This document shows, one piece after another, positions 1 to 64,000 of a stretch of DNA of 64,000 bases. Within the stretch, counting starts at the first letter, position 1. Each line of letters begins with the position of its first letter. The position numbers and the translations under genes were made by a program. Where the stretch lies: the NCBI GenBank assembly GCA_049287005.1, contig JBAQEZ010000003.1, positions 533,808 through 597,807 of the forward strand, given 5' to 3'. The stretch comes from Candidatus Moraniibacteriota bacterium. Lineage in GTDB: Bacteria; Patescibacteriota; Minisyncoccia; Moranbacterales; UBA1568. A model generated the notes under the pieces. That model saw nothing but the letters and a program-made list of their open reading frames with translations, made no database searches and was not told where the DNA came from.

Positions 1-1
1 T

Positions 2-1057
2 TTTTGGGAAAACTTGAAGGAACTGTACAAAAAAAACCCAGGGAATAGTGCGCTCAATGATGTTGAAGTGATTAGCATGATGATTGGTACGGGGAGCGAA
101 TTCGGAGTGATTGAGTTTGAGAAATGGTATGACATCGGCAATGTCGAGAGCCTGAATCGGGCTCGAACAGAAATCGAAGATTCTTTTCGTATTCTCGATA
201 AGTCAGACGAGTCGATATTTATTTTTGATAAGTTTGTCGTGAAGTTCTTCTTCGATGAGAACGTAGTAGCGCAGCGAGTAGCGAGAGGGGAGATTTTGCA
301 TGGGTTGGTTCCTGACATAGAAGGCGCAACGAAGAACTTCTATCGTTACAAATATGCGAAGGGGCATCTGTATTCGAAGGTCGCCACGCCAATAGACTTT
401 TCCTGTTTTCTCGAGTGGAGCAAGAAGAATCTCTGGAAACCGAGCAAGGAAGTGAGCGCAGAGGCTTTCAACAAGATCTGTTACGATTTCTACTATACGA
501 AGACAGTGGATCGCGTGGAAAAGTTTTTGGCCTCGCGCAAAGTGAAGGATACGGAAATCGTCATCAATGGTGAAAAGGTCCCTACCATCGAAAAAATGCT
601 CAAGATGATCGATTTCGCTGGGTTGTGTGATGCAGAGCAAAGTGGGTTTCATGGGGATTTTATTTTGGATAATCTCCTCAAGAGCAAGAATGGTTATGTG
701 CTGCTCGATTGGCGTCAGAATTTTGGAGGACTGTTGAAATCCGGTGATCTGTATTATGATCTCGCGAAACTGAATCATAATCTTACCGTGAACCATGAGA
801 TCGTGAACAGTGATCTGTTTACCATTGAAATAGGGAAAGATGAGGTAATCTGTGATATTTTTCGGAAAGAAAACCTGGTGCAGTGCCAGAAAGCCTTGTT
901 TGAGTTCTTGGAGAAAAAAGGCTATAATACTAGGAAAGTAAAGATTCTGACGGCTCTCATTTGGCTCAATATGTCACCGCTCCATCATCATCCGTTTGAT
1001 CTCTTTTTGTTCTATTTTGGAAAATTAAACCTCTGGCGAGCGCTCAATGAAAAGTAA
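2..1057 (+). CDS. 5'-truncated bifunctional sugar-1-phosphate nucleotidyltransferase (C-terminal end only) fused to an APH/choline-kinase-fold kinase
   Basis: The frame is open to the window edge. The listed TTG start at 14 is probably internal. The N-terminal segment GTGSEFGVIEFEKWYDIGNVESLNRA matches the G..W.DIG..SL..A end of NTP-transferase domains. Downstream, HGDFILDNLL...LLDW is the Brenner HGDxxxxN catalytic motif of APH/choline/anomeric-sugar kinases. Confidence 0.5.
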   Translation, partial: FWENLKELYKKNPGNSALNDVEVISMMIGTGSEFGVIEFEKWYDIGNVESLNRARTEIEDSFRILDKSDESIFIFDKFVVKFFFDENVVAQRVARGEILHGLVPDIEGATKNFYRYKYAKGHLYSKVATPIDFSCFLEWSKKNLWKPSKEVSAEAFNKICYDFYYTKTVDRVEKFLASRKVKDTEIVINGEKVPTIEKMLKMIDFAGLCDAEQSGFHGDFILDNLLKSKNGYVLLDWRQNFGGLLKSGDLYYDLAKLNHNLTVNHEIVNSDLFTIEIGKDEVICDIFRKENLVQCQKALFEFLEKKGYNTRKVKILTALIWLNMSPLHHHPFDLFLFYFGKLNLWRALNEK

Positions 1058-1586
1058 TATGGAAAAGAAAACGATCAAAAATTTCATATTGGATGTGGAC
1101 GGAGTCTTTACGGATGGGAAGTTCTACTACACCATCGATGGCAAGGTGATGAAAAAATTCGGTCCGGAAGATAACGACGCACTTTCCCTTCTCAGAGACA
1201 AATTGCATCTTCATGCTATTTCAGGGGACAAGAATGGTTTCGCTATTACCAAGAGACGTATTGCTGACGATATGAAGCTCCCACTCGATATGGTGAGTAC
1301 CTTCGAAAGAATGGAGTGGATTCGAGAACGTTTTGATCCGGAAGAAACGATTTACATGGGAGATGGGATATTCGATCCGCTTGTCTTCAAGCACGTTGCC
1401 TACAGCATCGCGCCAGCCAATGCTTTTTATAAGACAAAGGACCTGGCTGATTTCGTGACCAATGCCCGCGGAGGAGAAGGTGCGGTAGCTGAAGCTTGTC
1501 TCCATATACTGGAGAAGTTTTTCGACGAATCATTCGATGTCCATTCATTGAGTTTTGAAAAAGGCTCAGGCGTTTGGAAAAAATAA
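1047..1586 (+). CDS. HAD-superfamily phosphatase of the KdsC family (Kdo-8-P / sialic-acid-9-P phosphatase-like)
   Basis: Has the LDVDGVFTDG motif I and the typical 179 aa length. GDGIFD is motif IV. Confidence 0.7.
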   Translation: MKSNMEKKTIKNFILDVDGVFTDGKFYYTIDGKVMKKFGPEDNDALSLLRDKLHLHAISGDKNGFAITKRRIADDMKLPLDMVSTFERMEWIRERFDPEETIYMGDGIFDPLVFKHVAYSIAPANAFYKTKDLADFVTNARGGEGAVAEACLHILEKFFDESFDVHSLSFEKGSGVWKK

Positions 1587-2298
1587 AGATACAACCATGT
1601 TTGAAAAACCAAATCCTATTGCGAAAAAATATGCTTCAATCGACCTCGCCGGACGCGAGGCTATAAATGAGCAAAATATTCAAGAATTTCTGGGTTTCAG
1701 CGAAGATCTTAAAAGAAATTTTACTGGTGTGATGGAGTTTGTGCTTGAATCCCAGCAAGTGGTGCAAGAGCGTATTCTGTCCCGGCTTGAAACAATCGGC
1801 GCCGAATGTGGAATAGATTTTTTACTTGCCGGCAGAGATTATCCTCTCCACTCTACGATTCTAGAAGGAAGAGCTGGAGAAGATTTAGATGAGCAGGAGA
1901 GAAATGATACTTTTGTAAGTATAGGTGAGACAGAGGGCTTTAAACAGGCCATGACACCATTAGAAGGGATAGATTTAGAATACAAGTATTTGCTTATTGA
2001 TAAGGGTAATATACTCTTGACGGCTATGGATATCCCGGATGAAATAATAAAAGCGAGAGCAAGTCTGTCCGCACTGTACGCTGATTATGGGTTGGCACCA
2101 CGACCGCTTGAAAATATTTTGCACATAAGCCTTGCGAGAATTGTAAAATTACCTAAAGATGGAAATACTGCAGTAATGTTAGAAAAATATAAAAGAGAAA
2201 TGATAAAATTACGCCATGCAATTTCTGTGGATCCGCTTGTATTGGAAGTATCAAATATTTCAAAGGGGTCAACTTATGAAATTTTAACTCGCTCATAG
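1555..2298 (+). CDS. hypothetical protein
   Basis: Long ORF co-oriented in the operon with no recognised motif. The start may be the internal Met at 1597. Confidence 0.35.
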   Translation: MKKAQAFGKNKDTTMFEKPNPIAKKYASIDLAGREAINEQNIQEFLGFSEDLKRNFTGVMEFVLESQQVVQERILSRLETIGAECGIDFLLAGRDYPLHSTILEGRAGEDLDEQERNDTFVSIGETEGFKQAMTPLEGIDLEYKYLLIDKGNILLTAMDIPDEIIKARASLSALYADYGLAPRPLENILHISLARIVKLPKDGNTAVMLEKYKREMIKLRHAISVDPLVLEVSNISKGSTYEILTRS

Positions 2299-2362
2299 AA
2301 ACTTGAAACATTATGGAATATTTCGATGTGCATTCGCTTGATTTGGAAAATGGATCAGGTGT

Positions 2363-3403
2363 ATGGAAAAAACAGTAATAAATGTAAAGAAATTAAATAG
2401 TATGGAGTCAAGTATCTCTCAAAAAGCTGCTTATCAGATCAATATGAATGATGCGGTAAGCGCGAAAGAATCAGATTGGGTTCAAGCATGTATTGACGCA
2501 GCAAAAAATAATGATTATTATCGTACCTTTCGTTCTTCCGTGGCTTTTCAACGTGTTATTGAGGGAACTCCAATAGTAGGGGGAATATGGAATTTGAAGC
2601 GTTTATTGAGGAGGGATAAGTTTCTTAGGGCTCTGCCTCTTATTCAGCTTTCAGATACAGTGGGATTGCCTCTAAATATGATTGATTTTATAGCGCCTTC
2701 CTCTGGTGAAAAAAACGTTCCGACAACGTACAGTCTTTCCCCGACGACGATCCGCTATGCAAACAATGCTTTGAATTGTTCCGCTCTCTTCGGGGACACC
2801 ATTTTTAATGGCGAAGTTGAGGTATGTGAAATTGGCTCGGGATACGGAGGCGAGTGTAAGGCTTTCAATGATTTTGCAGTGACTCTATCCGGATCAAGGC
2901 TAGGGGAGAAGTGGCACATATATGATCTTCCGTCTTCCCGGGGAATAATCGAGCGATTTTTATCTCATTTTCATTATTCGGCTAGCTTTGATGAATTAAA
3001 TTCTTCCTCGAAGAATAGCAACGATACCCTTGTAATCTCAAATGGGGCGTTTTCGGAAATGACAGGCTCTTTACTTGATGCATATTTTGACTCTGTAATT
3101 GCCACTGCTAAATTCGGATATTTTATAACAAACTTTGAGATTCATTCTGCGCCACATGGAGGGTGGACTACGGCAGAATTTATCAAGCGCTTACGAACAT
3201 GTGGAAAAACAGATGTAGCGATTTTGCCTACCGCTGAATATCTCAGCTACTTTGATCAGCAAGCGAAAAGCAGTTTAATTGTTTTTGGTCATACTGGCGC
3301 GAGAAAAGATAGTACAACATTCAGTGACATTGTTAAGATACGCTTGATCTCAATTATGAGGGAGGCCTTAGGTGCTTTTCAGCGGTTTTTTATGAGACAC
3401 TAA
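2363..3403 (+). CDS. hypothetical protein, possibly a divergent methyltransferase-like protein
   Basis: VCEIGSGYGGE resembles a class-I SAM-binding motif I. Otherwise unrecognised. Confidence 0.35.
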   Translation: MEKTVINVKKLNSMESSISQKAAYQINMNDAVSAKESDWVQACIDAAKNNDYYRTFRSSVAFQRVIEGTPIVGGIWNLKRLLRRDKFLRALPLIQLSDTVGLPLNMIDFIAPSSGEKNVPTTYSLSPTTIRYANNALNCSALFGDTIFNGEVEVCEIGSGYGGECKAFNDFAVTLSGSRLGEKWHIYDLPSSRGIIERFLSHFHYSASFDELNSSSKNSNDTLVISNGAFSEMTGSLLDAYFDSVIATAKFGYFITNFEIHSAPHGGWTTAEFIKRLRTCGKTDVAILPTAEYLSYFDQQAKSSLIVFGHTGARKDSTTFSDIVKIRLISIMREALGAFQRFFMRH

Positions 3404-3427
3404 GAAGTTATTTACTATCGCTATTTT

Positions 3428-4555
3428 ATGCAATACATTACTCGAAAAAAAAGCGTTGTTACCGGAAAAGATAATCTTGAACCACTCTATACATTTAAAG
3501 ATTTTCCGGTATTTTTTGGCTGCGTAGAACACGGCTCCGAGAAAGATATCAAAGCTGATATGAGTTGGGCAATATGTCCGGAATCGGGTGTAATTCAGCT
3601 TGATAAGCTCATCCCGCTTGATATCCTCTATCAGGAACAGCACGTTGACGGAACCGGTCCGACATGGGAGCAGTATTACCATGATTTTGCCGATTATATA
3701 AAGGAGCAACCCTCGAAGGATATTCTTGAGATCGGTGGCGGTGCCGGGAAGCTCGCCGATATTTTCACGGGCATTACCGAGGAAACGTCTTGGACTCTCG
3801 TTGAACCCAATCCTTTGCACCCGGGGAACGATCGGGTCAAGATTACACGTGCTTTTTTTGATGAAAATTTCAAGTATGAGGGAGATGTGGATACGGTGGT
3901 TTTTTCACAGGTAATGGAACATGCCTACGATCCGAATCAATTCGTGAAATCCATAGCGAAATTCCTGAAGCCAGGTCAAAAACTCATTTGTGCCTATCCG
4001 AATCTGAAATTGTGGCTCGAAAATAAATACACGAACGCAATAAATTTCGAACATACGATGTTTTTAACTGATTATTTTGTCGATTATCTTTTTGTGAAGC
4101 ACGGCTTTGTCATAAAGGACAAGTACTTCTATAAGGATCATAGTATATTCTATGTTGCGGAAAAGCTGGAACAGCCGGCAGTCGCAACCTTCGAAAACCA
4201 ATACATGGAATACAAAAAAATATTCAATGATTTCATCCAATATCACCAGGATATCGTGAAGAACTTGAATGAGAAAATATCCGATTTTGATGGCGAGGTG
4301 TATGTCTTCGGGGCTCATATTTTTGCGCAGTATCTTTTCGCGTTCGGATTAGACCAAGCAAAAATTGTTTCACTGCTTGATAATTCAGGTCTGAAAAAAG
4401 AAAAGCGTCTTTATGGTACAAACTTGATCGTTCATGGACCGGAAATTCTGCGAGGTAAGGGGAAAGTCGGCGTAGTGTTAAAGGTCGGTATATATCGGGA
4501 TGAGATATTGAAGCAGCTGAAAGAAATTAATCCAGAGGTCGTAATCTTTGAATGA
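3428..4555 (+). CDS. class-I SAM-dependent methyltransferase
   Basis: ILEIGGGAGKLADIF is motif I. An acidic residue follows at the end of beta2 in ...LVEPNP. Likely a sugar O- or C-methyltransferase. Confidence 0.55.
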   Translation: MQYITRKKSVVTGKDNLEPLYTFKDFPVFFGCVEHGSEKDIKADMSWAICPESGVIQLDKLIPLDILYQEQHVDGTGPTWEQYYHDFADYIKEQPSKDILEIGGGAGKLADIFTGITEETSWTLVEPNPLHPGNDRVKITRAFFDENFKYEGDVDTVVFSQVMEHAYDPNQFVKSIAKFLKPGQKLICAYPNLKLWLENKYTNAINFEHTMFLTDYFVDYLFVKHGFVIKDKYFYKDHSIFYVAEKLEQPAVATFENQYMEYKKIFNDFIQYHQDIVKNLNEKISDFDGEVYVFGAHIFAQYLFAFGLDQAKIVSLLDNSGLKKEKRLYGTNLIVHGPEILRGKGKVGVVLKVGIYRDEILKQLKEINPEVVIFE

Positions 4556-5696
4556 AATGGTTACCGCAATCTGCAATGTTTTTATAAATTCGGATCTTAA
4601 GCTTAGATTGTTCAAACAGACATTTCCGCGTGTATACGGTGTTTCTGATAATTGGTTGATAAATATTCGAGGAAAGTACCGCGAGGATGTCGCAAGATAT
4701 GTTCAGGAAACTTTTGAGGATGCCGAAAAGAATTGTATTTTTTTCTCTGGACTCGACGATAGAGATTGGGCGAAAAGCACTCGGAAAATACTTGCGTGTT
4801 CAAAATATGACTATGTTTATGTTTTCCTTGAAGATCACTTCCTTTTAAAACCACTTGACCATTTCAGGGATGTCATTCAGGATATGATGGATTCGAAGAT
4901 TGAATATTTCGGATATTCCTTTTTTAATATCGGTTTGAGTGTTCAGAGTGCCGAAGGACTTTATCCCGATTACTCAAAACATTTTTTCTCTTTTCAATTG
5001 GAGAAGAAAAATATTGAGTCTCTAAAGAAGAGTAACCGTCATTTCTACCCCTATTCATTGGCAGGGATTTGTACGAAAAAATATTTTCAAAAGTTATTAA
5101 TAATTGAGAATAAACTTGTAATAAAAGTACCCATCTTTGTGCAGGCAGCGATGGAAAACATCTTCTTTTTTTATCCAAGAAATCGCACTTTTTGGTTCAA
5201 TATAAATAAGTTTACTTCGAAATTAGGTATTCGATTTGCTATCTATCCTTCGGAGACTCCTTTTAATTTGGAAAAATCGCTCTTTGATTGCGATTTGGAG
5301 CTATTGCCACTTAAAGTAGGCGGTTTGAGGGAAGAGCTTTTCGCTAATTGGGATGATGACAACAAGCTGAGCAATTCATCTTTGATCAAGCGTGGCTTAT
5401 ATCCTGAATATCTTCGTAGCAAGAATCCGATTACAACCAAGCTGATCGATGGTAAGGATTTTGCCCTTGCCAAAGGTCAGAGCAGTAGTCATCAGTATTG
5501 TCCTGATGTCAGTCGGGTTCAAGAATTGCCAATGAAATATATCCATATTAAGAAAGGGTCGCTTAAAGTATCATCAATCAGAGAATCATTCGTATTGAAT
5601 GAAGGGCAATCTGTATGGATTTTTGCGAATATTCCTCACGTTTTATGCGCTGATGAGGATTGTATGTTTCAAGTGTATTTAGACAGCGGTTTGTAG
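4548..5696 (+). CDS. hypothetical protein
   Basis: 382-aa ORF in the operon with no recognised motif. Confidence 0.4.
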   Translation: MNEMVTAICNVFINSDLKLRLFKQTFPRVYGVSDNWLINIRGKYREDVARYVQETFEDAEKNCIFFSGLDDRDWAKSTRKILACSKYDYVYVFLEDHFLLKPLDHFRDVIQDMMDSKIEYFGYSFFNIGLSVQSAEGLYPDYSKHFFSFQLEKKNIESLKKSNRHFYPYSLAGICTKKYFQKLLIIENKLVIKVPIFVQAAMENIFFFYPRNRTFWFNINKFTSKLGIRFAIYPSETPFNLEKSLFDCDLELLPLKVGGLREELFANWDDDNKLSNSSLIKRGLYPEYLRSKNPITTKLIDGKDFALAKGQSSSHQYCPDVSRVQELPMKYIHIKKGSLKVSSIRESFVLNEGQSVWIFANIPHVLCADEDCMFQVYLDSGL

Positions 5697-5759
5697 TAGA
5701 ATAGATATGCTATTGAAATAATTTGTAAAAAAGCATTGGTTATTTTTGATATTAAGAAT

Positions 5760-6737
5760 ATGAAAAAAACAGCACTCATAACAGGAATTTTAGGTCAGGA
5801 CGGTCCATATCTTGCCAAGCTATTATTGGAAAAGGACTATGAAGTTTATGGGCTCATAAGGCGTTATGCTAACCCGAATTTTAGCAATACTGATTATCTT
5901 GGAATTACAGATAAGATCAATTTCATATCAGGAGACATGACAGATGAGTCCTCATTGATTAATCTTATTAAGACCATCCGTCCAGATGAAGTGTATAATT
6001 TGGCAGCGCAGTCTTTTGTCGGAGCATCATGGGATCAATCGAAGGTTACAACGGAGATAAACGCATTGGGCGTTCTTTACTTACTCAATGCGATAAAATA
6101 TTTTTCGCCAACGACGAAATTTTATCAAGCATCAACAAGTGAAATGTTTGGGAACAGTCACACCGAAGGATTACAGACAGAAGAAACTCCCTTTCATCCG
6201 AGAAGCCCGTACGCTATCGCTAAACTCTATGCGTATTGGATGACTATCAATTTCAAGGAGAGCTACGGTATGTATTGTGCAAATGGAATACTTTTCAATC
6301 ATGAATCTCCTATTCGAGGAATGGAGTTTGTCACAAGAAAAATAACCGATGGCGTGGCTAGAATAAAATTAGGACTAGCAAAAGAAATACGCTTAGGGAA
6401 TCTTGACAGTAAGCGCGACTGGGGATTCGCTGGTGATTACGTAGCGGCAATGTGGCTTATGCTGCAACAAGAAAATCCTGATAATTATATTGTTTCAACC
6501 GGAGAAACTCACTCGATCAGGGATTTTCTTGATATCGCCTTTAAGTATGTTGGCATCAAGGATTGGAAGAAATATGTAAAGCTTGATCCGCGATTCAAAA
6601 GACCGGCCGAATTGTTCTCATTACATGGAACAAGTGATAAAGCGAAAAAAGTATTGGGATGGGAACCAAAGGTGAAATTTGAAGAGTTAGTCAAAATGAT
6701 GGTTGATGCAGATATGAAAAGATTATCAGAAAAATAA
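5760..6737 (+). CDS. gmd: GDP-mannose 4,6-dehydratase
   Basis: Has MKKTALITGILGQDGPYLAKLLLEKDYEVYGLIRR and YxxxK (YAIAKLYAYW). These are highly characteristic of GMD. The start is placed at the internal Met. The longest ORF begins at 5736. Confidence 0.85.
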   Translation: MKKTALITGILGQDGPYLAKLLLEKDYEVYGLIRRYANPNFSNTDYLGITDKINFISGDMTDESSLINLIKTIRPDEVYNLAAQSFVGASWDQSKVTTEINALGVLYLLNAIKYFSPTTKFYQASTSEMFGNSHTEGLQTEETPFHPRSPYAIAKLYAYWMTINFKESYGMYCANGILFNHESPIRGMEFVTRKITDGVARIKLGLAKEIRLGNLDSKRDWGFAGDYVAAMWLMLQQENPDNYIVSTGETHSIRDFLDIAFKYVGIKDWKKYVKLDPRFKRPAELFSLHGTSDKAKKVLGWEPKVKFEELVKMMVDADMKRLSEK

Positions 6738-6741
6738 TCTC

Positions 6742-7620
6742 ATGGAACTTGAGACTGAAACAATGAGAGAAAACAAGCCGTTGCTTTCTATTGTGATGGC
6801 TGTTTACAATAGCGGAGAATATCTTCGTGAATCAATTGAAAGCGTGTTGTCGCAGACATACACGCATTTTGAGTTTATCATTGTTAACGATGACTCTTCT
6901 GATGGAAGCGAAGGCATTATTCGTGAATATGCTGCAAAAGATAAAAGGGTCGTTTATTTGAAAAATGATGCGAATCTGAGACAATCTGAAACGAGAAATA
7001 AGGCAATTAGGCTTGCCAAAGGGGAGATGATTGCAATTGTCGATTCTGATGATATCTGTGTTGTAGATAGGTTTGAGAGGCAAGTAAATTTTTTTAATGA
7101 GAATCCTGATACGGATGTTTTAGGTACTGACTACTGCATATTTTTTAATGACACGGTTAAAGAATGTGATTCGGTCGTATCGGCAAACGCAGATGATATT
7201 TATGATGCGAAACCGCCGGTGCATAACCCGACTTGCTTGATGAAGAAGAATGTTTTCATGCAGTATGGGTATTATGACTCGAAATATGATAATGCTGAAG
7301 ATGTTGAGTTATGGTTCCGATGGTTTTCACAAGGCGTACGTTTTGCTAACCTTCATGAGGTGCTTTATAAGAAAAGGACGCACGAAGGATCAGTGAGCAT
7401 ATCGAAGATTATGGATCAGATTTATCTGATGCTCAAAGTAGATATGATCGCGATATTTCGGAATCATATACGATTTACGCGCAAGGGGTATTTACATGTA
7501 CTGGAGCAGTTGTTTTACTTGGTGTATCTTTTTCTAAAACTTGATCGGCTTTATGTAAGAAACAAAGTCGTTCATAATATAAAACGGAGGGCCCAGAGAT
7601 CAGGCTCAGCTGTAAACTAA
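6742..7620 (+). CDS. family 2 glycosyltransferase
   Basis: LSIVMAVYNSGEYLRESIESVLSQTYTHFEFIIVNDDSSDGS. DSDD gives the DxD motif. Confidence 0.75.
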   Translation: MELETETMRENKPLLSIVMAVYNSGEYLRESIESVLSQTYTHFEFIIVNDDSSDGSEGIIREYAAKDKRVVYLKNDANLRQSETRNKAIRLAKGEMIAIVDSDDICVVDRFERQVNFFNENPDTDVLGTDYCIFFNDTVKECDSVVSANADDIYDAKPPVHNPTCLMKKNVFMQYGYYDSKYDNAEDVELWFRWFSQGVRFANLHEVLYKKRTHEGSVSISKIMDQIYLMLKVDMIAIFRNHIRFTRKGYLHVLEQLFYLVYLFLKLDRLYVRNKVVHNIKRRAQRSGSAVN

Positions 7621-7631
7621 CAAACAAACAC

Positions 7632-8369
7632 GTGAATAATAAAAAAATATTCGATAACTATCTGACAGGTCACTATGCTGCCTGCGAGAAAACAAACTTC
7701 AATAAGATCGATGATGTTTTGCAGCTGTTGAAAAAAAACAGTAGGGTGCTCGATTATAATTTAGCTGATTTTTTTAAGGTTCATGTCGGAAAAGAAAAAC
7801 ATATTTTAGATCTGGGATGCGGGTATGGGAGTTTCTTGTATTTTCTCCAATCGCACGGGTATAAGAATGTTTCGGGAGTTGATATCTCTACTGAAGAAAT
7901 CAATATTTGCAAAAAGATATTCCCATCATTTAAATTCTCTCAATTGGATATTTTTAACTTTCTTAAGAGTGCCAATGAGAAATTCGATGTTATCTATCTT
8001 TCCCATGTATTGGAGCATATAAAGAAAGATCAGCTGTTTGATTTTCTCGCAAGCGTAAAAAACACTTTGACTGATGATGGGATTTTTATTATCATTGTTC
8101 CGAACAGTTCGGCATATTTTAATTCCGCGGCAAATAGATATGGAGACATTACTCATGAATTAGGGTTCAATGAAATCAGTTTGAGACAACTGCTTATGGT
8201 AGCTGAATTTAAAAATATAGACATCCGTAATTATTTTGGCGCAAGTAGCATCTGGCTACGCGTTTGCAGGAAAATGGCACTTTTTGCTTTTGAGACTTTT
8301 ATCCAAGTTTTGGGATACGAAAAACAGAATACATATACCCCAAGCATTCAGGCCCTCATTAGGAAATAA
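7632..8369 (+). CDS. class-I SAM-dependent methyltransferase
   Basis: ILDLGCGYGSFLYFL is motif I. Confidence 0.7.
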   Translation: MNNKKIFDNYLTGHYAACEKTNFNKIDDVLQLLKKNSRVLDYNLADFFKVHVGKEKHILDLGCGYGSFLYFLQSHGYKNVSGVDISTEEINICKKIFPSFKFSQLDIFNFLKSANEKFDVIYLSHVLEHIKKDQLFDFLASVKNTLTDDGIFIIIVPNSSAYFNSAANRYGDITHELGFNEISLRQLLMVAEFKNIDIRNYFGASSIWLRVCRKMALFAFETFIQVLGYEKQNTYTPSIQALIRK

Positions 8370-8378
8370 AGACGCGGC

Positions 8379-9395
8379 CTATTTTGTGATATAGTGGTAT
8401 ATTTCGTTCGCTGTTTTTCCCCAATGAAATTCTTTGGCTCTCAAGAGACCATTATCGATGAGCGTTCTTCGGTACACATCATCCAAAAGGATTTTTTTGC
8501 ATTCTGCGGCTATAGAATTGGGATCTAATGGATTTACGGTGTATCGTTCCGCACCGACAAGCTCCTTCATAGGATTTCTATCGGATGTAACCACTGGACA
8601 TCCGCATGCCATGGCCTCTACGATTGGTAATCCAAAACCCTCCAGTAAGGATGGGAACAATAGAAGTTTTGCTCCAGAATAAATTTTTGGCAGCTCTTTT
8701 TCTTCTATATAATCCGTAAAAATAACACTTTCTATTAACCGGAGTTTCTTGATGTAGCGCATCGTTTCGTCTCTGTTTTTGTTACTTACCTTACCAACTT
8801 TAAGTAATTTTAGATTTGGGAAATCTTTTTTCAGTATCTGGAAAGATTTCAGGGTATTTTCCATATTTTTCCTTGGTTCCTCAGATCCCACACTAAGAAT
8901 ATAATCATAAGGATATATTTTTGATGTCGTAGGTTTGAATAAATCATGATCTATTCCACAATAGATAACTTTGCATTTTTTGGTATTTACGCCTAATAAC
9001 TCTAATTGCGACAATGAAAAATTAGAGATACAAATGATTCCATCAAATTTGTTCAGGATTTTTTGGTAGGATATGAATGGAAGAAATTTATAATAAAATG
9101 GATCATTTTCATAGTGATAGAAAACGATGTATTTTTTATTGCGAACAAATAAGGATGCAATGGTGTTGAATGACAACGGATCTGTAAATAAGAGAATATC
9201 ATCATTACGAACGAGGAAGATTATTTTAATTGTATTGAAGATTTCGAGAATAAAGTTAAAAAATGAACTACGGAATCGCTTGTTATCGAGAAAGACATGA
9301 CCAATGTTAGGCCATTTCTTTTTTAGAGCCAAAAGAAGAGACTTATTATATATGTTTATGGCATCTGATCTCTTTTCAACAATCACTTTTATCAT
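8379..9395 (-). CDS. family 4 (GT-B) glycosyltransferase
   Basis: EGFGLPIVEAMACGCPVVTSD has the EX7E motif region. The start is placed at MIKVIVEK. The longer ORF reaching 9500 overlaps the upstream gene. Confidence 0.75.
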   Translation of the reverse strand: MIKVIVEKRSDAINIYNKSLLLALKKKWPNIGHVFLDNKRFRSSFFNFILEIFNTIKIIFLVRNDDILLFTDPLSFNTIASLFVRNKKYIVFYHYENDPFYYKFLPFISYQKILNKFDGIICISNFSLSQLELLGVNTKKCKVIYCGIDHDLFKPTTSKIYPYDYILSVGSEEPRKNMENTLKSFQILKKDFPNLKLLKVGKVSNKNRDETMRYIKKLRLIESVIFTDYIEEKELPKIYSGAKLLLFPSLLEGFGLPIVEAMACGCPVVTSDRNPMKELVGAERYTVNPLDPNSIAAECKKILLDDVYRRTLIDNGLLRAKEFHWGKTANEIYHYITK

Positions 9396-9418
9396 AGTAT
9401 TTTTATGGATGCTCGGAA

Positions 9419-10270
9419 TTATTCTTCGGATGAATATTCCTCTGCAATGAAGAGAAATTCGTTGCATCCGATGCTTCTTGCAGGATTCATTTTTATGCAT
9501 TTAAATCCAAGTTTTTTAAAATAGGAAATGATTTTTTCGGATGAGGCATATTCGTATGGATATCCGCCGAGCCAGTCCTTGATATCAGTCATGAAGTCCA
9601 TCCCGCGCAAGGAAGAATAATTTCTTATATAGGAAATGGGATTTCCGAAATGCACGGTAAGTCCGACAGCATAATAGGCGATATAGATGGCCTCGATGGC
9701 CTTCTTTTCGATCCAATTGCTTCTGTTGTAGATTCTTTTGACTTTGACCCAGAAATTTGACGTTCCTTCCATAAACCTCTGATTGTCATTGTAGAGAGCA
9801 GTGTAGAGTTTCCCATCGGGGGCAACTAAAGAAGTAATGTTTTTCAGCGCCTGATACATCTTGCCGGTATGATGGAGCACGCCCCAAGAATAAACGATGT
9901 CAAATACGCCGAGTGATTTCATAAACTCTTGATCGAGAGCTGATCCCGTTCTGATTCCCCATTGTTTCGGCCCCCCATTCTTTTCGTGAAGGTATTTGAC
10001 GCACGCCACAGAAGAGTCATCAATATCGACACTGACTATTTTTTTTGCTCCGAGTCGGTAGGCTGCTAATGAAAAGAGGCCGCTCCCACAGCCGATATCG
10101 ACAAATGTTTTTCCTACGATATTTTCCTTACCGCCAAGGAAATCAACGAGCGACTTTTCGGCTTCTCCTATTCTCTTTTCATTGAGACTTTTGAGAAAAT
10201 TTTTCCAATTTTTTCCGAAGCTGAAATGCTGAGGATTTTTATAGCTTTCTTCGTAGAGTTCATTTTTCAT
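9419..10270 (-). CDS. class-I SAM-dependent methyltransferase
   Basis: FVDIGCGSGLFSLAA is motif I. The start is placed at MKNELY. The longest ORF reaches 10312. Confidence 0.65.
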   Translation of the reverse strand: MKNELYEESYKNPQHFSFGKNWKNFLKSLNEKRIGEAEKSLVDFLGGKENIVGKTFVDIGCGSGLFSLAAYRLGAKKIVSVDIDDSSVACVKYLHEKNGGPKQWGIRTGSALDQEFMKSLGVFDIVYSWGVLHHTGKMYQALKNITSLVAPDGKLYTALYNDNQRFMEGTSNFWVKVKRIYNRSNWIEKKAIEAIYIAYYAVGLTVHFGNPISYIRNYSSLRGMDFMTDIKDWLGGYPYEYASSEKIISYFKKLGFKCIKMNPARSIGCNEFLFIAEEYSSEE

Positions 10271-10278
10271 ATGGTGTT

Positions 10279-11412
10279 CTATTTGATCGTTTCTATCAGG
10301 AAATTCTCCCATATCTTTGCTATTTTTTCAAGTGAAAAAGAGTCCTGAACGATTATTTTTGCTTCTTCGGATAATTGTTTTCTCATTACTTCATTTTCTT
10401 GCATCTGTTTAATCGCCTGAACAATGGCCAAACTATTTTCTATAGGAACAAGTAGTCCTGTTTTTTTGTTTTCTATCAAAACTTTATTCTCTGGAATATC
10501 GGTGGTGATGACAGGGATTCCTGAGGCCATAGCTTCGAGGATGGCGTTGGACTGCCCTTCGAAGAGTGTGGGTAGCACGAAAAGGTTGGATATTTTCAGA
10601 AGTTTCGGAACATCGGTTCGTCGGCCGAGGAAGAGAATGTTTTCTTTGGACTGGTAGTCTTTAATTTTATTTTCGAGGCTATTTTGTTCTGAGCCTTCGC
10701 CAACGAGGAGGAGCTTGTATTTGAATGGCGGAATGGTTGTTATCGTTTCATTGTTTCTTGAATACAACCGTTCAAAAGCTTCAAGGAGATAACGGTGACC
10801 CTTATTGATATGCAGGTTGGCGACACAGATGATGACGAAATCGTCAGAAGCGATGCTGAGGGATTTTTTGAGTTCCGGATCAGGAGTGATGGAATCGAGG
10901 TGTTCGATATCGATACCGTTTGGGATGATAGTTATCTTTTCTGGGTGCACACCGATATGCTGGACATAGAAATCTTTGACGGCTTCAGAGTTGGCGAGGT
11001 ACTGATTGACGAGTGGTTTGGTGATCCATTCGAGGATGCGTGCGATGAGATATTTCGGATGATTGTAGGTAGTACGGAGGGAAGGGACGATAGGCGCCTT
11101 TGTAACAGTACGGAGTGCGAGGCGTCCGAGTATATCGGCATGGAAGAGGTACGTGATGATGATATCAGGCTTTTCTTCTCGGATGAGTTTGCGAAGGCGC
11201 AGAATGCCAGGAATATCGAAAGGGCTATTGCAATGAATCGTTTCGACCGTGATGCCGGCTGAGACGAATTTCGGAATCAGGTCCCCGAGCTCTTTTAAAG
11301 TGATGACTTTGTGTTCGAAATTATCGAGCAAAGGTAGTGTTCGAAGGAGCATATTCTCGCACCCGCCATTACTGAGCGATTGGATAACATGAAGAATTTT
11401 CTTCTTGGCCAT
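10279..11412 (-). CDS. family 4 glycosyltransferase
   Basis: EGQSNAILEAMASGIPVITTD. Confidence 0.75.
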   Translation of the reverse strand: MAKKKILHVIQSLSNGGCENMLLRTLPLLDNFEHKVITLKELGDLIPKFVSAGITVETIHCNSPFDIPGILRLRKLIREEKPDIIITYLFHADILGRLALRTVTKAPIVPSLRTTYNHPKYLIARILEWITKPLVNQYLANSEAVKDFYVQHIGVHPEKITIIPNGIDIEHLDSITPDPELKKSLSIASDDFVIICVANLHINKGHRYLLEAFERLYSRNNETITTIPPFKYKLLLVGEGSEQNSLENKIKDYQSKENILFLGRRTDVPKLLKISNLFVLPTLFEGQSNAILEAMASGIPVITTDIPENKVLIENKKTGLLVPIENSLAIVQAIKQMQENEVMRKQLSEEAKIIVQDSFSLEKIAKIWENFLIETIK

Positions 11413-11433
11413 GATATTTCGGAAATAATGAGG

Positions 11434-12522
11434 TCAACGGGAGCCAGTGCAGGTGATTCCGGCTTCTGGGTGTTCGTATGCCTGAATATTTTTCAAAGCA
11501 GCATCGGCAAACCATTGTTTTATTTCCTCAACATAGTAATAATTGCTCTTCGGTGTTGCCAGCACGTCGAAAGCATCATTGAGCTTCATATTGAAAGAAA
11601 AATTGGCATAGTATGAGAAGGGGAGTTTTTTGGCAAGAGATTGGAAGTTTATCCTTTCGAGAAGTTTGCCAAAGAGATTGATGAGATGAACGATCCCTCC
11701 GGGGAGGTAAGAAAGCTTGAAAAGCAGCGGCTTTGGGAGCTTTTTCAAAATATCACGGAGAGGCTCGTAGAAATAGAGGGCGCGTGCGTTGTTGCGACGA
11801 TTATAGACCCAGATGACCATTTCTCCTCCGTTTTTAAGTACCGTGGGAAGTTTCAAAAAGCCTTGTTTCGGCTGAGGAAGATGATGAAGTACTCCGATGG
11901 AATAGGCGAGGTCAAAAGTATCCTGAAATGGCATCTGATAGATATCCGCTTGGACGATACAGGCATTCTCGATGTTTTTGGTTAGTTCGTAAGCAACCTC
12001 GACGCTTTCTCCGAGGTCGGTTCCGAATGAGACTTCCGTACCGGAGAGGGCTGCCCATTTGGTGAATCTCCCTGATCCGCAACCGATATCGAGCGTAGTC
12101 TTTCCTTTGATGTTGGCCTCGGTAATATAGGGGCCGGCGAAATGATAGAAATTATTTTTTTCGTAAGTATTCTCCTTGTAGATGTATTTCCACTCGTAAG
12201 CGAAGCTTTCGGCGGTTTTCTTCTGATGTTTCCAGAAGGCATCGAGATCAGGGATATTATCGATAGCTTTCTGCCATTCGGTGCGTATATTTTCAGGAAG
12301 TTTTTCTTTCCAAGTTTTGAAAAAGTCCTGACGGGTCTGAAGGATATTCGTCTTGAGTTCGTCTATGAGGATTCTCGGGATGCCGTTTATGATCGGATAC
12401 CAGGAATTTATTGTTGTGATGAGTCCGGCAGTGATTTGTGGACCAGTTTCTTCGAACACGGTGATTTCGAATGGATTATGAGATATCGGATCGGAGAGAT
12501 ATGAGAGATGATTTCGTCGCAT
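11434..12522 (-). CDS. class-I SAM-dependent methyltransferase
   Basis: TLDIGCGSGRFTKWA is motif I. Confidence 0.65.
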   Translation of the reverse strand: MRRNHLSYLSDPISHNPFEITVFEETGPQITAGLITTINSWYPIINGIPRILIDELKTNILQTRQDFFKTWKEKLPENIRTEWQKAIDNIPDLDAFWKHQKKTAESFAYEWKYIYKENTYEKNNFYHFAGPYITEANIKGKTTLDIGCGSGRFTKWAALSGTEVSFGTDLGESVEVAYELTKNIENACIVQADIYQMPFQDTFDLAYSIGVLHHLPQPKQGFLKLPTVLKNGGEMVIWVYNRRNNARALYFYEPLRDILKKLPKPLLFKLSYLPGGIVHLINLFGKLLERINFQSLAKKLPFSYYANFSFNMKLNDAFDVLATPKSNYYYVEEIKQWFADAALKNIQAYEHPEAGITCTGSR

Positions 12523-12557
12523 GGTTTCAGTATTTATTGCTTAATTTAGTCATTATA

Positions 12558-14450
12558 TCATGATGGAAAGTATTCCTCAAACCAAAGTTCGAGAGTGACG
12601 AGCGCCCAGATATGGTAGCCAAAATCAACCTTGGTCTCACAATGTGTGTCGAGGAGTTTTTTGATAGCCTCTTTTTTGAAAAGACCGCGATTGATAGCTG
12701 TATCCGATAGGAGTATTTCGTAGGCATACTCTTTCAATTCATTTCGGAACCAAGAGTGGATAGGAATACCGAAACCCATCTTGGGACGGAACATCACTTC
12801 GTCGGGGATGATGCCATGGAGAGCTTCTTTGAGAATATATTTTTTATTATTTCGTCCTTTCAATTTGAAACGAAACGGTATTTGTGCGGTGAGTTCGAGA
12901 AATTCATGATCGAGGAAAGGAGATCTACCTTCGAGGGATACTGCCATCGTATCGATATCAACTTTTGTCATCAAATCATCAGGGAGATATGTTGCAAAGT
13001 CAGCGTAGGCTGCTTGTTCCACCTTGTTCTGGGATCCTGATTCTTGGAATTTGCTCGCGACGATATCGTAAGAATCTGAGTCTTTAAACCTCTCCTTCAT
13101 TTCATTGGTATAGATTTTCTCCTTCATTTCATTGGTAAAGTAGCAGATATAGTCCACATAACGGTGGTTATATGGTTTAGAGAGACTTCGCGCGAAGCGA
13201 TAGGATCGATCAAAGAAGGTTGTCTGGAATACATGTGCTGCAAGTTTAGCGAGAGGAAGAATGATGATTTTGTGAAGAGGGAGAATTCTGTCATAGAGGA
13301 GGGCGAATTTGTGCACGCTGTAACGACCATATCCTGCGAAGTTCTCATCTCCGCCGTCACCGTTGAGTGCGACGGTGACGTGATCGCGGGTGAGCTTGGC
13401 GACATAGTAGGTGGGTAGGGCACTGGAATCGGCATAGGGTTCCTCATACTGCCGTACGAGCATCGGGAGGAGATGGATAGCATTCGGTTTCACGATGAAT
13501 TCCGTATGATCCGTTTTGAATTTGTCCGCGATGATTTTCGCGTATTTCAGTTCATTGAATTTTTCTTCCTCGAACCCTATCGAAAACGTTTTTATCGGAG
13601 TTGTGGAATTTCTGGCCATCAGAGCGACGATGGCACTGGAATCGATGCCGCCGGAGAGAAACGCACCGATAGGAACATCGGAAATCATACGGAGCTTGAC
13701 TGATTCTTCCAGTTTATCGATGATACGCTTTTTCCACTCCTCTTCGGAAAGATCAAGCTTTTTCGAATAATCGAGCTTCCAATACCTCTCATTTTCCACT
13801 TTCTTTGTTTTGAGATCAATGTACAAATAATGGGCCGGTTCCAGCTTCTTAATACCGACAAAGCCTGTTAGTGGCGCTGGAACGTACTGGAGCGTCAAAT
13901 AATGGTGTATAGCGAGGTAATCAGGCTCTTTATGGTATTCGGGCTGGGTCAGGATCGCTTTGAGCTCTGAAGCGAAAAGAAAGACGTTGTCATCCATATA
14001 GTATTTGAATGGCTTTTTCCCGACTCTGTCTCTGGCACAGAAAAGCGTTTTTTCTTGTTCATCATAGATAGCAAAGGCAAACATCCCGCGCAGATGTTTC
14101 AGGCATTCTTTTCCATACTTATCGTAGAGAGCCAGGATGACTTCCGTATCGGAATGCGAGGTAAATGTGTAGCCGTTTTTCTCGAGTCCCGCGCGTTTTT
14201 CCTGAAAGTTGTAGATTTCCCCGTTGAAGACGATCTCATAGCGGTCAAGGGAGCGCATCGGCTGATGGCCGAGCGGGGAGAGATCGATGATGGAGAGGCG
14301 GCGATGGCCGAGGCCGACTTTTTTATCAGGTGAAATATACACCCCGCCATCATCCGGCCCGCGGTGTTTGATGGCTTCGTTCATCGTCTCAACTCCTTCC
14401 ATTGAAACGTCCTTTGACGAGAAGGAGATTTTACCCGCTATCCCGCACAT
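12558..14450 (-). CDS. asnB: asparagine synthase (glutamine-hydrolysing) family amidotransferase, WbpS-like
   Basis: Starts with MCGIAG, the N-terminal nucleophile Cys2 of class-II glutamine amidotransferases. The 630 aa length fits. SGGIDSS is the PP-loop ATP pyrophosphatase motif. Confidence 0.85.
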   Translation of the reverse strand: MCGIAGKISFSSKDVSMEGVETMNEAIKHRGPDDGGVYISPDKKVGLGHRRLSIIDLSPLGHQPMRSLDRYEIVFNGEIYNFQEKRAGLEKNGYTFTSHSDTEVILALYDKYGKECLKHLRGMFAFAIYDEQEKTLFCARDRVGKKPFKYYMDDNVFLFASELKAILTQPEYHKEPDYLAIHHYLTLQYVPAPLTGFVGIKKLEPAHYLYIDLKTKKVENERYWKLDYSKKLDLSEEEWKKRIIDKLEESVKLRMISDVPIGAFLSGGIDSSAIVALMARNSTTPIKTFSIGFEEEKFNELKYAKIIADKFKTDHTEFIVKPNAIHLLPMLVRQYEEPYADSSALPTYYVAKLTRDHVTVALNGDGGDENFAGYGRYSVHKFALLYDRILPLHKIIILPLAKLAAHVFQTTFFDRSYRFARSLSKPYNHRYVDYICYFTNEMKEKIYTNEMKERFKDSDSYDIVASKFQESGSQNKVEQAAYADFATYLPDDLMTKVDIDTMAVSLEGRSPFLDHEFLELTAQIPFRFKLKGRNNKKYILKEALHGIIPDEVMFRPKMGFGIPIHSWFRNELKEYAYEILLSDTAINRGLFKKEAIKKLLDTHCETKVDFGYHIWALVTLELWFEEYFPS

Positions 14451-15307
14451 TATTTTTTCTTTAATAGGATATTAAAGGATAAATTTCGCAAATCGTATTC
14501 TGAATATTTTTTTGTCAGATTTTTAGGCAATTTTTTATCAAAAAGGATGTTTTGTTCCAAATCAAGAATTTCCAGGTTTTTATCATGTATCAATTTTTCA
14601 TAATCACTCAATCTTTTCCTGTTGACATATTCTCCGGTATTTTTGAAAAGCTTGTCAAACCAATAATCGCTGAAATTCAAGAACCAGATGCTTTTTTGTG
14701 AAAAAATGTGGTCTCGGAGGTCCACTTGATGATTCATGATCCCGTCTCTTCGAAGAACACGCGCCATTTCAGTAAAACAGAGGTCGAGATCGTGCACGTG
14801 TTCCAATACGGCGCAGGAATAGATGATATCTATGGACTCATCAGGCAGTTTGTAGGAGGAATCTTGTCCTATTTTGATGAATTCAATGAATGCTGGATTG
14901 TATGCGTACTGGTTAGCCGTATTCTTTATGAAATATTTACTTATCAGAACACCATTGTCTTCTAAAAGTTTTCTATATGAAAGAAGCTGTTTGTTCGTTA
15001 TGAATGTGTGAGAAATATTTTCAATCACGTAATATTTTTTTGCCCCATATTTTAATGCCAAGAGGCCAAAACCGATTGATCCACCCGGTCCTAACTCCAA
15101 TATATTTTTGTCTACAATTTGAGAAGTCCCGCCGATTTTTTCTAAAAAACCTTTGAATTGGGCTATCGAATATGCTAGATGCTTTTCATGGAAAGCATAC
15201 GGATTGAATAAGTGTTGCTCGATAAATTGTCGCATTCCTGGGAATATCGAGAAGAGAATATTCTCGAGAAAGACGAGAGGCACTGTGATGAGGGCTTTCC
15301 ATCTCAT
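14450..15307 (-). CDS. class-I SAM-dependent methyltransferase
   Basis: ILELGPGGSIGFGLLALKYGAKKYYVIE. The start is placed at the Met whose ATG forms an ATGA overlap with the stop of the upstream GT4 (15304-15307). Confidence 0.65.
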   Translation of the reverse strand: MRWKALITVPLVFLENILFSIFPGMRQFIEQHLFNPYAFHEKHLAYSIAQFKGFLEKIGGTSQIVDKNILELGPGGSIGFGLLALKYGAKKYYVIENISHTFITNKQLLSYRKLLEDNGVLISKYFIKNTANQYAYNPAFIEFIKIGQDSSYKLPDESIDIIYSCAVLEHVHDLDLCFTEMARVLRRDGIMNHQVDLRDHIFSQKSIWFLNFSDYWFDKLFKNTGEYVNRKRLSDYEKLIHDKNLEILDLEQNILFDKKLPKNLTKKYSEYDLRNLSFNILLKKK

Positions 15308-16458
15308 ATATTTTTGAAAATTTTGAGGTATTGCTTTATTGTTTTTTCCCAATCGAATCTTTGAAATACTGCCGCATGACCAGCTTCTGCCAAAAGGGTC
15401 CTTTTGTGAATATCAGTGATAAGAAGTCCGATTTTTTCTACGATTCTAGCTTCGTTCGGGGCGTCAATAAGAAACCCGGTTTTTTCATCAATGATGATTT
15501 CGTCCGCACCTTCATTTTTGGTAGCGACGATGGCGCATTGGCAATACATCGCTTCCAATAACGAGGTTGATAGACCTCCTCCAGGCAAAGAAGAATGAAT
15601 GTAGATGTCGCTACTTTTCAGTATAGCAAGGACCTCCTCTCTTGGGAGATTACCAAGCATTTCTATCGGCAGATTTGCTGTGAGTGACTTGAGGCGTGTG
15701 AAATCTTCCCCGTCACCCATAATAAGAAAAACTATTTTCGCCCGCGTCACTTCCGGTAACGCGCGTATAGCTTCGATAGTAAATTCGATACCTTTCCATT
15801 TATACAATCGCGCAGCAGTACTGATGATGATTTTCCCTGGGTATTTTTGTTTGATGGTGTCATCTGCGCTGATAGTATCGATACTGGCGAAATCGATACC
15901 TCGGTAAATGATGGGTGATGGTCGTTTATCGAATCTGACTACAAAGCCTTGCACGGCACGGGAAATAGAAATATTGATATTCGAAAAACAGAAAATAATT
16001 CTACCGAAAGTAAGATCATAGACTTTCGCAACAGCGGATTTTAGGGGATTGGAGAGTTTTACAAAGTCGGAGCCGTGTTCTATATGAATCCAGTATGTTC
16101 TGGCAAGTTTTGCGTATATGAGAGCAAGGAGAGAAGAGAGGAAGAAACGAGTTCGTGAAATGACAATATCGAAGTCAGAATGGAAAAGAATGATGAAAGG
16201 ATTCCAAAACCCAAGACTCCAAAATTTCGGAACAGGATAATTGGGAATGATCTCAAATGCCGGATAACGGACAATCTTTACTCGGTCGTATTTTATTTCC
16301 TCAACATTCCGGGTGTAAGGAATATTCGGTGTAAAAACGACAACATCTGTTCCATTTTGAGCCAGATGCTTGTTGAATTCATCACTATGGGTTTCAAGCC
16401 CTCCTATGTGAGGAGGATAATAGGGGCAAAAAACAAGTATTCTCATAGTATCTTCCAA
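15304..16458 (-). CDS. family 4 glycosyltransferase
   Basis: GT-B C-terminal domain with SSLPGGGLSTSLLEAMYCQCAIVAT. Confidence 0.7.
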   Translation of the reverse strand: MEDTMRILVFCPYYPPHIGGLETHSDEFNKHLAQNGTDVVVFTPNIPYTRNVEEIKYDRVKIVRYPAFEIIPNYPVPKFWSLGFWNPFIILFHSDFDIVISRTRFFLSSLLALIYAKLARTYWIHIEHGSDFVKLSNPLKSAVAKVYDLTFGRIIFCFSNINISISRAVQGFVVRFDKRPSPIIYRGIDFASIDTISADDTIKQKYPGKIIISTAARLYKWKGIEFTIEAIRALPEVTRAKIVFLIMGDGEDFTRLKSLTANLPIEMLGNLPREEVLAILKSSDIYIHSSLPGGGLSTSLLEAMYCQCAIVATKNEGADEIIIDEKTGFLIDAPNEARIVEKIGLLITDIHKRTLLAEAGHAAVFQRFDWEKTIKQYLKIFKNI

Positions 16459-18563
16459 ATGACAATGTTATCTGCTGTATCTTCGTATACTCGTTGAAAT
16501 TTATCAGGGTATTGGTCAAAAATCAACTTTCTTGTGCCCTGCATATTCTCTATATAATAAGGCCTATTGAGGTAGGGATTTTTCTCGTTTGCTTTGGAAT
16601 AGTATATGTATAGTTTTTTCTGATTTTCGGGGTCTATTTTTCCTATACGAAGTAGGGATGCGAGTGCTGTTGATTCTTGTATATTGTCATCAAGGAGTAC
16701 CAAGATGGAATCCCTCTGTTCTTGTAGGTTTTTGTTGCTTAGCTCCTCAAGATTTTGTTTGCTCGTTTTTATAAAAAGTGAATAATTATTTTCTAAACTC
16801 TCTCTGTTGATCTTAAAATTGTTAATTTCAGTGAGAGCTATATTGATATCATAATAGAAGTCCGTTGGCACTATTTGGATTTTTGAATTCCCATAATATT
16901 GCAATAAATTTCCATCCATATCGGTGAATAGGATTCGGTTGTTTGGCAAATTGCTCCTTATCCATTCGGCTGAAGAAAGCTTTTCATTCGTTATCATATA
17001 TTGCTTCATGCCATTGATATACAACGCCCCTCCAATACTTGTTACTATTCCCAGTAATATCATCATTGAAATAATCTTGATTTTTCGGGTACCAATTTTC
17101 GTAATAATAAAAAAGAGCGCCAATGAAAAAATACCAGTAAATACCCATGATCTATCCGGGAGAAGGGCTACATTGGAAAGTCGCGGTAAAACTTCAGAGA
17201 TTGAAAAAAATATCAAAAAACACACACTAAGGACGATGATTTCTCTACGCCTCCTCAAATTAATGGTAAGCTTTCTGAACTCATCATTTCTTATAACGAA
17301 ATAAACAAAAGCAAATAATAGGATGAGGATAGCGGGTCCGGCGTAATAAATATAATATTTGAGTACCCCGACAGTATCGCCCCAACCCATACTCTGTCCG
17401 TTCATATTTATGTAATAGGCAGGAAAAAGAAAATTTAATTTCATTACGAATATACTTTGCATGACCATTTCAGTCCAATGGAGAATGAAATCAAGTTGAT
17501 TTTTTAGGAAGTAAGCGTTTGAAGTGATGAGGAGTGCTATCAATAATGTAATTAATTTGTTTTTCAGTATTGCTTCAAGTATAAATTTTCGGTTGAAAAT
17601 CAAGGTGACCAATAGCCAAACAGCGAATATTATCGCCGCCATTTCATGATAGAAGAAGCCGAGAAAGGCCGTTATTCCGGCTAGATAGTAAAAAATATTC
17701 TTATTGAACAGCCATGAATAAATCAAAAAGAAGAAGAAATAGTAGATTGATATTATCGAAATCGCCTGGGGAATCGGAGTTTGTGAGTATAGAATCGTCG
17801 AAGAACTGGTCAGTGGTAGTAATAAGATTATCGTTTGCAGGAGTTTCGAAGGAAATTTTCTTGCTATGAGCCAGGCGGGGATCAGTGTCAATATCGAAAG
17901 GAGAGGAAGGACATATTTAAAAGATGCATATAAATCGATATTGGCTCCTTGATTGAGGAAGTAGAGAAGTGATGAAAAAATCGGTCGATCAGCCATCAAC
18001 TGTACAATCACCCCATTATCAAAATCTTTAGCATATCTTTGGATCCAGTAAAATGGATCAAGATCTGGCAGGGCATAGTAGGCGGAAAAGATTATAAAAG
18101 TGATTGAGATATTCAAAATAAAAACCCAGAAAAGCGGCGAGGAGACGATTGCGTTGGTGATACTCCCGCGTGGCTTATCAACGGCGAATTGAAATCTATT
18201 TGCGAAATCTCCTCTTTTAAGATAGCAGCTCATTGCCAGTATCAAAAAAATAAAGAAAGAGTTTGCTGCTGGTAATGATTTAAATAAGATGTGGAATTGC
18301 GAAAATTCTATTGTAAGCAATAGCGGCACGAACAATAGGCTCGTTACTGAAGAAAGGCTCAGCATCTCCCAGAGATCAAAATTATATTTGAAAAATAATT
18401 GAACTATAGCAGCGATATTGAGTCCACCGAGTACAAGAATAGCAATCAACTCAATGAAAGAGCGAAGGATGCGGAAAACAAGAAAAGATTCCAAGCCGTC
18501 AAACCATTGGAACAAGAAATATAAGACAAAAAAAACAACATTCAATTTTATTAATGTTTTCAT
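16443..18563 (-). CDS. large polytopic integral membrane protein, putative glycan polymerase or GT-C-like transferase
   Basis: 706 aa with more than 12 hydrophobic segments. It lies in the AT-rich island and has no recognised catalytic motif. Confidence 0.45.
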   Translation of the reverse strand: MKTLIKLNVVFFVLYFLFQWFDGLESFLVFRILRSFIELIAILVLGGLNIAAIVQLFFKYNFDLWEMLSLSSVTSLLFVPLLLTIEFSQFHILFKSLPAANSFFIFLILAMSCYLKRGDFANRFQFAVDKPRGSITNAIVSSPLFWVFILNISITFIIFSAYYALPDLDPFYWIQRYAKDFDNGVIVQLMADRPIFSSLLYFLNQGANIDLYASFKYVLPLLSILTLIPAWLIARKFPSKLLQTIILLLPLTSSSTILYSQTPIPQAISIISIYYFFFFLIYSWLFNKNIFYYLAGITAFLGFFYHEMAAIIFAVWLLVTLIFNRKFILEAILKNKLITLLIALLITSNAYFLKNQLDFILHWTEMVMQSIFVMKLNFLFPAYYINMNGQSMGWGDTVGVLKYYIYYAGPAILILLFAFVYFVIRNDEFRKLTINLRRRREIIVLSVCFLIFFSISEVLPRLSNVALLPDRSWVFTGIFSLALFFIITKIGTRKIKIISMMILLGIVTSIGGALYINGMKQYMITNEKLSSAEWIRSNLPNNRILFTDMDGNLLQYYGNSKIQIVPTDFYYDINIALTEINNFKINRESLENNYSLFIKTSKQNLEELSNKNLQEQRDSILVLLDDNIQESTALASLLRIGKIDPENQKKLYIYYSKANEKNPYLNRPYYIENMQGTRKLIFDQYPDKFQRVYEDTADNIVIWKIL

Positions 18564-18581
18564 TGGGGGACTTTATTTGAG

Positions 18582-18932
18582 CTAATTTTTTATCTCACTA
18601 ATTTCTTCAAGAGATTTTTCTCTCGTGACGGTCGTGATCTGTTGTTCCAAACGTTCGATGGCGGAGAGGAGTTTGAAAATCATCAGGAAAATGAAGATGA
18701 ATCCGGTCAAGATGACGGCATTGATATTGTCAGCGATACCGATGAGAGAAGCCAGCGTGTTCGTGACAGTTGGGAAAAGGACGATCGTCGCCATCCCTCC
18801 CCAGATGAACACTCGCGCGGAGAGTTTCAGAATCGATTGTCCGCTCTGCTGTTTCAGGAATTTTGCAGATCCCTGATAGATCATGACGCCGGCAATAACG
18901 AGGATGACGATTTGATAGAGAGCGAGATTCAT
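18582..18932 (-). CDS. small 3-4 TM membrane protein, DUF2304/GtrA-like partner of a GT2 polyprenyl-phosphate glycosyltransferase
   Basis: 116 aa with three clear TM helices. It sits immediately downstream of a short DPM1-like GT2. This is the typical context of DUF2304 and GtrA family proteins. Confidence 0.45.
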   Translation of the reverse strand: MNLALYQIVILVIAGVMIYQGSAKFLKQQSGQSILKLSARVFIWGGMATIVLFPTVTNTLASLIGIADNINAVILTGFIFIFLMIFKLLSAIERLEQQITTVTREKSLEEISEIKN

Positions 18933-18933
18933 A

Positions 18934-18995
18934 GAACAAAAGTTTATAAAGTTAGAAAGTTAAGAAAGTAAGAGAGTCAGAAGTCTATAAAGTTA
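18934..18995. repeat. intergenic repeat, copy 1: tandem AAGTyTATAAAGTTA units with a GAAAGTTAAGAAAGT block
   Basis: AAGTTTATAAAGTTA (18940-18954), AAGTTAAGAAAGT, AAGTCTATAAAGTTA (18981-18995). It lies between the stop of the GT2 at 18993 and the start of the DUF2304 gene. Confidence 0.55.
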
Positions 18996-19685
18996 GCTGA
19001 TGATATTCCATACTATTTTGTAGAGGGTTTTCAAGCCGTTCCAAAAGCCCTGTTTTTGGACTTTTCCCATTGAGTACTTAGTATAGCGGACTTCGATGGG
19101 AATTTCCACATACTTGAGCTTGTACAGGTATATTTCCTTGATGACCTCGCTATCGTATTCGTAGCGGTCGGTTTTCGTATTGATGAGCTCGGCGGCGTGG
19201 CGCGAATAGGCGCGAAAGCCGGATTGGCTATCCGAGACCCACAGACCGTAGAAGTACCAGGTGACGGCATTGCCGATGTGATTGGCGACAATCTTGTACC
19301 AGGGCATGCCTTGTGGGTTCTGGAGGCGGGTGCCCAAAACGACGTCCGCGTGAAATTTCTGGATGGGTTCTATGAGACGATGAATATCTGTGGGGTTGTG
19401 CTGACCATCGCCATCCAGCGTGACGATGATATCGGCTCCGAGGAGCTTGGCTGCTTCGACGCCGGTTTTGGTGGCGGCGCCTTTGCCGCGGTTGAGGCGG
19501 TGTCGGAGGACGGTGATGCCAGACAGCTCCTTGGCTTTTGCGTACGTGGCATCGGCGCTGCCATCGTCGACGACGATGATATGGTCATAACCGGCCGCTT
19601 TGATCTCTCGGATGACATCTTGGATCACCGCTGCTTCATTGAAGGCCGGAATGACTATAAAAGTCTGTAAAGTCTGGAAGTTCAT
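18993..19685 (-). CDS. short DPM1-like family 2 glycosyltransferase (polyprenyl-phosphate sugar synthase candidate)
   Basis: IVIPAFNEAAVIQDVIREI...IIVVDDGSADAT...LDGDGQH. 230 aa with no TM. Confidence 0.75.
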   Translation of the reverse strand: MNFQTLQTFIVIPAFNEAAVIQDVIREIKAAGYDHIIVVDDGSADATYAKAKELSGITVLRHRLNRGKGAATKTGVEAAKLLGADIIVTLDGDGQHNPTDIHRLIEPIQKFHADVVLGTRLQNPQGMPWYKIVANHIGNAVTWYFYGLWVSDSQSGFRAYSRHAAELINTKTDRYEYDSEVIKEIYLYKLKYVEIPIEVRYTKYSMGKVQKQGFWNGLKTLYKIVWNIIS

Positions 19686-19690
19686 AAGCC

Positions 19691-20677
19691 TTATGATTCA
19701 AATCCATCCGGGTGATTCTTGTGCCATTGCCAAGCGGTCTCGATAATCTGTTCGACAGTGTCGAAGCGGGGATGCCAGCCGAGCACTGCTTTGGCCTTGC
19801 TTGAGCTGGCCGTCAGTTCCGCTGGATCGCCGGTTCTGCGTGGTTCTTCCCTGACGGCGAAATCAACCCCGGTGATCTTTTTGGCCGCTTCAATCACTGC
19901 GCGAACAGAAACCCCCTTTTCGTTTCCGAGATTGAACGCGTCTGATATATTGTTTTTTTGTAAATAGTCGAGTGCCAAGACATGCGCGTCTGCCAAATCG
20001 GAGACGTGGACATAGTCTCGTACGCATGTTCCATCGGGAGTCGGGTAGTCTGTTCCGAAAATCTGTATCGTATCGCGTTTGCTGAGTGCGGCGAAGAGAG
20101 CAAGCGGGATAAGATGGGTTTCTTTGCTGTGGTGTTCGCCGATTGCACCACTCGGATCAGCTCCGGCGGCGTTGAAATAACGCAGGGAAACTGACCGGAG
20201 TCCATAGGCATGGTCGTAAGCACTCAATATCTGTTCGAACATCCATTTTGTCAGGCCGTAGACATTGGTGGGGTTTTTCGGGACTGTTTCTTCTATCGGC
20301 ATCTGCTCTGGTGCTCCGTAGACGGCTGCCGAAGAGGAAAAGACGATTTGTTTCACGTCGTGTTTGAGCATGATTTCCAGGAGATTCAGCCCGCAGACGA
20401 GATTATCGTCAAAAAAACGCCTGGGGTCAGTCATCGACTCTCCCGCTTCGGTGCTGCCGGCGAAATGGACGACTGCGTCGAAGGCGTTCTCGGAAAAAAC
20501 TTTTTCCACGTCATCTTTGTTCGCGAGATCGCCTACGACGAGCGTGAAGTCCCGGACGGCGTCTCTGTGTCCGGAAGAAAGGTTATCGAAAATGACGACC
20601 TCATGCTGGGCTTCACGGAGCCTTTGTACGGTATGGGAGCCGATGTAGCCGGCTCCGCCGGTAACGAGAATGTTCAT
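19691..20677 (-). CDS. galE: UDP-glucose 4-epimerase
   Basis: MNILVTGGAGYIGSH is the Rossmann motif. YGLTKWM is the YxxxK motif. Length is 328 aa. Confidence 0.85.
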   Translation of the reverse strand: MNILVTGGAGYIGSHTVQRLREAQHEVVIFDNLSSGHRDAVRDFTLVVGDLANKDDVEKVFSENAFDAVVHFAGSTEAGESMTDPRRFFDDNLVCGLNLLEIMLKHDVKQIVFSSSAAVYGAPEQMPIEETVPKNPTNVYGLTKWMFEQILSAYDHAYGLRSVSLRYFNAAGADPSGAIGEHHSKETHLIPLALFAALSKRDTIQIFGTDYPTPDGTCVRDYVHVSDLADAHVLALDYLQKNNISDAFNLGNEKGVSVRAVIEAAKKITGVDFAVREEPRRTGDPAELTASSSKAKAVLGWHPRFDTVEQIIETAWQWHKNHPDGFES

Positions 20678-20680
20678 AGG

Positions 20681-20760
20681 AGAGAGTTTAGAAAGTCAGA
20701 AAATCTATCAAGTAAAAAGTTCATCAAGTCTATAAAGTTAAGAAAGTCTATAAAGATGTT
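20681..20760. repeat. intergenic repeat, copy 2, of the same motif family, upstream of galE on the minus strand
   Basis: AAGTCTATAAAGTTA (20726-20740), AAGTTAAGAAAGT, AAGTCTATAAAGATG (20744-20758), plus GAGAGAGT / GAAAGTCAGA blocks shared with copy 1. Confidence 0.55.
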
Positions 20761-20796
20761 TTTTTGTGTTCTTTACTTTACGAACTTTCCCACTTT

Positions 20797-21552
20797 TCAC
20801 TTTACAAACTCCTTCTCTTTATATCTTCCCATCCAGTCATTGAGACGGATCTTGAGAAGAGCGAAGATCATATTGACCGGATCTCGGAAAACATCGACAT
20901 TGGTGTTGCGAGGGTCTTTTTTGATGTGAACGGGAAGGATGGCGACCTTGGCATTGTATTTGCGCGCTAGAAACAACAGCTCCGCGTCGAAAGCGAAGCG
21001 TTTGATCGTAATTTTATTGAAAAGTTTGAAGGCGATCTGCCGGCGGAACAGCTTGAAGCCGCACTGCGTGTCGGAAAATTCGAAATTACCGAGCACGAGT
21101 ATCTGAAAGAGATGAAAGCCGCGAGCCAGGATAGCGCGATGCCACGGGGATTTTTCCTCGAAACTGGAACCAGAGACGAGACGGGAAGCGATGGCGATAT
21201 CCGCGGATTTGATGGCAGAGATGAACTTTTCCAGTTCGTGGATCGGGATGGTCAGGTCGGCATCGATGAAGAGGACGAGATCATATTTCGAGGCCAGCAC
21301 GCCGGCCTTGACTGCGGCGCCTTTGCCTTGATTCTTCGCGAAGGGAATGAGGATGAGCGGTACTTCCGGATGCTCGTTGCCGTACCGCTCGACATTCTCT
21401 CTGGTGTTATCGGGACTGCCGTCGGTAACGATAATAATTTCATACTGCTCGAAACGCTCTTTGAGATACTCGTAGAGCGTTTGGATATTGGTTGCTATCA
21501 CCTCGGATTCTTTGTAGCACGGGACGACGACGGAAATATGATTGAATGGCAT
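20797..21552 (-). CDS. short DPM1-like family 2 glycosyltransferase
   Basis: ISVVVPCYKESEVIATNI...IIIVTDGSPDNT...IDADLT. Confidence 0.75.
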   Translation of the reverse strand: MPFNHISVVVPCYKESEVIATNIQTLYEYLKERFEQYEIIIVTDGSPDNTRENVERYGNEHPEVPLILIPFAKNQGKGAAVKAGVLASKYDLVLFIDADLTIPIHELEKFISAIKSADIAIASRLVSGSSFEEKSPWHRAILARGFHLFQILVLGNFEFSDTQCGFKLFRRQIAFKLFNKITIKRFAFDAELLFLARKYNAKVAILPVHIKKDPRNTNVDVFRDPVNMIFALLKIRLNDWMGRYKEKEFVK

Positions 21553-21873
21553 AGAGGGGAATATGATTTTCTTGGGATTCAGCGTAGGTTCAGTATACCA
21601 GGAAATGAGGCATATTGGAAGATTTTACCAGGCCCTGTTTGTCAAAAGTCTCTTTCTTCGTTATTATTGAAACAGAGAATAAGGCGTGGATTGAGAGAAT
21701 GTAACAGATTCTAGAATAATCATTTACAAGCTTCGCTACTGGAATGCCCGGCAGCGGGACTTTGGTTGGATCCAAAAAAGTTTGACAAAGTAGCCTCTAT
21801 AATTAAAAGTAGCATTAACTTGAACCTCCTGCAGCTTACGAAAGAAAAGTTGTCGAAGTTTCACTGACCAGGA

Positions 21874-22815
21874 ATGGAAGAAAATAAATTTTATCTATCG
21901 GTCGTGGTTCCGCTCTACAATGAAGAGGGGAATGTGAAGGAATTGTATCGCAAGATATATGAGGCGGTCCAAAAGATCGGACGGCCGTTTGAGATCATCT
22001 TCATCGATGATGGGTCCAAAGATGGCACATTGGCTGCCGCGCAAGGACTCTTGCCGCTCAAGCTGATCGTTTTTCGCAAGAACTTCGGACAGACGGCGGC
22101 TTTCGACGCGGGCATCAAAGCCGCACGCGGAGAAATCATCATCACGCTCGACGGCGATCTGCAGAATGATCCGGCGGATATCCCGCTCCTCTTGGCCAAG
22201 ATAGACGAGGGCTATGACGTCGTATCCGGTTGGCGCGTGAAACGCCAGGATCCCTGGAGCAAGAAAATCCCGTCACGCATCGCTAACCTGCTCCGCAAAA
22301 TATTGATCCACGACAACATCCATGATTCGGGGTGCAGCCTGAAGGCCTACCGCCGCGAGTGCTTCAAGGACGTCGACCTCTTCGGTGAGATGCACCGTTT
22401 CATCCCTGCTATCCTCGAGCTGGACGGCTTCAGAGTCGGGGAGGTGGCCGTATCCCATCATCCTCGGATACACGGCGTGACCAAATACAACTGGAAGCGC
22501 GGCATCAAGGGATTCGTCGACATGCTTTCCATCTGGTTCTGGCGCAAATACTCCTATCGCCCGCTTCATCTGTTTGGTGGCGGCGGCGTGTTTCTGTTTA
22601 CCGTCGGTACCGGCATTCTCCTGTGGATGCTCGCTCTGAAGCTCGTTTTTCATGCCTCTCTCGCTGAGCGCCTCTGGCCGCTCATCGGCGTCTTCTTCGT
22701 GCTGATCGGCGTGCAACTTTTCGTTTCCGGCTTGCTCGCTGATATGGTGGTGCGCAACTATTACCAGACCCGCAATCGGATGAATTACGCGATTCGAGAA
22801 GTGCGCGAACAGTAA
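21874..22815 (+). CDS. polyprenyl-phosphate glycosyltransferase, GtrB/ArnC-like (GT2 catalytic domain with two C-terminal TM helices)
   Basis: LSVVVPLYNEEGNV...IFIDDGSKDGT...LDGDLQNDP. The C-terminal hydrophobic pair is FGGGGVFLFTVGTGILLWML and LIGVFFVLIGVQLFVSGLLADMVV. Confidence 0.8.
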   Translation: MEENKFYLSVVVPLYNEEGNVKELYRKIYEAVQKIGRPFEIIFIDDGSKDGTLAAAQGLLPLKLIVFRKNFGQTAAFDAGIKAARGEIIITLDGDLQNDPADIPLLLAKIDEGYDVVSGWRVKRQDPWSKKIPSRIANLLRKILIHDNIHDSGCSLKAYRRECFKDVDLFGEMHRFIPAILELDGFRVGEVAVSHHPRIHGVTKYNWKRGIKGFVDMLSIWFWRKYSYRPLHLFGGGGVFLFTVGTGILLWMLALKLVFHASLAERLWPLIGVFFVLIGVQLFVSGLLADMVVRNYYQTRNRMNYAIREVREQ

Positions 22816-22837
22816 TAATTTTTTAAGAAGATCTGTT

Positions 22838-24148
22838 ATGAAGGTTACTTTTCTGGGGACCGGATATGTCGGTCTCGTCTCGGGCTCGTGTATGGCGGAA
22901 ATCGGTCATGAGGTCGTTTGCGCGGATATCGACAAGAAAAAAATCGCCATTTTGAAAAAAGGCGGTATTCCCATCTATGAAATCGGACTGGAAGAGATCG
23001 TCGAGCGCAACGTCAAGGAAGGCCGTCTGACGTTCACCACGGATCTCAAAAAAGCGATCCAAGATTCCGAGGTGGTCTTCATGGCCGTCGGTACTCCGGA
23101 AGACAAGGTGACAGGCCAGGCCGATCTCCAGTATGTTTTCCAAGTGGCCGAAACATTCGGCAAGCATCTGAACGGTTACAAGCTCTTCGTCGACAAATCG
23201 ACCGTGCCCGTCGGGACGGCCGAGAAAGTGGAAGAGATCATCAAGAAAGCCTCCAAGGGCAAGCATCCTTTCGAAGTGGTTTCCAATCCTGAATTCCTGC
23301 GCGAAGGAGCCGCGGTCAAGGACTTCTTGAACCCCGATCGGGTCGTCGTGGGGACCAGATCAGTCAAGGCGCGCAAACTCATGGAGCAGATCTATCGTCC
23401 TATAGCTCGTTCCGGCCGCCCGATCATGTTCACCGATACGCGGAGCGCGGAAATCATCAAATACGCCGCCAATGCCTTTCTCGCCATGAAGATCACTTTC
23501 ATGAACGAGGTCGCGAATTTTTGCGACGTGGCCGGGGGCAACGTGAAAGAAATCGCCAAAGGTCTCGGGTATGACAGCCGTATCGGAGCCCGTTTCCTCT
23601 ATGCCGGCATCGGGTACGGCGGTTCCTGTTTCCCCAAAGACGTGAAGGCCTTCATCAAGACCGGGCATGAGTATGATTCCCATTTCCGCTTGATCGAGAT
23701 GGTGGATGAGATCAATGTCGATCAGCGCATCAAGCCGTTCGTAAAATTGAAGGAACTTTTCGGTGACAAGCTGAAAAACAAGACCATCGCGGTATGGGGA
23801 CTGGCTTTCAAGCCACGTACCGACGACGTGCGTGAAGCTCCGGGATTGCAGAATATTCGCATGTTCCTCGATGCTGGAGCCCAGGTCCAAGCTTTCGACC
23901 CGGTAGCCATGCCCAATGCCAAGCAATTGATGCAGCATAAAAATCTGATCTACGCCAAGAAAGCCTTGGACGCGCTCAAGGGTGCGGATGTGCTCGTCAT
24001 CTGCACTGAGTGGGATGAGTTCCGCGTTGTCGATTTCAAGGATCTGAAAAAGCTGATGAAAGGCAATGTCATCTTCGACGGCCGCAATGTGCTCGAACGG
24101 AGCGAATGTGAAACCGCCGGCTTCACCTATTTCGGTATCGGGGTCTAG
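22838..24148 (+). CDS. ugd: UDP-glucose 6-dehydrogenase
   Basis: MKVTFLGTGYVGLVSGSCMAEIGHEVVCADID is the N-terminal NAD-binding motif. The catalytic Cys is in GGSCFPKD. Length is 436 aa. Confidence 0.85.
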   Translation: MKVTFLGTGYVGLVSGSCMAEIGHEVVCADIDKKKIAILKKGGIPIYEIGLEEIVERNVKEGRLTFTTDLKKAIQDSEVVFMAVGTPEDKVTGQADLQYVFQVAETFGKHLNGYKLFVDKSTVPVGTAEKVEEIIKKASKGKHPFEVVSNPEFLREGAAVKDFLNPDRVVVGTRSVKARKLMEQIYRPIARSGRPIMFTDTRSAEIIKYAANAFLAMKITFMNEVANFCDVAGGNVKEIAKGLGYDSRIGARFLYAGIGYGGSCFPKDVKAFIKTGHEYDSHFRLIEMVDEINVDQRIKPFVKLKELFGDKLKNKTIAVWGLAFKPRTDDVREAPGLQNIRMFLDAGAQVQAFDPVAMPNAKQLMQHKNLIYAKKALDALKGADVLVICTEWDEFRVVDFKDLKKLMKGNVIFDGRNVLERSECETAGFTYFGIGV

Positions 24149-24192
24149 TGACAATCACCAATCACCAAGTTTCAATCATCAAGGGAATTCCA

Positions 24193-25359
24193 ATGAAGAT
24201 TTTATTCTTGAACTATGAATATCCGCCGCTCGGTGGTGGCGCGGGAAACGCGACTGCCTATTTGCTCAAGGAATACTCCCGCTTTCCTGATCTGGAAGTC
24301 CATCTCGTGACTTCGTCAGCCGACGCGGAGGAACATCATATTTCCGTCGGGAACAATGTCACCGTCCATTCCATTCCGATCGGGAAAGACGGAAAGAATC
24401 TGCACCACCAATCCGAAAAGGAATTATTGACCTATGCCTGGCGAGGCTATCATTTCGCCAACAAGATGCTTCGGGAGAGCCGTTTCGATGCTATCCACGC
24501 GTTTTTTACGGTACCGTGCGGGTACATGGCGATGCGGCTTGGGCAAAAATACGGCGTACCGTATATCGTTTCGCTCCGCGGTGCCGACGTGCCGGGGTAC
24601 AGCGAACGCTTTACCTTGCTCTATTCTCTCCTCAAACCTCTGACCCGCAAGATATGGGCCAGAGCTTCGCGTGTGGTCTCCAACAGCTCTGGCCTTCGAG
24701 CGCTGGCTCTCCAGACCAAGACGTCGCAAGTGATCTCTATCATCCCGAACGGCATCGATATTGAAGAGTTCAAGCCGCTGCCAGAGAAAGAGAAAGATGG
24801 TTACGTCCGTATCCTCTGCGTTTCCCGTTTGACGCCGCGCAAAGGTATCCGCTATCTGCTGCAAGCCATGCAGATGCTTCTCATCAAAGATGCGGAGCGG
24901 AAAATCGAACTGTGGATCGCGGGGGAGGGCGACGAGACGGAGAGTCTGAAAGCATTGTCACGCGAGCTTGGTATCGATACCAAGGTGAAATTTTTCGGCC
25001 GCGTAGCGCACGAAAATGTGGCCGCCCATTATCAGACCGCGGATATTTTCTGCCTGCCTTCGCTCAATGAAGGGATGAGCAACACCATGCTCGAAGCTCT
25101 GGCTTCCGGCATGCCGATCGTCGCTACCGTGACGGGCGGGACGGAAGAACTGGTTGGGGACGGCGAGAACGGATTCTTCATCAAGCAGCATTCCGCCGAA
25201 GATATAGCGGCAAAACTGGAAGCGCTGATCAGCGACGATGCCCTACGCGCCCGTTTCGGCCAGGCCAGCCGGGTACGAGCCGAAACGATGAGCTGGAAAA
25301 ATGTCGCGGCCGCCTATTGCGATCTGTATCAAGAAGCTGCGCAAAAGGAAACCGTATAA
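24193..25359 (+). CDS. family 4 glycosyltransferase
   Basis: EGMSNTMLEALASGMPIVAT. The start is placed at MKILFLN. The longest ORF begins at 24148. Confidence 0.75.
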   Translation: MKILFLNYEYPPLGGGAGNATAYLLKEYSRFPDLEVHLVTSSADAEEHHISVGNNVTVHSIPIGKDGKNLHHQSEKELLTYAWRGYHFANKMLRESRFDAIHAFFTVPCGYMAMRLGQKYGVPYIVSLRGADVPGYSERFTLLYSLLKPLTRKIWARASRVVSNSSGLRALALQTKTSQVISIIPNGIDIEEFKPLPEKEKDGYVRILCVSRLTPRKGIRYLLQAMQMLLIKDAERKIELWIAGEGDETESLKALSRELGIDTKVKFFGRVAHENVAAHYQTADIFCLPSLNEGMSNTMLEALASGMPIVATVTGGTEELVGDGENGFFIKQHSAEDIAAKLEALISDDALRARFGQASRVRAETMSWKNVAAAYCDLYQEAAQKETV

Positions 25360-25398
25360 AAGGGTTTGTCAGTATCAGAAAATTTTGGAAAATTTAAA

Positions 25399-25436
25399 AG
25401 CCGGGGAACGTAGTTATCGTTCAGCCGGCTTTTTTA
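25399..25436. terminator. bidirectional rho-independent terminator between convergent genes
   Basis: AGCCGGGGAACG, a 7-nt loop, CGTTCAGCCGGCT, then TTTTTT. An A-run on the other side makes it bidirectional. Confidence 0.55.
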
Positions 25437-25453
25437 TTGCACTGACACGCTGG

Positions 25454-26407
25454 TCAGTAGTCTGGATGCCTGTAGGACTCCATGACGCCACCCTTGAGGA
25501 AGGAGAGATCTGCCCCTTCGCTGTTCGCGAAGTATGTATGGCGCTCCTTCTTGGTGCCCATCTTGTTGATGTGACGTTCGTAGCCTACCCGGTCGATAGC
25601 CGGATCAGGTACAATGTAGCGTTGCACATCATCACCTTGCGGGAGGATGGGAGCGATGCACTGGCCGAACGTGTCAATCAGGCGAACCAGCGGGATGATT
25701 TCTTCCACCCCGGCCAGATCATAGGTCCAGTCCGGTTCGTCACGGGATTTGTCCCAGGCGCGAACCTTGTGGCTGATGATGGCGTTCTTCTTGGGCTTGG
25801 CCGCCCGGAGATCAAACCCGCCTACTTGCAGGAGGGAGGTGATATGCCACATGGCCATGGTATTGGCGATGCGACCCTCCATGATGCTTTCCGTGAGTTC
25901 ATTCAGAGCAACGCCGATGGCAAGGGCGCCATCTTCGGCGGCCTGGACTATTGCTTCAGCCGTTGTCTGGTTGAAGTAGGACCCCGCTTCCTTGGAAGCG
26001 ATAATGCCATAATCACAGCCGGCGCGCGAGAGGCGAGCCATGCCGTAGTTGAGGATCCCGCAGAAGAGGTCACCGTGTTTGACCTCGGATACAAATATGC
26101 GTCCCTTGGCCCACGACAATAAATCGATAGCGATACGGAGTGCTTTCGCCGTTTCGCCGCAGTCGACATCGCTATATCCCTCGTCTCGGGGGATGAGGAT
26201 TTCGATGTGCCTGACGATAGGCTGTCCGTCGACCGCGATGGTCAAGAACTTTTCGGCAAGCTCAAGCGTTTGAGCGACAGCGCCGGAAACGAATTCCGGT
26301 TTCTTGGCGAACACTCGCAAGAGGGCACCGATTTTTTTGCTATGCAGTAGGTTTTTCATGCGAATCTCCAATTGGTAGGCTCTCAGGGTTCTGATCCCTT
26401 TGAGCAT
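25454..26407 (-). CDS. hypothetical protein (stand-alone transcription unit)
   Basis: 317-aa ORF with no recognised motif. It is flanked by a consensus promoter upstream and a hairpin terminator downstream. It might have a nucleotide-binding alpha/beta fold, but that is a guess. Confidence 0.4.
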   Translation of the reverse strand: MLKGIRTLRAYQLEIRMKNLLHSKKIGALLRVFAKKPEFVSGAVAQTLELAEKFLTIAVDGQPIVRHIEILIPRDEGYSDVDCGETAKALRIAIDLLSWAKGRIFVSEVKHGDLFCGILNYGMARLSRAGCDYGIIASKEAGSYFNQTTAEAIVQAAEDGALAIGVALNELTESIMEGRIANTMAMWHITSLLQVGGFDLRAAKPKKNAIISHKVRAWDKSRDEPDWTYDLAGVEEIIPLVRLIDTFGQCIAPILPQGDDVQRYIVPDPAIDRVGYERHINKMGTKKERHTYFANSEGADLSFLKGGVMESYRHPDY

Positions 26408-26472
26408 CTTGGGTTTTTAAAGCCTGCCGGGTGGCAGGGGAACTCTGTCGAGCTTTTTTAACTCAACTAGCT

Positions 26473-26501
26473 ATTATAGCAAATTTCCACTGTTTTGTCA
26501 A
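26473..26501 (-). promoter_or_regulatory. exact consensus sigma70 promoter TTGACA-17-TATAAT on the minus strand driving the gene at 26407
   Basis: Minus-strand TTGACA corresponds to plus 26496-26501. There is a 17-nt spacer. TATAAT corresponds to plus 26473-26478. Confidence 0.6.
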
Positions 26502-26587
26502 TGGTGGAGCAAGGCTAAAAATGGCTTGGGAATGGAAAAAAATTGCGATGTATGGTAAAGTAAAGGAGAAATCACTCGCTACAAAAT

Positions 26588-27514
26588 ATGCGTAAAAAGC
26601 TTCTGACTGCGGGGAAAATCCTGATAACCTTTGGACTGGTGTTCTGGCTGATCGAGCGGGTCGATTGGGGGAGTGTCCTTGTCAAGCTCACGGCGATTTC
26701 CTGGCCATTGCTTTTTCTCTATGTCGTTTTCCAGCTTCTGGGCAATGTGGTATCGGCGAAAAAGTGGCAGACCATCGCCCGTTTCAAAACACTTCATTTT
26801 TCTTTGAAGGAGGCGTTCTTCGCGTATCTGACAGGAACCTTTATCAATAACTTCCTGCCATCGACTATCGGCGGCGATGCGTACCGCGCGATGTGGCTCG
26901 CCAAACGATCCGGCGCGAAAGCAGCAGCTTTTTCCACGGTCGTTTTCGATCGTTTCATCGGGCTGTGGACCATAGCGCTTCTGGCGCTCCTCTTCAGCCC
27001 GGTCATGTTCCCTTTTATACGAGAAAGCGTTGCCCTTTCCATTACCTACGGTATTCTGATCGTTTTCTTCGTCCTGGATCTCGTTATCACCTATGTCTAT
27101 TGCAAGTCATGGTTCCATCAACTGGTAGCGCGTTTGCCATTTTTCAAGCTGCGCCGTTTTCTGGAGGAGATCATTTTTTATACCAAAAAACACATCTGGT
27201 TTTCTACCAGCCTGTGGTCGGCACTGTTTATCTTGGTCGGACTCGTGCTTTCCAATTTCACCCTGTTTCACGCCCTCGGGAGCACTGTGAGTATCCTGCC
27301 TTTCGCGAGCGTGATGTTTCTCGTCGCTATCGTCTCGTCCATTCCTATCTCCATCAATAATATCGGTATCAAGGAATGGGCCTACATTACCTTTTTCGCC
27401 TTGATCGGGGTGAATATCGAGACCGCGGTGACTGTGGCGCTCCTCTCGCGCTTTATTCAGATGTCGCTTTCCTTTTTCGCCTTGCCGCATTATCTCGCCA
27501 GCCGCGAGAAGTAG
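26588..27514 (+). CDS. polytopic membrane protein of the lysylphosphatidylglycerol-synthase TM-region / flippase-like family
   Basis: About 8 TM helices. The N-terminal segment KILITFGLVFWLIERVDWGSV and the overall topology resemble the UPF0104/LPG_synthase_TM family often found next to GT2 genes. A terminator follows it. Confidence 0.5.
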   Translation: MRKKLLTAGKILITFGLVFWLIERVDWGSVLVKLTAISWPLLFLYVVFQLLGNVVSAKKWQTIARFKTLHFSLKEAFFAYLTGTFINNFLPSTIGGDAYRAMWLAKRSGAKAAAFSTVVFDRFIGLWTIALLALLFSPVMFPFIRESVALSITYGILIVFFVLDLVITYVYCKSWFHQLVARLPFFKLRRFLEEIIFYTKKHIWFSTSLWSALFILVGLVLSNFTLFHALGSTVSILPFASVMFLVAIVSSIPISINNIGIKEWAYITFFALIGVNIETAVTVALLSRFIQMSLSFFALPHYLASREK

Positions 27515-27537
27515 AAAATATCGTATAAAAATTTCAA

Positions 27538-27575
27538 GAGCCCGGGATTCAGATGAATCCGCGGGCTCTTTTTTC
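27538..27575 (+). terminator. rho-independent terminator after the flippase-like membrane protein gene
   Basis: GAGCCCGGGATTC, a 4-nt loop, GAATCCGCGGGCTC, then TTTTTT. Confidence 0.65.
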
Positions 27576-27587
27576 TTGAGACGTATT

Positions 27588-28046
27588 TCAGGCTGTCAGC
27601 GCCTGCACCCTGTGGCGCGACTGAACCGAGAGCTGATTGCGCTCGTCGAGAATCAGCCTGGACTGACAGCTGAAGATGCTTTGGTTCAAAGCGATCGGCT
27701 TCAGCTCCTCGTAGAGCTGCACGCAAATATTGTCCTCGAACCGCGGGTGCGCCCCGAGCCTTATCAGGACTTTGAACGCAAAGCGGAATGAGAGCGCTCC
27801 GCCTTCTTCTGATAAGAGCGGCCTATGATAAGCGCCAGCCTCATCGCATTCGATGAGGTGCATTTCCGCTCTGACTGCATCGAGGATAGTTGCCCGGATG
27901 CTGCTTCGGTGATCCTGAGGATTCCGTTCGCGGGCTTGCCGCATACTGATCCTGCCGTGTAGGATATCGCTTTCCGTCAGCAGGGCGAGTAACGTATCGC
28001 TCGGAAATATTTCGAGCGGAGAATCCTTTGTGCCTAATGCCATCAT
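27588..28046 (-). CDS. hypothetical protein
   Basis: 152-aa ORF with no motif. It could be spurious. Confidence 0.25.
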   Translation of the reverse strand: MMALGTKDSPLEIFPSDTLLALLTESDILHGRISMRQARERNPQDHRSSIRATILDAVRAEMHLIECDEAGAYHRPLLSEEGGALSFRFAFKVLIRLGAHPRFEDNICVQLYEELKPIALNQSIFSCQSRLILDERNQLSVQSRHRVQALTA

Positions 28047-28172
28047 CTTTATGACTCCTGGGTTGGTTGGACAAGGTACTACAAAAATGAAGTATACGAC
28101 AAAACAGCCTTCCCGTCAAATAGGAGAGGTCTGGAACACTTATTTATAGCGTAATTTTCCTTTGGAAAAGTC

Positions 28173-29897
28173 TCAGAACAGATCATTCCAGGTCTTGAGC
28201 TCCTGTATTTGCAGGGTTTGTTCTAGTTGTTTCCGGTTCTCGGGATTCTGCCTGAGAGTCCGGATTTTTCCATCATCGGGAACCAGCGTATAGACCGTGA
28301 GAATGCCGAATCGCTTCTCGTCGATGATGTCGAAGGCTTTTTCTATTCCGCGGGTGCCGTCCGTCGGGTATTGGATGAGGAAGTAATTTCCTTCCGCATA
28401 AAGAGAATCGAAATCGATCTTATCGGAATAGGACATGCCTCGTTTAGTGAGATGGTACCAGAAAAGCGGCTCATACTCATGGTAGGTATTGAGGTAAATC
28501 GGGTAATGATTTTCTTGCTGTCTGGCGAGCATATACTCCGTAACGGCCAGCGCCTCTTTGAGTGTCAGGCGTTTATCATTCGGGAAGATATCCTCGGTTT
28601 CGGCATTCACCTTGTTCCGTGCCGGCGTTGCGAGCTGGAGGAAATGGCTTTGTATTCTCGTCAGGTTGGGAATGAGAAAAAGAAGCACGATGAGGGCAAG
28701 AGACAGGCGACGCGCAGCACTTGTCTCAGGGTGTATTTTTTCCAACAGCATTCCGAACAAGATGATGGCTGCTGGCGCGATCAAGAGATAGAATCTCGGG
28801 TAGAAATGAAAATTACTGGAAATGAGGGAGTAAAAATAAGCGAAGGGAACCACGATCCACAGGGACAGCAAGACCAAGAAATCCGTACGCCTGGTATCCT
28901 GCTCTTTTCTCAGCGCGTATGCCAGCAGGGCGAGCTCGGCACAGAAGAGCACCAGGGCGACTGCGCGCCAGGGCAGATTAGCATCATCTTGCAGGCCATA
29001 TCCTTGGATTCGTTTGCCGTTGATGCGGTCGATTCCGGAATTGATGAAAAAATATCCCGAGGCATTATAATTCAGATCAACCATCGCTTTTCGGAGCGTA
29101 TCCTGGAATGACCCAAGAGGAGCAGCGCTGGTTTTGGATATTTTTTTCAAGAAGAGATTGACGTTTGCGCCCTGCGTGCTGATATCGCTCAGGATCACCG
29201 GAGTGTATACGGCGGCGACTATGCCCAGCGCGGCTATCCATATTTTCAGCTTGAATGTCGGCCGTTTGTAGAGCAAGAAAAGGATGGCAATCGTCGGAAT
29301 GGTGAAGAAAGCGTTGAAATGGATCTGTGATGTGATGGCAATTGCCGCGGCAGCGGTGAGGAACCAGGTATTTCGTCTTGGTTCCGCTTGGGAAACGCTG
29401 CGTAGGAGCGCGTAGAAGGAAAGGATGGTCAAGAAAGGCAGGACATTCGGACTCCAGGAAAAACGTCCATATAGTATCAAAAATACTGATGTCGAGAAAA
29501 GGGTCGTGAGCGCGAGCGCGAGCGCCAGAGTGAAATATCTGCGGATAAAAACATAAAAGAGGGGAATGGCGAGAATGGAAAAGATCAGGACGAGCGCGGC
29601 ATGTCCAGCGGGGGTATTCCCGAAAATGAGCGCGCTCGCGTATTCCATGTAATAAAAAGCCGGACCGAGGCGCAGTGCCCTGCCGCCGCCTGCTGTGGGA
29701 CCGAGGAGCGGGAGATGTCCGACACCGTGTTCGATCGCTCCGGAGACGATGCGTGTATCGTATGACTGGTCTATCTCGAACAGGAGCCAATCGTGGAAAT
29801 TATAGGCACGGAGAAAAATACCGACAGCGATGATCATCAGGAGGAGCAAGAGTTCCCATTTGCGTTCCTTGCAGGTTGTGACGATACGTGCGAGCAT
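28173..29897 (-). CDS. GT-C fold membrane glycosyltransferase (GT39/ArnT/PMT-like), paralog 6 of the family at 33.6-42 kb
   Basis: The N-terminal block LRAYNFHDWLLFEIDQSYD...LPLLGP.AGG...LGPAFYY is shared with the five tandem paralogs. Multi-TM N-terminal half and C-terminal soluble domain. Confidence 0.6.
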   Translation of the reverse strand: MLARIVTTCKERKWELLLLLMIIAVGIFLRAYNFHDWLLFEIDQSYDTRIVSGAIEHGVGHLPLLGPTAGGGRALRLGPAFYYMEYASALIFGNTPAGHAALVLIFSILAIPLFYVFIRRYFTLALALALTTLFSTSVFLILYGRFSWSPNVLPFLTILSFYALLRSVSQAEPRRNTWFLTAAAAIAITSQIHFNAFFTIPTIAILFLLYKRPTFKLKIWIAALGIVAAVYTPVILSDISTQGANVNLFLKKISKTSAAPLGSFQDTLRKAMVDLNYNASGYFFINSGIDRINGKRIQGYGLQDDANLPWRAVALVLFCAELALLAYALRKEQDTRRTDFLVLLSLWIVVPFAYFYSLISSNFHFYPRFYLLIAPAAIILFGMLLEKIHPETSAARRLSLALIVLLFLIPNLTRIQSHFLQLATPARNKVNAETEDIFPNDKRLTLKEALAVTEYMLARQQENHYPIYLNTYHEYEPLFWYHLTKRGMSYSDKIDFDSLYAEGNYFLIQYPTDGTRGIEKAFDIIDEKRFGILTVYTLVPDDGKIRTLRQNPENRKQLEQTLQIQELKTWNDLF

Positions 29898-29923
29898 AGC
29901 CCCGAATATTTTTTATCGGCAGA

Positions 29924-31588
29924 TCAGCGTTCCTGGGTCGCGTCTGTCAGGCCCTTCGTTCTTGCTTGTTCAAAGCCGCTGTCACGGATATTGATATCGG
30001 TGGATATTCCATCTTTGAGCAAGAGGCAAATCGGGATGTTGATGGTGCACGCTGTGTTGTTGAGATTGATATGGGAGCTGTTCACTATGACGAAGAGGGG
30101 ATCGTTGTCCTTGGGTGTCAAGTGGATATTTTTGAAGTCAATACCATCGGTATGGGTAAGTTTGATGCCAAGTCGTGTCGCGAAAATGATGTCCTCGACA
30201 GAAACATCGCTCACGGGGAGATCTGGCAATCCATTGATACTGATAGCCTGGGAAGTCTTTTCGGCAGATATGTTTTTCAGATGGATGTTTCTGAAGAGTG
30301 GCGGCGTCGTACTATCGATCCGAAATGGCATGCCGTACGATGTGGCAATCTGGATAGCTTCAATAGACGCGTGCTTGATCGCCATGTTTTCTACCCAAAC
30401 ATTTTCGACAATGCCTCCACGCCCCCTTGGTGCCTTGATGCGAAAGCCGAACTGGGCTTCCTCGACGTCGATATTGCTGACGAAAACATTGCGTACATCG
30501 CCTGATACTTCGCTACCTATGGCGATCGCTCCGTGAGCTTCGTTGACGATAGAATTGCGGATGATGACGTTTTCCGTCGGACGATGCAAACGCATGCCTT
30601 CCTTGTCTCTTCCTGATTTGAGGACGATGGCATCATCGCCGGTATCGAGTGTCGAGTTCTCGATCAGGACATTCGAAGCAGAATCGATGACTATACCGTC
30701 GGTGCTCGGTCCAGGACTGGTCCTGATGTCTACATCGCGAATGATGATATGGTCGCTGTAAAGCGGGTGAATGGTCCACATGGGGCCGTTGACAATCCTC
30801 ACATTTTCCACCAGCACATTGCTGCAGTGAACGAACTCGATGAATGCCGGCCGGAGTCCCGCGGCTTCCGTTCCGAAGACTCGTTCGGCGAGCGGAATAT
30901 TGTCATCGCCCATCGCGTAGAGCGCATTGATGGAGGCTGTGGCGCGATCTTTCATCTTCCACCACAAAATGGGACCTTGTCCGTCGAGCGTACCGGCGCC
31001 GGTCACGGCGACATTGGTACAGCCCGCGGCGTAAATCGGCGGGGAATAGTTGTAGTATTCGATGCCCTCAAAGCGTGAAAACACAACCGGCAAGTAGTCC
31101 GCGGCGTTGGTGCTGAAAAGAATTTTGGCATCCCTTTCTACGTGGAGCTCTATATTGCTTTGCAGGCGAATCGGTCCCGTAAGCCATATGCCTGGCGGAA
31201 CGATCACTTGACCTCCGCCGGCAGCAGCGCAGGCAGCGATCGCTTGTTGGAATGCTTCGGTATTCGATGTTTTCCCATCCGCTATCGCTCCATAATCAGC
31301 GATGGAACAGACATGATCGGGGAACAGCGGCTCTTTGATCGACAGCGTATTGGCATCAGGCGTGGCGATTTCTCTGGCGCGGAAGAGATAGTCGATAGTC
31401 GGTGCCTCAGCGATGCGGGATATTTGTCCTTTGGAAAGGATGTCCCAGGACCATATCTTTTCGAGAGATATCCTGGCGAAAGAAAAAAGCCCAAAAAAGA
31501 TAAAGAAAGCAAGGACAAAAAAGAGTACAGCTTCTTTCTTCGAGCCGATATGCCTTTTCAATGTTTCTCTGAGGGAGCGGATGCTCAT
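29924..31588 (-). CDS. membrane-anchored glycoside hydrolase family 28-like right-handed beta-helix protein
   Basis: N-terminal signal anchor FFVLAFFIFFGLFSF. Three of the four canonical GH28 motifs are readable in order: DTGDDAIVLKSG (DD), EAHGAIAIGSE (GHG) and GFRIKAPRG (RIK). An N-terminal NTD-like motif was not pinned down. Confidence 0.7.
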   Translation of the reverse strand: MSIRSLRETLKRHIGSKKEAVLFFVLAFFIFFGLFSFARISLEKIWSWDILSKGQISRIAEAPTIDYLFRAREIATPDANTLSIKEPLFPDHVCSIADYGAIADGKTSNTEAFQQAIAACAAAGGGQVIVPPGIWLTGPIRLQSNIELHVERDAKILFSTNAADYLPVVFSRFEGIEYYNYSPPIYAAGCTNVAVTGAGTLDGQGPILWWKMKDRATASINALYAMGDDNIPLAERVFGTEAAGLRPAFIEFVHCSNVLVENVRIVNGPMWTIHPLYSDHIIIRDVDIRTSPGPSTDGIVIDSASNVLIENSTLDTGDDAIVLKSGRDKEGMRLHRPTENVIIRNSIVNEAHGAIAIGSEVSGDVRNVFVSNIDVEEAQFGFRIKAPRGRGGIVENVWVENMAIKHASIEAIQIATSYGMPFRIDSTTPPLFRNIHLKNISAEKTSQAISINGLPDLPVSDVSVEDIIFATRLGIKLTHTDGIDFKNIHLTPKDNDPLFVIVNSSHINLNNTACTINIPICLLLKDGISTDINIRDSGFEQARTKGLTDATQER

Positions 31589-31589
31589 T

Positions 31590-33434
31590 TTATTGTTCGT
31601 TAGCCCGTAGTTTTCCCATTTCTATCACCTTGACATAATTATTCGAGCGACCGCCGATAGTGACCGTGTACACGGTATCATCCGTGGCATAGGCTTTCTT
31701 GAAGTCGATGATATTGTTCGCGCTGCCGGCAAGCTTCAATGTTCTTGACTTGCGGCCGGACGAAACTACCACATAGTCGAACGACACGTCCTTTATTCTC
31801 TTGTTGGAAAATCCGATGATGCATTTACCTTTGAAAACCGCGCAGACAGCCCCTTTGTCGGACCAAACGGTGAGCTTCTCTGGTTGTGGAAGGCTATTGA
31901 GATAGGCTGCTGCTTCGTAGCTGCCGTCGCCCATATCTTTGAGATTGACGAAGTATTTCTCCGGGAGAAGTGAAGAGGTGTAGGCAAAATAGAACGGCTT
32001 GACGCCAAACAGACTGGTGATGGAAAGAGCGATGATAAGAAAATATGCCGCAGAGGAGGGGAGGTATTTTTTCACTTTCTCAAGCGAAAGAATATGCGCC
32101 AGTCCGATTGCCGCAACAATGAAGGCAAGCGGGTAGAGCGTGATTTGGTAACGCACCGTGGCGACGACGTTGTTAACGGTTGAGGCGAGGTAATAGAACA
32201 GAATGAACAGTGTCAAATAAAAAACGATTTTCGCTTCAGAGGAATCGCACCATTTCTTTCTGAAGGTGAATATGAGAGCGGCAAGAAAGGAAAAAAGCAC
32301 CAGCGGTGAAAAGGCGAAGATAAGGCTGTAGATATCTGCCGTGATTCTATCGGCATAAAGAAGCAGGCGAGAACCTTCACCGATACCTTTCGGCGAGGCG
32401 AGCGTCCCGTTGCTGTCGAGCATCGACATACTCGTGTACGTATTCACCAAGACGAAGGCTGCGCCCGCGAGAAAGAGTGCCGCCGTGATTTGCACGATCA
32501 ATCTTTTGTAGCGCGAGAGGAAGTTCAGCGTGGATACGGTTACCTGGCTTTTGAGGAAGAAAATATCGGCGAGTACCAGGGCGAAGACCCCTACAAAAAG
32601 AGGCCATGTTGTTTCGAAAGCCTGACTCAAAAAAGTGCCTTGCAGCAAGAGGTTCGGATTCACCCAGGTGGCCGGGTAGAAAACGAAAAAAATGAGCATA
32701 GAAATCGCCACGAGGATCAGGTAGTTCCGAAGGGATTGTTTCAGATACGTTACGATCGGGGGTTTTTCCTGGGAAAACATGTAATCGAGAAAGGGAAGAA
32801 AAAAGAAAAAAACATAGAGGATATTGGCGACGTATTTGGTCAAGAGAGCGGCCCCGAGCAGCATGCCACTGACGTACAGATACCTGTGTTCTCCTTGTTT
32901 CTGAAAAACGAAATAGGAGAGCAGGGAAAGGGGCAGGAAAAGCCAGAGCAGAGAATCGGGATTGATAATAAGAGACATGCCGAGCAGGATAGGCGAGAGG
33001 CCGATGAACACGAAGGCGATGAGCGCCGTTGTTTCATCGAAAAGTTTTTTGAGCAGAAGATAAAAAAATGGAAGCAACAAGACGCAAAAAAGGTAAATCG
33101 GCAGGCGGAAATAGAAATTGATATCGTTGATGTCTTTCAGCTCAGCTTCCGTTTTGACGTCTCCGCGAAGGCTTTTGTAGGGCATCGGATCTATCTTGAT
33201 GAGTCCTGCGCCGGAGATGATAGCCACGGTGATGCCAGGTTTGTCGTTGACGCTGGTAGTTTTCCAGTTATGAGCCTTGATGCCGTTCCAAAACTTGGTA
33301 ATGCGGCCATAGGTCCAGTAGGGCTCGTCCACAGAAGAATAATTGCCGAGACGCGTCAGACCGAAGGCCAAGTTGGACAACAGGACGATAGCAATAACCA
33401 GAGGGGCGACGTATTTTTTGAAAGATGCTTCCAT
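31590..33434 (-). CDS. GT-C fold glycosyltransferase family 39-like (dolichyl/undecaprenyl-phosphate-sugar dependent protein or glycan transferase)
   Basis: DEPYW sits in the first extracytoplasmic loop, the DE motif typical of the PMT/ArnT family. About 12 TM helices. The start is placed at MEASFKKY. The longest ORF reaches 33548. Confidence 0.6.
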   Translation of the reverse strand: MEASFKKYVAPLVIAIVLLSNLAFGLTRLGNYSSVDEPYWTYGRITKFWNGIKAHNWKTTSVNDKPGITVAIISGAGLIKIDPMPYKSLRGDVKTEAELKDINDINFYFRLPIYLFCVLLLPFFYLLLKKLFDETTALIAFVFIGLSPILLGMSLIINPDSLLWLFLPLSLLSYFVFQKQGEHRYLYVSGMLLGAALLTKYVANILYVFFFFLPFLDYMFSQEKPPIVTYLKQSLRNYLILVAISMLIFFVFYPATWVNPNLLLQGTFLSQAFETTWPLFVGVFALVLADIFFLKSQVTVSTLNFLSRYKRLIVQITAALFLAGAAFVLVNTYTSMSMLDSNGTLASPKGIGEGSRLLLYADRITADIYSLIFAFSPLVLFSFLAALIFTFRKKWCDSSEAKIVFYLTLFILFYYLASTVNNVVATVRYQITLYPLAFIVAAIGLAHILSLEKVKKYLPSSAAYFLIIALSITSLFGVKPFYFAYTSSLLPEKYFVNLKDMGDGSYEAAAYLNSLPQPEKLTVWSDKGAVCAVFKGKCIIGFSNKRIKDVSFDYVVVSSGRKSRTLKLAGSANNIIDFKKAYATDDTVYTVTIGGRSNNYVKVIEMGKLRANEQ

Positions 33435-33581
33435 AAGGATCAATATATCAAAAAAAATGAAAGAATCCTCAGATTCTCTTGTACCGATGATTTCCTCCCT
33501 CATGGTACAGGAAACACGACATTTTGCAAAGAAAAGAGAGCAACGCAATAAGGTTTTTTGGCTTTACGCAGGAGGCTGCTC

Positions 33582-33629
33582 ATGGTACCATTGATGCGAC
33601 ACAGGCAATGGATCGCTTTGGGAAAATGA
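33582..33629 (+). promoter_or_regulatory. candidate 15-codon leader ORF (MVPLMRHRQWIALGK) preceded by a consensus SD and ending in an ATGA overlap with the first GT-C paralog
   Basis: GGAGG at 33571-33575 lies 6 nt before the ATG at 33582. Its stop TGA (33627-33629) overlaps the ATG at 33626, which begins MTMQEYIDTLKKHW. Confidence 0.3.
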
Positions 33630-35383
33630 CCATGCAAGAATATATCGATACTCTGAAGAAGCATTGGGTGGTAGTCGCGCTGCTGCTGGTTATTGCAGGC
33701 GCTTTTTGGGTGCGTTTTTATCATTTTGATGAGTGGCTCTATTTCAAGATGGATCAGTCGCGGGACGCTCTCCTCATTGGCAATGCCCTAGAGAATGGGC
33801 CGGGATACCTGCCCCTCTTGGGAGCGCGAGTGGGAGCCGTGCAGCTGGAGCATGGCTTCTTGCGGCTTGGTCCGGCGTATTATTATTTCCAGTACCTTTC
33901 CGGCGCGATCTTCCATTCTGCTGATCCGGCAGTTTTCGCTTATCCGGATTTATTTTTTTCGATCGCAGTCATCCCGCTTCTGTTTCTCTTCTTGCGGCTT
34001 TATTTCTCTCGCAGACACGCGTTGTTTATCGTGACGATGTACGCTTTTTCGTTTCTCATCATCCAATACTCCCGCTTTGCTTGGAATCCCAATTCCTTGC
34101 CATTCTTTATCATCCTCAGTTTCTATGGACTGCTCCGATTCTTGAATGATGGACGGCCGCACCAGAAAAAATGGTGGCTGGTACTGTGGGCATCCGGCAT
34201 CACAATCGGTTCGCAGTTGCACTTTTTCGGATTCTTCAGCCTGCTCGGTATTTCCGGTTTGCTCATTCTTTCCCATCTGCGTGTGTGGAATCGCGAGCGT
34301 TTGAACTCTCTTTTTCAGAAGAACATGCTCAAAAAATTCGCGCGGTTCGTCGTGATTGCCGGAGCAACGGTGCTCGTACTCTATACGCCGGTGATTATCA
34401 GTGATGTGATGGAAGGCGGACAGAACACGAAGAATTTTATCGAGGCGCTGACCGCGAAAGCTGACAAAAAGCCGATGCCGCAGAAACTGCAAAAAGCCGT
34501 GGAGGAAAACTTGAACTATTATTGCCTTTTGACGACATCCAGTTGCTATACGAGCGATTGGAAAAAAAATGCCTTGCCCATCGGGGCCACTGGGTTCGTA
34601 CTGGTTGCCGGTTTGTTTCTCTCAATATGGCGATTACGGAGCGAGAAGAATCAGCTTTCTCGGGATTTCATCATGCTGACGCTGCTGTGGTTCGGCGTGT
34701 TTTCCGTTCTGACGATTCCGGTCGCCTTTCAGCTCCGACCGCGTTTCTATATAGTCGTTTTCGCGCTCCCGTTCATTTTGCTGGGATTCGTGTATGAATT
34801 TTTGGAAAAACGCTTCGGACCGAAGGCGCTAGTGGCGACGGCGCTCATCACGGCCGCGGTGCTGGCAGCCAATATGCGCGGAACGGCGTTGTGGTTCATG
34901 GAGCAGGCAAGCGCACAGGTACAGACCACCGATACCAAACGGACACTGATTTTGAAAAATAAAGATGGCGTGACATTGGGACAATTGGATGGTGTCACTG
35001 ATTGGATGTACGCGCGCTATCATGAGGGTGATACACTGTATTATTATGTGAAACCGGAACATGAGCGGCCGATCAATTTCTTGCTGAAAGAGAAAGGAAA
35101 CAAGGATTTGCGTTTTACGACCGTGAAAATAAATCAAGATCCTCACGCGCAATTTTTTGCCATCACGCCGGCAAAAAACGGACTCGATCCGGTCATCAAA
35201 AAATTCAAGCAAGGAATTCTCGTGATAGATTCGCAGCAATTCGGACAGCTACTCGTTTCAGAAATAGTGTTTTCTGACAGGATTGTTTCCGATTCTTTCC
35301 GTATGAAAAACGAGGGTGGCGGCGAAGACCGTCTTTTCTGGAAAGATGTTCTCGTATTCCAATCCGAAAAAAAGAAAGAATAG
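33626..35383 (+). CDS. GT-C fold membrane glycosyltransferase (GT39/ArnT/PMT-like), tandem paralog 1
   Basis: Conserved N-terminal block FWVRFYHFDEWLYFKMDQSRDA...LPLLGARVG...LGPAYYYFQ...AYPDLFFS...YSRFAWNPNSLPFF. About 11 TM helices then a soluble C-terminal domain. The longest ORF starts at 33524. Confidence 0.6.
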   Translation: MTMQEYIDTLKKHWVVVALLLVIAGAFWVRFYHFDEWLYFKMDQSRDALLIGNALENGPGYLPLLGARVGAVQLEHGFLRLGPAYYYFQYLSGAIFHSADPAVFAYPDLFFSIAVIPLLFLFLRLYFSRRHALFIVTMYAFSFLIIQYSRFAWNPNSLPFFIILSFYGLLRFLNDGRPHQKKWWLVLWASGITIGSQLHFFGFFSLLGISGLLILSHLRVWNRERLNSLFQKNMLKKFARFVVIAGATVLVLYTPVIISDVMEGGQNTKNFIEALTAKADKKPMPQKLQKAVEENLNYYCLLTTSSCYTSDWKKNALPIGATGFVLVAGLFLSIWRLRSEKNQLSRDFIMLTLLWFGVFSVLTIPVAFQLRPRFYIVVFALPFILLGFVYEFLEKRFGPKALVATALITAAVLAANMRGTALWFMEQASAQVQTTDTKRTLILKNKDGVTLGQLDGVTDWMYARYHEGDTLYYYVKPEHERPINFLLKEKGNKDLRFTTVKINQDPHAQFFAITPAKNGLDPVIKKFKQGILVIDSQQFGQLLVSEIVFSDRIVSDSFRMKNEGGGEDRLFWKDVLVFQSEKKKE

Positions 35384-35388
35384 ACGGT

Positions 35389-37122
35389 ATGCACAAGCTC
35401 TCTTGTAGCCCTGTTCCAAGGATTCCCCGGCATGTATGGATCCTTTTGATTATCATCTCGGTCGGGATTTTTTTTCGTACCTATCACTTTCATGACTGGC
35501 TCTTGTTCAAGGGGGATGCTTTCCGAGATGCCACCATGGTTTCCAACGCGTATCGGGTCGGCGTCGAATCCTTGCCCCTCCTCGGTCCGCGCGCCGGTGG
35601 GACGATGCTCCATTTGGGTCCGATATTCTATTACTTTCAGTACGCGGCAGTCTCTCTCTTCCGGAGCATGAGCGCTCCGGTACTGGCTTATCCCGACCTT
35701 TTCTTCTCCATTCTCACCATCCCGGTATTCTATTGCTTCTCGAAGCGTTATTTCTCTTCTCTCTGGTCACTCGCCATGGCTGCGATGCTGGCGGTTTCTT
35801 TTCTCGCGATAGAGTACGGCAGATTCGCATGGAATCCGAATTCTACCTTATTTTTTACGCTGGTCTTCTCGTACGCATTGCTCAGGCTTTACGATACGGA
35901 ATCGGTAGCTAAAAATCCGCTCCGCTGGTCCTTTGTCGCCGGAACGGCGCTGGCGATAGCTTCACAGCTGCATTTCAGCGCTTTTCTCGGTCTGCCCATA
36001 GCCCTGATACTGTTTCTCCTGTTGCGCTTGAAAGATACCAAAAAGGTCTTATCGTACAAAGTGGTTCTCGTTTTCTTGCTCTCTTTGCTCATCGTGTATG
36101 CGCCCGTCTTTATCAGCGAACTCTTCAAACAGGGGGAGAACACGCGCTTATTTTTCTCAGCTATTTCGAGCAAAGCGGATTCGCACGGCATGTTGCAGAA
36201 TATTTTTCTGGTCGCAGTCATGTTTGCGAAATATTTTCTCCGGATCGGTCTGGGCATCGTAGCCTCAGGGAAAACGCTGCTCGTGCTGGCGGGTCTTTTC
36301 GGCGGAGCTGGATTCCTGGCGAATGTGCTTCTGTTGCGCGATGAAAAAAATGAAACGAAGCGAAACTTCTTGCAATGGACGCTCATCCTGATAAGCGTGT
36401 ATTTTCTTCTGTATATACCGTTGGCATTCAAAATCGATCGCCCGCGATTCTTTCTGCCGTTCATGATGCTTCCCTATCTCTATCTCGGATATATACTGGT
36501 GTTTCTCCGCAAGCATACGGCCTATCCCCGTTTGATCGCGGCTTGCGGACTGCTGGGTCTGGGTGTGGTCGTATACGGCAACGTGAGCGCTACCGTAAGA
36601 TGGTTTTCCGATCTCAGCGATGCGCAGCAGACCCTCACGAGTACCGTCGAGAAAAACAGCAAAGGGAAGAATTTTTGGCTGACCTGGGGACACTTCGATA
36701 GGGCGGCGACGGCCATTGATGCATCATGCGGAAAATACAGCACCATTTATTTCTCGATGGCCAAAAATATCATGGAATATAGCCACTCTCTTGAATACGC
36801 ATTGCTTCAGAAGGGGCCCGAGAGGGAGATTGTGATTGAAAGGAAATATGCTTCCAGCAAGAGGGCAGGGTGCTACTACTTCATTGCCTTGCCCCATGCT
36901 TCACTGCCGGAGCTGATCGTGCAAGAGCGGAGGACTGCGCCTCTTGACGTCGGCAATCTTCATATTATCCGTTTCTATCCGGCAGGTGCGGAAGAAACAC
37001 CTGGAGAGAATGTGGTTCCTACGGGAAAACAAAAGAAAGAAACTTTTTTCGTTCCTGAAAAAATAACGAGAAATAGCCGCGTGTTTTGGGGAGACGTGTG
37101 GTATAAGCTGCGTTACTGGTAA
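35389..37122 (+). CDS. GT-C fold membrane glycosyltransferase, tandem paralog 2
   Basis: Same conserved block: FFRTYHFHDWLLFKGDAFRDA...LPLLGPRAGG...LGPIFYYFQ...AYPDLFFSILTIP...YGRFAWNPNSTLFF. Confidence 0.6.
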   Translation: MHKLSCSPVPRIPRHVWILLIIISVGIFFRTYHFHDWLLFKGDAFRDATMVSNAYRVGVESLPLLGPRAGGTMLHLGPIFYYFQYAAVSLFRSMSAPVLAYPDLFFSILTIPVFYCFSKRYFSSLWSLAMAAMLAVSFLAIEYGRFAWNPNSTLFFTLVFSYALLRLYDTESVAKNPLRWSFVAGTALAIASQLHFSAFLGLPIALILFLLLRLKDTKKVLSYKVVLVFLLSLLIVYAPVFISELFKQGENTRLFFSAISSKADSHGMLQNIFLVAVMFAKYFLRIGLGIVASGKTLLVLAGLFGGAGFLANVLLLRDEKNETKRNFLQWTLILISVYFLLYIPLAFKIDRPRFFLPFMMLPYLYLGYILVFLRKHTAYPRLIAACGLLGLGVVVYGNVSATVRWFSDLSDAQQTLTSTVEKNSKGKNFWLTWGHFDRAATAIDASCGKYSTIYFSMAKNIMEYSHSLEYALLQKGPEREIVIERKYASSKRAGCYYFIALPHASLPELIVQERRTAPLDVGNLHIIRFYPAGAEETPGENVVPTGKQKKETFFVPEKITRNSRVFWGDVWYKLRYW

Positions 37123-37124
37123 TT

Positions 37125-38735
37125 ATGATGAATGTGTTCAGAAAGTTTCAAGAAAGAAAATGGGAATTCATCCTATTGTTCACGATCATCGCGATAGGGA
37201 TGTTTCTCCGTACCTATAACTTCCACGAGTGGTTGCATTTCGGATCCGATCAGGCACGGGATGCCATACTCGTAGACAGGGTTTTGAACGGTACGACGCC
37301 TTGGCCGCTTCTCGGTGCCGACGCCAGTAATACCCATTTCAAGCTTGGTCCCATCTACTATTACTTTCAGATCGTATCCGCCAAGATATTCGGCAGCGAT
37401 GTCTCGGTGTTGGCCTATCCGGATGTATTGTTTTCCATCTTGGCGATTCCTCTTTTTTATTTTCTGCTTCGCAAGTATTTCGAGAAGCACCTGTCTCTGA
37501 TTATGACCGGGCTGTATGCCTCCTCTTTCTATATCATCGAATATTCGCGTTTCGCCTGGAACCCCAATCCTATCCCGTTCTTCGTGATGCTCTTCCTCTT
37601 CGCCCTGATGGAACTCTTCGCGGCACGCGAGAAAACCAGTCTGCTGTGGATAGCCGCGCTCGGCGTAGCGCTCGGCGTCAGCATCCAGCTCCATACGCTC
37701 CTCCTCCTCATTCTGCCGGTGATCTTTTTCTCCGCGTCTGTTTTTTTGCTCGGGAAAAATCGGGGAATATGGGTAAAGATCATCCTGATCGTCGTGATAG
37801 CGCTCATCCTGAATTTCGGCCAGATCAAAGGCGAGATCGAAACGCATGGCGCAAATTCGCAGCTTTTCCTGAAGGCGTTCACTGACAGATCCCAGAGCGG
37901 AACCGGCAGATTTGCAGCAAGCTTCGAAGCCGATCTGTTGTCTCACGCCCAGGCGAACACGCATATACTTTCTTCGCTGGGCGATAGGGGCGTGTTCACT
38001 TTCTTATCCATTCTTTCTCATCCAAGCAGAACGGATAGTCGGATCCTCTACGCGGTGTATGTCTGCGGTGTCATGATCAGCATCGCATTCTCTCTCCTCG
38101 GTTATGGCTTGCTTATCCGGAATGCGTTACAAGAAAAAGACAGCGGAAAGAAGATTTTTCTCGGGCTCATGCTGACGTATGCCGTGCTTTCCTTTCTTGT
38201 CCTGTTTTCTGTCGCGCGAGGCATGCCGCTGCGTTATTTCATCCATACGACGTTTGTCCCGTTCATTCTACTGGGACTCATCATCGATTGGATCCGACTC
38301 ACGATGCCTCGGCAGTCCGCCGCTGTGGCTGTTGTCATTTTCTTGTTTTGTTTCAGCGCCAATGCCTCTGCCATCGCGGCCGAAGCGTCGGATCTGGCGC
38401 ACGGCAGCCGCGGGGATCGCGGGTTCGTCGTTTTGGGTGAAGCGAAACAGATGGTCGATCATATGATAGTTCAAGCGGCCGCGGCAAAAGACGCATATCT
38501 TTTCGGTGGGACGGAGTACGTCGCTACGTATTTCAAACCGCTCCAATATATAGCCGAAAAAAAGGGTTTCCGATTGGAACGCGTCAAAAGGAAAAAAGCT
38601 CCTCTCTCGGATAAGCCGTATTTTTTTATCCAGAAGAGCTCGGGTGTAAGAGAATCATTCGAAATGTCTCAGTTCGAGACCATAGGGAACAAGGACTTTG
38701 GCCGCATCGGCATTTATCAATTAAGAAAACAGTGA
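37125..38735 (+). CDS. GT-C fold membrane glycosyltransferase, tandem paralog 3
   Basis: FLRTYNFHEWLHFGSDQARDA...WPLLGADAS...LGPIYYYFQ...AYPDVLFSILAIP...YSRFAWNPNPIPFF. Confidence 0.6.
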   Translation: MMNVFRKFQERKWEFILLFTIIAIGMFLRTYNFHEWLHFGSDQARDAILVDRVLNGTTPWPLLGADASNTHFKLGPIYYYFQIVSAKIFGSDVSVLAYPDVLFSILAIPLFYFLLRKYFEKHLSLIMTGLYASSFYIIEYSRFAWNPNPIPFFVMLFLFALMELFAAREKTSLLWIAALGVALGVSIQLHTLLLLILPVIFFSASVFLLGKNRGIWVKIILIVVIALILNFGQIKGEIETHGANSQLFLKAFTDRSQSGTGRFAASFEADLLSHAQANTHILSSLGDRGVFTFLSILSHPSRTDSRILYAVYVCGVMISIAFSLLGYGLLIRNALQEKDSGKKIFLGLMLTYAVLSFLVLFSVARGMPLRYFIHTTFVPFILLGLIIDWIRLTMPRQSAAVAVVIFLFCFSANASAIAAEASDLAHGSRGDRGFVVLGEAKQMVDHMIVQAAAAKDAYLFGGTEYVATYFKPLQYIAEKKGFRLERVKRKKAPLSDKPYFFIQKSSGVRESFEMSQFETIGNKDFGRIGIYQLRKQ

Positions 38736-38741
38736 TCCGCT

Positions 38742-40316
38742 ATGAAAAACTTTTTCAGCAGCTTGAATCAGAAGCTCTCTTGGCACGTGTGGGTATTGAT
38801 CGCCTGCCTGTGCATCGGTATCTTTCTCCGTACTTATAACTTCCACGACTGGCTCAGGTTCAATGCCGATCAATCGCGCGACGCCGTGGTGGTGAGTGAT
38901 TATCTGGATGGCACAGAAACACTGCCTCTTCTCGGCCCCAAGGCCGGGGGCACCGGCTTCAGGGTGGGACCGGCTTTCTATTATTTCCAGATAGCGGGAG
39001 CGAAGATCTTCGGTAACGATCCGGACAAGATGGCCTATCCCGATCTTCTTTTCTCTCTTCTCGCCATTCCGCTTTTGTTCTTCTTCCTACGGAAATACTT
39101 CGATATCAGGACAGCGCTCTTGCTCACGGCGATTTTTTCCGTTTCATTCTATGCGATAAAATATTCGCGTTTCGCCTGGAACCCGAACTCGCTCCCATTC
39201 TGGTCACTCTTGTTCCTCTCTGGATTGCATGCGGTTATGACTGCTAAAGAAGAGGCGTGGAAAGGATGGGCAGTGCTGACCGGCGTGGCGCTCGGCATCG
39301 GTGTCCAGCTGCATACGCTCTCGCTCTTATTATTCCCCATGATGACGTTTTCTGCGTTCGGATATCTCTGGTATCTGCGGAAAAAGAATCTCTGGAAGAT
39401 GGTTCTCGTGATCTGTGCCACCGCTCTTTTCCTCAACGCGCCGCAGATAGCGAGCGAATGGAAGACGGGCGGAGAAAACACCAGCGCTTTTCTCGGCGGC
39501 ATAGGGACGAAAGAAGAGAGAGGAAGCGGACTCGTGATGAATGCCGCAAAAGACATTGTCTGTTTCTCGCAGGGCAATACCTACATAGTGTCTTCTTATG
39601 ACAGTTCCGATACGTGCGAGCTGACCAGTATCAAACGAGGATGGAACATCCCCGCTTTCATGCTCGGACTCCTCCTCTTCCTGGGCGGCTTCGGCCTGGC
39701 GATACGCGCTTACAAGAGAGAGGCGGAGCAGGGCCGGAAGTTATTTTTGGGCATTTTTATCCTGTATGCGAGTCTCACGTTCCTGCTTTTGCTCCCGCTG
39801 GCCAATGAGATCTCCATGCGATTTTTTCTGGCTATCATGTTCATGCCGTTCGTTTTCTTGGGGCTGTGGTCTGAGTTCTTAACGGAGAAGTTTTCCAAGA
39901 TCGGATCCATCGGCGCGTGGAGCATCGGAATCATCCTGGTTGCCGCCAATCTCTTGGCCGTGCAGGATTCTTTCGCTACCTCTGCGGCCTATCTCACAAA
40001 TTCGAATGCAGGCATGGACAATGTTCTCCTCAAAGAAGTAGAACTTTCCTCAGCGTTCATCATCGCGCACGCGGGCGAGGCACAGATGGTTGCGGTGGAG
40101 GGCGACGCGAAATACCTTTTCAAAGCCTTGAAGTCTATGCAATACTACACTCACAAGGCAGGTATCAAGCTGGTGCAAAAAAACAAGAAAACTGACCCTG
40201 GAATGCCGGTATTTCTCATAGAGAATACCAAGAGCATAAACGGGATCCTGGAGAACCGGAGTGACATCGTCTCCCATCTGTCATTTGGCAGGTTCACGAT
40301 ATTTTCTCTCAAATAA
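38742..40316 (+). CDS. GT-C fold membrane glycosyltransferase, tandem paralog 4
   Basis: FLRTYNFHDWLRFNADQSRDA...LPLLGPKAGG...VGPAFYYFQ...AYPDLLFSLLAIP...YSRFAWNPNSLPFW. Confidence 0.6.
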   Translation: MKNFFSSLNQKLSWHVWVLIACLCIGIFLRTYNFHDWLRFNADQSRDAVVVSDYLDGTETLPLLGPKAGGTGFRVGPAFYYFQIAGAKIFGNDPDKMAYPDLLFSLLAIPLLFFFLRKYFDIRTALLLTAIFSVSFYAIKYSRFAWNPNSLPFWSLLFLSGLHAVMTAKEEAWKGWAVLTGVALGIGVQLHTLSLLLFPMMTFSAFGYLWYLRKKNLWKMVLVICATALFLNAPQIASEWKTGGENTSAFLGGIGTKEERGSGLVMNAAKDIVCFSQGNTYIVSSYDSSDTCELTSIKRGWNIPAFMLGLLLFLGGFGLAIRAYKREAEQGRKLFLGIFILYASLTFLLLLPLANEISMRFFLAIMFMPFVFLGLWSEFLTEKFSKIGSIGAWSIGIILVAANLLAVQDSFATSAAYLTNSNAGMDNVLLKEVELSSAFIIAHAGEAQMVAVEGDAKYLFKALKSMQYYTHKAGIKLVQKNKKTDPGMPVFLIENTKSINGILENRSDIVSHLSFGRFTIFSLK

Positions 40317-40324
40317 CAACCCTC

Positions 40325-41956
40325 ATGATAAACATATCAATTGAAAACATATCAGCCAGAGTGAAAAAAATACCGCTGCATTTTTGGATATTCGGAGCGA
40401 TCTTGGTTGTGGGAATCTTTCTTAGAACATACGAATTTCGCGATTGGATGGAGTTCAACCCCGATCAGGCGCGTGATGCGCTCCTGGTTCAGGATATGCT
40501 CGGTGGCCAAGAATGGCCGCTCATGGGGCCGCAAGCCGGAAATAAGATTTTCAAGATCGGACCGATTTTCTATTATCTCGAATTTGTCGCCGCGTGGCTC
40601 TTCGGACCATCGGCGGAAAAGATGGCTTATGCTGATTTGTTTTTTTCCATAACCGCCATCGTCCTGGCGTATTTTTTCTTTCGGAAGTTTTTCCAACGCT
40701 CCATCGCGCTGACGATCACCTTCCTCTTCAGCATTTCTTTTTTCGTGGTAACCTATTCGCGGTTCGCCTTCAATCCGAACTCGATTCCTTTTTTCACCCT
40801 CCTGTTCCTTTTCGCGCTGCTTGGGATACTCGATAATGCGCCGAAGGAGAAACTCCGTTTCGCAGCGCTCTTGGGCATCGCGATGGGAATCGGTTTCCAG
40901 CTCCATACGATACTGTTCATCAGCATGCCGCTACTGGCACTGCTGGTACTCGGCTATCTTTTCGCAAAAAAGCAGTTCGTCTGGAAGAGCGTACTTGTAA
41001 CACTCGCCTTTTTCTTCCTGTGCAATGCCGGGCAACTGATGTATGAATGGCAGAACAATGGTGCTAATATGCGCGCATTTTTTACGGATGCGAAATCCAG
41101 CACAGACAGTACCGGGAGAAATTATTGGAATGACCTGTCCAATGATACGCTGTGCCACATCCAGGGGAGCACGTACATCATTGCGTCTCTGGGCAGCGGA
41201 GACAAATGCGACCTGACCAAACTGGTGAGACGGATCGAAAAGAGAGGCATCGCCTTCAATATGGAACAAATCGTCCTCGCGACGGCCGGTTCGGTCTTCG
41301 TTATCGGAGGCATCGCGCTGTTTTTCTTCTACGCGAAGAAAGAAAAGGATCAGCGACGCAAACGCGCTTTCGTATTGGCAGCGGCGTATTGCGTGATCAT
41401 TTTTTTCATCTTGTTGCCTGTTTCATCGACGGTTTCTATGCGGTACTACATCGTGATCGAATTCGTACCCTTTCTGCTGGCCGGCCTCTGGATCCGTTTT
41501 TGTTTGGATACCATCCCCAGGAAACTTGCCCTACTTTGCACAGGAGCGTTCGTGACCGCACTGACCGCGTTCAATATGCTGACGATCAGGAATGCGGTCA
41601 TCGCCTGGAGCAACGGGATTGCCAGCACGGATAATGTGGCTTATTTCGGCGAGGTGGAAGCGATCAGCCGGTTCATGCTTGATCGTTCCCGAGGATCAGA
41701 AATCATCTATCTGACCGGCAAGAAGGCCTACGTCTCCCGGTATGGCAAGCCATTGGAATACTTTGCCAAGCAGAAAGGCGTCATATTAAGCAAGGCTTAC
41801 AGCAAAGACAAAATCATGGTCGGTGACCCATTCTTCTACGTGACCAAAAGAGCTTCTGAAAGAAGCCGCTCTTCCGAGGTGATCAAGGGATTCATCACCG
41901 AAGAGCAAGCGACGTTCGGCAATATAACGATCGTCAAGCTTGTCAGAAAGCCTTGA
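40325..41956 (+). CDS. GT-C fold membrane glycosyltransferase, tandem paralog 5
   Basis: FLRTYEFRDWMEFNPDQARDA...WPLMGPQAGN...IGPIFYYLE...AYADLFFSITAIV...YSRFAFNPNSIPFF. Confidence 0.6.
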   Translation: MINISIENISARVKKIPLHFWIFGAILVVGIFLRTYEFRDWMEFNPDQARDALLVQDMLGGQEWPLMGPQAGNKIFKIGPIFYYLEFVAAWLFGPSAEKMAYADLFFSITAIVLAYFFFRKFFQRSIALTITFLFSISFFVVTYSRFAFNPNSIPFFTLLFLFALLGILDNAPKEKLRFAALLGIAMGIGFQLHTILFISMPLLALLVLGYLFAKKQFVWKSVLVTLAFFFLCNAGQLMYEWQNNGANMRAFFTDAKSSTDSTGRNYWNDLSNDTLCHIQGSTYIIASLGSGDKCDLTKLVRRIEKRGIAFNMEQIVLATAGSVFVIGGIALFFFYAKKEKDQRRKRAFVLAAAYCVIIFFILLPVSSTVSMRYYIVIEFVPFLLAGLWIRFCLDTIPRKLALLCTGAFVTALTAFNMLTIRNAVIAWSNGIASTDNVAYFGEVEAISRFMLDRSRGSEIIYLTGKKAYVSRYGKPLEYFAKQKGVILSKAYSKDKIMVGDPFFYVTKRASERSRSSEVIKGFITEEQATFGNITIVKLVRKP

Positions 41957-41966
41957 GAGTTTCGCC

Positions 41967-43439
41967 TTATTTGTTGGCGTTGAAAAGTTTCGTAAAAGGA
42001 GCGATGTCCGAGGACTTCAATTCGCCGAGAATTTTCAGCAGACCAAAATACGCGAAAAAAAGAAACACGCCGGAAAGTATGAAGCTATACACGCCATGCG
42101 GAAAAAATCTGGCGGCCATAAAGATGATAGCCGCGCTCGCCAGCGAGGCAAAAAGCGTACGGAGGGAGACAGTCGCACGAAAATGCGTATGGGTATACGC
42201 GAGGATAGAGACCATAAGGAAACAGGAAACGATGGTGGTGGAAAGAGCCGCCCCGATGAGCTGATAGCGAGGGATCAGCAGAAAATTGAGAACGATCATA
42301 CCGAGGAAGCCGATGAGCGAGAGCTTCATGGGAATTTTCACCAGTCCGGCACCATTCAAAGCGAAGGAAAGGACATAAAAGACAGTCAGGAATCCGACGC
42401 CAACCGCGAAGATACTCATCGGCAGAGCGGCTGCGGCATACTTCGCGCCATAAAAAATATTCAGTACTTGCGCGGCATAGGCTGCGAGTAGGGTAATCAT
42501 AGGGAAGAGGAGGAGGACGAGCAGACGCAGAGACTTGTTTACGAGACCTTTTGTCTCCTCCGTATCCTCTGCGGCTGTCGATTGCGAAATAGCTGGCAGG
42601 AGGATGATCGTCAGGGCGTAAAAGAGATAGTACGGGATCCTTCCGACCGTGATAGCGGCGTTGTAGATACCAGTGAGATAGTCGCTCTGGAGGAGACTCT
42701 TCACAAAATAGAGATCCAGGGTGAGGATAAATTCGTAGAAAAGAAGGAAAAGCGTGAGTGGTCCGGCGTATGTGAGGATGGTTTTTCCTGAGAAGGACAC
42801 GACTTCATCTTTGGCCTGTTTGGTAGACGGGAAATAGCGATGGGTGATGATGATATCACAGACGAGTGCGATCAAGAAAACGAAAATGGGGGCGGCGATG
42901 TATCCGGACACTGCTCCTTCTACACCGAAGAAATAGGCGAAGCTTACGATGAACAGGATGCGCCCGAGCGCCCGAGCAGTTTTGAGGAAGGCTTGGAGAC
43001 GGAAAAAATGCAGTCCGGTGTAGTAGTAAAAATAAAAGGAGGCGGCCGCAAAGGCTGGGATAATAAGCGATGAAAGCTGAAACAGCGGAGTGAGACTCGG
43101 ATCACGGAGGAGCCACGCGATAATCGGAGAGGAAAAGAAAAAGACGACAGTCACGGCAAACATCAGGATGGCTTGCAGTTTCATTGCTTTGTATTTGATG
43201 CCGAGAATCTTTTCCGGAGCGCTTTCGAAGATTTCCGCCAGATATTTGGACATGGCTGTCGGAATGCCATTGCCGATGAGGATGATGATCATCGTGGTCA
43301 TCGTAACAATGAGGCTGAAGCGACCATAATCAGCTGGCCCAAGGATCCGTCCGACGGAAGAATGAATGACATAGCCGGCGATATTGAAGATGATTTCTGA
43401 CAGCGTGAGCCAGATGAGAGCCGAAGAGAATTTTTTCAT
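41967..43439 (-). CDS. wzx: Wzx-type oligosaccharide flippase (MOP superfamily polysaccharide biosynthesis protein)
   Basis: 490 aa with about 14 TM helices. The N-terminal segment is LIWLTLSEIIFNIAGYVIHSSVGRILGPADYGRFSLI. Its ATG forms an ATGA overlap with the stop of the upstream kinase gene (43436-43439). Confidence 0.7.
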   Translation of the reverse strand: MKKFSSALIWLTLSEIIFNIAGYVIHSSVGRILGPADYGRFSLIVTMTTMIIILIGNGIPTAMSKYLAEIFESAPEKILGIKYKAMKLQAILMFAVTVVFFFSSPIIAWLLRDPSLTPLFQLSSLIIPAFAAASFYFYYYTGLHFFRLQAFLKTARALGRILFIVSFAYFFGVEGAVSGYIAAPIFVFLIALVCDIIITHRYFPSTKQAKDEVVSFSGKTILTYAGPLTLFLLFYEFILTLDLYFVKSLLQSDYLTGIYNAAITVGRIPYYLFYALTIILLPAISQSTAAEDTEETKGLVNKSLRLLVLLLFPMITLLAAYAAQVLNIFYGAKYAAAALPMSIFAVGVGFLTVFYVLSFALNGAGLVKIPMKLSLIGFLGMIVLNFLLIPRYQLIGAALSTTIVSCFLMVSILAYTHTHFRATVSLRTLFASLASAAIIFMAARFFPHGVYSFILSGVFLFFAYFGLLKILGELKSSDIAPFTKLFNANK

Positions 43440-44044
43440 ATTTTCGTTATGATATCCTGAAAAATACTTTCTTTACTTTTGTTGCTATCGATGATGATCA
43501 TCTTCCAATCAGAAATTTTTTGCCTGAAGAGCTTTTGTTTGGCGCGGAGATACTCGATGCCTTGTTCCGGGGCATTTTCTCGCGTCATGATCATTTCTGG
43601 AGCGATATCGAAATAAAAAGCAACGTCGGGACGACGAGATAAGAGATGATTGATAATTGATGACAAAAACGATGACGTTTTTTTTCTTTTGGAAAGATAT
43701 TCTATATTGATGATCGAGTCATAAAAGTAGCGGTCGGAGAGGAGGTAATCGCAGTTTTCTTTTTTCAACTTCCTCAAAAGACAGCGGAAACGAAGCATAT
43801 CGATGAGAAGAAGTTTTTTCCGGAGAACAAGAGTAAACCAAGAAGCCTGGGTAACTGCCTTTTCTTTGCCCGGCTCGAAGGAATACTGTCCTTTGAAGCA
43901 GCGCGCGATCCTATTGGCAATGGAAAATTCGACCGCGTGAAAATACGCGACGTTCCAGTTCTCGCGTTCCAGCTTTTCCCGCACCAACCCTAATTGCGTC
44001 GATTTGCCTGATCCGTCAACACCGGAGAATGTGATGAATTTCAT
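43436..44044 (-). CDS. divergent thymidylate-kinase-like P-loop (d)NMP/nucleotide kinase
   Basis: Walker A FSGVDGSGKST at the N-terminus, as in Tmk (FEGxDGSGKST). LSDRYFYDS is the DRY motif. It lacks the TREPGGT NMP-binding segment of canonical Tmk, so its substrate is uncertain. Confidence 0.55.
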   Translation of the reverse strand: MKFITFSGVDGSGKSTQLGLVREKLERENWNVAYFHAVEFSIANRIARCFKGQYSFEPGKEKAVTQASWFTLVLRKKLLLIDMLRFRCLLRKLKKENCDYLLSDRYFYDSIINIEYLSKRKKTSSFLSSIINHLLSRRPDVAFYFDIAPEMIMTRENAPEQGIEYLRAKQKLFRQKISDWKMIIIDSNKSKESIFQDIITKI

Positions 44045-44048
44045 GATG

Positions 44049-45554
44049 TTAGTACATGATAATGGATATCGGCTGCATCTTGATTACCGGCTTGACGATG
44101 TCGTTTCGGATGACGCTTTCGATGACGTCAGCGGCGCGTTTGTAATGCGAAGAATCCTGCTCGATCACTTTTGAAGATCGGCCGTTATAAAGCTTCACGC
44201 CTTTCTGTTCGAGCTTCCTGTCGAGCTCGCCTTTGTTTTTCGGCACGCTGGCGTCTGTCTTCTCGACGGATTTTCCGGCGCCGTGATTGCAGGAGAAGAA
44301 GCTCGATACATTGCCATCCTGACCGACACACAGATAGGCTTCGGAACTCATGGATGTCGGAATGAAAGCCGGTTCGCCGGTTTCGCGGAAAAGCGGATGA
44401 TCTTGCATGCGCTCCTTGCCGTAGGCGCGGCTCGTTCCGTTCCGGTGGACCCAGATGTCTTTTTCAAAATGCTTTTCTTTGGAAACCAGGATGTGTGGCA
44501 TATCGTAGAGGAGGTCCATCTCGATTTCCCGTCCGAGCACCTTCTTGGCTGTTGCGGCGATGTTATGCGTGATAGTGGCGCGATTGGCATGCGCGAAATT
44601 GGAACAGGCATTGCGAGCGGCCATATACAGCTGTCCATCCTCGCCATCGCCATCGAAAGTGATGAGTGGCTCCTTTTTTCCGAAATCGGATGCGCGGATC
44701 TTCTTGGCAATCATGTTGACCGTTTTTCTGTACGGTGTCGACCAGAAAAAACGCCCGAGGTTCATGAGAATCGCAGTAGATTTGTGCTCGCGTTTCTTGG
44801 CGGTGTACATATACATCGTATACTGCCCGAGGATGCCGGAGCCGCAGTGCACCATGAAGAGATATTGACCTTTACGCACGTTGAATTTCCGAGCGGTTTC
44901 TTCGTCCAGAATGTCGGAAACTTTCATCAGATCGACGAAATGATTGCCGGCCGCTCCGAGAACACCCGCGCGAAACTGAGCGAAAAACAAGAAGAGCTTG
45001 GGTATAACATGAAAGATATCTTGTTTCGACTTTTCCTTCTCGAAGAAGTTGCCACGCTCGATGCAATTCTCGGCTTCGTTCTTGGTCTTGATACCGAGAT
45101 ACGCGATGAGCGGACGGATGCCTTGGCGACAGATATCGACGATAACCCGAAAGGGGAGATACGTGCCGACATAGGTCTTGGTCGGTACAGTGGCAACGAG
45201 CGCGCGGAACAGCTTGTCGATTTCTTCCAGCGTGATATTGGTCTCATCCAGATCGGTGCGAACGAGACGCATGCCGCAGCCTGGATCGCTATCGTTTATT
45301 TGCGGGAGGATAAAGCGTTCCGAAGTGACGGTCGTCCCGGTGGCGTTCTTCCGTCCGGGCTTGGAATGGACATCCGCCATAGCGGCGATGTGATCGAAGA
45401 CGAATTCTTGACTCGCCACGCTTTCGAGCTGGTCGAGCGTCTCCTGGCCCGGCATGAGCGTATCCTGTATATGAAAAACGACCGGCACCTGCATCTTGTC
45501 GGTCTTCCATTCGCTTTTATATCCTGAGTGTTCGGTAAAATTGTTTCCGTTCAT
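44049..45554 (-). CDS. rtcB: RtcB family RNA 3'-phosphate/2',3'-cyclic-phosphate ligase
   Basis: All metal and GMP-binding motifs align with archaeal and bacterial RtcB: MADVHSKPG (DxH), DPGCGMRLVRTDL (Cys), GNHFVDL, MVHCGSGILG, NFAHANRATITHN, DMPHILVS and CNHGAGKS (nucleophilic His). The C-terminal KPVIKMQPISII matches the RtcB end. Its ATG forms an ATGA overlap with the upstream GT4 stop (45551-45554). Confidence 0.85.
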   Translation of the reverse strand: MNGNNFTEHSGYKSEWKTDKMQVPVVFHIQDTLMPGQETLDQLESVASQEFVFDHIAAMADVHSKPGRKNATGTTVTSERFILPQINDSDPGCGMRLVRTDLDETNITLEEIDKLFRALVATVPTKTYVGTYLPFRVIVDICRQGIRPLIAYLGIKTKNEAENCIERGNFFEKEKSKQDIFHVIPKLFLFFAQFRAGVLGAAGNHFVDLMKVSDILDEETARKFNVRKGQYLFMVHCGSGILGQYTMYMYTAKKREHKSTAILMNLGRFFWSTPYRKTVNMIAKKIRASDFGKKEPLITFDGDGEDGQLYMAARNACSNFAHANRATITHNIAATAKKVLGREIEMDLLYDMPHILVSKEKHFEKDIWVHRNGTSRAYGKERMQDHPLFRETGEPAFIPTSMSSEAYLCVGQDGNVSSFFSCNHGAGKSVEKTDASVPKNKGELDRKLEQKGVKLYNGRSSKVIEQDSSHYKRAADVIESVIRNDIVKPVIKMQPISIIMY

Positions 45555-46669
45555 AGACTGTCGTATATTTTTTCGTATTGTTGGGCGGTATTTTTGAGAT
45601 CGAAATGATCCTGCACGAAACGGCGCGCGTTGTTGCCAAGACGCTCATATTCCTCTCGATTATCCCTCAAATAAGCCACTGATTCGATGAGTTTGACTCC
45701 GGAATCTTTCGGAATGGTAACACAAATGTCATGATTTGAAAACTCTCGAAATTGCTCCAAATCAGAGAGAATGACCGGCGTGCCGCAAGCGTAGGCTTCG
45801 ATGATCACCAGCGGCACATCGAATTTTCCTGTGAGATTTGCGACAGGGAAAAGGATGATGTCAGCGGTGTTGTAGAGAGCCGCCATATCAGGGATCGTAT
45901 CTGAGAAAGAGACGTACTGCAGCACGTTCGCTTCCGAGAAACGTTTTTTGACGGCTTCTTTTTTCTTGGCATCTTCTGCATTTTTTACGCGGCAAGCGAA
46001 GACGAAACGGATATCAGTATCAGGATTTCTCGTAAAGAACTCTATGAAACAATCAGTCAGCATATCGGTAGCGCCGAGACGGATGTATTCGCCTGGATAG
46101 ACAACCATAAAATGGTTTTTACTGAGACCCAGCCGTTCCAGGATACGTGCATCTTTCGGTTCTGGACGATAGCGATCCAGGTCAATGCCCGGGTAGATAC
46201 GCATGACGTTTCCAAATCCGAGCTGCTCCAGTTTTTCTTTGGAACGGTCGGTATAGACAACGAGCCGATCAGCGAAGAAGAGATTTCTGAGCTCGTCAGC
46301 GGCATAGAGGTCATCGCGGAGCGTGGCGATTGTCTGCAGGGTTTTACCCTTCGTCGGTTTGGCGAACCACTTGATGAGATTCATATTCTGCTTGGTCGGC
46401 GTGAAGAGATAATGCGTGATATCGAATTGATTGCGGATACGCCGGAGATAGGCCAAAAATTCAAACTTCGCCTTCAAGTCGAAACGACCGCTTGAAAAAA
46501 TCGGCTCTTCATGGACGTTATCGGGCATGCCGCTCAATTTCTCTCTGGTTGTCAGAAGCGTCAAAGAATAGTTTCTCACTTCTTTGCCGAGAAAATAGGC
46601 GAAATTTTTGGAAGCCTCATCCCAAGGAGGAACGAGCGGTCGCGTGGCGAGGAGTATTTTTTTGGACAT
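45551..46669 (-). CDS. GT-B fold glycosyltransferase (family 4-like)
   Basis: The C-terminal domain ends IIEAYACGTPVILSD, an EX7E-like region. Length is 372 aa. Confidence 0.6.
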   Translation of the reverse strand: MSKKILLATRPLVPPWDEASKNFAYFLGKEVRNYSLTLLTTREKLSGMPDNVHEEPIFSSGRFDLKAKFEFLAYLRRIRNQFDITHYLFTPTKQNMNLIKWFAKPTKGKTLQTIATLRDDLYAADELRNLFFADRLVVYTDRSKEKLEQLGFGNVMRIYPGIDLDRYRPEPKDARILERLGLSKNHFMVVYPGEYIRLGATDMLTDCFIEFFTRNPDTDIRFVFACRVKNAEDAKKKEAVKKRFSEANVLQYVSFSDTIPDMAALYNTADIILFPVANLTGKFDVPLVIIEAYACGTPVILSDLEQFREFSNHDICVTIPKDSGVKLIESVAYLRDNREEYERLGNNARRFVQDHFDLKNTAQQYEKIYDSL

Positions 46670-46693
46670 AAAGCAATGGCGGAAATTTGCAAA

Positions 46694-47047
46694 TTATCTA
46701 TATATCTCTTTTCTATCATTTCCGGCCGTAACGGTAATTTTCACGCGTTCGCTCTGTTTCGTGATGGACGGGGGCGTAACGGTCGTTCTTTCTCCACGTT
46801 TGGCAATGAACGCTTCCTTCAGAATCGTTTCCCTGCCTACGGTTATTTCATAACGGAAATCGGTCTGGTCACTGTGATTTTCCACGACAAATCCGAGATT
46901 TTCTTCTTGTTTCGGCAAGACGAAAGAAAGCGTCCACCAATTTTTTCCTTGATCTGGATCCAGTTCGCGATCATTCTGCCAGAAGAGCAAGAGCGCGCTG
47001 ATAGCGAACAGTGTGATGAAAAAAAGGATGAAAGATTTCTGTGTCAT
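46694..47047 (-). CDS. small signal-anchored extracytoplasmic protein, hypothetical
   Basis: Begins MTQKSFILFFITLFAISALLLFWQ then a hydrophilic domain. The start is chosen to avoid overlap with the upstream gene. Confidence 0.3.
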   Translation of the reverse strand: MTQKSFILFFITLFAISALLLFWQNDRELDPDQGKNWWTLSFVLPKQEENLGFVVENHSDQTDFRYEITVGRETILKEAFIAKRGERTTVTPPSITKQSERVKITVTAGNDRKEIYR

Positions 47048-47051
47048 AGGG

Positions 47052-49091
47052 TCAGTTTTTTCGTTCGTAGATATGGATATCATTTGAGACGTAAATGCGA
47101 GAAAATTGCTGTGACTTCTCAAATTGGGTCGTATCGAGATGCGGGTTGATCACCACGAAACGGGTGTTCAGATCATCATAACATTTCTTACCGCTTTCCG
47201 TATTGGGTATGGAAATCATAGAGAGCGTACATTGTTCACGGTTGGGATTGTCCTCATAACGCTTGAAGAAACCGCGTGAAAGCGGATACGCATAATCGCG
47301 CAGGAAGAAAAGCTTCATCCAGGCATCGGCGGCGATATAGTTGTGGTCTTTCAAGATGATATCTTCTGGCGTGGTATTGGCAGCGAGATAGCGTGAAGCG
47401 GCAAAGGTTTGCAGCGCCCCGAGAGCCTTGCTATTGGGCAGGAGTGTCTGGTTGTTATCGAGCGATCCGTCTCCGGCAGCGAAAACGAAAAAAGTGAGGC
47501 TACTCAAGAGAATGAGGACGCTGGGAATCCGAAATTGAACCGCTTGATTTCGCAGGGTGGCAAAAAAGGCGATCGTGGCAAAAGCTGCCAAGAGACCGAT
47601 CGGAAAAGAAAAATAGGTCACGATGCGATTGGAGGGGATGTCTATAAAAAGCCATTCCGGATGGAGCGTCATCACGAAAAGAATAACCGACCATCCGATG
47701 AGAAACGCTCCTGCATAGCGCCTCTGTTTACCGAGCGCGAAGATGAGACAACCTCCGACGAGACCGGTGGCTACTCTGGCCGATCCGGAAGAGGAGGTTA
47801 TTTGCAGGAAAGAAAGTCCGGTACGAGTATTTTTGGTCGGTGCGCCGAGGACCGTACCGACAGCATTGGTTTCGATATAAGTCGGCATAGCGACGAGGAA
47901 AAAGAAGGCGACACAGAAAGAAGCGACGAGGAGCGGACCAGGCGACAAGATGAGTTTCCACCAGGAAAAGAAAAGCGTTCTCCATGTACTGAAATGGGCG
48001 AAGCTATACATCAGCAGAGATACGACGAGGACAAAGAGCAACATCAGCGTACTCAGATGATGTGTGTAGGCCAGCGTGAAAACGAGAAAAAATGCGAGCG
48101 CGAGAAAACCCGGGCGTTTTTCTTTGAGCGCACGGAACAGGATGAGAAAAATAAGTGGAATAAAAAAATTGCCAAAGGTGTTTCCGACGACACCGCCCGA
48201 GACGAATTTCGCTTCCGGCGAAGCGAGCGTATAGAGAGGACCGAAGAAAAAAAGTGCCATCAGAGCGATATTGTGCGGTGTGAATACCTTGTGGGAAAGG
48301 AAGGGGCTTGCCATATTGGCGGCGAAACGCAGGGCGAGCATGAACAACGTAAGCACGCTGAGCATATTGACAAGCAGCAGGAGGATGACGGGGAAAGCGG
48401 AAAGGAAGTCTAGTTTCACGAACATGTTGATAGCTGCAAAAGGCAAATGTTCCCCGATGATGAAGTCGGCGATAGGTTGCGGATCCGTCAGTTGATATAT
48501 ATTATTGGTGTCGGTGATGATTTCCTGTTTCGCGTATGCGGGCAACGTTCCCGTAGTGGCAATGAGTTTGGACCAGTACATATGATGGCCGAGGTCGGTC
48601 GCAGTCGGGAGCACGGCATGCATCAGATAGATAACCTTGATCAGAAGCGTCAATCCGAGCAGAAGCATGAACAGCCATCCTTGTCGCCTGGTGAACGGGA
48701 GGGAGGCTGCGTGTTCAATAGGCTGGTTTCCTGTGTTTTTTTGCTTCCGTTCTACGAGCCATGCTACCAAAAAGAGCATGCCCAACACGAGAAAAATACC
48801 CAGCATGATTGAAAATATATCTATACGAATATGCAGTTTCCCTATGAGAATCATCAGAAAATCAATCAGGCCAACACTGATGCCGAAAGAAAAAATAAGC
48901 GCTTCTAAAGGAAAAAAAGAGGCGGTTTTGCGAAAAAACAAGCGCAGGAGAATCCAGCCCGGTAAAAACAAGAGTATTCCCGTCGCGAGAGAAAAAAGGA
49001 ATGTATTGAGAATCGGATGCATGGCTATTATATGGTTCTTTTGATAAAGGTTTTCAGCGCCTCGACATAGAGACGCGCGATGATATTCCAA
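47052..49091 (-). CDS. large polytopic integral membrane protein, putative glycan polymerase/transferase
   Basis: 679 aa with more than 14 hydrophobic segments. A soluble C-terminal domain with Cys residues is probably extracytoplasmic. No recognised motif. Confidence 0.45.
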   Translation of the reverse strand: MEYHRASLCRGAENLYQKNHIIAMHPILNTFLFSLATGILLFLPGWILLRLFFRKTASFFPLEALIFSFGISVGLIDFLMILIGKLHIRIDIFSIMLGIFLVLGMLFLVAWLVERKQKNTGNQPIEHAASLPFTRRQGWLFMLLLGLTLLIKVIYLMHAVLPTATDLGHHMYWSKLIATTGTLPAYAKQEIITDTNNIYQLTDPQPIADFIIGEHLPFAAINMFVKLDFLSAFPVILLLLVNMLSVLTLFMLALRFAANMASPFLSHKVFTPHNIALMALFFFGPLYTLASPEAKFVSGGVVGNTFGNFFIPLIFLILFRALKEKRPGFLALAFFLVFTLAYTHHLSTLMLLFVLVVSLLMYSFAHFSTWRTLFFSWWKLILSPGPLLVASFCVAFFFLVAMPTYIETNAVGTVLGAPTKNTRTGLSFLQITSSSGSARVATGLVGGCLIFALGKQRRYAGAFLIGWSVILFVMTLHPEWLFIDIPSNRIVTYFSFPIGLLAAFATIAFFATLRNQAVQFRIPSVLILLSSLTFFVFAAGDGSLDNNQTLLPNSKALGALQTFAASRYLAANTTPEDIILKDHNYIAADAWMKLFFLRDYAYPLSRGFFKRYEDNPNREQCTLSMISIPNTESGKKCYDDLNTRFVVINPHLDTTQFEKSQQFSRIYVSNDIHIYERKN

Positions 49092-50107
49092 TGGTAATGC
49101 GCTTCGGTGTAGCGAAGAGCTCTCTCTCCCAGCGCGCGGCGTTCATTTTCATCAGACAGAAGCGATATGATGGCTTTTTCAAAAGCCGCATGGTTTCCCG
49201 GTTCGACGAGCAGGCCGTTCTCGTTGTGGCGAATAGCGTCTTTCAATCCCTCCAGACTGGCGGCGACGACCGGTCGTCCGCAGGCAGTCGCTTCGATGAC
49301 GGCGATGCCGAAACCCTCCATATCGCCCGGAACGCGAATGTTCGGTTGTATAAAAATGTCAGCCGTGTTGAGGAGAAGATTGCGATCCGCATCAGAAACC
49401 CGTCCCAACATCTTGACCTGACGTTCCCTGCCGGTTTCTCGTATGGCGGCTCTGATATTTTCTTCTTCCGGTCCAGCACCGGCCAGCACATAGAGGACGG
49501 TGGGCGGCAACTGTGGCAGCACGGCACGGATGAACCATGCCGCTCCCTTGCGCTTGGCCAGGCGTCCGGCAGTGAGGAGCACTTGTTTCTGAGTCAGATC
49601 AACACGGAGCAGCTTGCCCAGGTCTGTCCTCGTGTAGTTTTTCCGTAAGGTTTCCGGATCGATACCATTGGGGATTACGGTTATTTTTTCTTCCGGAATC
49701 TTCTTCGCAACGGCGACAGCGCGCGTTTCCTGGCTCACGGCGATCAATCCGTCCAGGGAAGGCAGAAAACACCGTACCCAGAATCGTTGATACGCATCAT
49801 TCGCATAAGTGAGGTCGAGTCCATGCACGATGGAGACGATCGTTTTCCGGGGATAGACAAGCTTGATGAGAAATCCCACGATGGCCAGCACGCCATCGCC
49901 CAAAAGAATCACATCGTAGCGGGAGGCCGTACAAAGCATGCGGAGCGTGATATAGGGGAAAAACAAGACCAGCGCCTTCTTGCCGTGACGATTCGCAACG
50001 GTCGTGACGGTGGCAAATTTCTTGAGCCAAACAGAAAGGGCGTAATTCTGGTTCTCGATGCCGCCTGTCACCGGTGGATAGGCGCGCGAGATGAATACTA
50101 TTCTCAT
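49028..50107 (-). CDS. family 4 glycosyltransferase
   Basis: EGFGIAVIEATACGRPVVAAS. The start is placed at MRIVFIS. The longest ORF reaches 50128. Confidence 0.75.
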   Translation of the reverse strand: MRIVFISRAYPPVTGGIENQNYALSVWLKKFATVTTVANRHGKKALVLFFPYITLRMLCTASRYDVILLGDGVLAIVGFLIKLVYPRKTIVSIVHGLDLTYANDAYQRFWVRCFLPSLDGLIAVSQETRAVAVAKKIPEEKITVIPNGIDPETLRKNYTRTDLGKLLRVDLTQKQVLLTAGRLAKRKGAAWFIRAVLPQLPPTVLYVLAGAGPEEENIRAAIRETGRERQVKMLGRVSDADRNLLLNTADIFIQPNIRVPGDMEGFGIAVIEATACGRPVVAASLEGLKDAIRHNENGLLVEPGNHAAFEKAIISLLSDENERRALGERALRYTEAHYHWNIIARLYVEALKTFIKRTI

Positions 50108-50108
50108 A

Positions 50109-51074
50109 TTACTTCTTGTATTTTTCAACTCGCATGCGATAGAGGATTTCTTCGTTCAGCATCCGCGCCCCCTTCACCATATCCGCGATCAGACCGAAAA
50201 TAACCAATTGGAGCCCGATGAGAAACAAGATCGCGGAAGCGAACAGGTAATTCCGATAGGGAGCGACTTTCATATCTGGAAAATAGAAGCCAAGGAAAAT
50301 CGTAAGCAAGAGCACCGCAATCAGAATAAGAATCGTTCCCGGGGTAGCGAAGAATTTCATGGGACGGATATCCCGGAACGCTTTGACGATGATACGGGCG
50401 CTGTTGTTGACATATTTCCAGATCGTTTTGACCACGCGCGATTTCCGTCCTTCGAAATATGTCACTTGTACCGGGATCCATGTCAGCTTCAGATTTTTTC
50501 CGATAGCGTCAATGATAGTCTCTTGGGTATAGGTAAAACCGGCAGGGTCGTTCAATCGAAGAAGCGTTTCGCGATTATGACCACGAAATCCGCAGGTGAG
50601 ATCAACAACAGGTCTGCCGAGCGCTGATCCGACAATCCACGCTCCCAATCTGTTTAATTTGTCTTTCAGGAAAGGAATATTTTCTGCGGTACTTTTCGAA
50701 AAACGATCTGCGATAACCATATCCGCCGTATGAGCGAGAATCGGATCAATGATTTTTTGAATGTCATTTGGATCGAATTGTCCATCGGCATCGATATTGA
50801 CGAGGATGTCAGCTCCATTTTCGAGAGCACTTTCACGAGCCGTCCGAAACATGACGCCCAAACCGCGATTGCCATCATGAGAAATGACAATATCGGCGCC
50901 ACCGGCATGAGCCTCTTGTACGGTGCGATCAGTGGATCCATCATCGATAACTTGCACGAGTACTTCATCGATACCGATAAAGGTACGCGGAATATTTTTG
51001 ATAGTGTTTTCAATTTTCGCTTCTTCATTAAAAGCCGGCAGATTGACTATGAGTCGCATATGTGAGAAATTCAA
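50109..51074 (-). CDS. polyprenyl-phosphate glycosyltransferase, GtrB/DPM1-like GT2 with C-terminal TM helices
   Basis: LIVNLPAFNEEAKI...VIDDGSTDRT...IDADGQFDP. The C-terminal TM pair is FFATPGTILILIAVLLLTIF and LFASAILFLIGLQLVIFGLIADMV. Confidence 0.8.
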   Translation of the reverse strand: MNFSHMRLIVNLPAFNEEAKIENTIKNIPRTFIGIDEVLVQVIDDGSTDRTVQEAHAGGADIVISHDGNRGLGVMFRTARESALENGADILVNIDADGQFDPNDIQKIIDPILAHTADMVIADRFSKSTAENIPFLKDKLNRLGAWIVGSALGRPVVDLTCGFRGHNRETLLRLNDPAGFTYTQETIIDAIGKNLKLTWIPVQVTYFEGRKSRVVKTIWKYVNNSARIIVKAFRDIRPMKFFATPGTILILIAVLLLTIFLGFYFPDMKVAPYRNYLFASAILFLIGLQLVIFGLIADMVKGARMLNEEILYRMRVEKYKK

Positions 51075-51077
51075 AAG

Positions 51078-51359
51078 TTATTTATCCCAAGTTTTACTTA
51101 CTTTTTTGATTTTCTTGGGCGCATAGGCAGAGTCTCGTGCTTGAATTCTTTCTTCTTCATCTTTAAATTTTTTTCTGAACTCTTCCCAATCAGCATTTTC
51201 CCCGTCATCCTTGATACTTTGTATGGCGTTTTTTGTATCTTGATCCAAGACTTCATAGCTGTTAATCATGGTGGCTATGACAGGAGGAGTCCCTTTTTCC
51301 AAATGTTCAGATTTTAAAGAATCAGGTTTTTGAAAAATCTTTGGGAATGAAATTTCCAT
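51078..51359 (-). CDS. hypothetical small soluble protein
   Basis: 93-aa ORF in the operon with a charged C-terminus. Confidence 0.3.
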   Translation of the reverse strand: MEISFPKIFQKPDSLKSEHLEKGTPPVIATMINSYEVLDQDTKNAIQSIKDDGENADWEEFRKKFKDEEERIQARDSAYAPKKIKKVSKTWDK

Positions 51360-51360
51360 A

Positions 51361-51597
51361 TTACTTTTTCCTGATTAAAATACTCGGATCAACACATTGA
51401 AAACTGCAATTTTCTTTGGCACCCTGGATACCGCCTTGGATGAGATTCTTCTGGCATTCAACAAGCTTTTCTTGGCAAGCATCCTTGCGCTCACCGAAGT
51501 AGTTCATATTCACTTCGTAACCGAAATACGGCAATACAAAATACGCCAGTACTGCGACACCGGCCAACCAAATAATAAGTTTGATGATTGAAAACAT
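51361..51597 (-). CDS. hypothetical small membrane-anchored Cys-rich protein
   Basis: 78 aa. N-terminal TM IIKLIIWLAGVAVLAYFVL, then four Cys (C-x5-C...C-x3-C). Confidence 0.3.
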   Translation of the reverse strand: MFSIIKLIIWLAGVAVLAYFVLPYFGYEVNMNYFGERKDACQEKLVECQKNLIQGGIQGAKENCSFQCVDPSILIRKK

Positions 51598-51600
51598 ATA

Positions 51601-52887
51601 TTAACGGCCGATTCCTTTGTAAATGATACCCGCCTTCTTGAACGCATCCCTATCAAGACAATTTTTTCCGTCGACGATGACTTTGATGCCATACTTTTTG
51701 AGGAGCTCTGGCGTGAGTGCCTCTATGAATTCCTTATGATTGGTCGCTACCAACAGAGCGTCCGCTTTTTTGAGCAGAGCCTCGAGAGACTTCATGCTGG
51801 ACTCCGCCTTGGCGTGCGGGTCAAACGTTTCCACCTTGCAAGAATGTTGTTTCAGATACTTGATGATCGGGAAAGAGGGCGATTCACGGAGATCATCGAC
51901 GTTAGCTTTGTAGGAGAGGCCCAAAACACCCACCACCGTATCTTTCATCGGCATACGGTTTTCATTGAGAGCATCCTGGAGGCGTTCTACCGTGTAGGCC
52001 GGCATATCGTTGTTGGTCTTGATGGCGAGCTTGAGGAATTCATGATCGAAGCCGGATTCCTTGGCTCGTTCGACGAGGTAGTGCGGATCGACGGGAATGC
52101 AATGGCCGCCGACGCCGCAGGACGGATAATGCGCCATGAAGGCGAAAGGCTTGGTCGCCGCGCCCAGAATGACATCTTTGACATCGATATCAAGCTTGTC
52201 AAAAGAACGGGCGATTTCATTGACGAAAGCGATGTTGATATTGCGGAAGGAGTTCTCAAGGATCTTGACCGCTTCTGCCTCACGGATTGTTTTCATGGGG
52301 CGGATATCCGCGTCCACGATGCTGCGGTAGAACTGAAGCGACATGTCCAGCCCCTTTTTGTCGAATGAACCGACCACGCGGGGAATATTGGTCACGTTCC
52401 ACTGCGGATCTCCAGGATTGATGCGTTCCGGACAATGCGAAATATAGATATCCTTGCCGATGGTAAACCCGTGTTTTTCAAAAATCGGCTTGACGATCTC
52501 CTCGGACACGTACGGATTGACCGTCGATTCGAGTACGATGAGCGCCCCTTTCTTGCAGTACGTGGCAACCAGCTCGCAAGCTCCGATCACCGGACCGAGA
52601 TCCGGATGATGGGCGGCATCGACCGGTGTCGGTACACAGATGATGTGAATATCAGCCGAAGCGATGTCTTTGGGAGTACTCGTCGCTTTGAATGGATACT
52701 TCAGGAGATTTTCTTCCAGGAAAGTGTCCTTAAAAAGCCGCTCGCCTTTTTTGAGCATATTGATCTTCTTTTCATCGATGTCAAATCCGATCACATGGTA
52801 CCCTTTTTCTTTGGCGCGCACCGCCAGTGGCAATCCCACATATCCTAACCCGATTATCGATACCGTCTTCAAATCATATTGAGCCAT
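51601..52887 (-). CDS. nucleotide-sugar dehydrogenase, UDP-N-acetyl-D-mannosamine / UDP-GlcNAc 6-dehydrogenase-like (WecC/WbpA family)
   Basis: VSIIGLGYVGLPLAV is the NAD fold. The catalytic Cys is in GVGGHCIPVDP. Length is 428 aa. Confidence 0.8.
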   Translation of the reverse strand: MAQYDLKTVSIIGLGYVGLPLAVRAKEKGYHVIGFDIDEKKINMLKKGERLFKDTFLEENLLKYPFKATSTPKDIASADIHIICVPTPVDAAHHPDLGPVIGACELVATYCKKGALIVLESTVNPYVSEEIVKPIFEKHGFTIGKDIYISHCPERINPGDPQWNVTNIPRVVGSFDKKGLDMSLQFYRSIVDADIRPMKTIREAEAVKILENSFRNINIAFVNEIARSFDKLDIDVKDVILGAATKPFAFMAHYPSCGVGGHCIPVDPHYLVERAKESGFDHEFLKLAIKTNNDMPAYTVERLQDALNENRMPMKDTVVGVLGLSYKANVDDLRESPSFPIIKYLKQHSCKVETFDPHAKAESSMKSLEALLKKADALLVATNHKEFIEALTPELLKKYGIKVIVDGKNCLDRDAFKKAGIIYKGIGR

Positions 52888-52931
52888 AGCGAATTCAAGC
52901 TTTAAGAATAAGGAATTAACAACTGGCTCTT

Positions 52932-52960
52932 ATTGTACTGAAAAGCGCCATTTTTGGCAA
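52932..52960 (-). promoter_or_regulatory. candidate sigma70-type promoter for the minus-strand operon starting at 52887 (TTGCCA-17-TACAAT)
   Basis: Read on the minus strand: TTGCCA (plus 52955-52960), a 17-nt spacer, TACAAT (plus 52932-52937). Confidence 0.4.
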
Positions 52961-52981
52961 ACAATTGGCGATTTATGACGC

Positions 52982-53010
52982 TTGACTTATTTCTATTTTT
53001 ATGCTATCAT
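52982..53010 (+). promoter_or_regulatory. candidate sigma70-type promoter (TTGACT-17-TATCAT) for the GT2 gene at 53087
   Basis: TTGACT 52982-52987, a 17-nt spacer, TATCAT 53005-53010. The SD AAGGAG lies 7 nt before the ATG at 53087. Confidence 0.5.
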
Positions 53011-53086
53011 ATGAGGTCCATAAAAAATGGGCGTTCCCGTACCTAAACAATTTATTTTTGGCCATCGTGGCCGGAAGGAGCTTTTG

Positions 53087-53860
53087 ATGAAAATTCGTAT
53101 TTTTACTCCGGCATTCAATGTGGTCGCGAGTATCCCTACTCTCCTGCGCGAACTCGATGAGGTCATTGGAACCCTGATTCGCAACGGGAATATCGTCGAA
53201 GTACTTGTCATCGACGATAATTCAGTTGACGGAACAAAGGATATCCTTGATGCGGCTCTCTCTGAATACCGATGGCTCCGAGTTCAACATAATGAAAAGA
53301 ATCTCGGTAATGCTGGCAATATTGTCGCCGGTTATCGTTGGGGCGCTGATTCGGATGCGGACATCGTCGGTTGTCTGGATGCCGACGGCGAACATTCGCC
53401 CTACGCCATGATTCGCCATTTGCGGATGATCGGAAATGGTGAATGCGACGGTATTGCGGGGAGTATCATCTTTCCCGATCACGATGCCAATCACCACGAC
53501 CGCAACATGATGCGCTTCTGGGGTGGTATGGAGGCAGCGATGGCTGGAGTCGACGGATTGTTTTATATCCAGTCACCCGGCTACAATCTCCACCAACGGC
53601 ATCGCGTGGAAAAGGCGCTGGAACTCTTTACGGAGTACCAGAAGTTTTTTGCCAAAAATACGACCGAGCCATTTCCGCGGTGGGGTTTGCACGGCGTGAT
53701 GATTCACCTCATCGCCGTCGGCACAGGCGCTCACATCAAGGCGGCATATCTGGAGTGCTTCGGTCATTCACCGAACCGCACACCGGACAAGCTCCTCCTC
53801 CAAGCCAACGCAGCCAACATCCATACGGTGATGCTATCCAAATTTCTGCCGAAGAAATAA
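53087..53860 (+). CDS. family 2 glycosyltransferase
   Basis: MKIRIFTPAFNVVASIPTLLRELDEV...VLVIDDNSVDGT...LDADGEH. The start is placed at the Met preceded by AAGGAG. The longest ORF begins at 53027. Confidence 0.65.
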   Translation: MKIRIFTPAFNVVASIPTLLRELDEVIGTLIRNGNIVEVLVIDDNSVDGTKDILDAALSEYRWLRVQHNEKNLGNAGNIVAGYRWGADSDADIVGCLDADGEHSPYAMIRHLRMIGNGECDGIAGSIIFPDHDANHHDRNMMRFWGGMEAAMAGVDGLFYIQSPGYNLHQRHRVEKALELFTEYQKFFAKNTTEPFPRWGLHGVMIHLIAVGTGAHIKAAYLECFGHSPNRTPDKLLLQANAANIHTVMLSKFLPKK

Positions 53861-53893
53861 AATCGGCAACCAAGTCCTTCATCGAAAGGCAAT

Positions 53894-53929
53894 CGCAGGG
53901 TTTTCTCTCACGGGAACCCTGCTTTTTTT
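53894..53929 (+). terminator. rho-independent terminator
   Basis: CGCAGGGTT-loop-AACCCTGC followed by a T7 run. Confidence 0.6.
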
Positions 53930-53975
53930 GTCTAAAAAGAAGTTGGATTCCGGATGATGATTTCTGTTTCGTGGG

Positions 53976-54004
53976 TTGACAAAAGAGAATAAATGCAGTA
54001 TTAT
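53976..54004 (+). promoter_or_regulatory. candidate sigma70-type promoter (TTGACA-17-TATTAT) for the EamA-family gene
   Basis: TTGACA 53976-53981, a 17-nt spacer, TATTAT 53999-54004. The SD AAAGGA precedes the ATG at 54058. Confidence 0.55.
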
Positions 54005-54057
54005 TTGTTTTTCTTTAACAAAAGATGCTATCCTGACAACATTACAAAGGAAACTTT

Positions 54058-54939
54058 ATGGAATGGGCACTGCTATCTATTTTAGGGGCATTCGGTCAGG
54101 CCCTCAGCTGGGGACTCAAGAAAAAGGCTCTCGATAAAAGCGGGGTCAACAACATAACCGGACTGGTCGGTTATGCCGTGGCGGGAGGAACGCTCGTACT
54201 CTTGTATCTTATCCTGGAGAAGGGCGAGACGGTTCATCTGACGACGACATTCTGGATTGCGACTTTTTTCATCGTCGCACTCAATGTTCTCGCAGCCTGG
54301 ACAGGCTATCGAGCATTGGACAAAGGAGCCCTCTCAGTCCTGATGCCGTTCATGTCGCTCACGGCGCTGGCGATCGTACCGATCGAATACCTGCTCCGAC
54401 ATACCGTTCCCACAACGCATCAATTATGGGGCATGGCCATCGTCGTGCTGGGCGCGATTATCGTTATGGCGAAAGAAAAACCGACCAAGGACGCGCTCGC
54501 CATGGCAGGTTATTTTTCGGTCACGCTTATCTGCTACTCCGTCGCATCGCCCCTTATGGGAGTGGCGGTCAATGAATCCGGATCCGGACTCTATGCTGCC
54601 GCCGTTGCGCATCTCGGTATCGCGTTCGGCTTCATCCCGCTTGTGTTTTTTTCTCGGGAAAGCGAAACTATGCGCGAATTGAAGAGACAGGGGCGCTGGT
54701 CACGGCTGTTCCTTTGGATGATACTCGCCGGTATTACCATCGCTGTATTCGAAAACGGTCCCATAAACGTCGCGCTTGAAAACGCCACGGCCAGTGAAGT
54801 CTTCGCTCTGAAGCGGACCATGCCATTCTTCGCCCTGATTCTCGGGACGCTGATGTTCCACGAGAAAATAACCCGCCGGCATATGCTCGGAACAGCGCTT
54901 CTTGTCGTCGGTTCCATTCTCATCATTCTGTTCCGGTAA
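54058..54939 (+). CDS. EamA/DMT-family 10-TM transporter (candidate lipid-linked sugar flippase or nucleotide-sugar/metabolite transporter)
   Basis: 293 aa with two EamA-like 5-TM repeats. Confidence 0.55.
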   Translation: MEWALLSILGAFGQALSWGLKKKALDKSGVNNITGLVGYAVAGGTLVLLYLILEKGETVHLTTTFWIATFFIVALNVLAAWTGYRALDKGALSVLMPFMSLTALAIVPIEYLLRHTVPTTHQLWGMAIVVLGAIIVMAKEKPTKDALAMAGYFSVTLICYSVASPLMGVAVNESGSGLYAAAVAHLGIAFGFIPLVFFSRESETMRELKRQGRWSRLFLWMILAGITIAVFENGPINVALENATASEVFALKRTMPFFALILGTLMFHEKITRRHMLGTALLVVGSILIILFR

Positions 54940-55023
54940 TGTTTCTACGCCTCACAGTGCCGCATGACAGGCCGCAAGCCCATCTGCGTAGACTCTGTGG
55001 GGCATTTTCTTTCTCTCGTTTGC

Positions 55024-55032
55024 TGGTATAAT
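55024..55032 (+). promoter_or_regulatory. candidate extended -10 element (TGGTATAAT) 9 nt upstream of the GT4 start codon
   Basis: TGn then TATAAT at 55027-55032. The ATG is at 55042. This implies a leaderless or near-leaderless transcript if it is used. Confidence 0.3.
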
Positions 55033-55041
55033 GAAACCATT

Positions 55042-56214
55042 ATGAAAATCGGCATCAACGCTTCTTTCTTGCGCAAGCCTGGTACGGGAATCGGGCAAGT
55101 AACATACAACGTTCTGCGAACGCTGGTTTCTCCTTCTCAGGGTGCTGCTATACACGAATTTTTTCTCTATTGCGAGGAGCAACCGAAATTAGATTTTGTT
55201 TTGCCGAAAAATTTTCATATTCGTGTCTTCCTCCCATGGTGGAAGCGCGATGATTTGATTCGGAAAATGCTGTGGGAAAAACAAGTGGTCAAAGAGGCGC
55301 TGCAGGATGGTTGCGCTGTTTTTTTGAGTCTCTACCAATCATCCACCGTCATGCCGAAAAATATACGGCATACAATGTTTGTTCATGACCTCGTTCCGCG
55401 GCTTTTCCCCCAATACCGGAGCAATATGCGCCAGACAATCCACTGGAAAAGGATAGAAAAGGGGATTCGCGCGGCCGATCATATCATCGCTATATCAAAC
55501 AATACGCAAAACGATCTCGTTCGCGAACTGAACATCGCGCGTGAAAAAATTTTAGTCGTCTACCTGGATGCGAATCCGCAATTTCACGAGACCGTCTCTC
55601 GAGAAAGAATGGCTGACGTTTTGAAAAAATATGATCTTGCAGCGGGATATATCTATCATGGCGGGGGACTGGAGATCCGCAAGAATACCGAAACGCTGTT
55701 ACGGGCGTATGCCGCGCTACGCGCCAAGAATCAGAAAGCAGGAATCATGAATCAAGCGAATGCGGCAATTCCGCCACTCGTGATCTCTGGGAAGATTTTT
55801 GATGAAACCAATAAACTCGCAACGGATGTCGAGGGACTGATACGAGAATTACGCTTACAAGACTCCGTCAGACTTTTGGGCTTTGTCCCGGATGCGGATT
55901 TACCGGCGCTCTATGCCGGAGCGCTCTTTTTCGTGTACCCGTCACTCTATGAGGGTTTCGGCTTGCCGGTGCTCGAAGCGCTGCGGATGCGCGTTCCGGT
56001 GCTCTCTTCCAATTCATCATCACTACCTGAGGTTGGCGGCACGGCAGCCCTCTATACTGATCCGAAGAATGTATCAGAAATGACTCGGCAAATGGAGCAC
56101 CTCTTCTCAGACGCGTCACTGCGCCAAACGCTGGTTTCTCAAAGCTCCCCGCAAGCAACACGATTCAGCTGGGCACAGTGCGTACAGAAGACCTTAGCTA
56201 TTTTAATGGAATAA
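55042..56214 (+). CDS. family 4 glycosyltransferase
   Basis: EGFGLPVLEALRMRVPVLSSN. The start is placed at MKIGINASF. The longest ORF begins at 54964. Confidence 0.75.
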   Translation: MKIGINASFLRKPGTGIGQVTYNVLRTLVSPSQGAAIHEFFLYCEEQPKLDFVLPKNFHIRVFLPWWKRDDLIRKMLWEKQVVKEALQDGCAVFLSLYQSSTVMPKNIRHTMFVHDLVPRLFPQYRSNMRQTIHWKRIEKGIRAADHIIAISNNTQNDLVRELNIAREKILVVYLDANPQFHETVSRERMADVLKKYDLAAGYIYHGGGLEIRKNTETLLRAYAALRAKNQKAGIMNQANAAIPPLVISGKIFDETNKLATDVEGLIRELRLQDSVRLLGFVPDADLPALYAGALFFVYPSLYEGFGLPVLEALRMRVPVLSSNSSSLPEVGGTAALYTDPKNVSEMTRQMEHLFSDASLRQTLVSQSSPQATRFSWAQCVQKTLAILME

Positions 56215-56217
56215 CAT

Positions 56218-57807
56218 ATGACACCTCCTTTTGTTTTGCCTTTCGGGTGGAGCGTCGACAAATGGTTGCTCGTTTTGTGCAACATGTTGGCCGGCACCCT
56301 CCTCATCGTTCTTTCTCATACGACCGCCTTGCCTCTGGATGATATCAATCTCATTTTCTTTTCGTTTGTCGGGTTCCTGTTCGCGCTCTATCGTCCCGGG
56401 TGGGCGTTTCTGCTGCTTATCGGCATGTTGCCCTATGAAATCATCAATCTGGCACCAGCAAATTACCCTCTGACCCTGCGCCCATACCAGTGGCTTTTGG
56501 TATTGATAACGCTGGCGCTGCTGGTAAGGACCGCTTTCCGGCGGTTTCCTTTGGAGAAATTCGTGCCGAATATCTGGGATGCCGCCCTGGTGCTCCTGAG
56601 CATCGGCGCCTGGCTTTCGGCGTTGGCAAGCGACCAGACAACCGTCGCGCTGAAGCTTTCTGTCATCCTTCTCTCTTTCGTCCTGCTGTATTTCATCACG
56701 CGGCTTTTCGTCCGCTCGATCGACGATGCCCGGATGCTGCTCCCGTTTATCTTTTCTACTTTTCTGATCATTGCCGCATATGCCATCGTACAGAACGTCC
56801 TCTTTCAGAGCGGTCAGGAAAGTTTCGAGGTGATGGCCGGCCGACCCAACGCTACTTTTGCGGAAGCGGATTGGCTCGGCGGATATCTGGCTGCCGTACT
56901 CGTCGTATTGAGCGCTCTCATCGCCTCTCCGGCGCTTATCGCCAAAAACAATTCCACCAGACTGCTGCATTATATTTTTTCCACGCTCCTCTTCCTCGGA
57001 TTCGTGGCGCTGCTCATCACGGTCAGCCGGAGCGCGTGGCTAGCGACGCTCTGCGGTATGCTGGCCGTGCTTTTCCTGTACGCCTGGAAAAACGGGGTGT
57101 GGCGCGCCTTGTTTGAGAAAAATCGCGCGGTACTGCAGGAAATCCTGCGTATCAAACTCTCCCTTCTGGCGCCTCTTTTTTTGGCGTTCTTTCTCGTGTA
57201 TTTTTCCGGGCTGAGTCCTTTCGATTTGTTTGATCGTAGTAGAAGCACGGCTACGGGAGAGCAGAGGATAACCGTGGCATGCGAAAAAGAAATTGTTCTT
57301 CCGGAAAAAATCGCGCGCGCGGAAGCTTTGAGGCCGTATGGCTGCGAGCATATACGCCTCGAAGAAGTTGCCGCACGACAAGAAGCGGGGGAATATGTGG
57401 CCGAGGTGTTTCGCGATGATCCGAACGTGTACATGCGGAGAGAGATCTACGGGCAGGTGACGGACATCTTGCGGGAGCACGCGTTCTTCGGCATCGGATT
57501 CGGAAACATCGCTTCCTTGCTGGGCACGGATGAACGGGGAGCGGGACTCAACGCCAGCAATATCTTCTTGGAGGTGTGGCTGGGCGCGGGGATCATAGGT
57601 TTCCTGGCCTTCCTCTTTTTCTGGTTTGGTCTCGGAGCGACATGGCTGTACAGAGGCTTCCAACAGCGATCCGCTCTAACTATCGTCCTGGCACCGCTCT
57701 GGATCACGCTCACCGTTTTCAACCTTTTCAATTCTGGCCTCTTTCTCGGATTCTTTTTTGCCTGTATGGCATGCTTATTGATACTTCCCTCCCATGAACG
57801 AATCTAA
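56218..57807 (+). CDS. O-antigen ligase / Wzy_C-domain polytopic membrane protein (glycan polymerase or ligase)
   Basis: About 12 TM helices. ITVSRSAWLATLCGML matches the conserved SR.aWl motif of the O-antigen ligase domain. Periplasmic loop between TM segments. Confidence 0.55.
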   Translation: MTPPFVLPFGWSVDKWLLVLCNMLAGTLLIVLSHTTALPLDDINLIFFSFVGFLFALYRPGWAFLLLIGMLPYEIINLAPANYPLTLRPYQWLLVLITLALLVRTAFRRFPLEKFVPNIWDAALVLLSIGAWLSALASDQTTVALKLSVILLSFVLLYFITRLFVRSIDDARMLLPFIFSTFLIIAAYAIVQNVLFQSGQESFEVMAGRPNATFAEADWLGGYLAAVLVVLSALIASPALIAKNNSTRLLHYIFSTLLFLGFVALLITVSRSAWLATLCGMLAVLFLYAWKNGVWRALFEKNRAVLQEILRIKLSLLAPLFLAFFLVYFSGLSPFDLFDRSRSTATGEQRITVACEKEIVLPEKIARAEALRPYGCEHIRLEEVAARQEAGEYVAEVFRDDPNVYMRREIYGQVTDILREHAFFGIGFGNIASLLGTDERGAGLNASNIFLEVWLGAGIIGFLAFLFFWFGLGATWLYRGFQQRSALTIVLAPLWITLTVFNLFNSGLFLGFFFACMACLLILPSHERI

Positions 57808-57808
57808 A

Positions 57809-58978
57809 ATGACCATCGCTATCGACATCCGTCTTGTGGGAAAAAACCGCACCGGAGATGAAACGGTTTTTTTTCATTTGACCAAAGAGCTGCTGAAGCT
57901 CGATAAGATCAACCGCTATCTGTTACTGACAGATGAAACAAGAATAGCGAAAGTCGCAGCCCTGTATGCAAAGCTGGAATGTATCGGCCAAACGAATGCG
58001 GAGATCGTTTCTCTCTCAGCCGGCAATCGTTTCGTCTGGAATCTCTTCGTTCTCCCTCGCTATCTTTTTCAGAACCGGATCGACATTTTTCATACCCAAT
58101 ATATTCTGCCGTTTTTCTCGCCTCGGCGTACGAAAATCATCACGCACATTCATGACGTTTCATTTCGCGCTCATCCGACATTTATCCGTTGGTCTGATCG
58201 TTTGTTCTTATCGCTCCTGATACCGTCCTCGCTCCGGAAAGCCGCGCTCATCATCGCGCCCTCGCAGTTCACCAAAAATGAAATCATCAGATACTACGGC
58301 ATACCGGAAGAAAAGATAGCCGTGATCCCCAACAGCACCGGGGAGCTGTTTCTGGAAAATGTTGCGGGCAACCAGGAGAAAACCGACGCACTCCGGGAAA
58401 AATACGGACTACCGGAACAGTTCGTCCTCTCGGTCGGAACGCTGCAGCCGAGGAAGAACATCCCTTTCCTCATCCACGCCTTCGCTCTCCTCCAGAAACG
58501 CTTGCCGGAAATGAAACTGGTCATCGTAGGGAACAGACAGGCCTATCATACGGATCCGGAAATCGAAACAGCCGTAGCCACACGGGGGCTTCGACAGGCG
58601 GTGATCTTTCCCGGATTCGTCGATCAGGATGACCTGCCGGCCGTCATACGTCTGGCGCGGATTTTCGCCTTTCCCTCACTGTATGAAGGGTTCGGTATCC
58701 CGCTGCTGGAAGCCATGAGCCAGTCCGTGCCCGTGGCCGCCTCCGCTCTGCCAAGTTTACAGGAAATCGGAGGGGACGCGGCTCTCTATTTCGACCCCAC
58801 GAGTATTGCCAATTGCGAAGAAAAACTGTATACTCTTTGTACTCATCCTCTACAGAGAGAAACGCTCCAAAGAGCCGGGAAAGAAAGGATCAAACTCTTT
58901 TCTTGGCGGAGGAGCGCTTTGTTGTTATTGGATGCGTATAGGAAAATAACTCGTACGCAAACAGAAGAAACACAATAA
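57809..58978 (+). CDS. family 4 glycosyltransferase
   Basis: EGFGIPLLEAMSQSVPVAASA. The start is placed at MTIAIDIR. The longest ORF begins at 57794. Confidence 0.75.
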   Translation: MTIAIDIRLVGKNRTGDETVFFHLTKELLKLDKINRYLLLTDETRIAKVAALYAKLECIGQTNAEIVSLSAGNRFVWNLFVLPRYLFQNRIDIFHTQYILPFFSPRRTKIITHIHDVSFRAHPTFIRWSDRLFLSLLIPSSLRKAALIIAPSQFTKNEIIRYYGIPEEKIAVIPNSTGELFLENVAGNQEKTDALREKYGLPEQFVLSVGTLQPRKNIPFLIHAFALLQKRLPEMKLVIVGNRQAYHTDPEIETAVATRGLRQAVIFPGFVDQDDLPAVIRLARIFAFPSLYEGFGIPLLEAMSQSVPVAASALPSLQEIGGDAALYFDPTSIANCEEKLYTLCTHPLQRETLQRAGKERIKLFSWRRSALLLLDAYRKITRTQTEETQ

Positions 58979-59001
58979 TTGAATCCGTTTAATATGTATT
59001 A

Positions 59002-60231
59002 TTGATTTTATTTATGGCGTTTTTCAAAAAAGACAACGGGGCTCTGCCGCAAAGTGCCGGAACCTCTCGCAAACATCGCGTGTGGCGCATAGTCGGTTTC
59101 TTCTTGGTGCTGTTTTTGATTGTCGGAGGGGTATTTGCCTGGAAAACGGGGCTGACCCTGAATAAAATATCTCAAGGGAATGCGAATCTTTTCGGCAGCC
59201 TCATAAACTCCATCCCGGGCGTGGATAAAAAGCTCGCCGGAGAAGATACCGGTCGCATCAATATTCTGCTTCTGGGCATGCGCGGAGAAGGCGTGACAGG
59301 CGGAGGCTTGCTGGCCGATACCATCATGGTGCTCTCGATTCATCCGAAAACGGATGTTCCTGAGGACACGAGCCGTGTGTCTCTCATTTCTATTCCACGT
59401 GATACGTACGTGAAAGTGCCTGGTCGCAATGAACAACGGAAAATCAACGCCGTGTACGCCCTGGGGGAAGAACGGGCGCTCCATAAAGGTGGCATTGAAG
59501 ATATGCGGACGATCGTCGGGGACGTGACCGGTCTCGATATTCCTTACGCCATTACATTGAACTTTCAAGGTTTCAAAGATCTCGTCAACGCCGTAGGCGG
59601 CGTCACCGTACACCTCAATCAGCCCTTCGAAGAAGGCGTCCAGTTCCGCGGTCTGACAGCGCGCTGTGATCTCGTGCGCTATACGATCCCCTCCGGCAAC
59701 GTTGAAGTGAAAAAAGGCACCCGCAGGAACGGGTCGGTCTATTACCGGCACTACGATCTGTGTTTTGAAAAAATGACCGCGACAGCGATCAGTGAACTGG
59801 AGTGCGGCGGTGATTTCAGGCTGCCGGCCGGAGACAGCCTGCTGAATGGCGATAAAGCTCTGTGTTATGTGCGTTCTCGCGATGCGACGAGCGATTTTGA
59901 ACGCGCGCGCCGCCAGCAAGAAGTCATCAATCTCATCCGCGCCAAAGCCCTCTCACTCGGCACGCTGACAGATTTCGCCAAGGTCAACACCCTTTTGGAT
60001 AGCTTGGGCAACAACGTCAGTACCAATATGCAGGCATGGGAGATGAAACGATTGTTCGATCTGTACCAGAAAGGTAGCGCTGCGAAAATCAATCAGCGCG
60101 TCCTGGAAGATTCCGAGGAAGGGTTGCTCTACGCACCGCAACAGACACCCGAAACCGGCTATATTCTTCTGCCACGCGGTGACAATTACGACCGCATTCA
60201 CGAACTTTTCAAAAACTCGCTCAATCAGTAA
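59002..60231 (+). CDS. LytR-CpsA-Psr (LCP) family glycopolymer phosphotransferase
   Basis: N-terminal TM anchor, then INILLLGMRGEG...DTIMVLSIHPKTD...ISIPRDTYVKVPG...KINAVYALGE. These are hallmark LCP motifs. Confidence 0.75.
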   Translation: MILFMAFFKKDNGALPQSAGTSRKHRVWRIVGFFLVLFLIVGGVFAWKTGLTLNKISQGNANLFGSLINSIPGVDKKLAGEDTGRINILLLGMRGEGVTGGGLLADTIMVLSIHPKTDVPEDTSRVSLISIPRDTYVKVPGRNEQRKINAVYALGEERALHKGGIEDMRTIVGDVTGLDIPYAITLNFQGFKDLVNAVGGVTVHLNQPFEEGVQFRGLTARCDLVRYTIPSGNVEVKKGTRRNGSVYYRHYDLCFEKMTATAISELECGGDFRLPAGDSLLNGDKALCYVRSRDATSDFERARRQQEVINLIRAKALSLGTLTDFAKVNTLLDSLGNNVSTNMQAWEMKRLFDLYQKGSAAKINQRVLEDSEEGLLYAPQQTPETGYILLPRGDNYDRIHELFKNSLNQ

Positions 60232-60242
60232 AAGCGAGCCAC

Positions 60243-61067
60243 ATGGACAACATCGAGCTGACCATCGCTATCAACGGATACAGGAGCCCGGAATTGCTCA
60301 GGCTTTGTCTGAGGTCGATTTTCGAACACCTCGCAGGATCACCTGTCCGTTTCGAAGTGCTCGTTACCGATAGTGCCACAGAAGAAGACACCGAAATGCT
60401 GATGCGCGAAGAATTTCCGCAGGTGCGTTTTTTCCCGTTCGAACAAAATGTCGGGTTCAAAACACTGGTCAATACCTCTTTGCGGGAAGCGCGAGGCACA
60501 TACGTATTTCTCATCAATAGCGACATTATTCTCACCGCAGAGACCATTCCGAAGATGCTCGGCTATATCCGAGAACACCCGGAAATCGGACTGCTCGCGC
60601 CGCAGCAACTGAATTTCAATGGAACATTCCAACAGAGTTGCTACCGCTTCTACCGTCCACAAACCATCCTGTATCGGCGGACGTGGCTTTCCCGATTCTC
60701 CTTTGCCAAGAAGCACCTGTGGTGGTTCATGATGCATGAGTACGACCGTACAACGCCGAAAAGCGTCGACTGGGTCATCGGCTCAGCGATGCTGGTCGCC
60801 CACAAGGCAGCCGAGAAAGTCGGCGCCATGGATGATCAATTTTTCATGTACATGGAAGATGTCGACTGGTGCCGGCGTTTTTGGGAAAACGGCTACCACG
60901 TCGTCTATTATCCAGAAGCCTCTGTCTACCACTATCATGCCAAAGGCAGCGCTCGCGGCGGATTCCTCGGATCTCTTTTCTTCAACAAATTAACCTGGTA
61001 TCATATCGAAAGCGCTGTCCGATATTTTTGGAAATATCGCGGGAAAGCGCTGCCGCACCAGGAATAA
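60243..61067 (+). CDS. family 2 glycosyltransferase
   Basis: ELTIAINGYRSPELLRLCLRSI...VLVTDSATEED...INSDIIL. Confidence 0.7.
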   Translation: MDNIELTIAINGYRSPELLRLCLRSIFEHLAGSPVRFEVLVTDSATEEDTEMLMREEFPQVRFFPFEQNVGFKTLVNTSLREARGTYVFLINSDIILTAETIPKMLGYIREHPEIGLLAPQQLNFNGTFQQSCYRFYRPQTILYRRTWLSRFSFAKKHLWWFMMHEYDRTTPKSVDWVIGSAMLVAHKAAEKVGAMDDQFFMYMEDVDWCRRFWENGYHVVYYPEASVYHYHAKGSARGGFLGSLFFNKLTWYHIESAVRYFWKYRGKALPHQE

Positions 61068-61092
61068 ATAAACGATAGCAACACAATAGAAT

Positions 61093-62430
61093 ATGGAACA
61101 ATTCCCATCGCCGCTCCCGTCCGAACCAACCGGCCTCCCGGTATCCTCTGGAGGCAATAATCAAGAAGAAAAAGCCCTGCAGTATGAACGCGGGCAGAGG
61201 ATTTTCAAAAAAGCTTTCGTCTTTTTTTTCGTGGTTGCTCTTGTCTGTGGAGCATTTTGGCTCGGTTATGATCGTGGCAGTCATCGCATTTTTTCATCCG
61301 GTGCGACAGCGACCGACATCCTTTCGCCGAGCGATGCCATCATCACCAATAAAACCAGTCCGGATAAAACCATCGACTTTTCCTTATTCTGGAAAGTGTG
61401 GAGCTTATTGAAAGACAAATATGTCGACGGCGGCAAGCTCGATGCACGCACCCTGTTCTATGGTGCCATCAAAGGAATGATGGCCGCTACCGGCGATCCG
61501 TATACGACCTTTTTTGATCCGAAAGAAAGCCGAGCTTTTCAGGAGGATATTTCCGGCACGTTTGAAGGTATCGGCGCTGAAATGGGTATCAAGAACGAGA
61601 TTCTTACCATTATCGCTCCGCTCGAAGGAATGCCGGCGGAGAAAGCTGGACTGATGGCTGGCGACAAGATCATCAAGATTGACGACCGGACCACCACGGC
61701 CATGTCATTGGAAGAAGCGGTCAGTAAAATTCGTGGCACGCGAGGCACGGAAGTAAAATTGACTATTTTTCGCAATGGAGACGAAGAGTCTCGCAACATC
61801 ACCGTCAAACGCGATGTGATCCTCGTGAAGAGCGTGCGTTTCGAAATGAAAGAAAATAACACGGCCTATATCCGAGTCAGCCGTTTCGGCGATGACACGA
61901 AAAAAGAATTCCAAGCAGCCGTCAATCAAGCGCTCAGCAAAAAAGCGTCGAGGCTCATCATCGATTTGCGTAATAATCCGGGCGGATTCCTGGACACCTC
62001 TATCGATATGGCCAGCCTGATGCTGCCTGCTGGCAAAATCGTCGTGATGGAAGAAAATGGATCGGGAGAGCGCAAAGAGATGAAGGCCCGTGGTGGCGAC
62101 GTGCTCAGTGCTGTCCCGACAGCGGTTCTCATCAACGAAGGGAGCGCGAGCGCATCTGAAATCCTGGCTGGTGCGCTGAAAGACAACCGTGACAACGTGA
62201 CGTTGATCGGCAAGAAATCATTCGGCAAAGGATCGGTGCAAGAACTGATTTCCGTGGGCAAGGATACGGCGGCCAAAATCACGGTAGCGCGTTGGTTGAC
62301 GCCGGCCGGCCACCAGATCAACAACGTGGGTATCGCTCCGGACATCGAAGTCGGCCTGACGGGCGATGACGCGGACAACAAACGCGATCCGCAGTTGGAT
62401 AAAGCGCTAGAAATATTGAAGGAGAAATAA
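61093..62430 (+). CDS. ctpA: S41 family C-terminal processing peptidase with PDZ domain
   Basis: N-terminal TM anchor. PDZ segment GIGAEMGIKNEILTIIAPLEGMPAEKAGLMAGDKIIKIDD. The catalytic region contains GSASASEILAGAL (Ser) and a KSFGKGSVQ Lys dyad context. Confidence 0.8.
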   Translation: MEQFPSPLPSEPTGLPVSSGGNNQEEKALQYERGQRIFKKAFVFFFVVALVCGAFWLGYDRGSHRIFSSGATATDILSPSDAIITNKTSPDKTIDFSLFWKVWSLLKDKYVDGGKLDARTLFYGAIKGMMAATGDPYTTFFDPKESRAFQEDISGTFEGIGAEMGIKNEILTIIAPLEGMPAEKAGLMAGDKIIKIDDRTTTAMSLEEAVSKIRGTRGTEVKLTIFRNGDEESRNITVKRDVILVKSVRFEMKENNTAYIRVSRFGDDTKKEFQAAVNQALSKKASRLIIDLRNNPGGFLDTSIDMASLMLPAGKIVVMEENGSGERKEMKARGGDVLSAVPTAVLINEGSASASEILAGALKDNRDNVTLIGKKSFGKGSVQELISVGKDTAAKITVARWLTPAGHQINNVGIAPDIEVGLTGDDADNKRDPQLDKALEILKEK

Positions 62431-62457
62431 TTAGCACTCGCTTGACGGAGGTGCCAA
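62431..62457 (+). promoter_or_regulatory. CIRCE-like inverted repeat (HrcA operator candidate) overlapping the groES promoter
   Basis: TTAGCACTC (exact CIRCE left half), N9, AGGTGCCAA (6/9 match to GAGTGCTAA). Confidence 0.4.
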
Positions 62458-62470
62458 TGTTTTTTATACT
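62442..62470 (+). promoter_or_regulatory. candidate sigma70-type promoter (TTGACG-17-TATACT) for groES
   Basis: TTGACG 62442-62447, a 17-nt spacer, TATACT 62465-62470. Confidence 0.5.
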
Positions 62471-62505
62471 GAGGCATACAGGTAAGCAATAACGCAGTAA
62501 AACCT

Positions 62506-62781
62506 ATGAAAAAGACAAACGTCAAACCGCTGGGCGAGAACATCCTCATTCATCCGGAAAAACCGGAGCAAAAAACTGCTGCCGGCATCTATCTGCCCGA
62601 AACAGCCAGCCAGGAACGCTCCCAGCTCGGTAAAGTGATAGCGATAGGAGAAAGTGACAAGATCAAGGTCAAAGCCGGTCAAACGGTCGTTTTCCGACGT
62701 TATGGAGGCGAAGAGGTCAAGATAGACGGCGAAGAATATCTCATCGCCAGCTACAAAGATGTCCTTGCTATAGTCAGCTAA
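62506..62781 (+). CDS. groES: co-chaperonin GroES
   Basis: 91 aa. KPLGENILIHPEKPEQKTAAGIYLPETA...GKVIAIGE...GQTVVFRRYGGEEVKIDGEEYLI. Confidence 0.9.
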   Translation: MKKTNVKPLGENILIHPEKPEQKTAAGIYLPETASQERSQLGKVIAIGESDKIKVKAGQTVVFRRYGGEEVKIDGEEYLIASYKDVLAIVS

Positions 62782-62796
62782 CCTTCGGCCATACGA

Positions 62797-62838
62797 AACA
62801 GCACTCTCGCCGGTATCGCGGGGTGCTGTTTTTTTTCG
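62797..62838. terminator. rho-independent terminator, possibly bidirectional, between groES and the convergent rhodanese gene
   Basis: AACAGCAC, an 18-nt loop, GTGCTGTT, then a T8 run. Confidence 0.6.
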
Positions 62839-62861
62839 CTGGACAGGATGCCCCCTCGCCC

Positions 62862-63689
62862 TTAGGGCTGAAGCGGCAAGCCAGAAAGAGCGGTGAGAGC
62901 GTTGTTGCCGTTCAAGGTCCGCGCGGTAAAAATGCCCAAATCAGAAAGATGGACGCCGCCCTGGAAAGAAACGAGATCATTTTCACCATACACGATAATC
63001 TGTCTTCCAGCGGGGATTTCGTTCCTGCGCTTTTCTAATTGATCCGAGGGGATATTGACGGCGCCTACAATGTGCTTCTGCCTATAGTGTTCTTCCGTCT
63101 GAACATCCAGAATCAACAAGGATGCCTTTTGTTCGCTGAGCATCTTTTTCAAATCCTCCGTCCCGATGTATGTTATTTTGGACTGGTCGATAAAAGAATT
63201 AGGATCCCCGCGGGAAAGTGTCGGCGCGTTTATCCCTTTCCATCCTTCAAAGCCGCCCTTGAGGAAAAAATAGGGGAAAGATTTTTGCACCAAAATATTC
63301 TTCGCCGTTTCAAATGTTTGCAGATCCGCTGCGGAAAAAACAATCACGACTGCCTCGTCCGGGCCGGGAGAGAAGTTTTGCAGTAAACCTATCGGCAGTG
63401 AGAGCGCCTGCGCGATATGCTCGTTCTGGAAAATTCCTTCGGTACGGATGTCCACGACGGTGATCTTGTCCCCGTTTTGAATTTTTTGCAAAAGGACATC
63501 CGGCGCCATAAGAGGAACGGCTCCTGGCTTGCTCTCCATGGCTGATTTTCCAGATAAGGGCGGCGTCAGATCCGCACGATTCCCAAAAAATATTTTACCG
63601 ATAAAAAAGACGCCGACCAGAAAAATGAGTGCGGCTCCTACCATCAGCGCTCGCTGATCGCGTTTATTGCTACGACGGGTCGTGAGCAT
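62862..63689 (-). CDS. membrane-anchored tandem rhodanese-domain sulfurtransferase-like protein
   Basis: N-terminal TM, then two rhodanese-like modules (ITVVDIRTEGIFQNEHIAQALSLP and LLILDVQTEEHYRQKHIVGAVNIP). Confidence 0.65.
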   Translation of the reverse strand: MLTTRRSNKRDQRALMVGAALIFLVGVFFIGKIFFGNRADLTPPLSGKSAMESKPGAVPLMAPDVLLQKIQNGDKITVVDIRTEGIFQNEHIAQALSLPIGLLQNFSPGPDEAVVIVFSAADLQTFETAKNILVQKSFPYFFLKGGFEGWKGINAPTLSRGDPNSFIDQSKITYIGTEDLKKMLSEQKASLLILDVQTEEHYRQKHIVGAVNIPSDQLEKRRNEIPAGRQIIVYGENDLVSFQGGVHLSDLGIFTARTLNGNNALTALSGLPLQP

Positions 63690-63692
63690 AGG

Positions 63693-63999
63693 TTATTGAA
63701 GAAAACCATTGATAATATCCTTGTTTCCGAGAAGGAACTCAGCGATGTCAATACGCGTCTTGCCTTCCAGCTGTACCTCTTCCAGAAAGATCACCCCTTC
63801 GCTCGTCTGGACACCGACTTTCTCTCCGACTTCGAATACTTGACCCAGAGGGTAGGGTATCTGCGGAGATTGTTTCTGGTACGAAATACGATGCAGTTTT
63901 AAGCGCAACAGTTCATGCTCTTTTTTCCAAAAGACGAAAATACCTGGCCAAGGGGACAGCGCCCGAAAACGGTTATAAATACTCTCCGCGCTCTCGGTC
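63693..63999 (-). CDS. fmt: methionyl-tRNA formyltransferase, C-terminal part (gene continues beyond the window)
   Basis: The C-terminal domain pattern LEEVQLEGKTRIDIAEFLLG resembles the Fmt C-terminus (L.LQ.EGKK.MSA.DFLNG). The frame is open to the window end. Confidence 0.45.
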   Translation of the reverse strand, partial: TESAESIYNRFRALSPWPGIFVFWKKEHELLRLKLHRISYQKQSPQIPYPLGQVFEVGEKVGVQTSEGVIFLEEVQLEGKTRIDIAEFLLGNKDIINGFLQ

Positions 64000-64000
64000 C

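Follow-up and report, generated by a model that had tools for sequence, protein, structure and literature searches.

The question raised by this stretch of DNA is whether a sharp fall in GC content, met inside a single cluster of glycan genes, marks a module that was acquired horizontally or a part of the cluster that has long belonged there and differs in composition for another reason. The stretch, referred to here as the window, is 64 kb long and is wholly a cell-surface glycan biosynthesis locus of Candidatus Moraniibacteriota, a member of the CPR. The cell surfaces of CPR/Patescibacteria mediate their epibiotic lifestyle and are almost uncharacterized. The original prediction, made from the letters of the window, described its first 18.5 kb as one horizontally acquired module grafted onto a conserved core.

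Size and position of the compositional step

The discontinuity itself is real and sharp. A maximum-likelihood scan of the window places one dominant change-point near 19,140 (log-likelihood ratio 286), with 39.9% GC at 1–19,140 and 50.1% at 19,141–64,000; this baseline of about 50% comes from the cluster's own right-hand 45 kb, as all 64 kb consist of glycan-biosynthesis genes. The closest relative, L005, carries the name "FULL_48_12", which we take, by naming convention, to mean 48% GC. Mean per-gene GC3 is 0.43 for the 17 genes on the left and 0.61 for the 35 on the right (Mann-Whitney p = 1.7e-8), and just 3 of the latter fall under the left-hand maximum. The sliding-window check proposed with the original prediction shows a stepwise rather than gradual change, completed within at most 600 bp in a 200-bp profile, and tetranucleotide usage shifts as well: between equal 9-kb blocks, after normalization for GC, r is 0.91–0.94 for right-right pairs and 0.83–0.85 for left-right pairs, and the two halves of the left block correlate with each other no better (r = 0.86) than left with right. 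The encoded proteins follow the same trend, with FYMINK residues at 36.4% on the left vs 30.1% on the right, and at 36.7% vs 27.4% when GT4 enzymes alone are compared. In all these respects the left block looks compositionally foreign, as predicted, although its GC content had been put too low, at 28–40%: it is 35–46% in 1-kb windows and 34–46% per gene, and values of 27–29% are reached in isolated 200-bp windows only. The block is also heterogeneous, with three genes (asnB, MT_d, and GT4_b) at 44–46% GC and the remaining ones at 34–41%.

Regarding the exact position of the step, the original prediction favored an AT-rich spacer at 18,934–18,995. The DUF2304 gene to the left of this spacer already has a core-like GC3 (0.60), and the boundary is therefore placed in the 18-bp gap at 18,564–18,581, between the start of the gene for a large membrane protein and the stop of the DUF2304 gene, where GC3 passes from 0.395 to 0.598. 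Two relatives, L013 and L021, have their best change-point at most 35 bp away from this junction. The spacer (about 18,933–18,995) holds a 19-nt imperfect direct repeat (D17), of which an 11-mer occurs twice in the spacer and once elsewhere with one mismatch (0.63 expected), and it has no conservation in relatives.

Gene content of the locus

Twelve minus-strand genes, at 8,379–21,552, run across the GC step, which is thus crossed by one operon-like string with gaps of at most 60 bp. The single co-directional string of the original prediction thus holds for this portion and fails for the genes at 14–8,369, which lie on the plus strand and converge on it. The left edge of the block is beyond the window, position 1 being inside a gene. 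By Pfam, the block contains six methyltransferases, three GT4, one GT2, an asnB-type amidotransferase, and a GDP-mannose 4,6-dehydratase-type enzyme (GMD), which agrees with the predicted enrichment in tailoring enzymes.

The plus-strand operon begins with the C-terminal two-thirds of a putative sugar kinase/nucleotidyltransferase fusion (1–1057, APH-like), cut by the window start. Its product has a weak Pfam APH match and is 79–84% identical to the C-terminal 348 aa of NTP_transferase proteins of 524–527 aa in three related loci (L051, L057, and L059), with nucleotide homology to relatives beginning at window base 1. The next gene encodes a KdsC/GmhB-like HAD phosphatase (1047–1586; Pfam Hydrolase_3; NCBIfam KdsC subfamily, E = 2e-20, under the curated cutoff), 84–91% identical in the same three loci. 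It is followed by unk247 (1555–2298), a 247-aa ORF with the lowest GC3 (0.32), no Pfam or NCBIfam match, and no homolog among the fetched loci, hence private to this genome, and by a 346-aa protein weakly similar to NanM-like sugar O-methyltransferases (2363–3403; NCBIfam TIGR04371, E = 3e-5, under cutoff), which among the fetched loci has an ortholog in L051 only (63% identity). The methyltransferase MT_a (3428–4555; Pfam Methyltransf_23) is strongly conserved, with amino-acid identities of 94% to L057, 93% to L059, and 81% to L051; since the DNA of its region (3,422–5,414) is about 80% identical to L057, the high protein identity shows constraint, not recency. Next to it, unk382 (4548–5696) encodes a 382-aa protein with no Pfam match, whose family (87 clusters, 28–79% identity) is nearly confined to CPR genomes; a few members are annotated as cupin, and the few named clusters come from Moranbacteria, Andersenbacteria, Microgenomates, or Patescibacteria, plus one MAG labelled "Flavobacterium sp.". 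The GMD gene (5736–6737; Pfam GDP_Man_Dehyd, E = 3e-123; NCBIfam gmd, 410.8 vs a cutoff of 415) is conserved yet AT-rich, its best matches being 86–93% identical and every named one belonging to the CPR. The operon ends with GT2_a (6742–7620) and the methyltransferase MT_b (7632–8369), both assigned by Pfam, with orthologs in L051 and L059 only, at 60–64% identity. From homology and fold, the product of the distal operon would be a GDP-activated (6-deoxy)heptose-like sugar, which its enzymes would also methylate.

The minus-strand string is headed by GT2_c (20797–21552) and a galE-type epimerase (19691–20677), both Pfam assignments, on the high-GC side. Below the step, it continues with GT4_c (15304–16458), a divergent transferase in a variable slot, 38–42% identical in most relatives and 54–57% in L013 and L022, and with the methyltransferase MT_e (14450–15352), also in a variable slot and private to this genome, as none of the fetched loci has a homolog. 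Three conserved anchors come next: the asnB-type glutamine amidotransferase (12558–14450; NCBIfam asn_synth_AEB over cutoff; EPS amidotransferase TIGR03108, E = 4e-190), the methyltransferase MT_d (11434–12522), and GT4_b (10279–11412), found at 50% identity or more in 19, 16, and 12 loci, respectively. The methyltransferase MT_c (9419–10312), 64–76% identical in L057, L046, L013, L024, L059, and L019, and GT4_a (8379–9500), 60–73% identical in L051 and L059, close the distal end; all these genes have Pfam matches.

The three minus-strand genes around the boundary form a group of their own. The first clearly GC-rich gene (18993–19685; Pfam Glycos_transf_2) encodes a putative GT2 polyprenyl-phosphate sugar synthase of the PpgS/GacI type, whose best NCBIfam match is PpgS (E = 5e-45; 153.6 bits vs an equivalog cutoff of 370), and which has full-length identities of 61–79% in 42 genome loci, plus a partial match of 85% in L025. 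Sixty bp downstream lies the gene for a small DUF2304 membrane protein (18582–18932; PF10066, E = 3e-14, 53.7 bits vs a cutoff of 25.5), a candidate activator like GacJ and Rv3632, the DUF2304 partner proteins of the known systems (bioRxiv 10.1101/180810). The third gene (16443–18563), which abuts the GC step, encodes a hyperdivergent polytopic membrane protein of 706 aa with no sequence match in Pfam, NCBIfam, or PDB. Its AlphaFold model (pLDDT 89, pTM 0.87) has as top Foldseek matches PglB, STT3, ArnT, ALG9, and DPY19 (lowest E 5e-6, TM about 0.4), and the significant matches are all GT-C enzymes; on this modeled structure the protein is assigned a GT-C fold, the match being at superfamily level (TM about 0.4). 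Within a motif LPDxDPxxW, residues L165, D169, P170, and W173 show no variation, and P166 and D167 show almost none. Judged by homology and fold, the three proteins would work like GacI-GacJ-GacL: the GT2 and the DUF2304 protein would synthesize a polyprenyl-phosphate sugar, which the neighboring GT-C enzyme would then transfer on the outside of the membrane.

In the right-hand part of the window, an LCP ligase gene at 59,002–60,231 suggests that the glycan may be attached to the wall or to another polymer.

Conservation and variability among relatives

At least 15 Moranbacteria species representatives share, in synteny and next to the same core genes, a backbone consisting of the ppgS-like GT2, DUF2304, the membrane protein, a GT4, asnB, a methyltransferase, and a GT4, and the full convergent two-operon layout recurs in three other lineages (L051, L059, and L057/L058) at 50–94% identity. 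The original prediction had called for an alignment to relatives, in which an acquired block should turn out variable or absent; the block is largely conserved instead, the outcome that the prediction itself had set against its own reading, and just individual slots and the distal operon vary. Nor do the conserved genes conflict in their phylogeny with the core. The distances of asnB correlate with those of the core genes GT2_PP and GT2_d (Mantel r = 0.74, p = 0.0005) and ugd (0.57) as highly as core genes do among themselves (0.45–0.71), and asnB, by these sequence distances, co-diverges with the core; the test covers conserved genes, those of the variable slots being too divergent or too sparsely sampled.

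The predicted variable content does exist, in the form of slots that differ between relatives. The membrane protein is 23–39% identical to its syntenic relatives, and the slot between DUF2304 and asnB may hold such a protein, a swapped gene order (L013 and L022), or an unrelated ORF of 534–582 aa, the position of the membrane protein being occupied in L015 and L021 by a non-homologous ORF. Content past GT4_b differs among relatives, the distal heptose-like block is patchy, and the best-matching relative shifts from gene to gene, MT_a being 94% identical to L057 and the adjacent unk382 58%. The variable slots (GT-C, GT4_c, MT_e, unk247, and the GT2_a/MT_b/GT4_a region) are the most AT-rich, with a weak relation between GC3 and conservation over the left genes (Spearman 0.47, p = 0.06). 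The variation documented is between species, the best relative having 79% GT2 identity over the full protein, and nucleotide matches stay at or below about 80% on both sides of the step. The "conserved core" to the right is itself mosaic, as galE illustrates with 72–74% identity to distant low-GC relatives and 30–34%, or absence, in the nearest ones.

The compositional step is shared as well. GC drops toward the block side in 18 of 20 relatives, and in seven of them the best change-point is no more than 700 bp away from the end of DUF2304, strongly so in L013 and L021; little or no drop is seen in L008, L019, and L033. MAG_322 likewise has a drop of about 10 points, from 0.53–0.56 GC in the core (L023) to 0.41 in the block (L051), and in L057 the same block sits within a uniform context of 0.33–0.42 GC.

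Origin of the low-GC half

These observations make it probable that the left 18.6 kb is an old, lineage-wide specificity and tailoring half of the locus, which owes its low GC to cassette exchange at anchors. Three groups of conserved genes serve as anchors: the pair of ppgS-like GT2 and DUF2304, which closes one end; asnB with MT_d and GT4_b, in mid-block; and, in the converging operon, the kinase/nucleotidyltransferase, MT_a, and the HAD phosphatase. The slots that lie between them, those of the GT-C transferase, GT4_c, MT_e, unk247, and the GT2_a/MT_b/GT4_a region, diverge very fast or are replaced, and the GC step would be the point just past DUF2304 where conserved donor-synthesis genes yield to acceptor-specific genes. 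The likely cause is repeated exchange of cassettes through homologous recombination at the anchors, supplied by a gene pool of Moranbacteria whose GC is for the most part below the roughly 50% of this host; as an outcome, the variable genes would be the most AT-rich (34–41%) and the neighboring conserved genes would be dragged to 44–46%. We infer recombination from the mosaic identities and the composition, and with no nucleotide match above about 80%, no actual exchange event is documented. The weakness of the correlation between GC3 and conservation in the left genes also counts against this reading, as does GMD, a conserved gene that is nevertheless AT-rich.

One observation is explained equally well by an intrinsic constraint on composition: the orthologs of the block hold a GC3 of about 0.4–0.55 although the local GC of their hosts ranges from 0.37 to 0.55. 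In its strongest form, such a constraint would make the block a compositionally autonomous module whose AT-richness is actively maintained, that is, by selection on composition at a defined operon position, which we regard as rather unlikely. Vertical inheritance without transfer, with AT-richness kept by a local cause such as selection that favors weak or adjustable expression, relaxed purifying selection where mutation is AT-biased, or a lower level of GC-biased gene conversion, is also unlikely. It accords with the GC drop on the same side in nearly all relatives, with the orthologs' steady GC3, with the coincidence of fastest evolution and highest AT content, and with the observation that wzx and wzy are low in GC in many clusters, which still "needs explanation" (Reeves et al. 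2013, PMC3715488). However, real gene turnover is seen in the membrane-protein slot, with its non-homologous replacements and swapped gene orders, and in the private genes; the three relatives with little or no drop indicate that the bias is not obligatory; and the amino-acid shift inside one enzyme family fits more easily with long residence in low-GC genomes.

Cassette exchange at anchors also has to be weighed against the original prediction, a strain-variable island that came in one piece from a lower-GC donor. The step of 10 points, with its tetranucleotide and amino-acid differences, would suit such an event, as would the best matches of the left-block genes, which are to the low-GC Moranbacteria contig L057, and the GC3 of asnB, which even as a conserved gene stands at 0.53 vs 0.68 for ugd in this genome, the two being about equal in most relatives. 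Against it stand the synteny of the backbone next to the same core genes, the co-divergence of asnB, the full layout in L051, L059, L057, and L058, the poor correlation between the halves of the block, and the gene-to-gene change of best relative. Moreover, no tRNA was found in the 64 kb, no integrase, transposase, or other mobility domain among the 50 proteins scanned in the window, no long flanking repeats in the window (the left border being outside it), and no tract above about 80% nucleotide identity, so that a single acquisition is quite improbable. Least probable by far is an assembly or binning chimera of two organisms of different GC joined at about 18.6–19.1 kb, an idea prompted by the metagenome-assembled source and the abrupt step, but contradicted by the operon-like string that crosses the step, by the same gene adjacency in more than 20 other genomes, and by exact-match contigs (L001–L003), two of which, from independent Logan per-run assemblies of different runs (L002 and L003; SRR28062869 and SRR28062879), span the junction over 17,222–19,820 and 18,087–20,252 at 100% identity.

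Implications

The textbook signal of a GC-anomalous island can thus mislead, as the anomalous DNA here is at least as conserved as the supposed core. If cassette exchange at anchors is the correct reading, what the signal points to is the half of a surface-glycan locus that varies and determines specificity, and not a recent insertion. As a by-product, the analysis yields a Moranbacteria-restricted putative GT-C family paired with a GacI/GacJ-like donor module, a candidate enzyme of surface-glycan specificity. If the composition were actively maintained, AT-richness might, for example, throttle or phase-vary the expression of surface-glycan specificity genes in tiny genomes with few regulators, and the puzzle of AT-rich polysaccharide processing genes would become testable in a clade spanning 28–55% GC.

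Comparison with known systems

The block resembles classical genomic islands in its atypical GC, tetranucleotides, and amino acids relative to the adjacent 45 kb, and differs from them in that no tRNA, integrase, transposase, or bounding direct repeats were found in the window, in its synteny across many related species, and in its internal mosaicism.

The genes at the boundary recall GacI-GacJ-GacL of Streptococcus pyogenes and PpgS-Rv3632 of M. tuberculosis (bioRxiv 10.1101/180810), with a GT2, a DUF2304 protein, and then a membrane protein of predicted GT-C fold in co-directional order. The differences are that the GT-C protein described here resembles neither GacL nor any Pfam family in sequence, that PglB and STT3, the nearest folds, reach a TM of only about 0.4, and that the GT2 scores under the PpgS equivalog cutoff.

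A close parallel is with the O-antigen and capsule clusters of Enterobacteria. The differences are that the host is a CPR bacterium without known outer membrane or LPS, that variation is between species and not between strains or serotypes, and that the low-GC half occupies one side only of a cluster that extends over 64 kb or more. The likenesses are several: a division into segments that differ in GC and all lie under the level presumed for the genome; the lowest GC in genes for glycosyltransferases and membrane processing and intermediate values in sugar-pathway genes, here as tiers of 34–41% (the GT-C gene, GT4_a, GT4_c, MT_b, and MT_e), 44–46% (asnB, MT_d, and GT4_b), and about 50% (core); conserved genes with lowered GC beside specificity genes; fixed-position membrane enzymes that are highly divergent or non-homologous; anchors flanking variable slots; and the presence of Wzx and Wzy_C genes in the window. 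The O-antigen analogy drawn in the original prediction is therefore apt, as Reeves et al. (2013, PMC3715488) describe the same tiered GC pattern in O-antigen clusters of Salmonella. The phenomenon is ordinary and long known from such clusters; the lineage is new, and an O-antigen-style architecture of anchors and AT-rich variable slots is hereby extended to CPR/Patescibacteria.

Gene Content and Organism

Genes for glycan biosynthesis fill all 64 kb of the window. The GT2 gene at 18,993–19,685 has its best matches in Moranbacteria MAGs, with 61–79% identity over the full protein, and the 706-aa membrane protein is 100% identical to one encoded on a 767-kb contig of an NCBI Moraniibacteriota MAG. 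The host is a member of Candidatus Moraniibacteriota (CPR). Exact-protein look-ups returned no record for RtcB or galE. The right side, referred to here as the core, carries GT2 and GT4 genes, two ugd genes, a run of PMT_2-type GT-C genes, GH28, Wzx, Wzy_C, and an LCP ligase. Encoded on the left are six methyltransferases (MT), three GT4 enzymes, and one GT2, along with GMD, an asnB-type amidotransferase, a kinase-like fragment, and a HAD phosphatase. Another three proteins, unk247, unk346, and unk382, match no family in Pfam at the default threshold.

Some features of individual genes deserve mention. Seven large paralogous membrane proteins of 524–652 aa lie on both strands at 28173–41956, six with PMT_2/PMT (GT-C) matches and one without, and a GH28 glycoside hydrolase gene is embedded among them (29924–31588). 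On the minus strand at 43436–45554, in the middle of the glycan cluster and flanked by GT4 and Wzx, are RtcB RNA ligase and thymidylate-kinase-like genes, the latter forming a low-GC pocket (42% GC, GC3 0.51) within the 50% region. In the asnB coding region, a 23-nt sequence occurs twice at 13091–13140 (27 nt apart, 96% identity), which on its face implies a 9-codon tandem duplication.

Size and Position of the Compositional Step

The sharp base-composition discontinuity of the original prediction is borne out with corrections: a Bernoulli change-point scan of the window gives a single dominant break at ∼19,140 that separates 39.9% GC on the left from 50.1% on the right (log-likelihood ratio 286), and the change is stepwise rather than gradual, with a transition of at most 600 bp at 200-bp resolution. 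In a 1-kb profile, GC is 35–46% up to 19 kb, higher than the 28–40% first estimated, and mostly 47–56% beyond. This contrast is between the left block and the adjacent DNA of the same window, all of which is glycan locus. Mean GC3 is 0.43 for the 17 left-hand genes and 0.61 for the 35 genes from DUF2304 rightward (Mann-Whitney p = 1.7e-8), and just three right-hand genes have a GC3 below the left-hand maximum.

The difference between the halves reaches beyond GC. GC-normalized tetranucleotide correlations, computed on equal 9-kb blocks, are 0.91–0.94 for right-right and 0.83–0.85 for left-right comparisons, while the two halves of the left block correlate with each other at 0.86 only. FYMINK residues, which have AT-rich codons, make up 36.4% of left-encoded proteins versus 30.1% of those on the right, and this shift persists within the GT4 family alone (36.7% versus 27.4%).

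The boundary had been placed at the spacer 18,934–18,995; however, the DUF2304 gene (18,582–18,932) has a core-like GC3 of 0.60, and thus the true boundary is the 18-bp gap at 18,564–18,581. The spacer between GT2 and DUF2304 (18,933–18,992) does hold a 19-nt imperfect direct repeat; the idea that it is a conserved element or the scar of a recombination was rejected, because the relatives' spacers are unrelated and 14–144 bp long. Several of those spacers contain short tandem motifs of their own, unrelated to the repeat in the window, namely GGAGAAT five times in L023 (∼10660–10800) and GTTAACTGTTAAC-like repeats in L016, L020, and L021, where the L handles denote loci or contigs fetched from relatives. 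The gene string described as co-directional does span the step, as 12 minus-strand genes (8,379–21,552), but nine plus-strand genes (14–8,369) converge on it. The first base of the window falls within a gene, so that the left edge of the block lies outside the view.

Conservation and Variation among Relatives

In a synteny survey of GT2-centered loci from 42 species-level genomes, at least 15 Moranbacteria share the order GT2_c (20797–21552 in the window), GT2, DUF2304, a ∼700-aa membrane protein, GT4_c, asnB, MT_d, GT4_b, and sometimes MT_c, with identities in the syntenic loci of 68–85% for asnB, 64–77% for MT_d, and 40–66% for GT4_b. Contigs titled “uncultured Bdellovibrionales bacterium” (L004, L006, L008, L010, L012, and others) have the same synteny as Moranbacteria-titled contigs and a GT2 identity of 72–79%; their titles look like taxonomic mislabels.

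The drop in GC is not unique to this genome, as 18 of the 20 backbone-bearing relatives have it too, on the same side. In seven of these the best change-point is no more than 700 bp from the end of DUF2304, and it is strong in L013 and L021. The relative MAG_322 has nearly the same drop (core 0.53–0.56 GC, block 0.41), and in L057 the block is set in uniform surroundings of 0.33–0.42 GC. In most relatives the drop is confined mainly to the variable genes and the GC3 of asnB is close to that of the core; in this window asnB is lowered too, at 0.53 versus 0.68 for ugd.

The distal plus-strand operon is preceded in relatives by Wzx, SIS, and ribulose-phosphate epimerase genes and by a 524–527-aa NTP-transferase/kinase fusion, the counterpart of the gene that the window enters ∼175 codons in (1–1057), so that the AT-rich block probably continues for several kb past the window start. 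These genes, along with the HAD phosphatase and GMD, suggest a putative GDP-(6-deoxy)heptose-type pathway plus O-methylation. The unk382 gene (4548–5696, plus strand) belongs to a family of ∼87 clusters whose named members are nearly all Patescibacteria, a few being annotated as cupin, and in the loci examined it always accompanies the MT_a, HAD, and kinase genes. Five of the six GMD contexts examined are unrelated CPR glycan clusters, and GMD is useless for tracing origin because an identity of 88–90% persists even to the homolog in a 28% GC locus (L048). The full convergent two-operon layout was found in three places, with identities of 50–94%: MAG_322 (L051, which probably adjoins L023), the Logan contig L059, and GCA_028699965.1 (L057/L058). 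A metagenome scan anchored on MT_c gave two short contigs only, which do not cover the distal block.

The block is thus mostly neither variable nor foreign, backbone and distal layout being shared with relatives; variation does appear between species, in the slots between anchor genes. The GT-C protein has only 23–39% identity to its syntenic relatives and GT4_c 38–57%; the two are in swapped order in L013 and L022, and in L015 and L021 the GT-C slot holds an unrelated AT-rich ORF of 534–582 aa. None of the fetched loci has a homolog of MT_e or of unk247, the gene whose GC3 is the lowest of the block. Past GT4_b or MT_c, the content in relatives takes one of three forms: a set of GT2, GT4, and MT genes in co-directional order, convergent AT-rich genes of other kinds, or the window's heptose-like operon. 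The closest relative also shifts from gene to gene, L057 having 94% identity for MT_a and 58% for the adjacent unk382. The GC-rich core is mosaic too, an example being galE (19691–20677, minus strand), which is 72–74% identical to the distant low-GC loci L030, L034, and L042, whereas the nearest relatives have 30–34% at the equivalent position or lack the gene. In MAG_322, genes for a 980-aa methyltransferase, a PHP phosphoesterase, and a UbiA prenyltransferase lie between MT_d and asnB (L051, 15946–20470), a further indel in an otherwise conserved backbone.

The GT2, DUF2304, and GT-C Trio

The GT2 at 18,993–19,685 resembles PpgS/GacI, the neighboring DUF2304 gene is of the GacJ/Rv3632 family, and a 706-aa membrane protein follows (16443–18563, minus strand). 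The latter had no sequence match in Pfam, NCBIfam, a PDB profile search, or Pfam run on 10 homologs. Its confident predicted model (pLDDT 89) matches only GT-C enzymes in fold comparison (PglB, STT3, ArnT, ALG9, DPY19), PglB/STT3 being the closest, and its family, of 59 clusters seen in Moranbacteria/CPR only, has an invariant or near-invariant LPDxDPxxW motif. This may be an uncatalogued GT-C family.

In the GacI-GacJ-GacL system, a polyprenyl-P-sugar is made by the GT2 and the DUF2304 protein and transferred by a GT-C enzyme (bioRxiv 10.1101/180810). The trio in the window mirrors this unit, and hence the GC step cuts through a functional unit, presumably separating conserved donor synthesis from the predicted transferase, the putative determinant of acceptor specificity. 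A literature search on Moranbacteria glycosyltransferases gave nothing relevant. Among the by-products of this analysis, the most interesting are the GT-C family and its pairing, in Moranbacteria, with GacI/GacJ-like genes.

Origin of the AT-rich Half

The best-supported reading is that of a conserved Moranbacteria surface-glycan locus with an AT-rich specificity half. Its most likely cause, and one that we infer, would be repeated cassette exchange at conserved anchors, the cassettes being drawn from a mostly lower-GC Moranbacteria gene pool and pulling their conserved neighbors to intermediate GC. An intrinsic, locally maintained AT bias stays a live rival to this, because orthologs hold similar GC3 in hosts of very different GC. 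An amelioration argument based on GC1, GC2, and GC3 was dropped, as the left and right halves depart from the published codon-position regressions in the same direction, and so it does not discriminate.

The original prediction of a single, horizontally acquired island is poorly supported, given the backbone synteny, the divergence of asnB along with the core, and the lack of mobility marks. Pairwise distances of asnB give Mantel r of 0.74 versus GT2_PP, 0.74 versus GT2_d, and 0.57 versus ugd, in comparison to 0.45–0.71 for core-core pairs, so that asnB follows core genes as well as these follow one another. No tRNA, integrase, transposase, or bounding repeat was found within the window, and recent transfer is not visible, since blastn of both sides against relatives gave no tract above ∼80–82% identity. 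An assembly chimera joining the DNA of two organisms is likewise poorly supported and was rejected, because two Logan assemblies, each built from a separate sequencing run, match the junction at 100% identity (17,222–19,820 and 18,087–20,252) and the gene adjacency over it recurs in more than 20 other genomes.

This locus adds a CPR lineage to the instances of a well-known phenomenon. [quoted passage not shown]

Follow-up and report, generated by a model that had tools for sequence, protein, structure and literature searches.

The locus analyzed here raises the question of why a gene for an RtcB-family RNA ligase lies among genes for envelope-glycan synthesis, and of what RtcB and the kinase encoded next to it do there. 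We analyzed a 64-kb stretch (the window) of a 766,823-bp contig from a Candidatus Moraniibacteriota (CPR) genome; Moranbacteria are very small bacteria that have not been cultured. On its minus strand, genes for a glycosyltransferase (GT), RtcB, a Tmk-like kinase and a Wzx flippase follow one another (Table 1). The GT and RtcB genes overlap by ATGA (45551-45554), 4 nt separate RtcB from the kinase, and the kinase stop overlaps the Wzx start, again by ATGA (43436-43439). A first-pass annotation had given these four genes and three junctions with coordinates that we found to be exact. Overlapping or short gene junctions are ordinary in compact operons; the feature that goes beyond chance is not the junctions but the gene order, which is kept in 18 of 18 distinct related loci. 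The GC content of the genes equals that of their neighbors, which argues against a recent insertion. The GT matched Pfam Glycos_transf_1 at about E=1e-12; its C-terminal domain scored above cut-off against PF00534, PF13692 and PF13524, and its N-terminal Glyco_transf_4 match fell below cut-off. Wzx scored 83 bits against PF01943 and 55 bits against PF13440, with a weaker match to MurJ, and one relative (L092) carries, besides Wzx, a distinct MurJ-only gene 7 kb off.

Table 1. Genes of the glycan block and sequence features of RtcB and the kinase, with positions in the window.
Feature	Position	Strand	Remarks
Nucleotide-sugar dehydrogenase, first gene of the block	51601-52887	-	UDPG_MGDP_dh N, central and C domains; TIGR03026 409 bits, above cut-off
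Small conserved ORF, 93 aa	51078-51359	-	Same-position ORF of 77-86 aa in L007, L008, L094, L095
GT2, polyprenyl-phosphate sugar synthase-like (AglJ/PpgS-like)	50109-51074	-	PF00535; collinear in relatives
GT4 glycosyltransferase	49028-50128	-	Glycos_transf_1 E=2.7e-36, Glyco_transf_4; collinear in relatives
DUF6541/DUF1616-type polytopic membrane protein	47052-49091	-	PF20176; DUF1616 and DUF6541 in L094, L095; collinear in relatives
Small conserved ORF, 142 aa	46694-47122	-	Start uncertain; overlaps the gene at 47052-49091; same-position homologues in every locus reaching there
GT4-type glycosyltransferase, directly upstream of RtcB	45551-46669	-	372 aa; Glycos_transf_1, Glyco_trans_1_4, Glyco_trans_1_2
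RtcB-family ligase, clade-specific variant	44049-45554	-	501 aa; PF01139 E=2.6e-71
RtcB His424 codon, nucleotidyl-accepting histidine (NHGAG)	44283-44285	-	Aligns to P. horikoshii H404 and human H428; clade-invariant
RtcB C-terminal Met500-Tyr501, replacing canonical Lys-Gly	44052-44057	-	-MY ending versus -KG
Spacer from RtcB stop to kinase start, 4 nt (CATC)	44045-44048	-	Insertion hotspot in relatives
Non-canonical Tmk-fold P-loop kinase	43436-44044	-	202 aa; PF02223 E=3.5e-11
Kinase Walker A/P-loop, G8-VDGSGKS-T16 (FSGVDGSGKST)	43997-44023	-	G8, G11, G13, K14 invariant in 97 family representatives
Kinase long basic helix, residues 69-95, net charge +8	43760-43840	-	Stands where canonical Tmk has dTMP-binding helices (AlphaFold2)
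Kinase D104-R-Y-F-Y-D109 motif	43718-43735	-	DRYxYD versus canonical DRYxxS; D104, R105, D109 invariant
Wzx/MOP-type polysaccharide flippase	41967-43439	-	490 aa; PF01943 E=2.7e-23, PF13440

The four genes form the 3' end of an envelope-glycan block of about ten genes, in the order NDP-sugar dehydrogenase, small ORF, polyprenyl-P-sugar synthase GT2, GT4, DUF6541 membrane protein, small ORF, GT4, RtcB, kinase and Wzx. The dehydrogenase was also found in L001, L004, L005, L007, L008, L092, L094 and L095, and may be a transcription unit of its own. The top NCBIfam matches of the GT2, AglJ and PpgS, were both under cut-off, and searches of Pfam and NCBIfam returned no match for either small ORF (93 and 142 aa). 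The embedding of RtcB and the kinase in an envelope-glycan operon, which the first-pass annotation had singled out as unusual, proved to be real and deeply conserved when gene order was compared in relatives: the block is collinear in all 18 loci, down to 36-45% protein identity. Identities to the window copies covered similar ranges for RtcB (36-76%), the kinase (41-68%), Wzx (38-76%) and the GT (42-69%), indicating that all four co-diverge, while the genes flanking the block differ from lineage to lineage. All block-bearing loci came from one clade, so the kept order may reflect inheritance rather than selection. No gene intervenes between GT4 and RtcB in 16 of 16 loci, although the ATGA overlap itself is not kept among relatives. 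The kinase and Wzx lie no more than 14 nt apart in 11 of 18 loci. RtcB and the kinase are adjacent or separated by no more than 102 nt in 11 of 18 loci; in the other seven the junction is interrupted by at least 450 nt with inserted genes (NUDIX, ROK, Wzy_C, HD, and a radical-SAM plus integrase element), some of them on the opposite strand. This junction is the least conserved of the block, and its breakage in 7 of 18 loci means that the two genes are not a fixed stoichiometric pair, as had been suggested at first.

Among the window ORFs with a family assignment (several had no match), all but RtcB, the kinase and a few at the window ends are related to glycans or the envelope. The exceptions at the ends encode a HAD-like hydrolase, an S41 protease and a rhodanese. 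A Pfam scan of the approximately 50 window ORFs found no RtcA, RtcR, archease or PrfH, and scans of the window for tRNAs and Rfam RNAs, including Ro/Y RNA, were empty; nothing nearby therefore points to RNA work, and RtcB is the only RNA-type gene within about 60 kb of glycan genes. The PADLOC anti-phage defence models gave no match except that of the kinase to VakA, which covered the P-loop only (E=6e-5). We found no publication describing this gene arrangement.

We then compared RtcB with characterized members of its family. The protein scored 241.5 bits against PF01139 (cut-off 27) over its full length, residues 42-499 of 501, and its best PDB match was P. horikoshii RtcB (E=1.9e-35, about 126 bits). 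The first-pass claim that every catalytic motif is retained, including the Cys, the GNHF and the nucleophile His, was borne out: D90/C93, G203-N-H-F206, H236, H354 and N423-H424-G-A-G are all present. D90, C93, H205, H236, H354 and H424 align to D95, C98, H203, H234, H329 and H404 of P. horikoshii RtcB, and among 48 orthologues, down to 36% identity, each of these metal-binding and nucleophile residues is either unchanged or conserved to at least 90%. Judged from these residues, a catalytically intact RtcB is supported. On the other hand, the side chains that contact the guanine base in human RTCB (Glu230, Ser409 and Lys504) are all replaced, by D208, A406 and M500, respectively, the last being read at a C-terminus where the alignment stops two residues short of the end in both proteins. 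The ending is -IMY in 120 of 120 close orthologues and -[IL]MY or -LTY in divergent ones. This remodelling of the base pocket suggests that the enzyme may prefer an NTP other than the canonical GTP. The three changed contacts fit a functional shift and a housekeeping hitchhiker equally well.

The kinase was found to be Tmk-like, and the evidence supports a non-orthodox member of that family. Its sequence holds the FSGVDGSGKST and DRY motifs and lacks TREPGGT, just as first described. It passed the Pfam domain cut-off (PF02223, 43.6 bits, cut-off 27) and fell under that of the TIGR00041 equivalog (44.8 bits, cut-off 83.25). The AlphaFold2 model had a pLDDT of 93, and hhalign matched the protein to a canonical Tmk profile with 99.8% probability at 18% identity. 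The P-loop, the DRY motif and the lid Arg155 of the Tmk fold are all present, whereas the acceptor side is altered. The 33 canonical Tmks compared have a conserved xEP motif that the kinase lacks; hhalign places F35-H36-A37 at the position of xEP, and no [RK]EPG motif occurred in any of the 150 nearest cluster representatives. The family has gained invariant H36, D82 and D109. The basic helix, with a family mean charge of +5.6, carries invariant R75, D82, R85 and F86. The LLFxADR-type F/DR helix of Tmk had no match in the kinase in a part of the alignment that is uncertain; since hhalign is unreliable at about residues 66-80, W69/F70 and R75 may yet make up a nucleobase site.

These data bear on the possibility that nothing unusual is at work, the kinase being the organism's only, highly divergent dTMP kinase and RtcB a ligase of RNA repair or splicing, both frozen in an unrelated operon in the manner of adk and map in the spc ribosomal operon. 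Tmk is a clear homologue of the kinase and its nearest relative in sequence and fold, and some sources label the protein dTMP kinase. Throughout the clade the block essentially always has the kinase, and in one copy (1800 proteins at E of at most 1e-10). CPR genomes are compact, with operons of mixed function. Neither the window nor any related locus yielded a second Tmk-like ORF, but the window search covered about 64 kb of a 767-kb contig, and the absence there weighs little. The score far under the equivalog cut-off, the loss of xEP and the new invariant residues all speak against a dTMP kinase, as do the genomic partners described below, and we consider this explanation unlikely.

Across the loci the kinase travels with Wzx rather than with RtcB, and it stays beside Wzx even where the remaining block is not adjacent. 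In a sister subclade whose kinases are 34-37% identical to that of the window, kinase and Wzx adjoin in L096 and L098 and probably also in L097, whose truncated downstream gene has no assignment. AT-rich non-coding DNA lies upstream in L097 and L098, and L099 has the kinase alone, next to a divergent gene that by inspection looks like GlyRS. Searches of L096-L099 by tblastn returned no RtcB; these contigs span only 1.0-8.8 kb, so RtcB may lie elsewhere in those genomes. The kinase-Wzx pairs without RtcB indicate that the kinase is apparently independent of RtcB. We also examined the surroundings of other divergent Tmk-like kinases, which have DRYxYD and the helix Asp in common with the window kinase. 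Glycosyltransferase genes were found within 5 kb in 7 of 25 such loci, as compared to 0 of the 48 loci with a canonical Tmk (Fisher p=3e-4), and further neighbors encoded Phosphodiest, NTP_transf_5, a choline-kinase-like protein, a sulfotransferase and DegT. These distant glycan-context kinases score about equally against the window-kinase family profile and the canonical Tmk profile, and their context is a suggestive guide to the window family and not proof.

The features of the helix and of the RtcB-kinase junction could also be read as those of a module for healing and sealing RNA ends that entered the glycan operon by insertion. With its basic helix as the RNA-binding part, the kinase would phosphorylate a hydroxyl of the RNA, or it would prepare ends or supply nucleotide for RtcB. 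The close spacing of the two genes in 11 of 18 loci and the conserved charge of the helix agree with such a module, the invariant His and Asp could serve as a general base for a hydroxyl acceptor, and in three loci the genes between RtcB and the kinase include NUDIX genes whose weaker Pfam match is to Nudt16-like decapping enzymes. However, RtcB joins ends bearing a 5'-OH, and a 5'-kinase would oppose it; we know of no RNA 3'-kinase. The fold of the kinase is nearest to Tmk and deoxynucleoside kinases and not to Pnk/Clp1, its basic, hydrophobic helix is equally compatible with membrane binding, and neither the poorly kept junction nor the sister-subclade kinases found with Wzx and without RtcB favor a dedicated pair. 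We regard an RNA module as very improbable.

Reading both substrates, the co-transcription and the role of RtcB from gene content, conservation, residue patterns, fold and contexts, we tentatively favor, with a probability of about 0.45, a kinase that serves as an enzyme of the glycan pathway and an RtcB that has become fixed in the operon as a variant RNA ligase. The operon of about ten genes, vertically inherited, would build and flip a cell-envelope glycan or lipoglycan in Moranbacteria. The kinase would be a distinct branch of the Tmk fold and not an orthodox dTMP kinase, with the ATP site kept and the xEP of the dTMP site lost. Its lost and gained residues, together with its context, suggest that it phosphorylates a non-dTMP acceptor, most likely a sugar hydroxyl or one borne by a membrane-associated (lipid-linked) intermediate that Wzx is about to flip. 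RtcB would be a functional histidine-nucleotidylating enzyme that joins 3'-phosphate and 5'-OH ends, probably still acting on RNA and co-transcribed, thus co-regulated, with envelope synthesis. It would have been fixed between GT4 and the kinase in the Moranbacteria ancestor and would not be an obligate partner of the kinase. The inseparability of RtcB from GT4 (16/16), its standing as the lone RNA-type gene and its changed guanine contacts weigh against this reading.

The same three observations would suit a pathway in which both proteins make a phosphodiester in the glycan by reuse of RNA-ligase chemistry. The kinase would phosphorylate a sugar or lipid-linked intermediate, the His424-NMP of RtcB would activate that phosphate as an NMP-anhydride, the hydroxyl of a second unit would attack, and Wzx would flip the phosphate-bridged glycopolymer; RtcB would then use a nucleotide other than GTP. 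RtcB directly follows GT4 across deep divergence, the whole clade has replaced the guanine-recognition triad without losing the catalytic core, the adjoining non-dTMP kinase could provide the phosphomonoester, and both the lack of other RNA-related genes in the window and the lack of a described precedent accord with this pathway. To our knowledge, however, nucleic acids are the only substrates on which any RtcB has been demonstrated to act, and nothing in our analysis shows phosphodiester bridges in the glycan. The kinase-Wzx pairs without RtcB on the short sister-subclade contigs, and the unrelated or opposite-strand genes that part RtcB from the kinase in 7 of 18 loci, also count against it, and such a pathway seems distinctly unlikely. 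If it were true, an RtcB clade would have been recruited from RNA ligation to envelope-glycan biosynthesis, and glycopolymers or lipoglycans with phosphodiester bridges would be made by a ligase-type route. The gene arrangement itself is real and of ancient standing; within it, RtcB may act on the sugar polymer or may only be co-transcribed.

When compared with P. horikoshii PH1602, E. coli RtcB and human RTCB, the window RtcB has the same PF01139 span, metal ligands, HGAG His nucleophile and GNHF Asn, but it differs in having D208, A406 and M500 for Glu, Ser and Lys, the -MY end, HGAGK for the canonical HGAGR, and an unaligned insert at about residues 248-296. Its context also differs from that of known RtcBs. 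The rtcBA-rtcR, RtcB-archease and RtcB2-PrfH operons likewise pair RtcB with co-transcribed partner genes, but their defining partners (RtcA cyclase, sigma-54 RtcR, archease, PrfH, Ro/Y RNA) are missing from the window, and the neighbors here are glycosyltransferases and a flippase. The window kinase has the P-loop, DRY and lid arginine in common with Tmk (PF02223/TIGR00041), and differs in its low identity and sub-equivalog score, in F-H-A for xEP and DRYxYD for DRYxxS, in one long basic helix in place of the alpha3/alpha4 dTMP-binding helices, and in having Wzx as its operon partner. The divergent kinases of L022, L043, L047, L069, L071 and L081, none of which is characterized, resemble it in lacking xEP and in having a helix with a conserved Asp, DRYxYD and an adjoining GT4; they are 25-36% identical to it, have a more hydrophobic helix, and are partnered by NTP_transf_5 and PF01663 phosphodiesterase-like proteins, with neither Wzx nor RtcB as a neighbor. 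From general knowledge, an analogy for the arrangement as a whole is the spc ribosomal-protein operon, which holds adk, map and secY and likewise keeps a nucleotide-kinase-fold gene and an unrelated enzyme at a fixed place over long evolutionary distances. The spc genes, however, encode orthodox members of their families, whereas the window RtcB and kinase have altered substrate-binding residues.

The ORF call and a reading of the coding strand placed four minus-strand genes, encoding a GT4-type glycosyltransferase (GT), RtcB, a Tmk-like P-loop kinase and a Wzx flippase, exactly where the first-pass annotation had put them. The stop and start codons overlap as ATGA at the GT/RtcB and kinase/Wzx junctions, and the RtcB/kinase junction reads TAA-CATC-ATG with a gap of 4 nt, all as claimed. 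A scan of the block, the series of ~10 envelope-glycan genes whose 3' end these four genes form, gave promoter and terminator counts at the shuffle level, which carry no information on operon structure. An antisense ORF within rtcB was taken to be a shadow ORF of this well-conserved gene and not a gene.

Coordinates of the features in the window and in related or metagenomic loci (L handles)
Feature	Sequence	Coordinates	Strand	Details
GT (GT4-type, upstream of RtcB)	window	45551-46669	minus	372 aa; Pfam Glycos_transf_1
RtcB	window	44049-45554	minus	501 aa; PF01139, E=2.6e-71, almost full length
Kinase	window	43436-44044	minus	202 aa; PF02223 Thymidylate_kin, E=3.5e-11; locus tag WAV46_03905
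Wzx flippase	window	41967-43439	minus	490 aa; Pfam Polysacc_synt
Antisense ORF within rtcB	window	44283-45527	plus	414 aa
Low-GC region	window	1-18000		GC 36-44%, against 48-54% in the remainder of the window
GT-C array	window	28173-41956		seven PMT_2/ArnT-like ORFs
ORF inside GT-C array	window	35389-37122		no Pfam match
GH28/beta-helix gene	window	29924-31588		interspersed in GT-C array
LPG_synthase_TM / flippase-like protein	window	26588-27514	plus	TIGR00374, stand-alone membrane protein
LPG_synthase_TM / flippase-like protein	L095	13452-14375		TIGR00374, stand-alone membrane protein
NUDIX insert	L002	2519-2968	coding strand	RtcB-kinase junction
NUDIX insert	L005	8817-9302	coding strand	RtcB-kinase junction
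NUDIX insert	L014	234-743	coding strand	RtcB-kinase junction
Integrase-bearing insert	L016	2380-6447		4 kb; RtcB-kinase junction
MurJ-only gene	L092	17518-19305		7 kb from the block

We collected loci from GTDB genomes, exact-protein look-ups and a metagenome scan, which gave 18 distinct loci in total. The exact-sequence look-up returned no record for the window RtcB and one 15-kb Logan contig for the kinase; homologues of RtcB (72-80% identity) and of the kinase (56-73%) were found to share contigs of equal size, some merely 3-4 kb long. The first-pass annotation had proposed conservation of the gene order in relatives as a check, and the order RtcB, kinase, Wzx on a single strand held in 18/18 loci, with GT4 directly upstream of RtcB in all 16 loci extending far enough; this check thus left the finding standing. 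All block-bearing loci belonged to one clade. Wherever longer sequence existed in the related loci, the entire block was collinear (NDP-sugar dehydrogenase, small ORF, GT2, GT4, DUF6541/DUF1616 membrane protein, small ORF, GT4, RtcB, kinase, Wzx). Genes outside it varied by lineage, for example MFS, Metallophos, NosD-like, GT2 and a PMT_2 array downstream and MazG/deformylase, GT4 and HD in the upstream flank. Identity to the window copy was 36-76% for RtcB, 41-68% for the kinase and 38-76% for Wzx across the 18 distinct loci, and 42-69% for the GT in the loci reaching it; the four genes co-diverged, and the GC of the RtcB-kinase region equalled that of its neighbours. Because of the collinear order, the co-divergence and the neighbour-like GC, we infer that the block is old and vertically inherited. 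On the latter two observations we also rejected the idea that RtcB and the kinase had been inserted horizontally in recent times.

We then compared the junction gaps across loci, measured with approximate start positions. No gene intervened between GT and RtcB in any of 16 loci, where the gaps measured -29 to 113 nt except for a single gap of 445 nt that contained no ORF; the ATGA overlap at this junction was not general. The kinase-Wzx gap was 14 nt or less in 11/18 loci. The RtcB-kinase junction was broken by at least 450 nt in 7/18 loci, so that the 'fixed stoichiometric coupling' of these two genes described earlier is a trait of the window genome and not of the system. The inserts at this junction comprised NUDIX genes in three lineages, a ROK sugar kinase, opposite-strand genes of the Wzy_C type (one with an HD protein) and a methyltransferase, radical-SAM and tyrosine-integrase element, whose presence in L016 indicates that the junction is able to accept mobile DNA. 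The inserted NUDIX genes also matched, more weakly, the Pfam family of Nudt16-like decapping enzymes, and the substrates of these hydrolases could be nucleotide-sugars or RNA ends. A pairing of RtcB with the kinase for RNA healing and sealing, a reading on which both their constant order and their interrupted junction bear, appears quite improbable.

When the window ORFs were assigned by Pfam and NCBIfam, nearly all those with a family were envelope-glycan related. They included GDP-mannose dehydratase, epimerases, two NDP-sugar dehydrogenases, many GT2 and GT4 genes, methyltransferases, one AsnB-like gene, the PMT_2 (ArnT-like GT-C) ORFs, a GH28, a Wzy-like gene and LytR-CpsA-Psr. The exceptions near the window ends were a HAD-like hydrolase, an S41 protease and a rhodanese, with several further ORFs lacking a match, and RtcB and the kinase were the only misfits among the assigned genes of the mid-region. 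The tRNA and Rfam scans of the window were both empty, and neither RtcA, RtcR, archease nor PrfH was present within it. PADLOC gave no defence-system match in the window, and a conflict-system reading was dropped on that ground. The low-GC region, which carries GDP-mannose 4,6-dehydratase, GT2, GT4, several methyltransferases and the AsnB-like amidotransferase, has the appearance of a polysaccharide cluster that is variable or was acquired horizontally. Five ORFs of the GT-C array stand in tandem on the plus strand, converging on Wzx, and the relatives have similar arrays that are arranged differently. A TIGR00374 membrane protein was observed near the block in two lineages.

The closest solved structures to the window RtcB were those of P. 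horikoshii RtcB (E=1.9e-35), T. thermophilus RtcB and human RTCB. In agreement with the first-pass annotation, the alignment showed all metal ligands and the nucleophile to be retained (D90, C93, N204/H205, H236, H354, H424), and the catalytic residues were invariant or at least 90% conserved in 48 orthologues, some of them at only 36-55% identity. RtcB is under selection for catalysis. In human RTCB, Glu230, Ser409 and Lys504 hydrogen-bond the guanine base of GMP (Kroupova et al. 2021, PMC8668186). These positions align to D208, A406 and M500 of the window RtcB, and its C-terminus carries Met-Tyr where the canonical enzyme has Lys-Gly. Among the matches listed, 120/120 close orthologues ended in -IMY, and divergent orthologues ended in -[IL]MY or -LTY. 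Judging from these substitutions, the nucleotide preference of the RtcB of this clade is probably altered; with the help of archease, even canonical RtcB can use ATP, dGTP or ITP (review PMC10630183). A rebuilt guanine pocket around a preserved catalytic core would also suit a joint role in which the kinase supplies a phosphate and RtcB activates and joins it into a glycan phosphodiester, as would the facts that RtcB is never apart from the upstream GT4 and is the sole RNA-type gene in ~60 kb. We consider this role distinctly unlikely, given a junction with the kinase that is interrupted in 7/18 loci, and favor an RtcB that is co-regulated with envelope synthesis and would not be a partner of the kinase.

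The earlier description of the kinase as Tmk-like but without the TREPGGT dTMP-binding segment was borne out. It scored 44.8 bits against the NCBIfam dTMP-kinase equivalog, for which the cut-off is 83.25, and its significant PDB sequence matches were all thymidylate kinases, though weak (best E=6e-7). An AlphaFold2 model from 106 homologues (pLDDT 93) matched Tmk structures in Foldseek with TM 0.63-0.73 at 17-22% identity. Profile-profile alignment to 33 canonical Tmks (probability 99.8%, identity 18%) set F35-H36-A37 onto the canonical x-E-P element of the dTMP site; the LLFxADR base-binding helix had no counterpart in a stretch where this alignment is uncertain. An exhaustive search over 1.84 billion cluster representatives at E<=1e-3 yielded 701 relatives, and the [RK]EPG motif occurred in none of the best 150 of them. 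The family-invariant residues were the P-loop, H36, R75, D82, R85/F86, D104-R-x-F-x-D109, R155, Q161, Y165 and K169. Residues 69-95 form a single long helix in the model, with a net charge of +8 in the window kinase (family mean +5.6), 52% hydrophobic residues and an uninformative amphipathic moment (muH 0.13). Since the ATP site is intact, the xEP loop is missing and His and Asp residues are newly invariant, the acceptor should differ from dTMP, and is plausibly a hydroxyl. The same features bear on the view that RtcB and the kinase are housekeeping hitchhikers, the kinase being the only, divergent Tmk of the genome. This we judge unlikely, although neither the window nor the ~300 kb covered by related loci, which amount to only a few percent of a genome, contained a second Tmk-like ORF. 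Two longer relatives were also seen, P0354 (405 aa), apparently with two P-loop kinase modules in tandem, and P0353 (503 aa), with a C-terminal extension of ~300 aa that has no family assignment.

Three lines of evidence point to the kinase belonging with Wzx and the glycan genes. The first is its tight junction with Wzx. The second comes from a sister subclade (L096-L099), whose kinases are 34-37% identical and in which tblastn found RtcB in 0/4 loci on contigs of 1.0-8.8 kb. There the kinase adjoins Wzx in two loci (L096, L098) and probably in a third, L097, whose downstream gene is truncated and has no family assignment. It is preceded by AT-rich non-coding DNA of ~210 nt in L097 and ~216 nt in L098, whereas the L096 sequence extends just 36 nt upstream of it; GT2, LCP and GT2 genes follow downstream in L098. 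In L099 the kinase stands alone, adjoining a divergent gene readable by inspection as GlyRS. The third line, which we count as supportive only, is the glycan-gene context of divergent metagenomic Tmk-like kinases (25-36% identical) that have the DRYxYD motif and the helix Asp in common with the window kinase. Their neighbours include GT4, PF01663 phosphodiesterase-like, NTP_transf_5, choline-kinase-like, sulfotransferase and DegT genes. GT neighbours lay within 5 kb in 7/25 of these loci as compared to 0/48 canonical Tmk loci (Fisher p=3e-4), the latter drawn from a metagenome scan with the kinase alignment that used the P-loop pattern only and returned mostly canonical Tmks. For the distant glycan-context kinases, the family profile and the canonical Tmk profile gave scores of about the same height; these kinases were rejected as members of the same family on this ground and kept as related non-canonical kinases.

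Among these loci, four (L022, L069, L071, L081) share a recurring uncharacterised module of GT4, divergent Tmk-like kinase and NTP_transf_5 (PF14907) and/or PF01663 phosphodiesterase-like genes, which may be a kinase, nucleotidyltransferase and transferase route decorating a glycan; L069 has two Tmk-like genes. Adjoining Tmk-like genes in tandem, both weakly similar to canonical Tmk, occurred in L054, L059, L061, L062, L064, L084, L086 and L090. MurJ was rejected as the identity of the block flippase, since L092 has a separate MurJ, which means that lipid II is not flipped by the MOP protein of the block.

Taken together, we tentatively favor (probability roughly 0.45) a conserved envelope-glycan or lipoglycan operon in which the kinase is a flippase-linked pathway enzyme and RtcB a variant end-joining enzyme, most likely acting on RNA. 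The kinase would represent a non-canonical branch of the Tmk fold that phosphorylates a non-dTMP acceptor, and RtcB, presumably still catalytic, would have taken its fixed place in the operon in the ancestor of the Moranbacteria. The observation made in the first pass is thus confirmed and extended, and its interpretation is partly supported. The new elements are a subfamily of RtcB whose base pocket is remodelled and whose place in a glycan operon is fixed, and a branch of Tmk-fold kinases, so far uncharacterised, that is tied to Wzx. This branch would be an uncharacterised enzyme class independent of the RtcB question, and its current automatic annotation as 'thymidylate kinase' can lead astray those who reconstruct the metabolism of CPR bacteria. 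RtcB and the kinase, being small, soluble proteins, lend themselves to direct assay.

A literature search yielded no description of RtcB in a CPR glycan operon. To our knowledge, RtcB is known solely as a nucleic-acid end-joining enzyme, in the contexts of repair and splicing. Here, an entire lineage of bacteria has retained an RtcB that is catalytically intact, although its base pocket is rebuilt, at a fixed spot in an envelope-glycan operon, beside a Tmk-fold kinase that has lost xEP. If RtcB is merely co-transcribed, it would be a new subfamily with probably altered NTP use, linking RNA repair to envelope synthesis in reduced CPR genomes; if it acts in the pathway, this would be the first RtcB reaction outside nucleic acids and a new way to glycan phosphodiesters.
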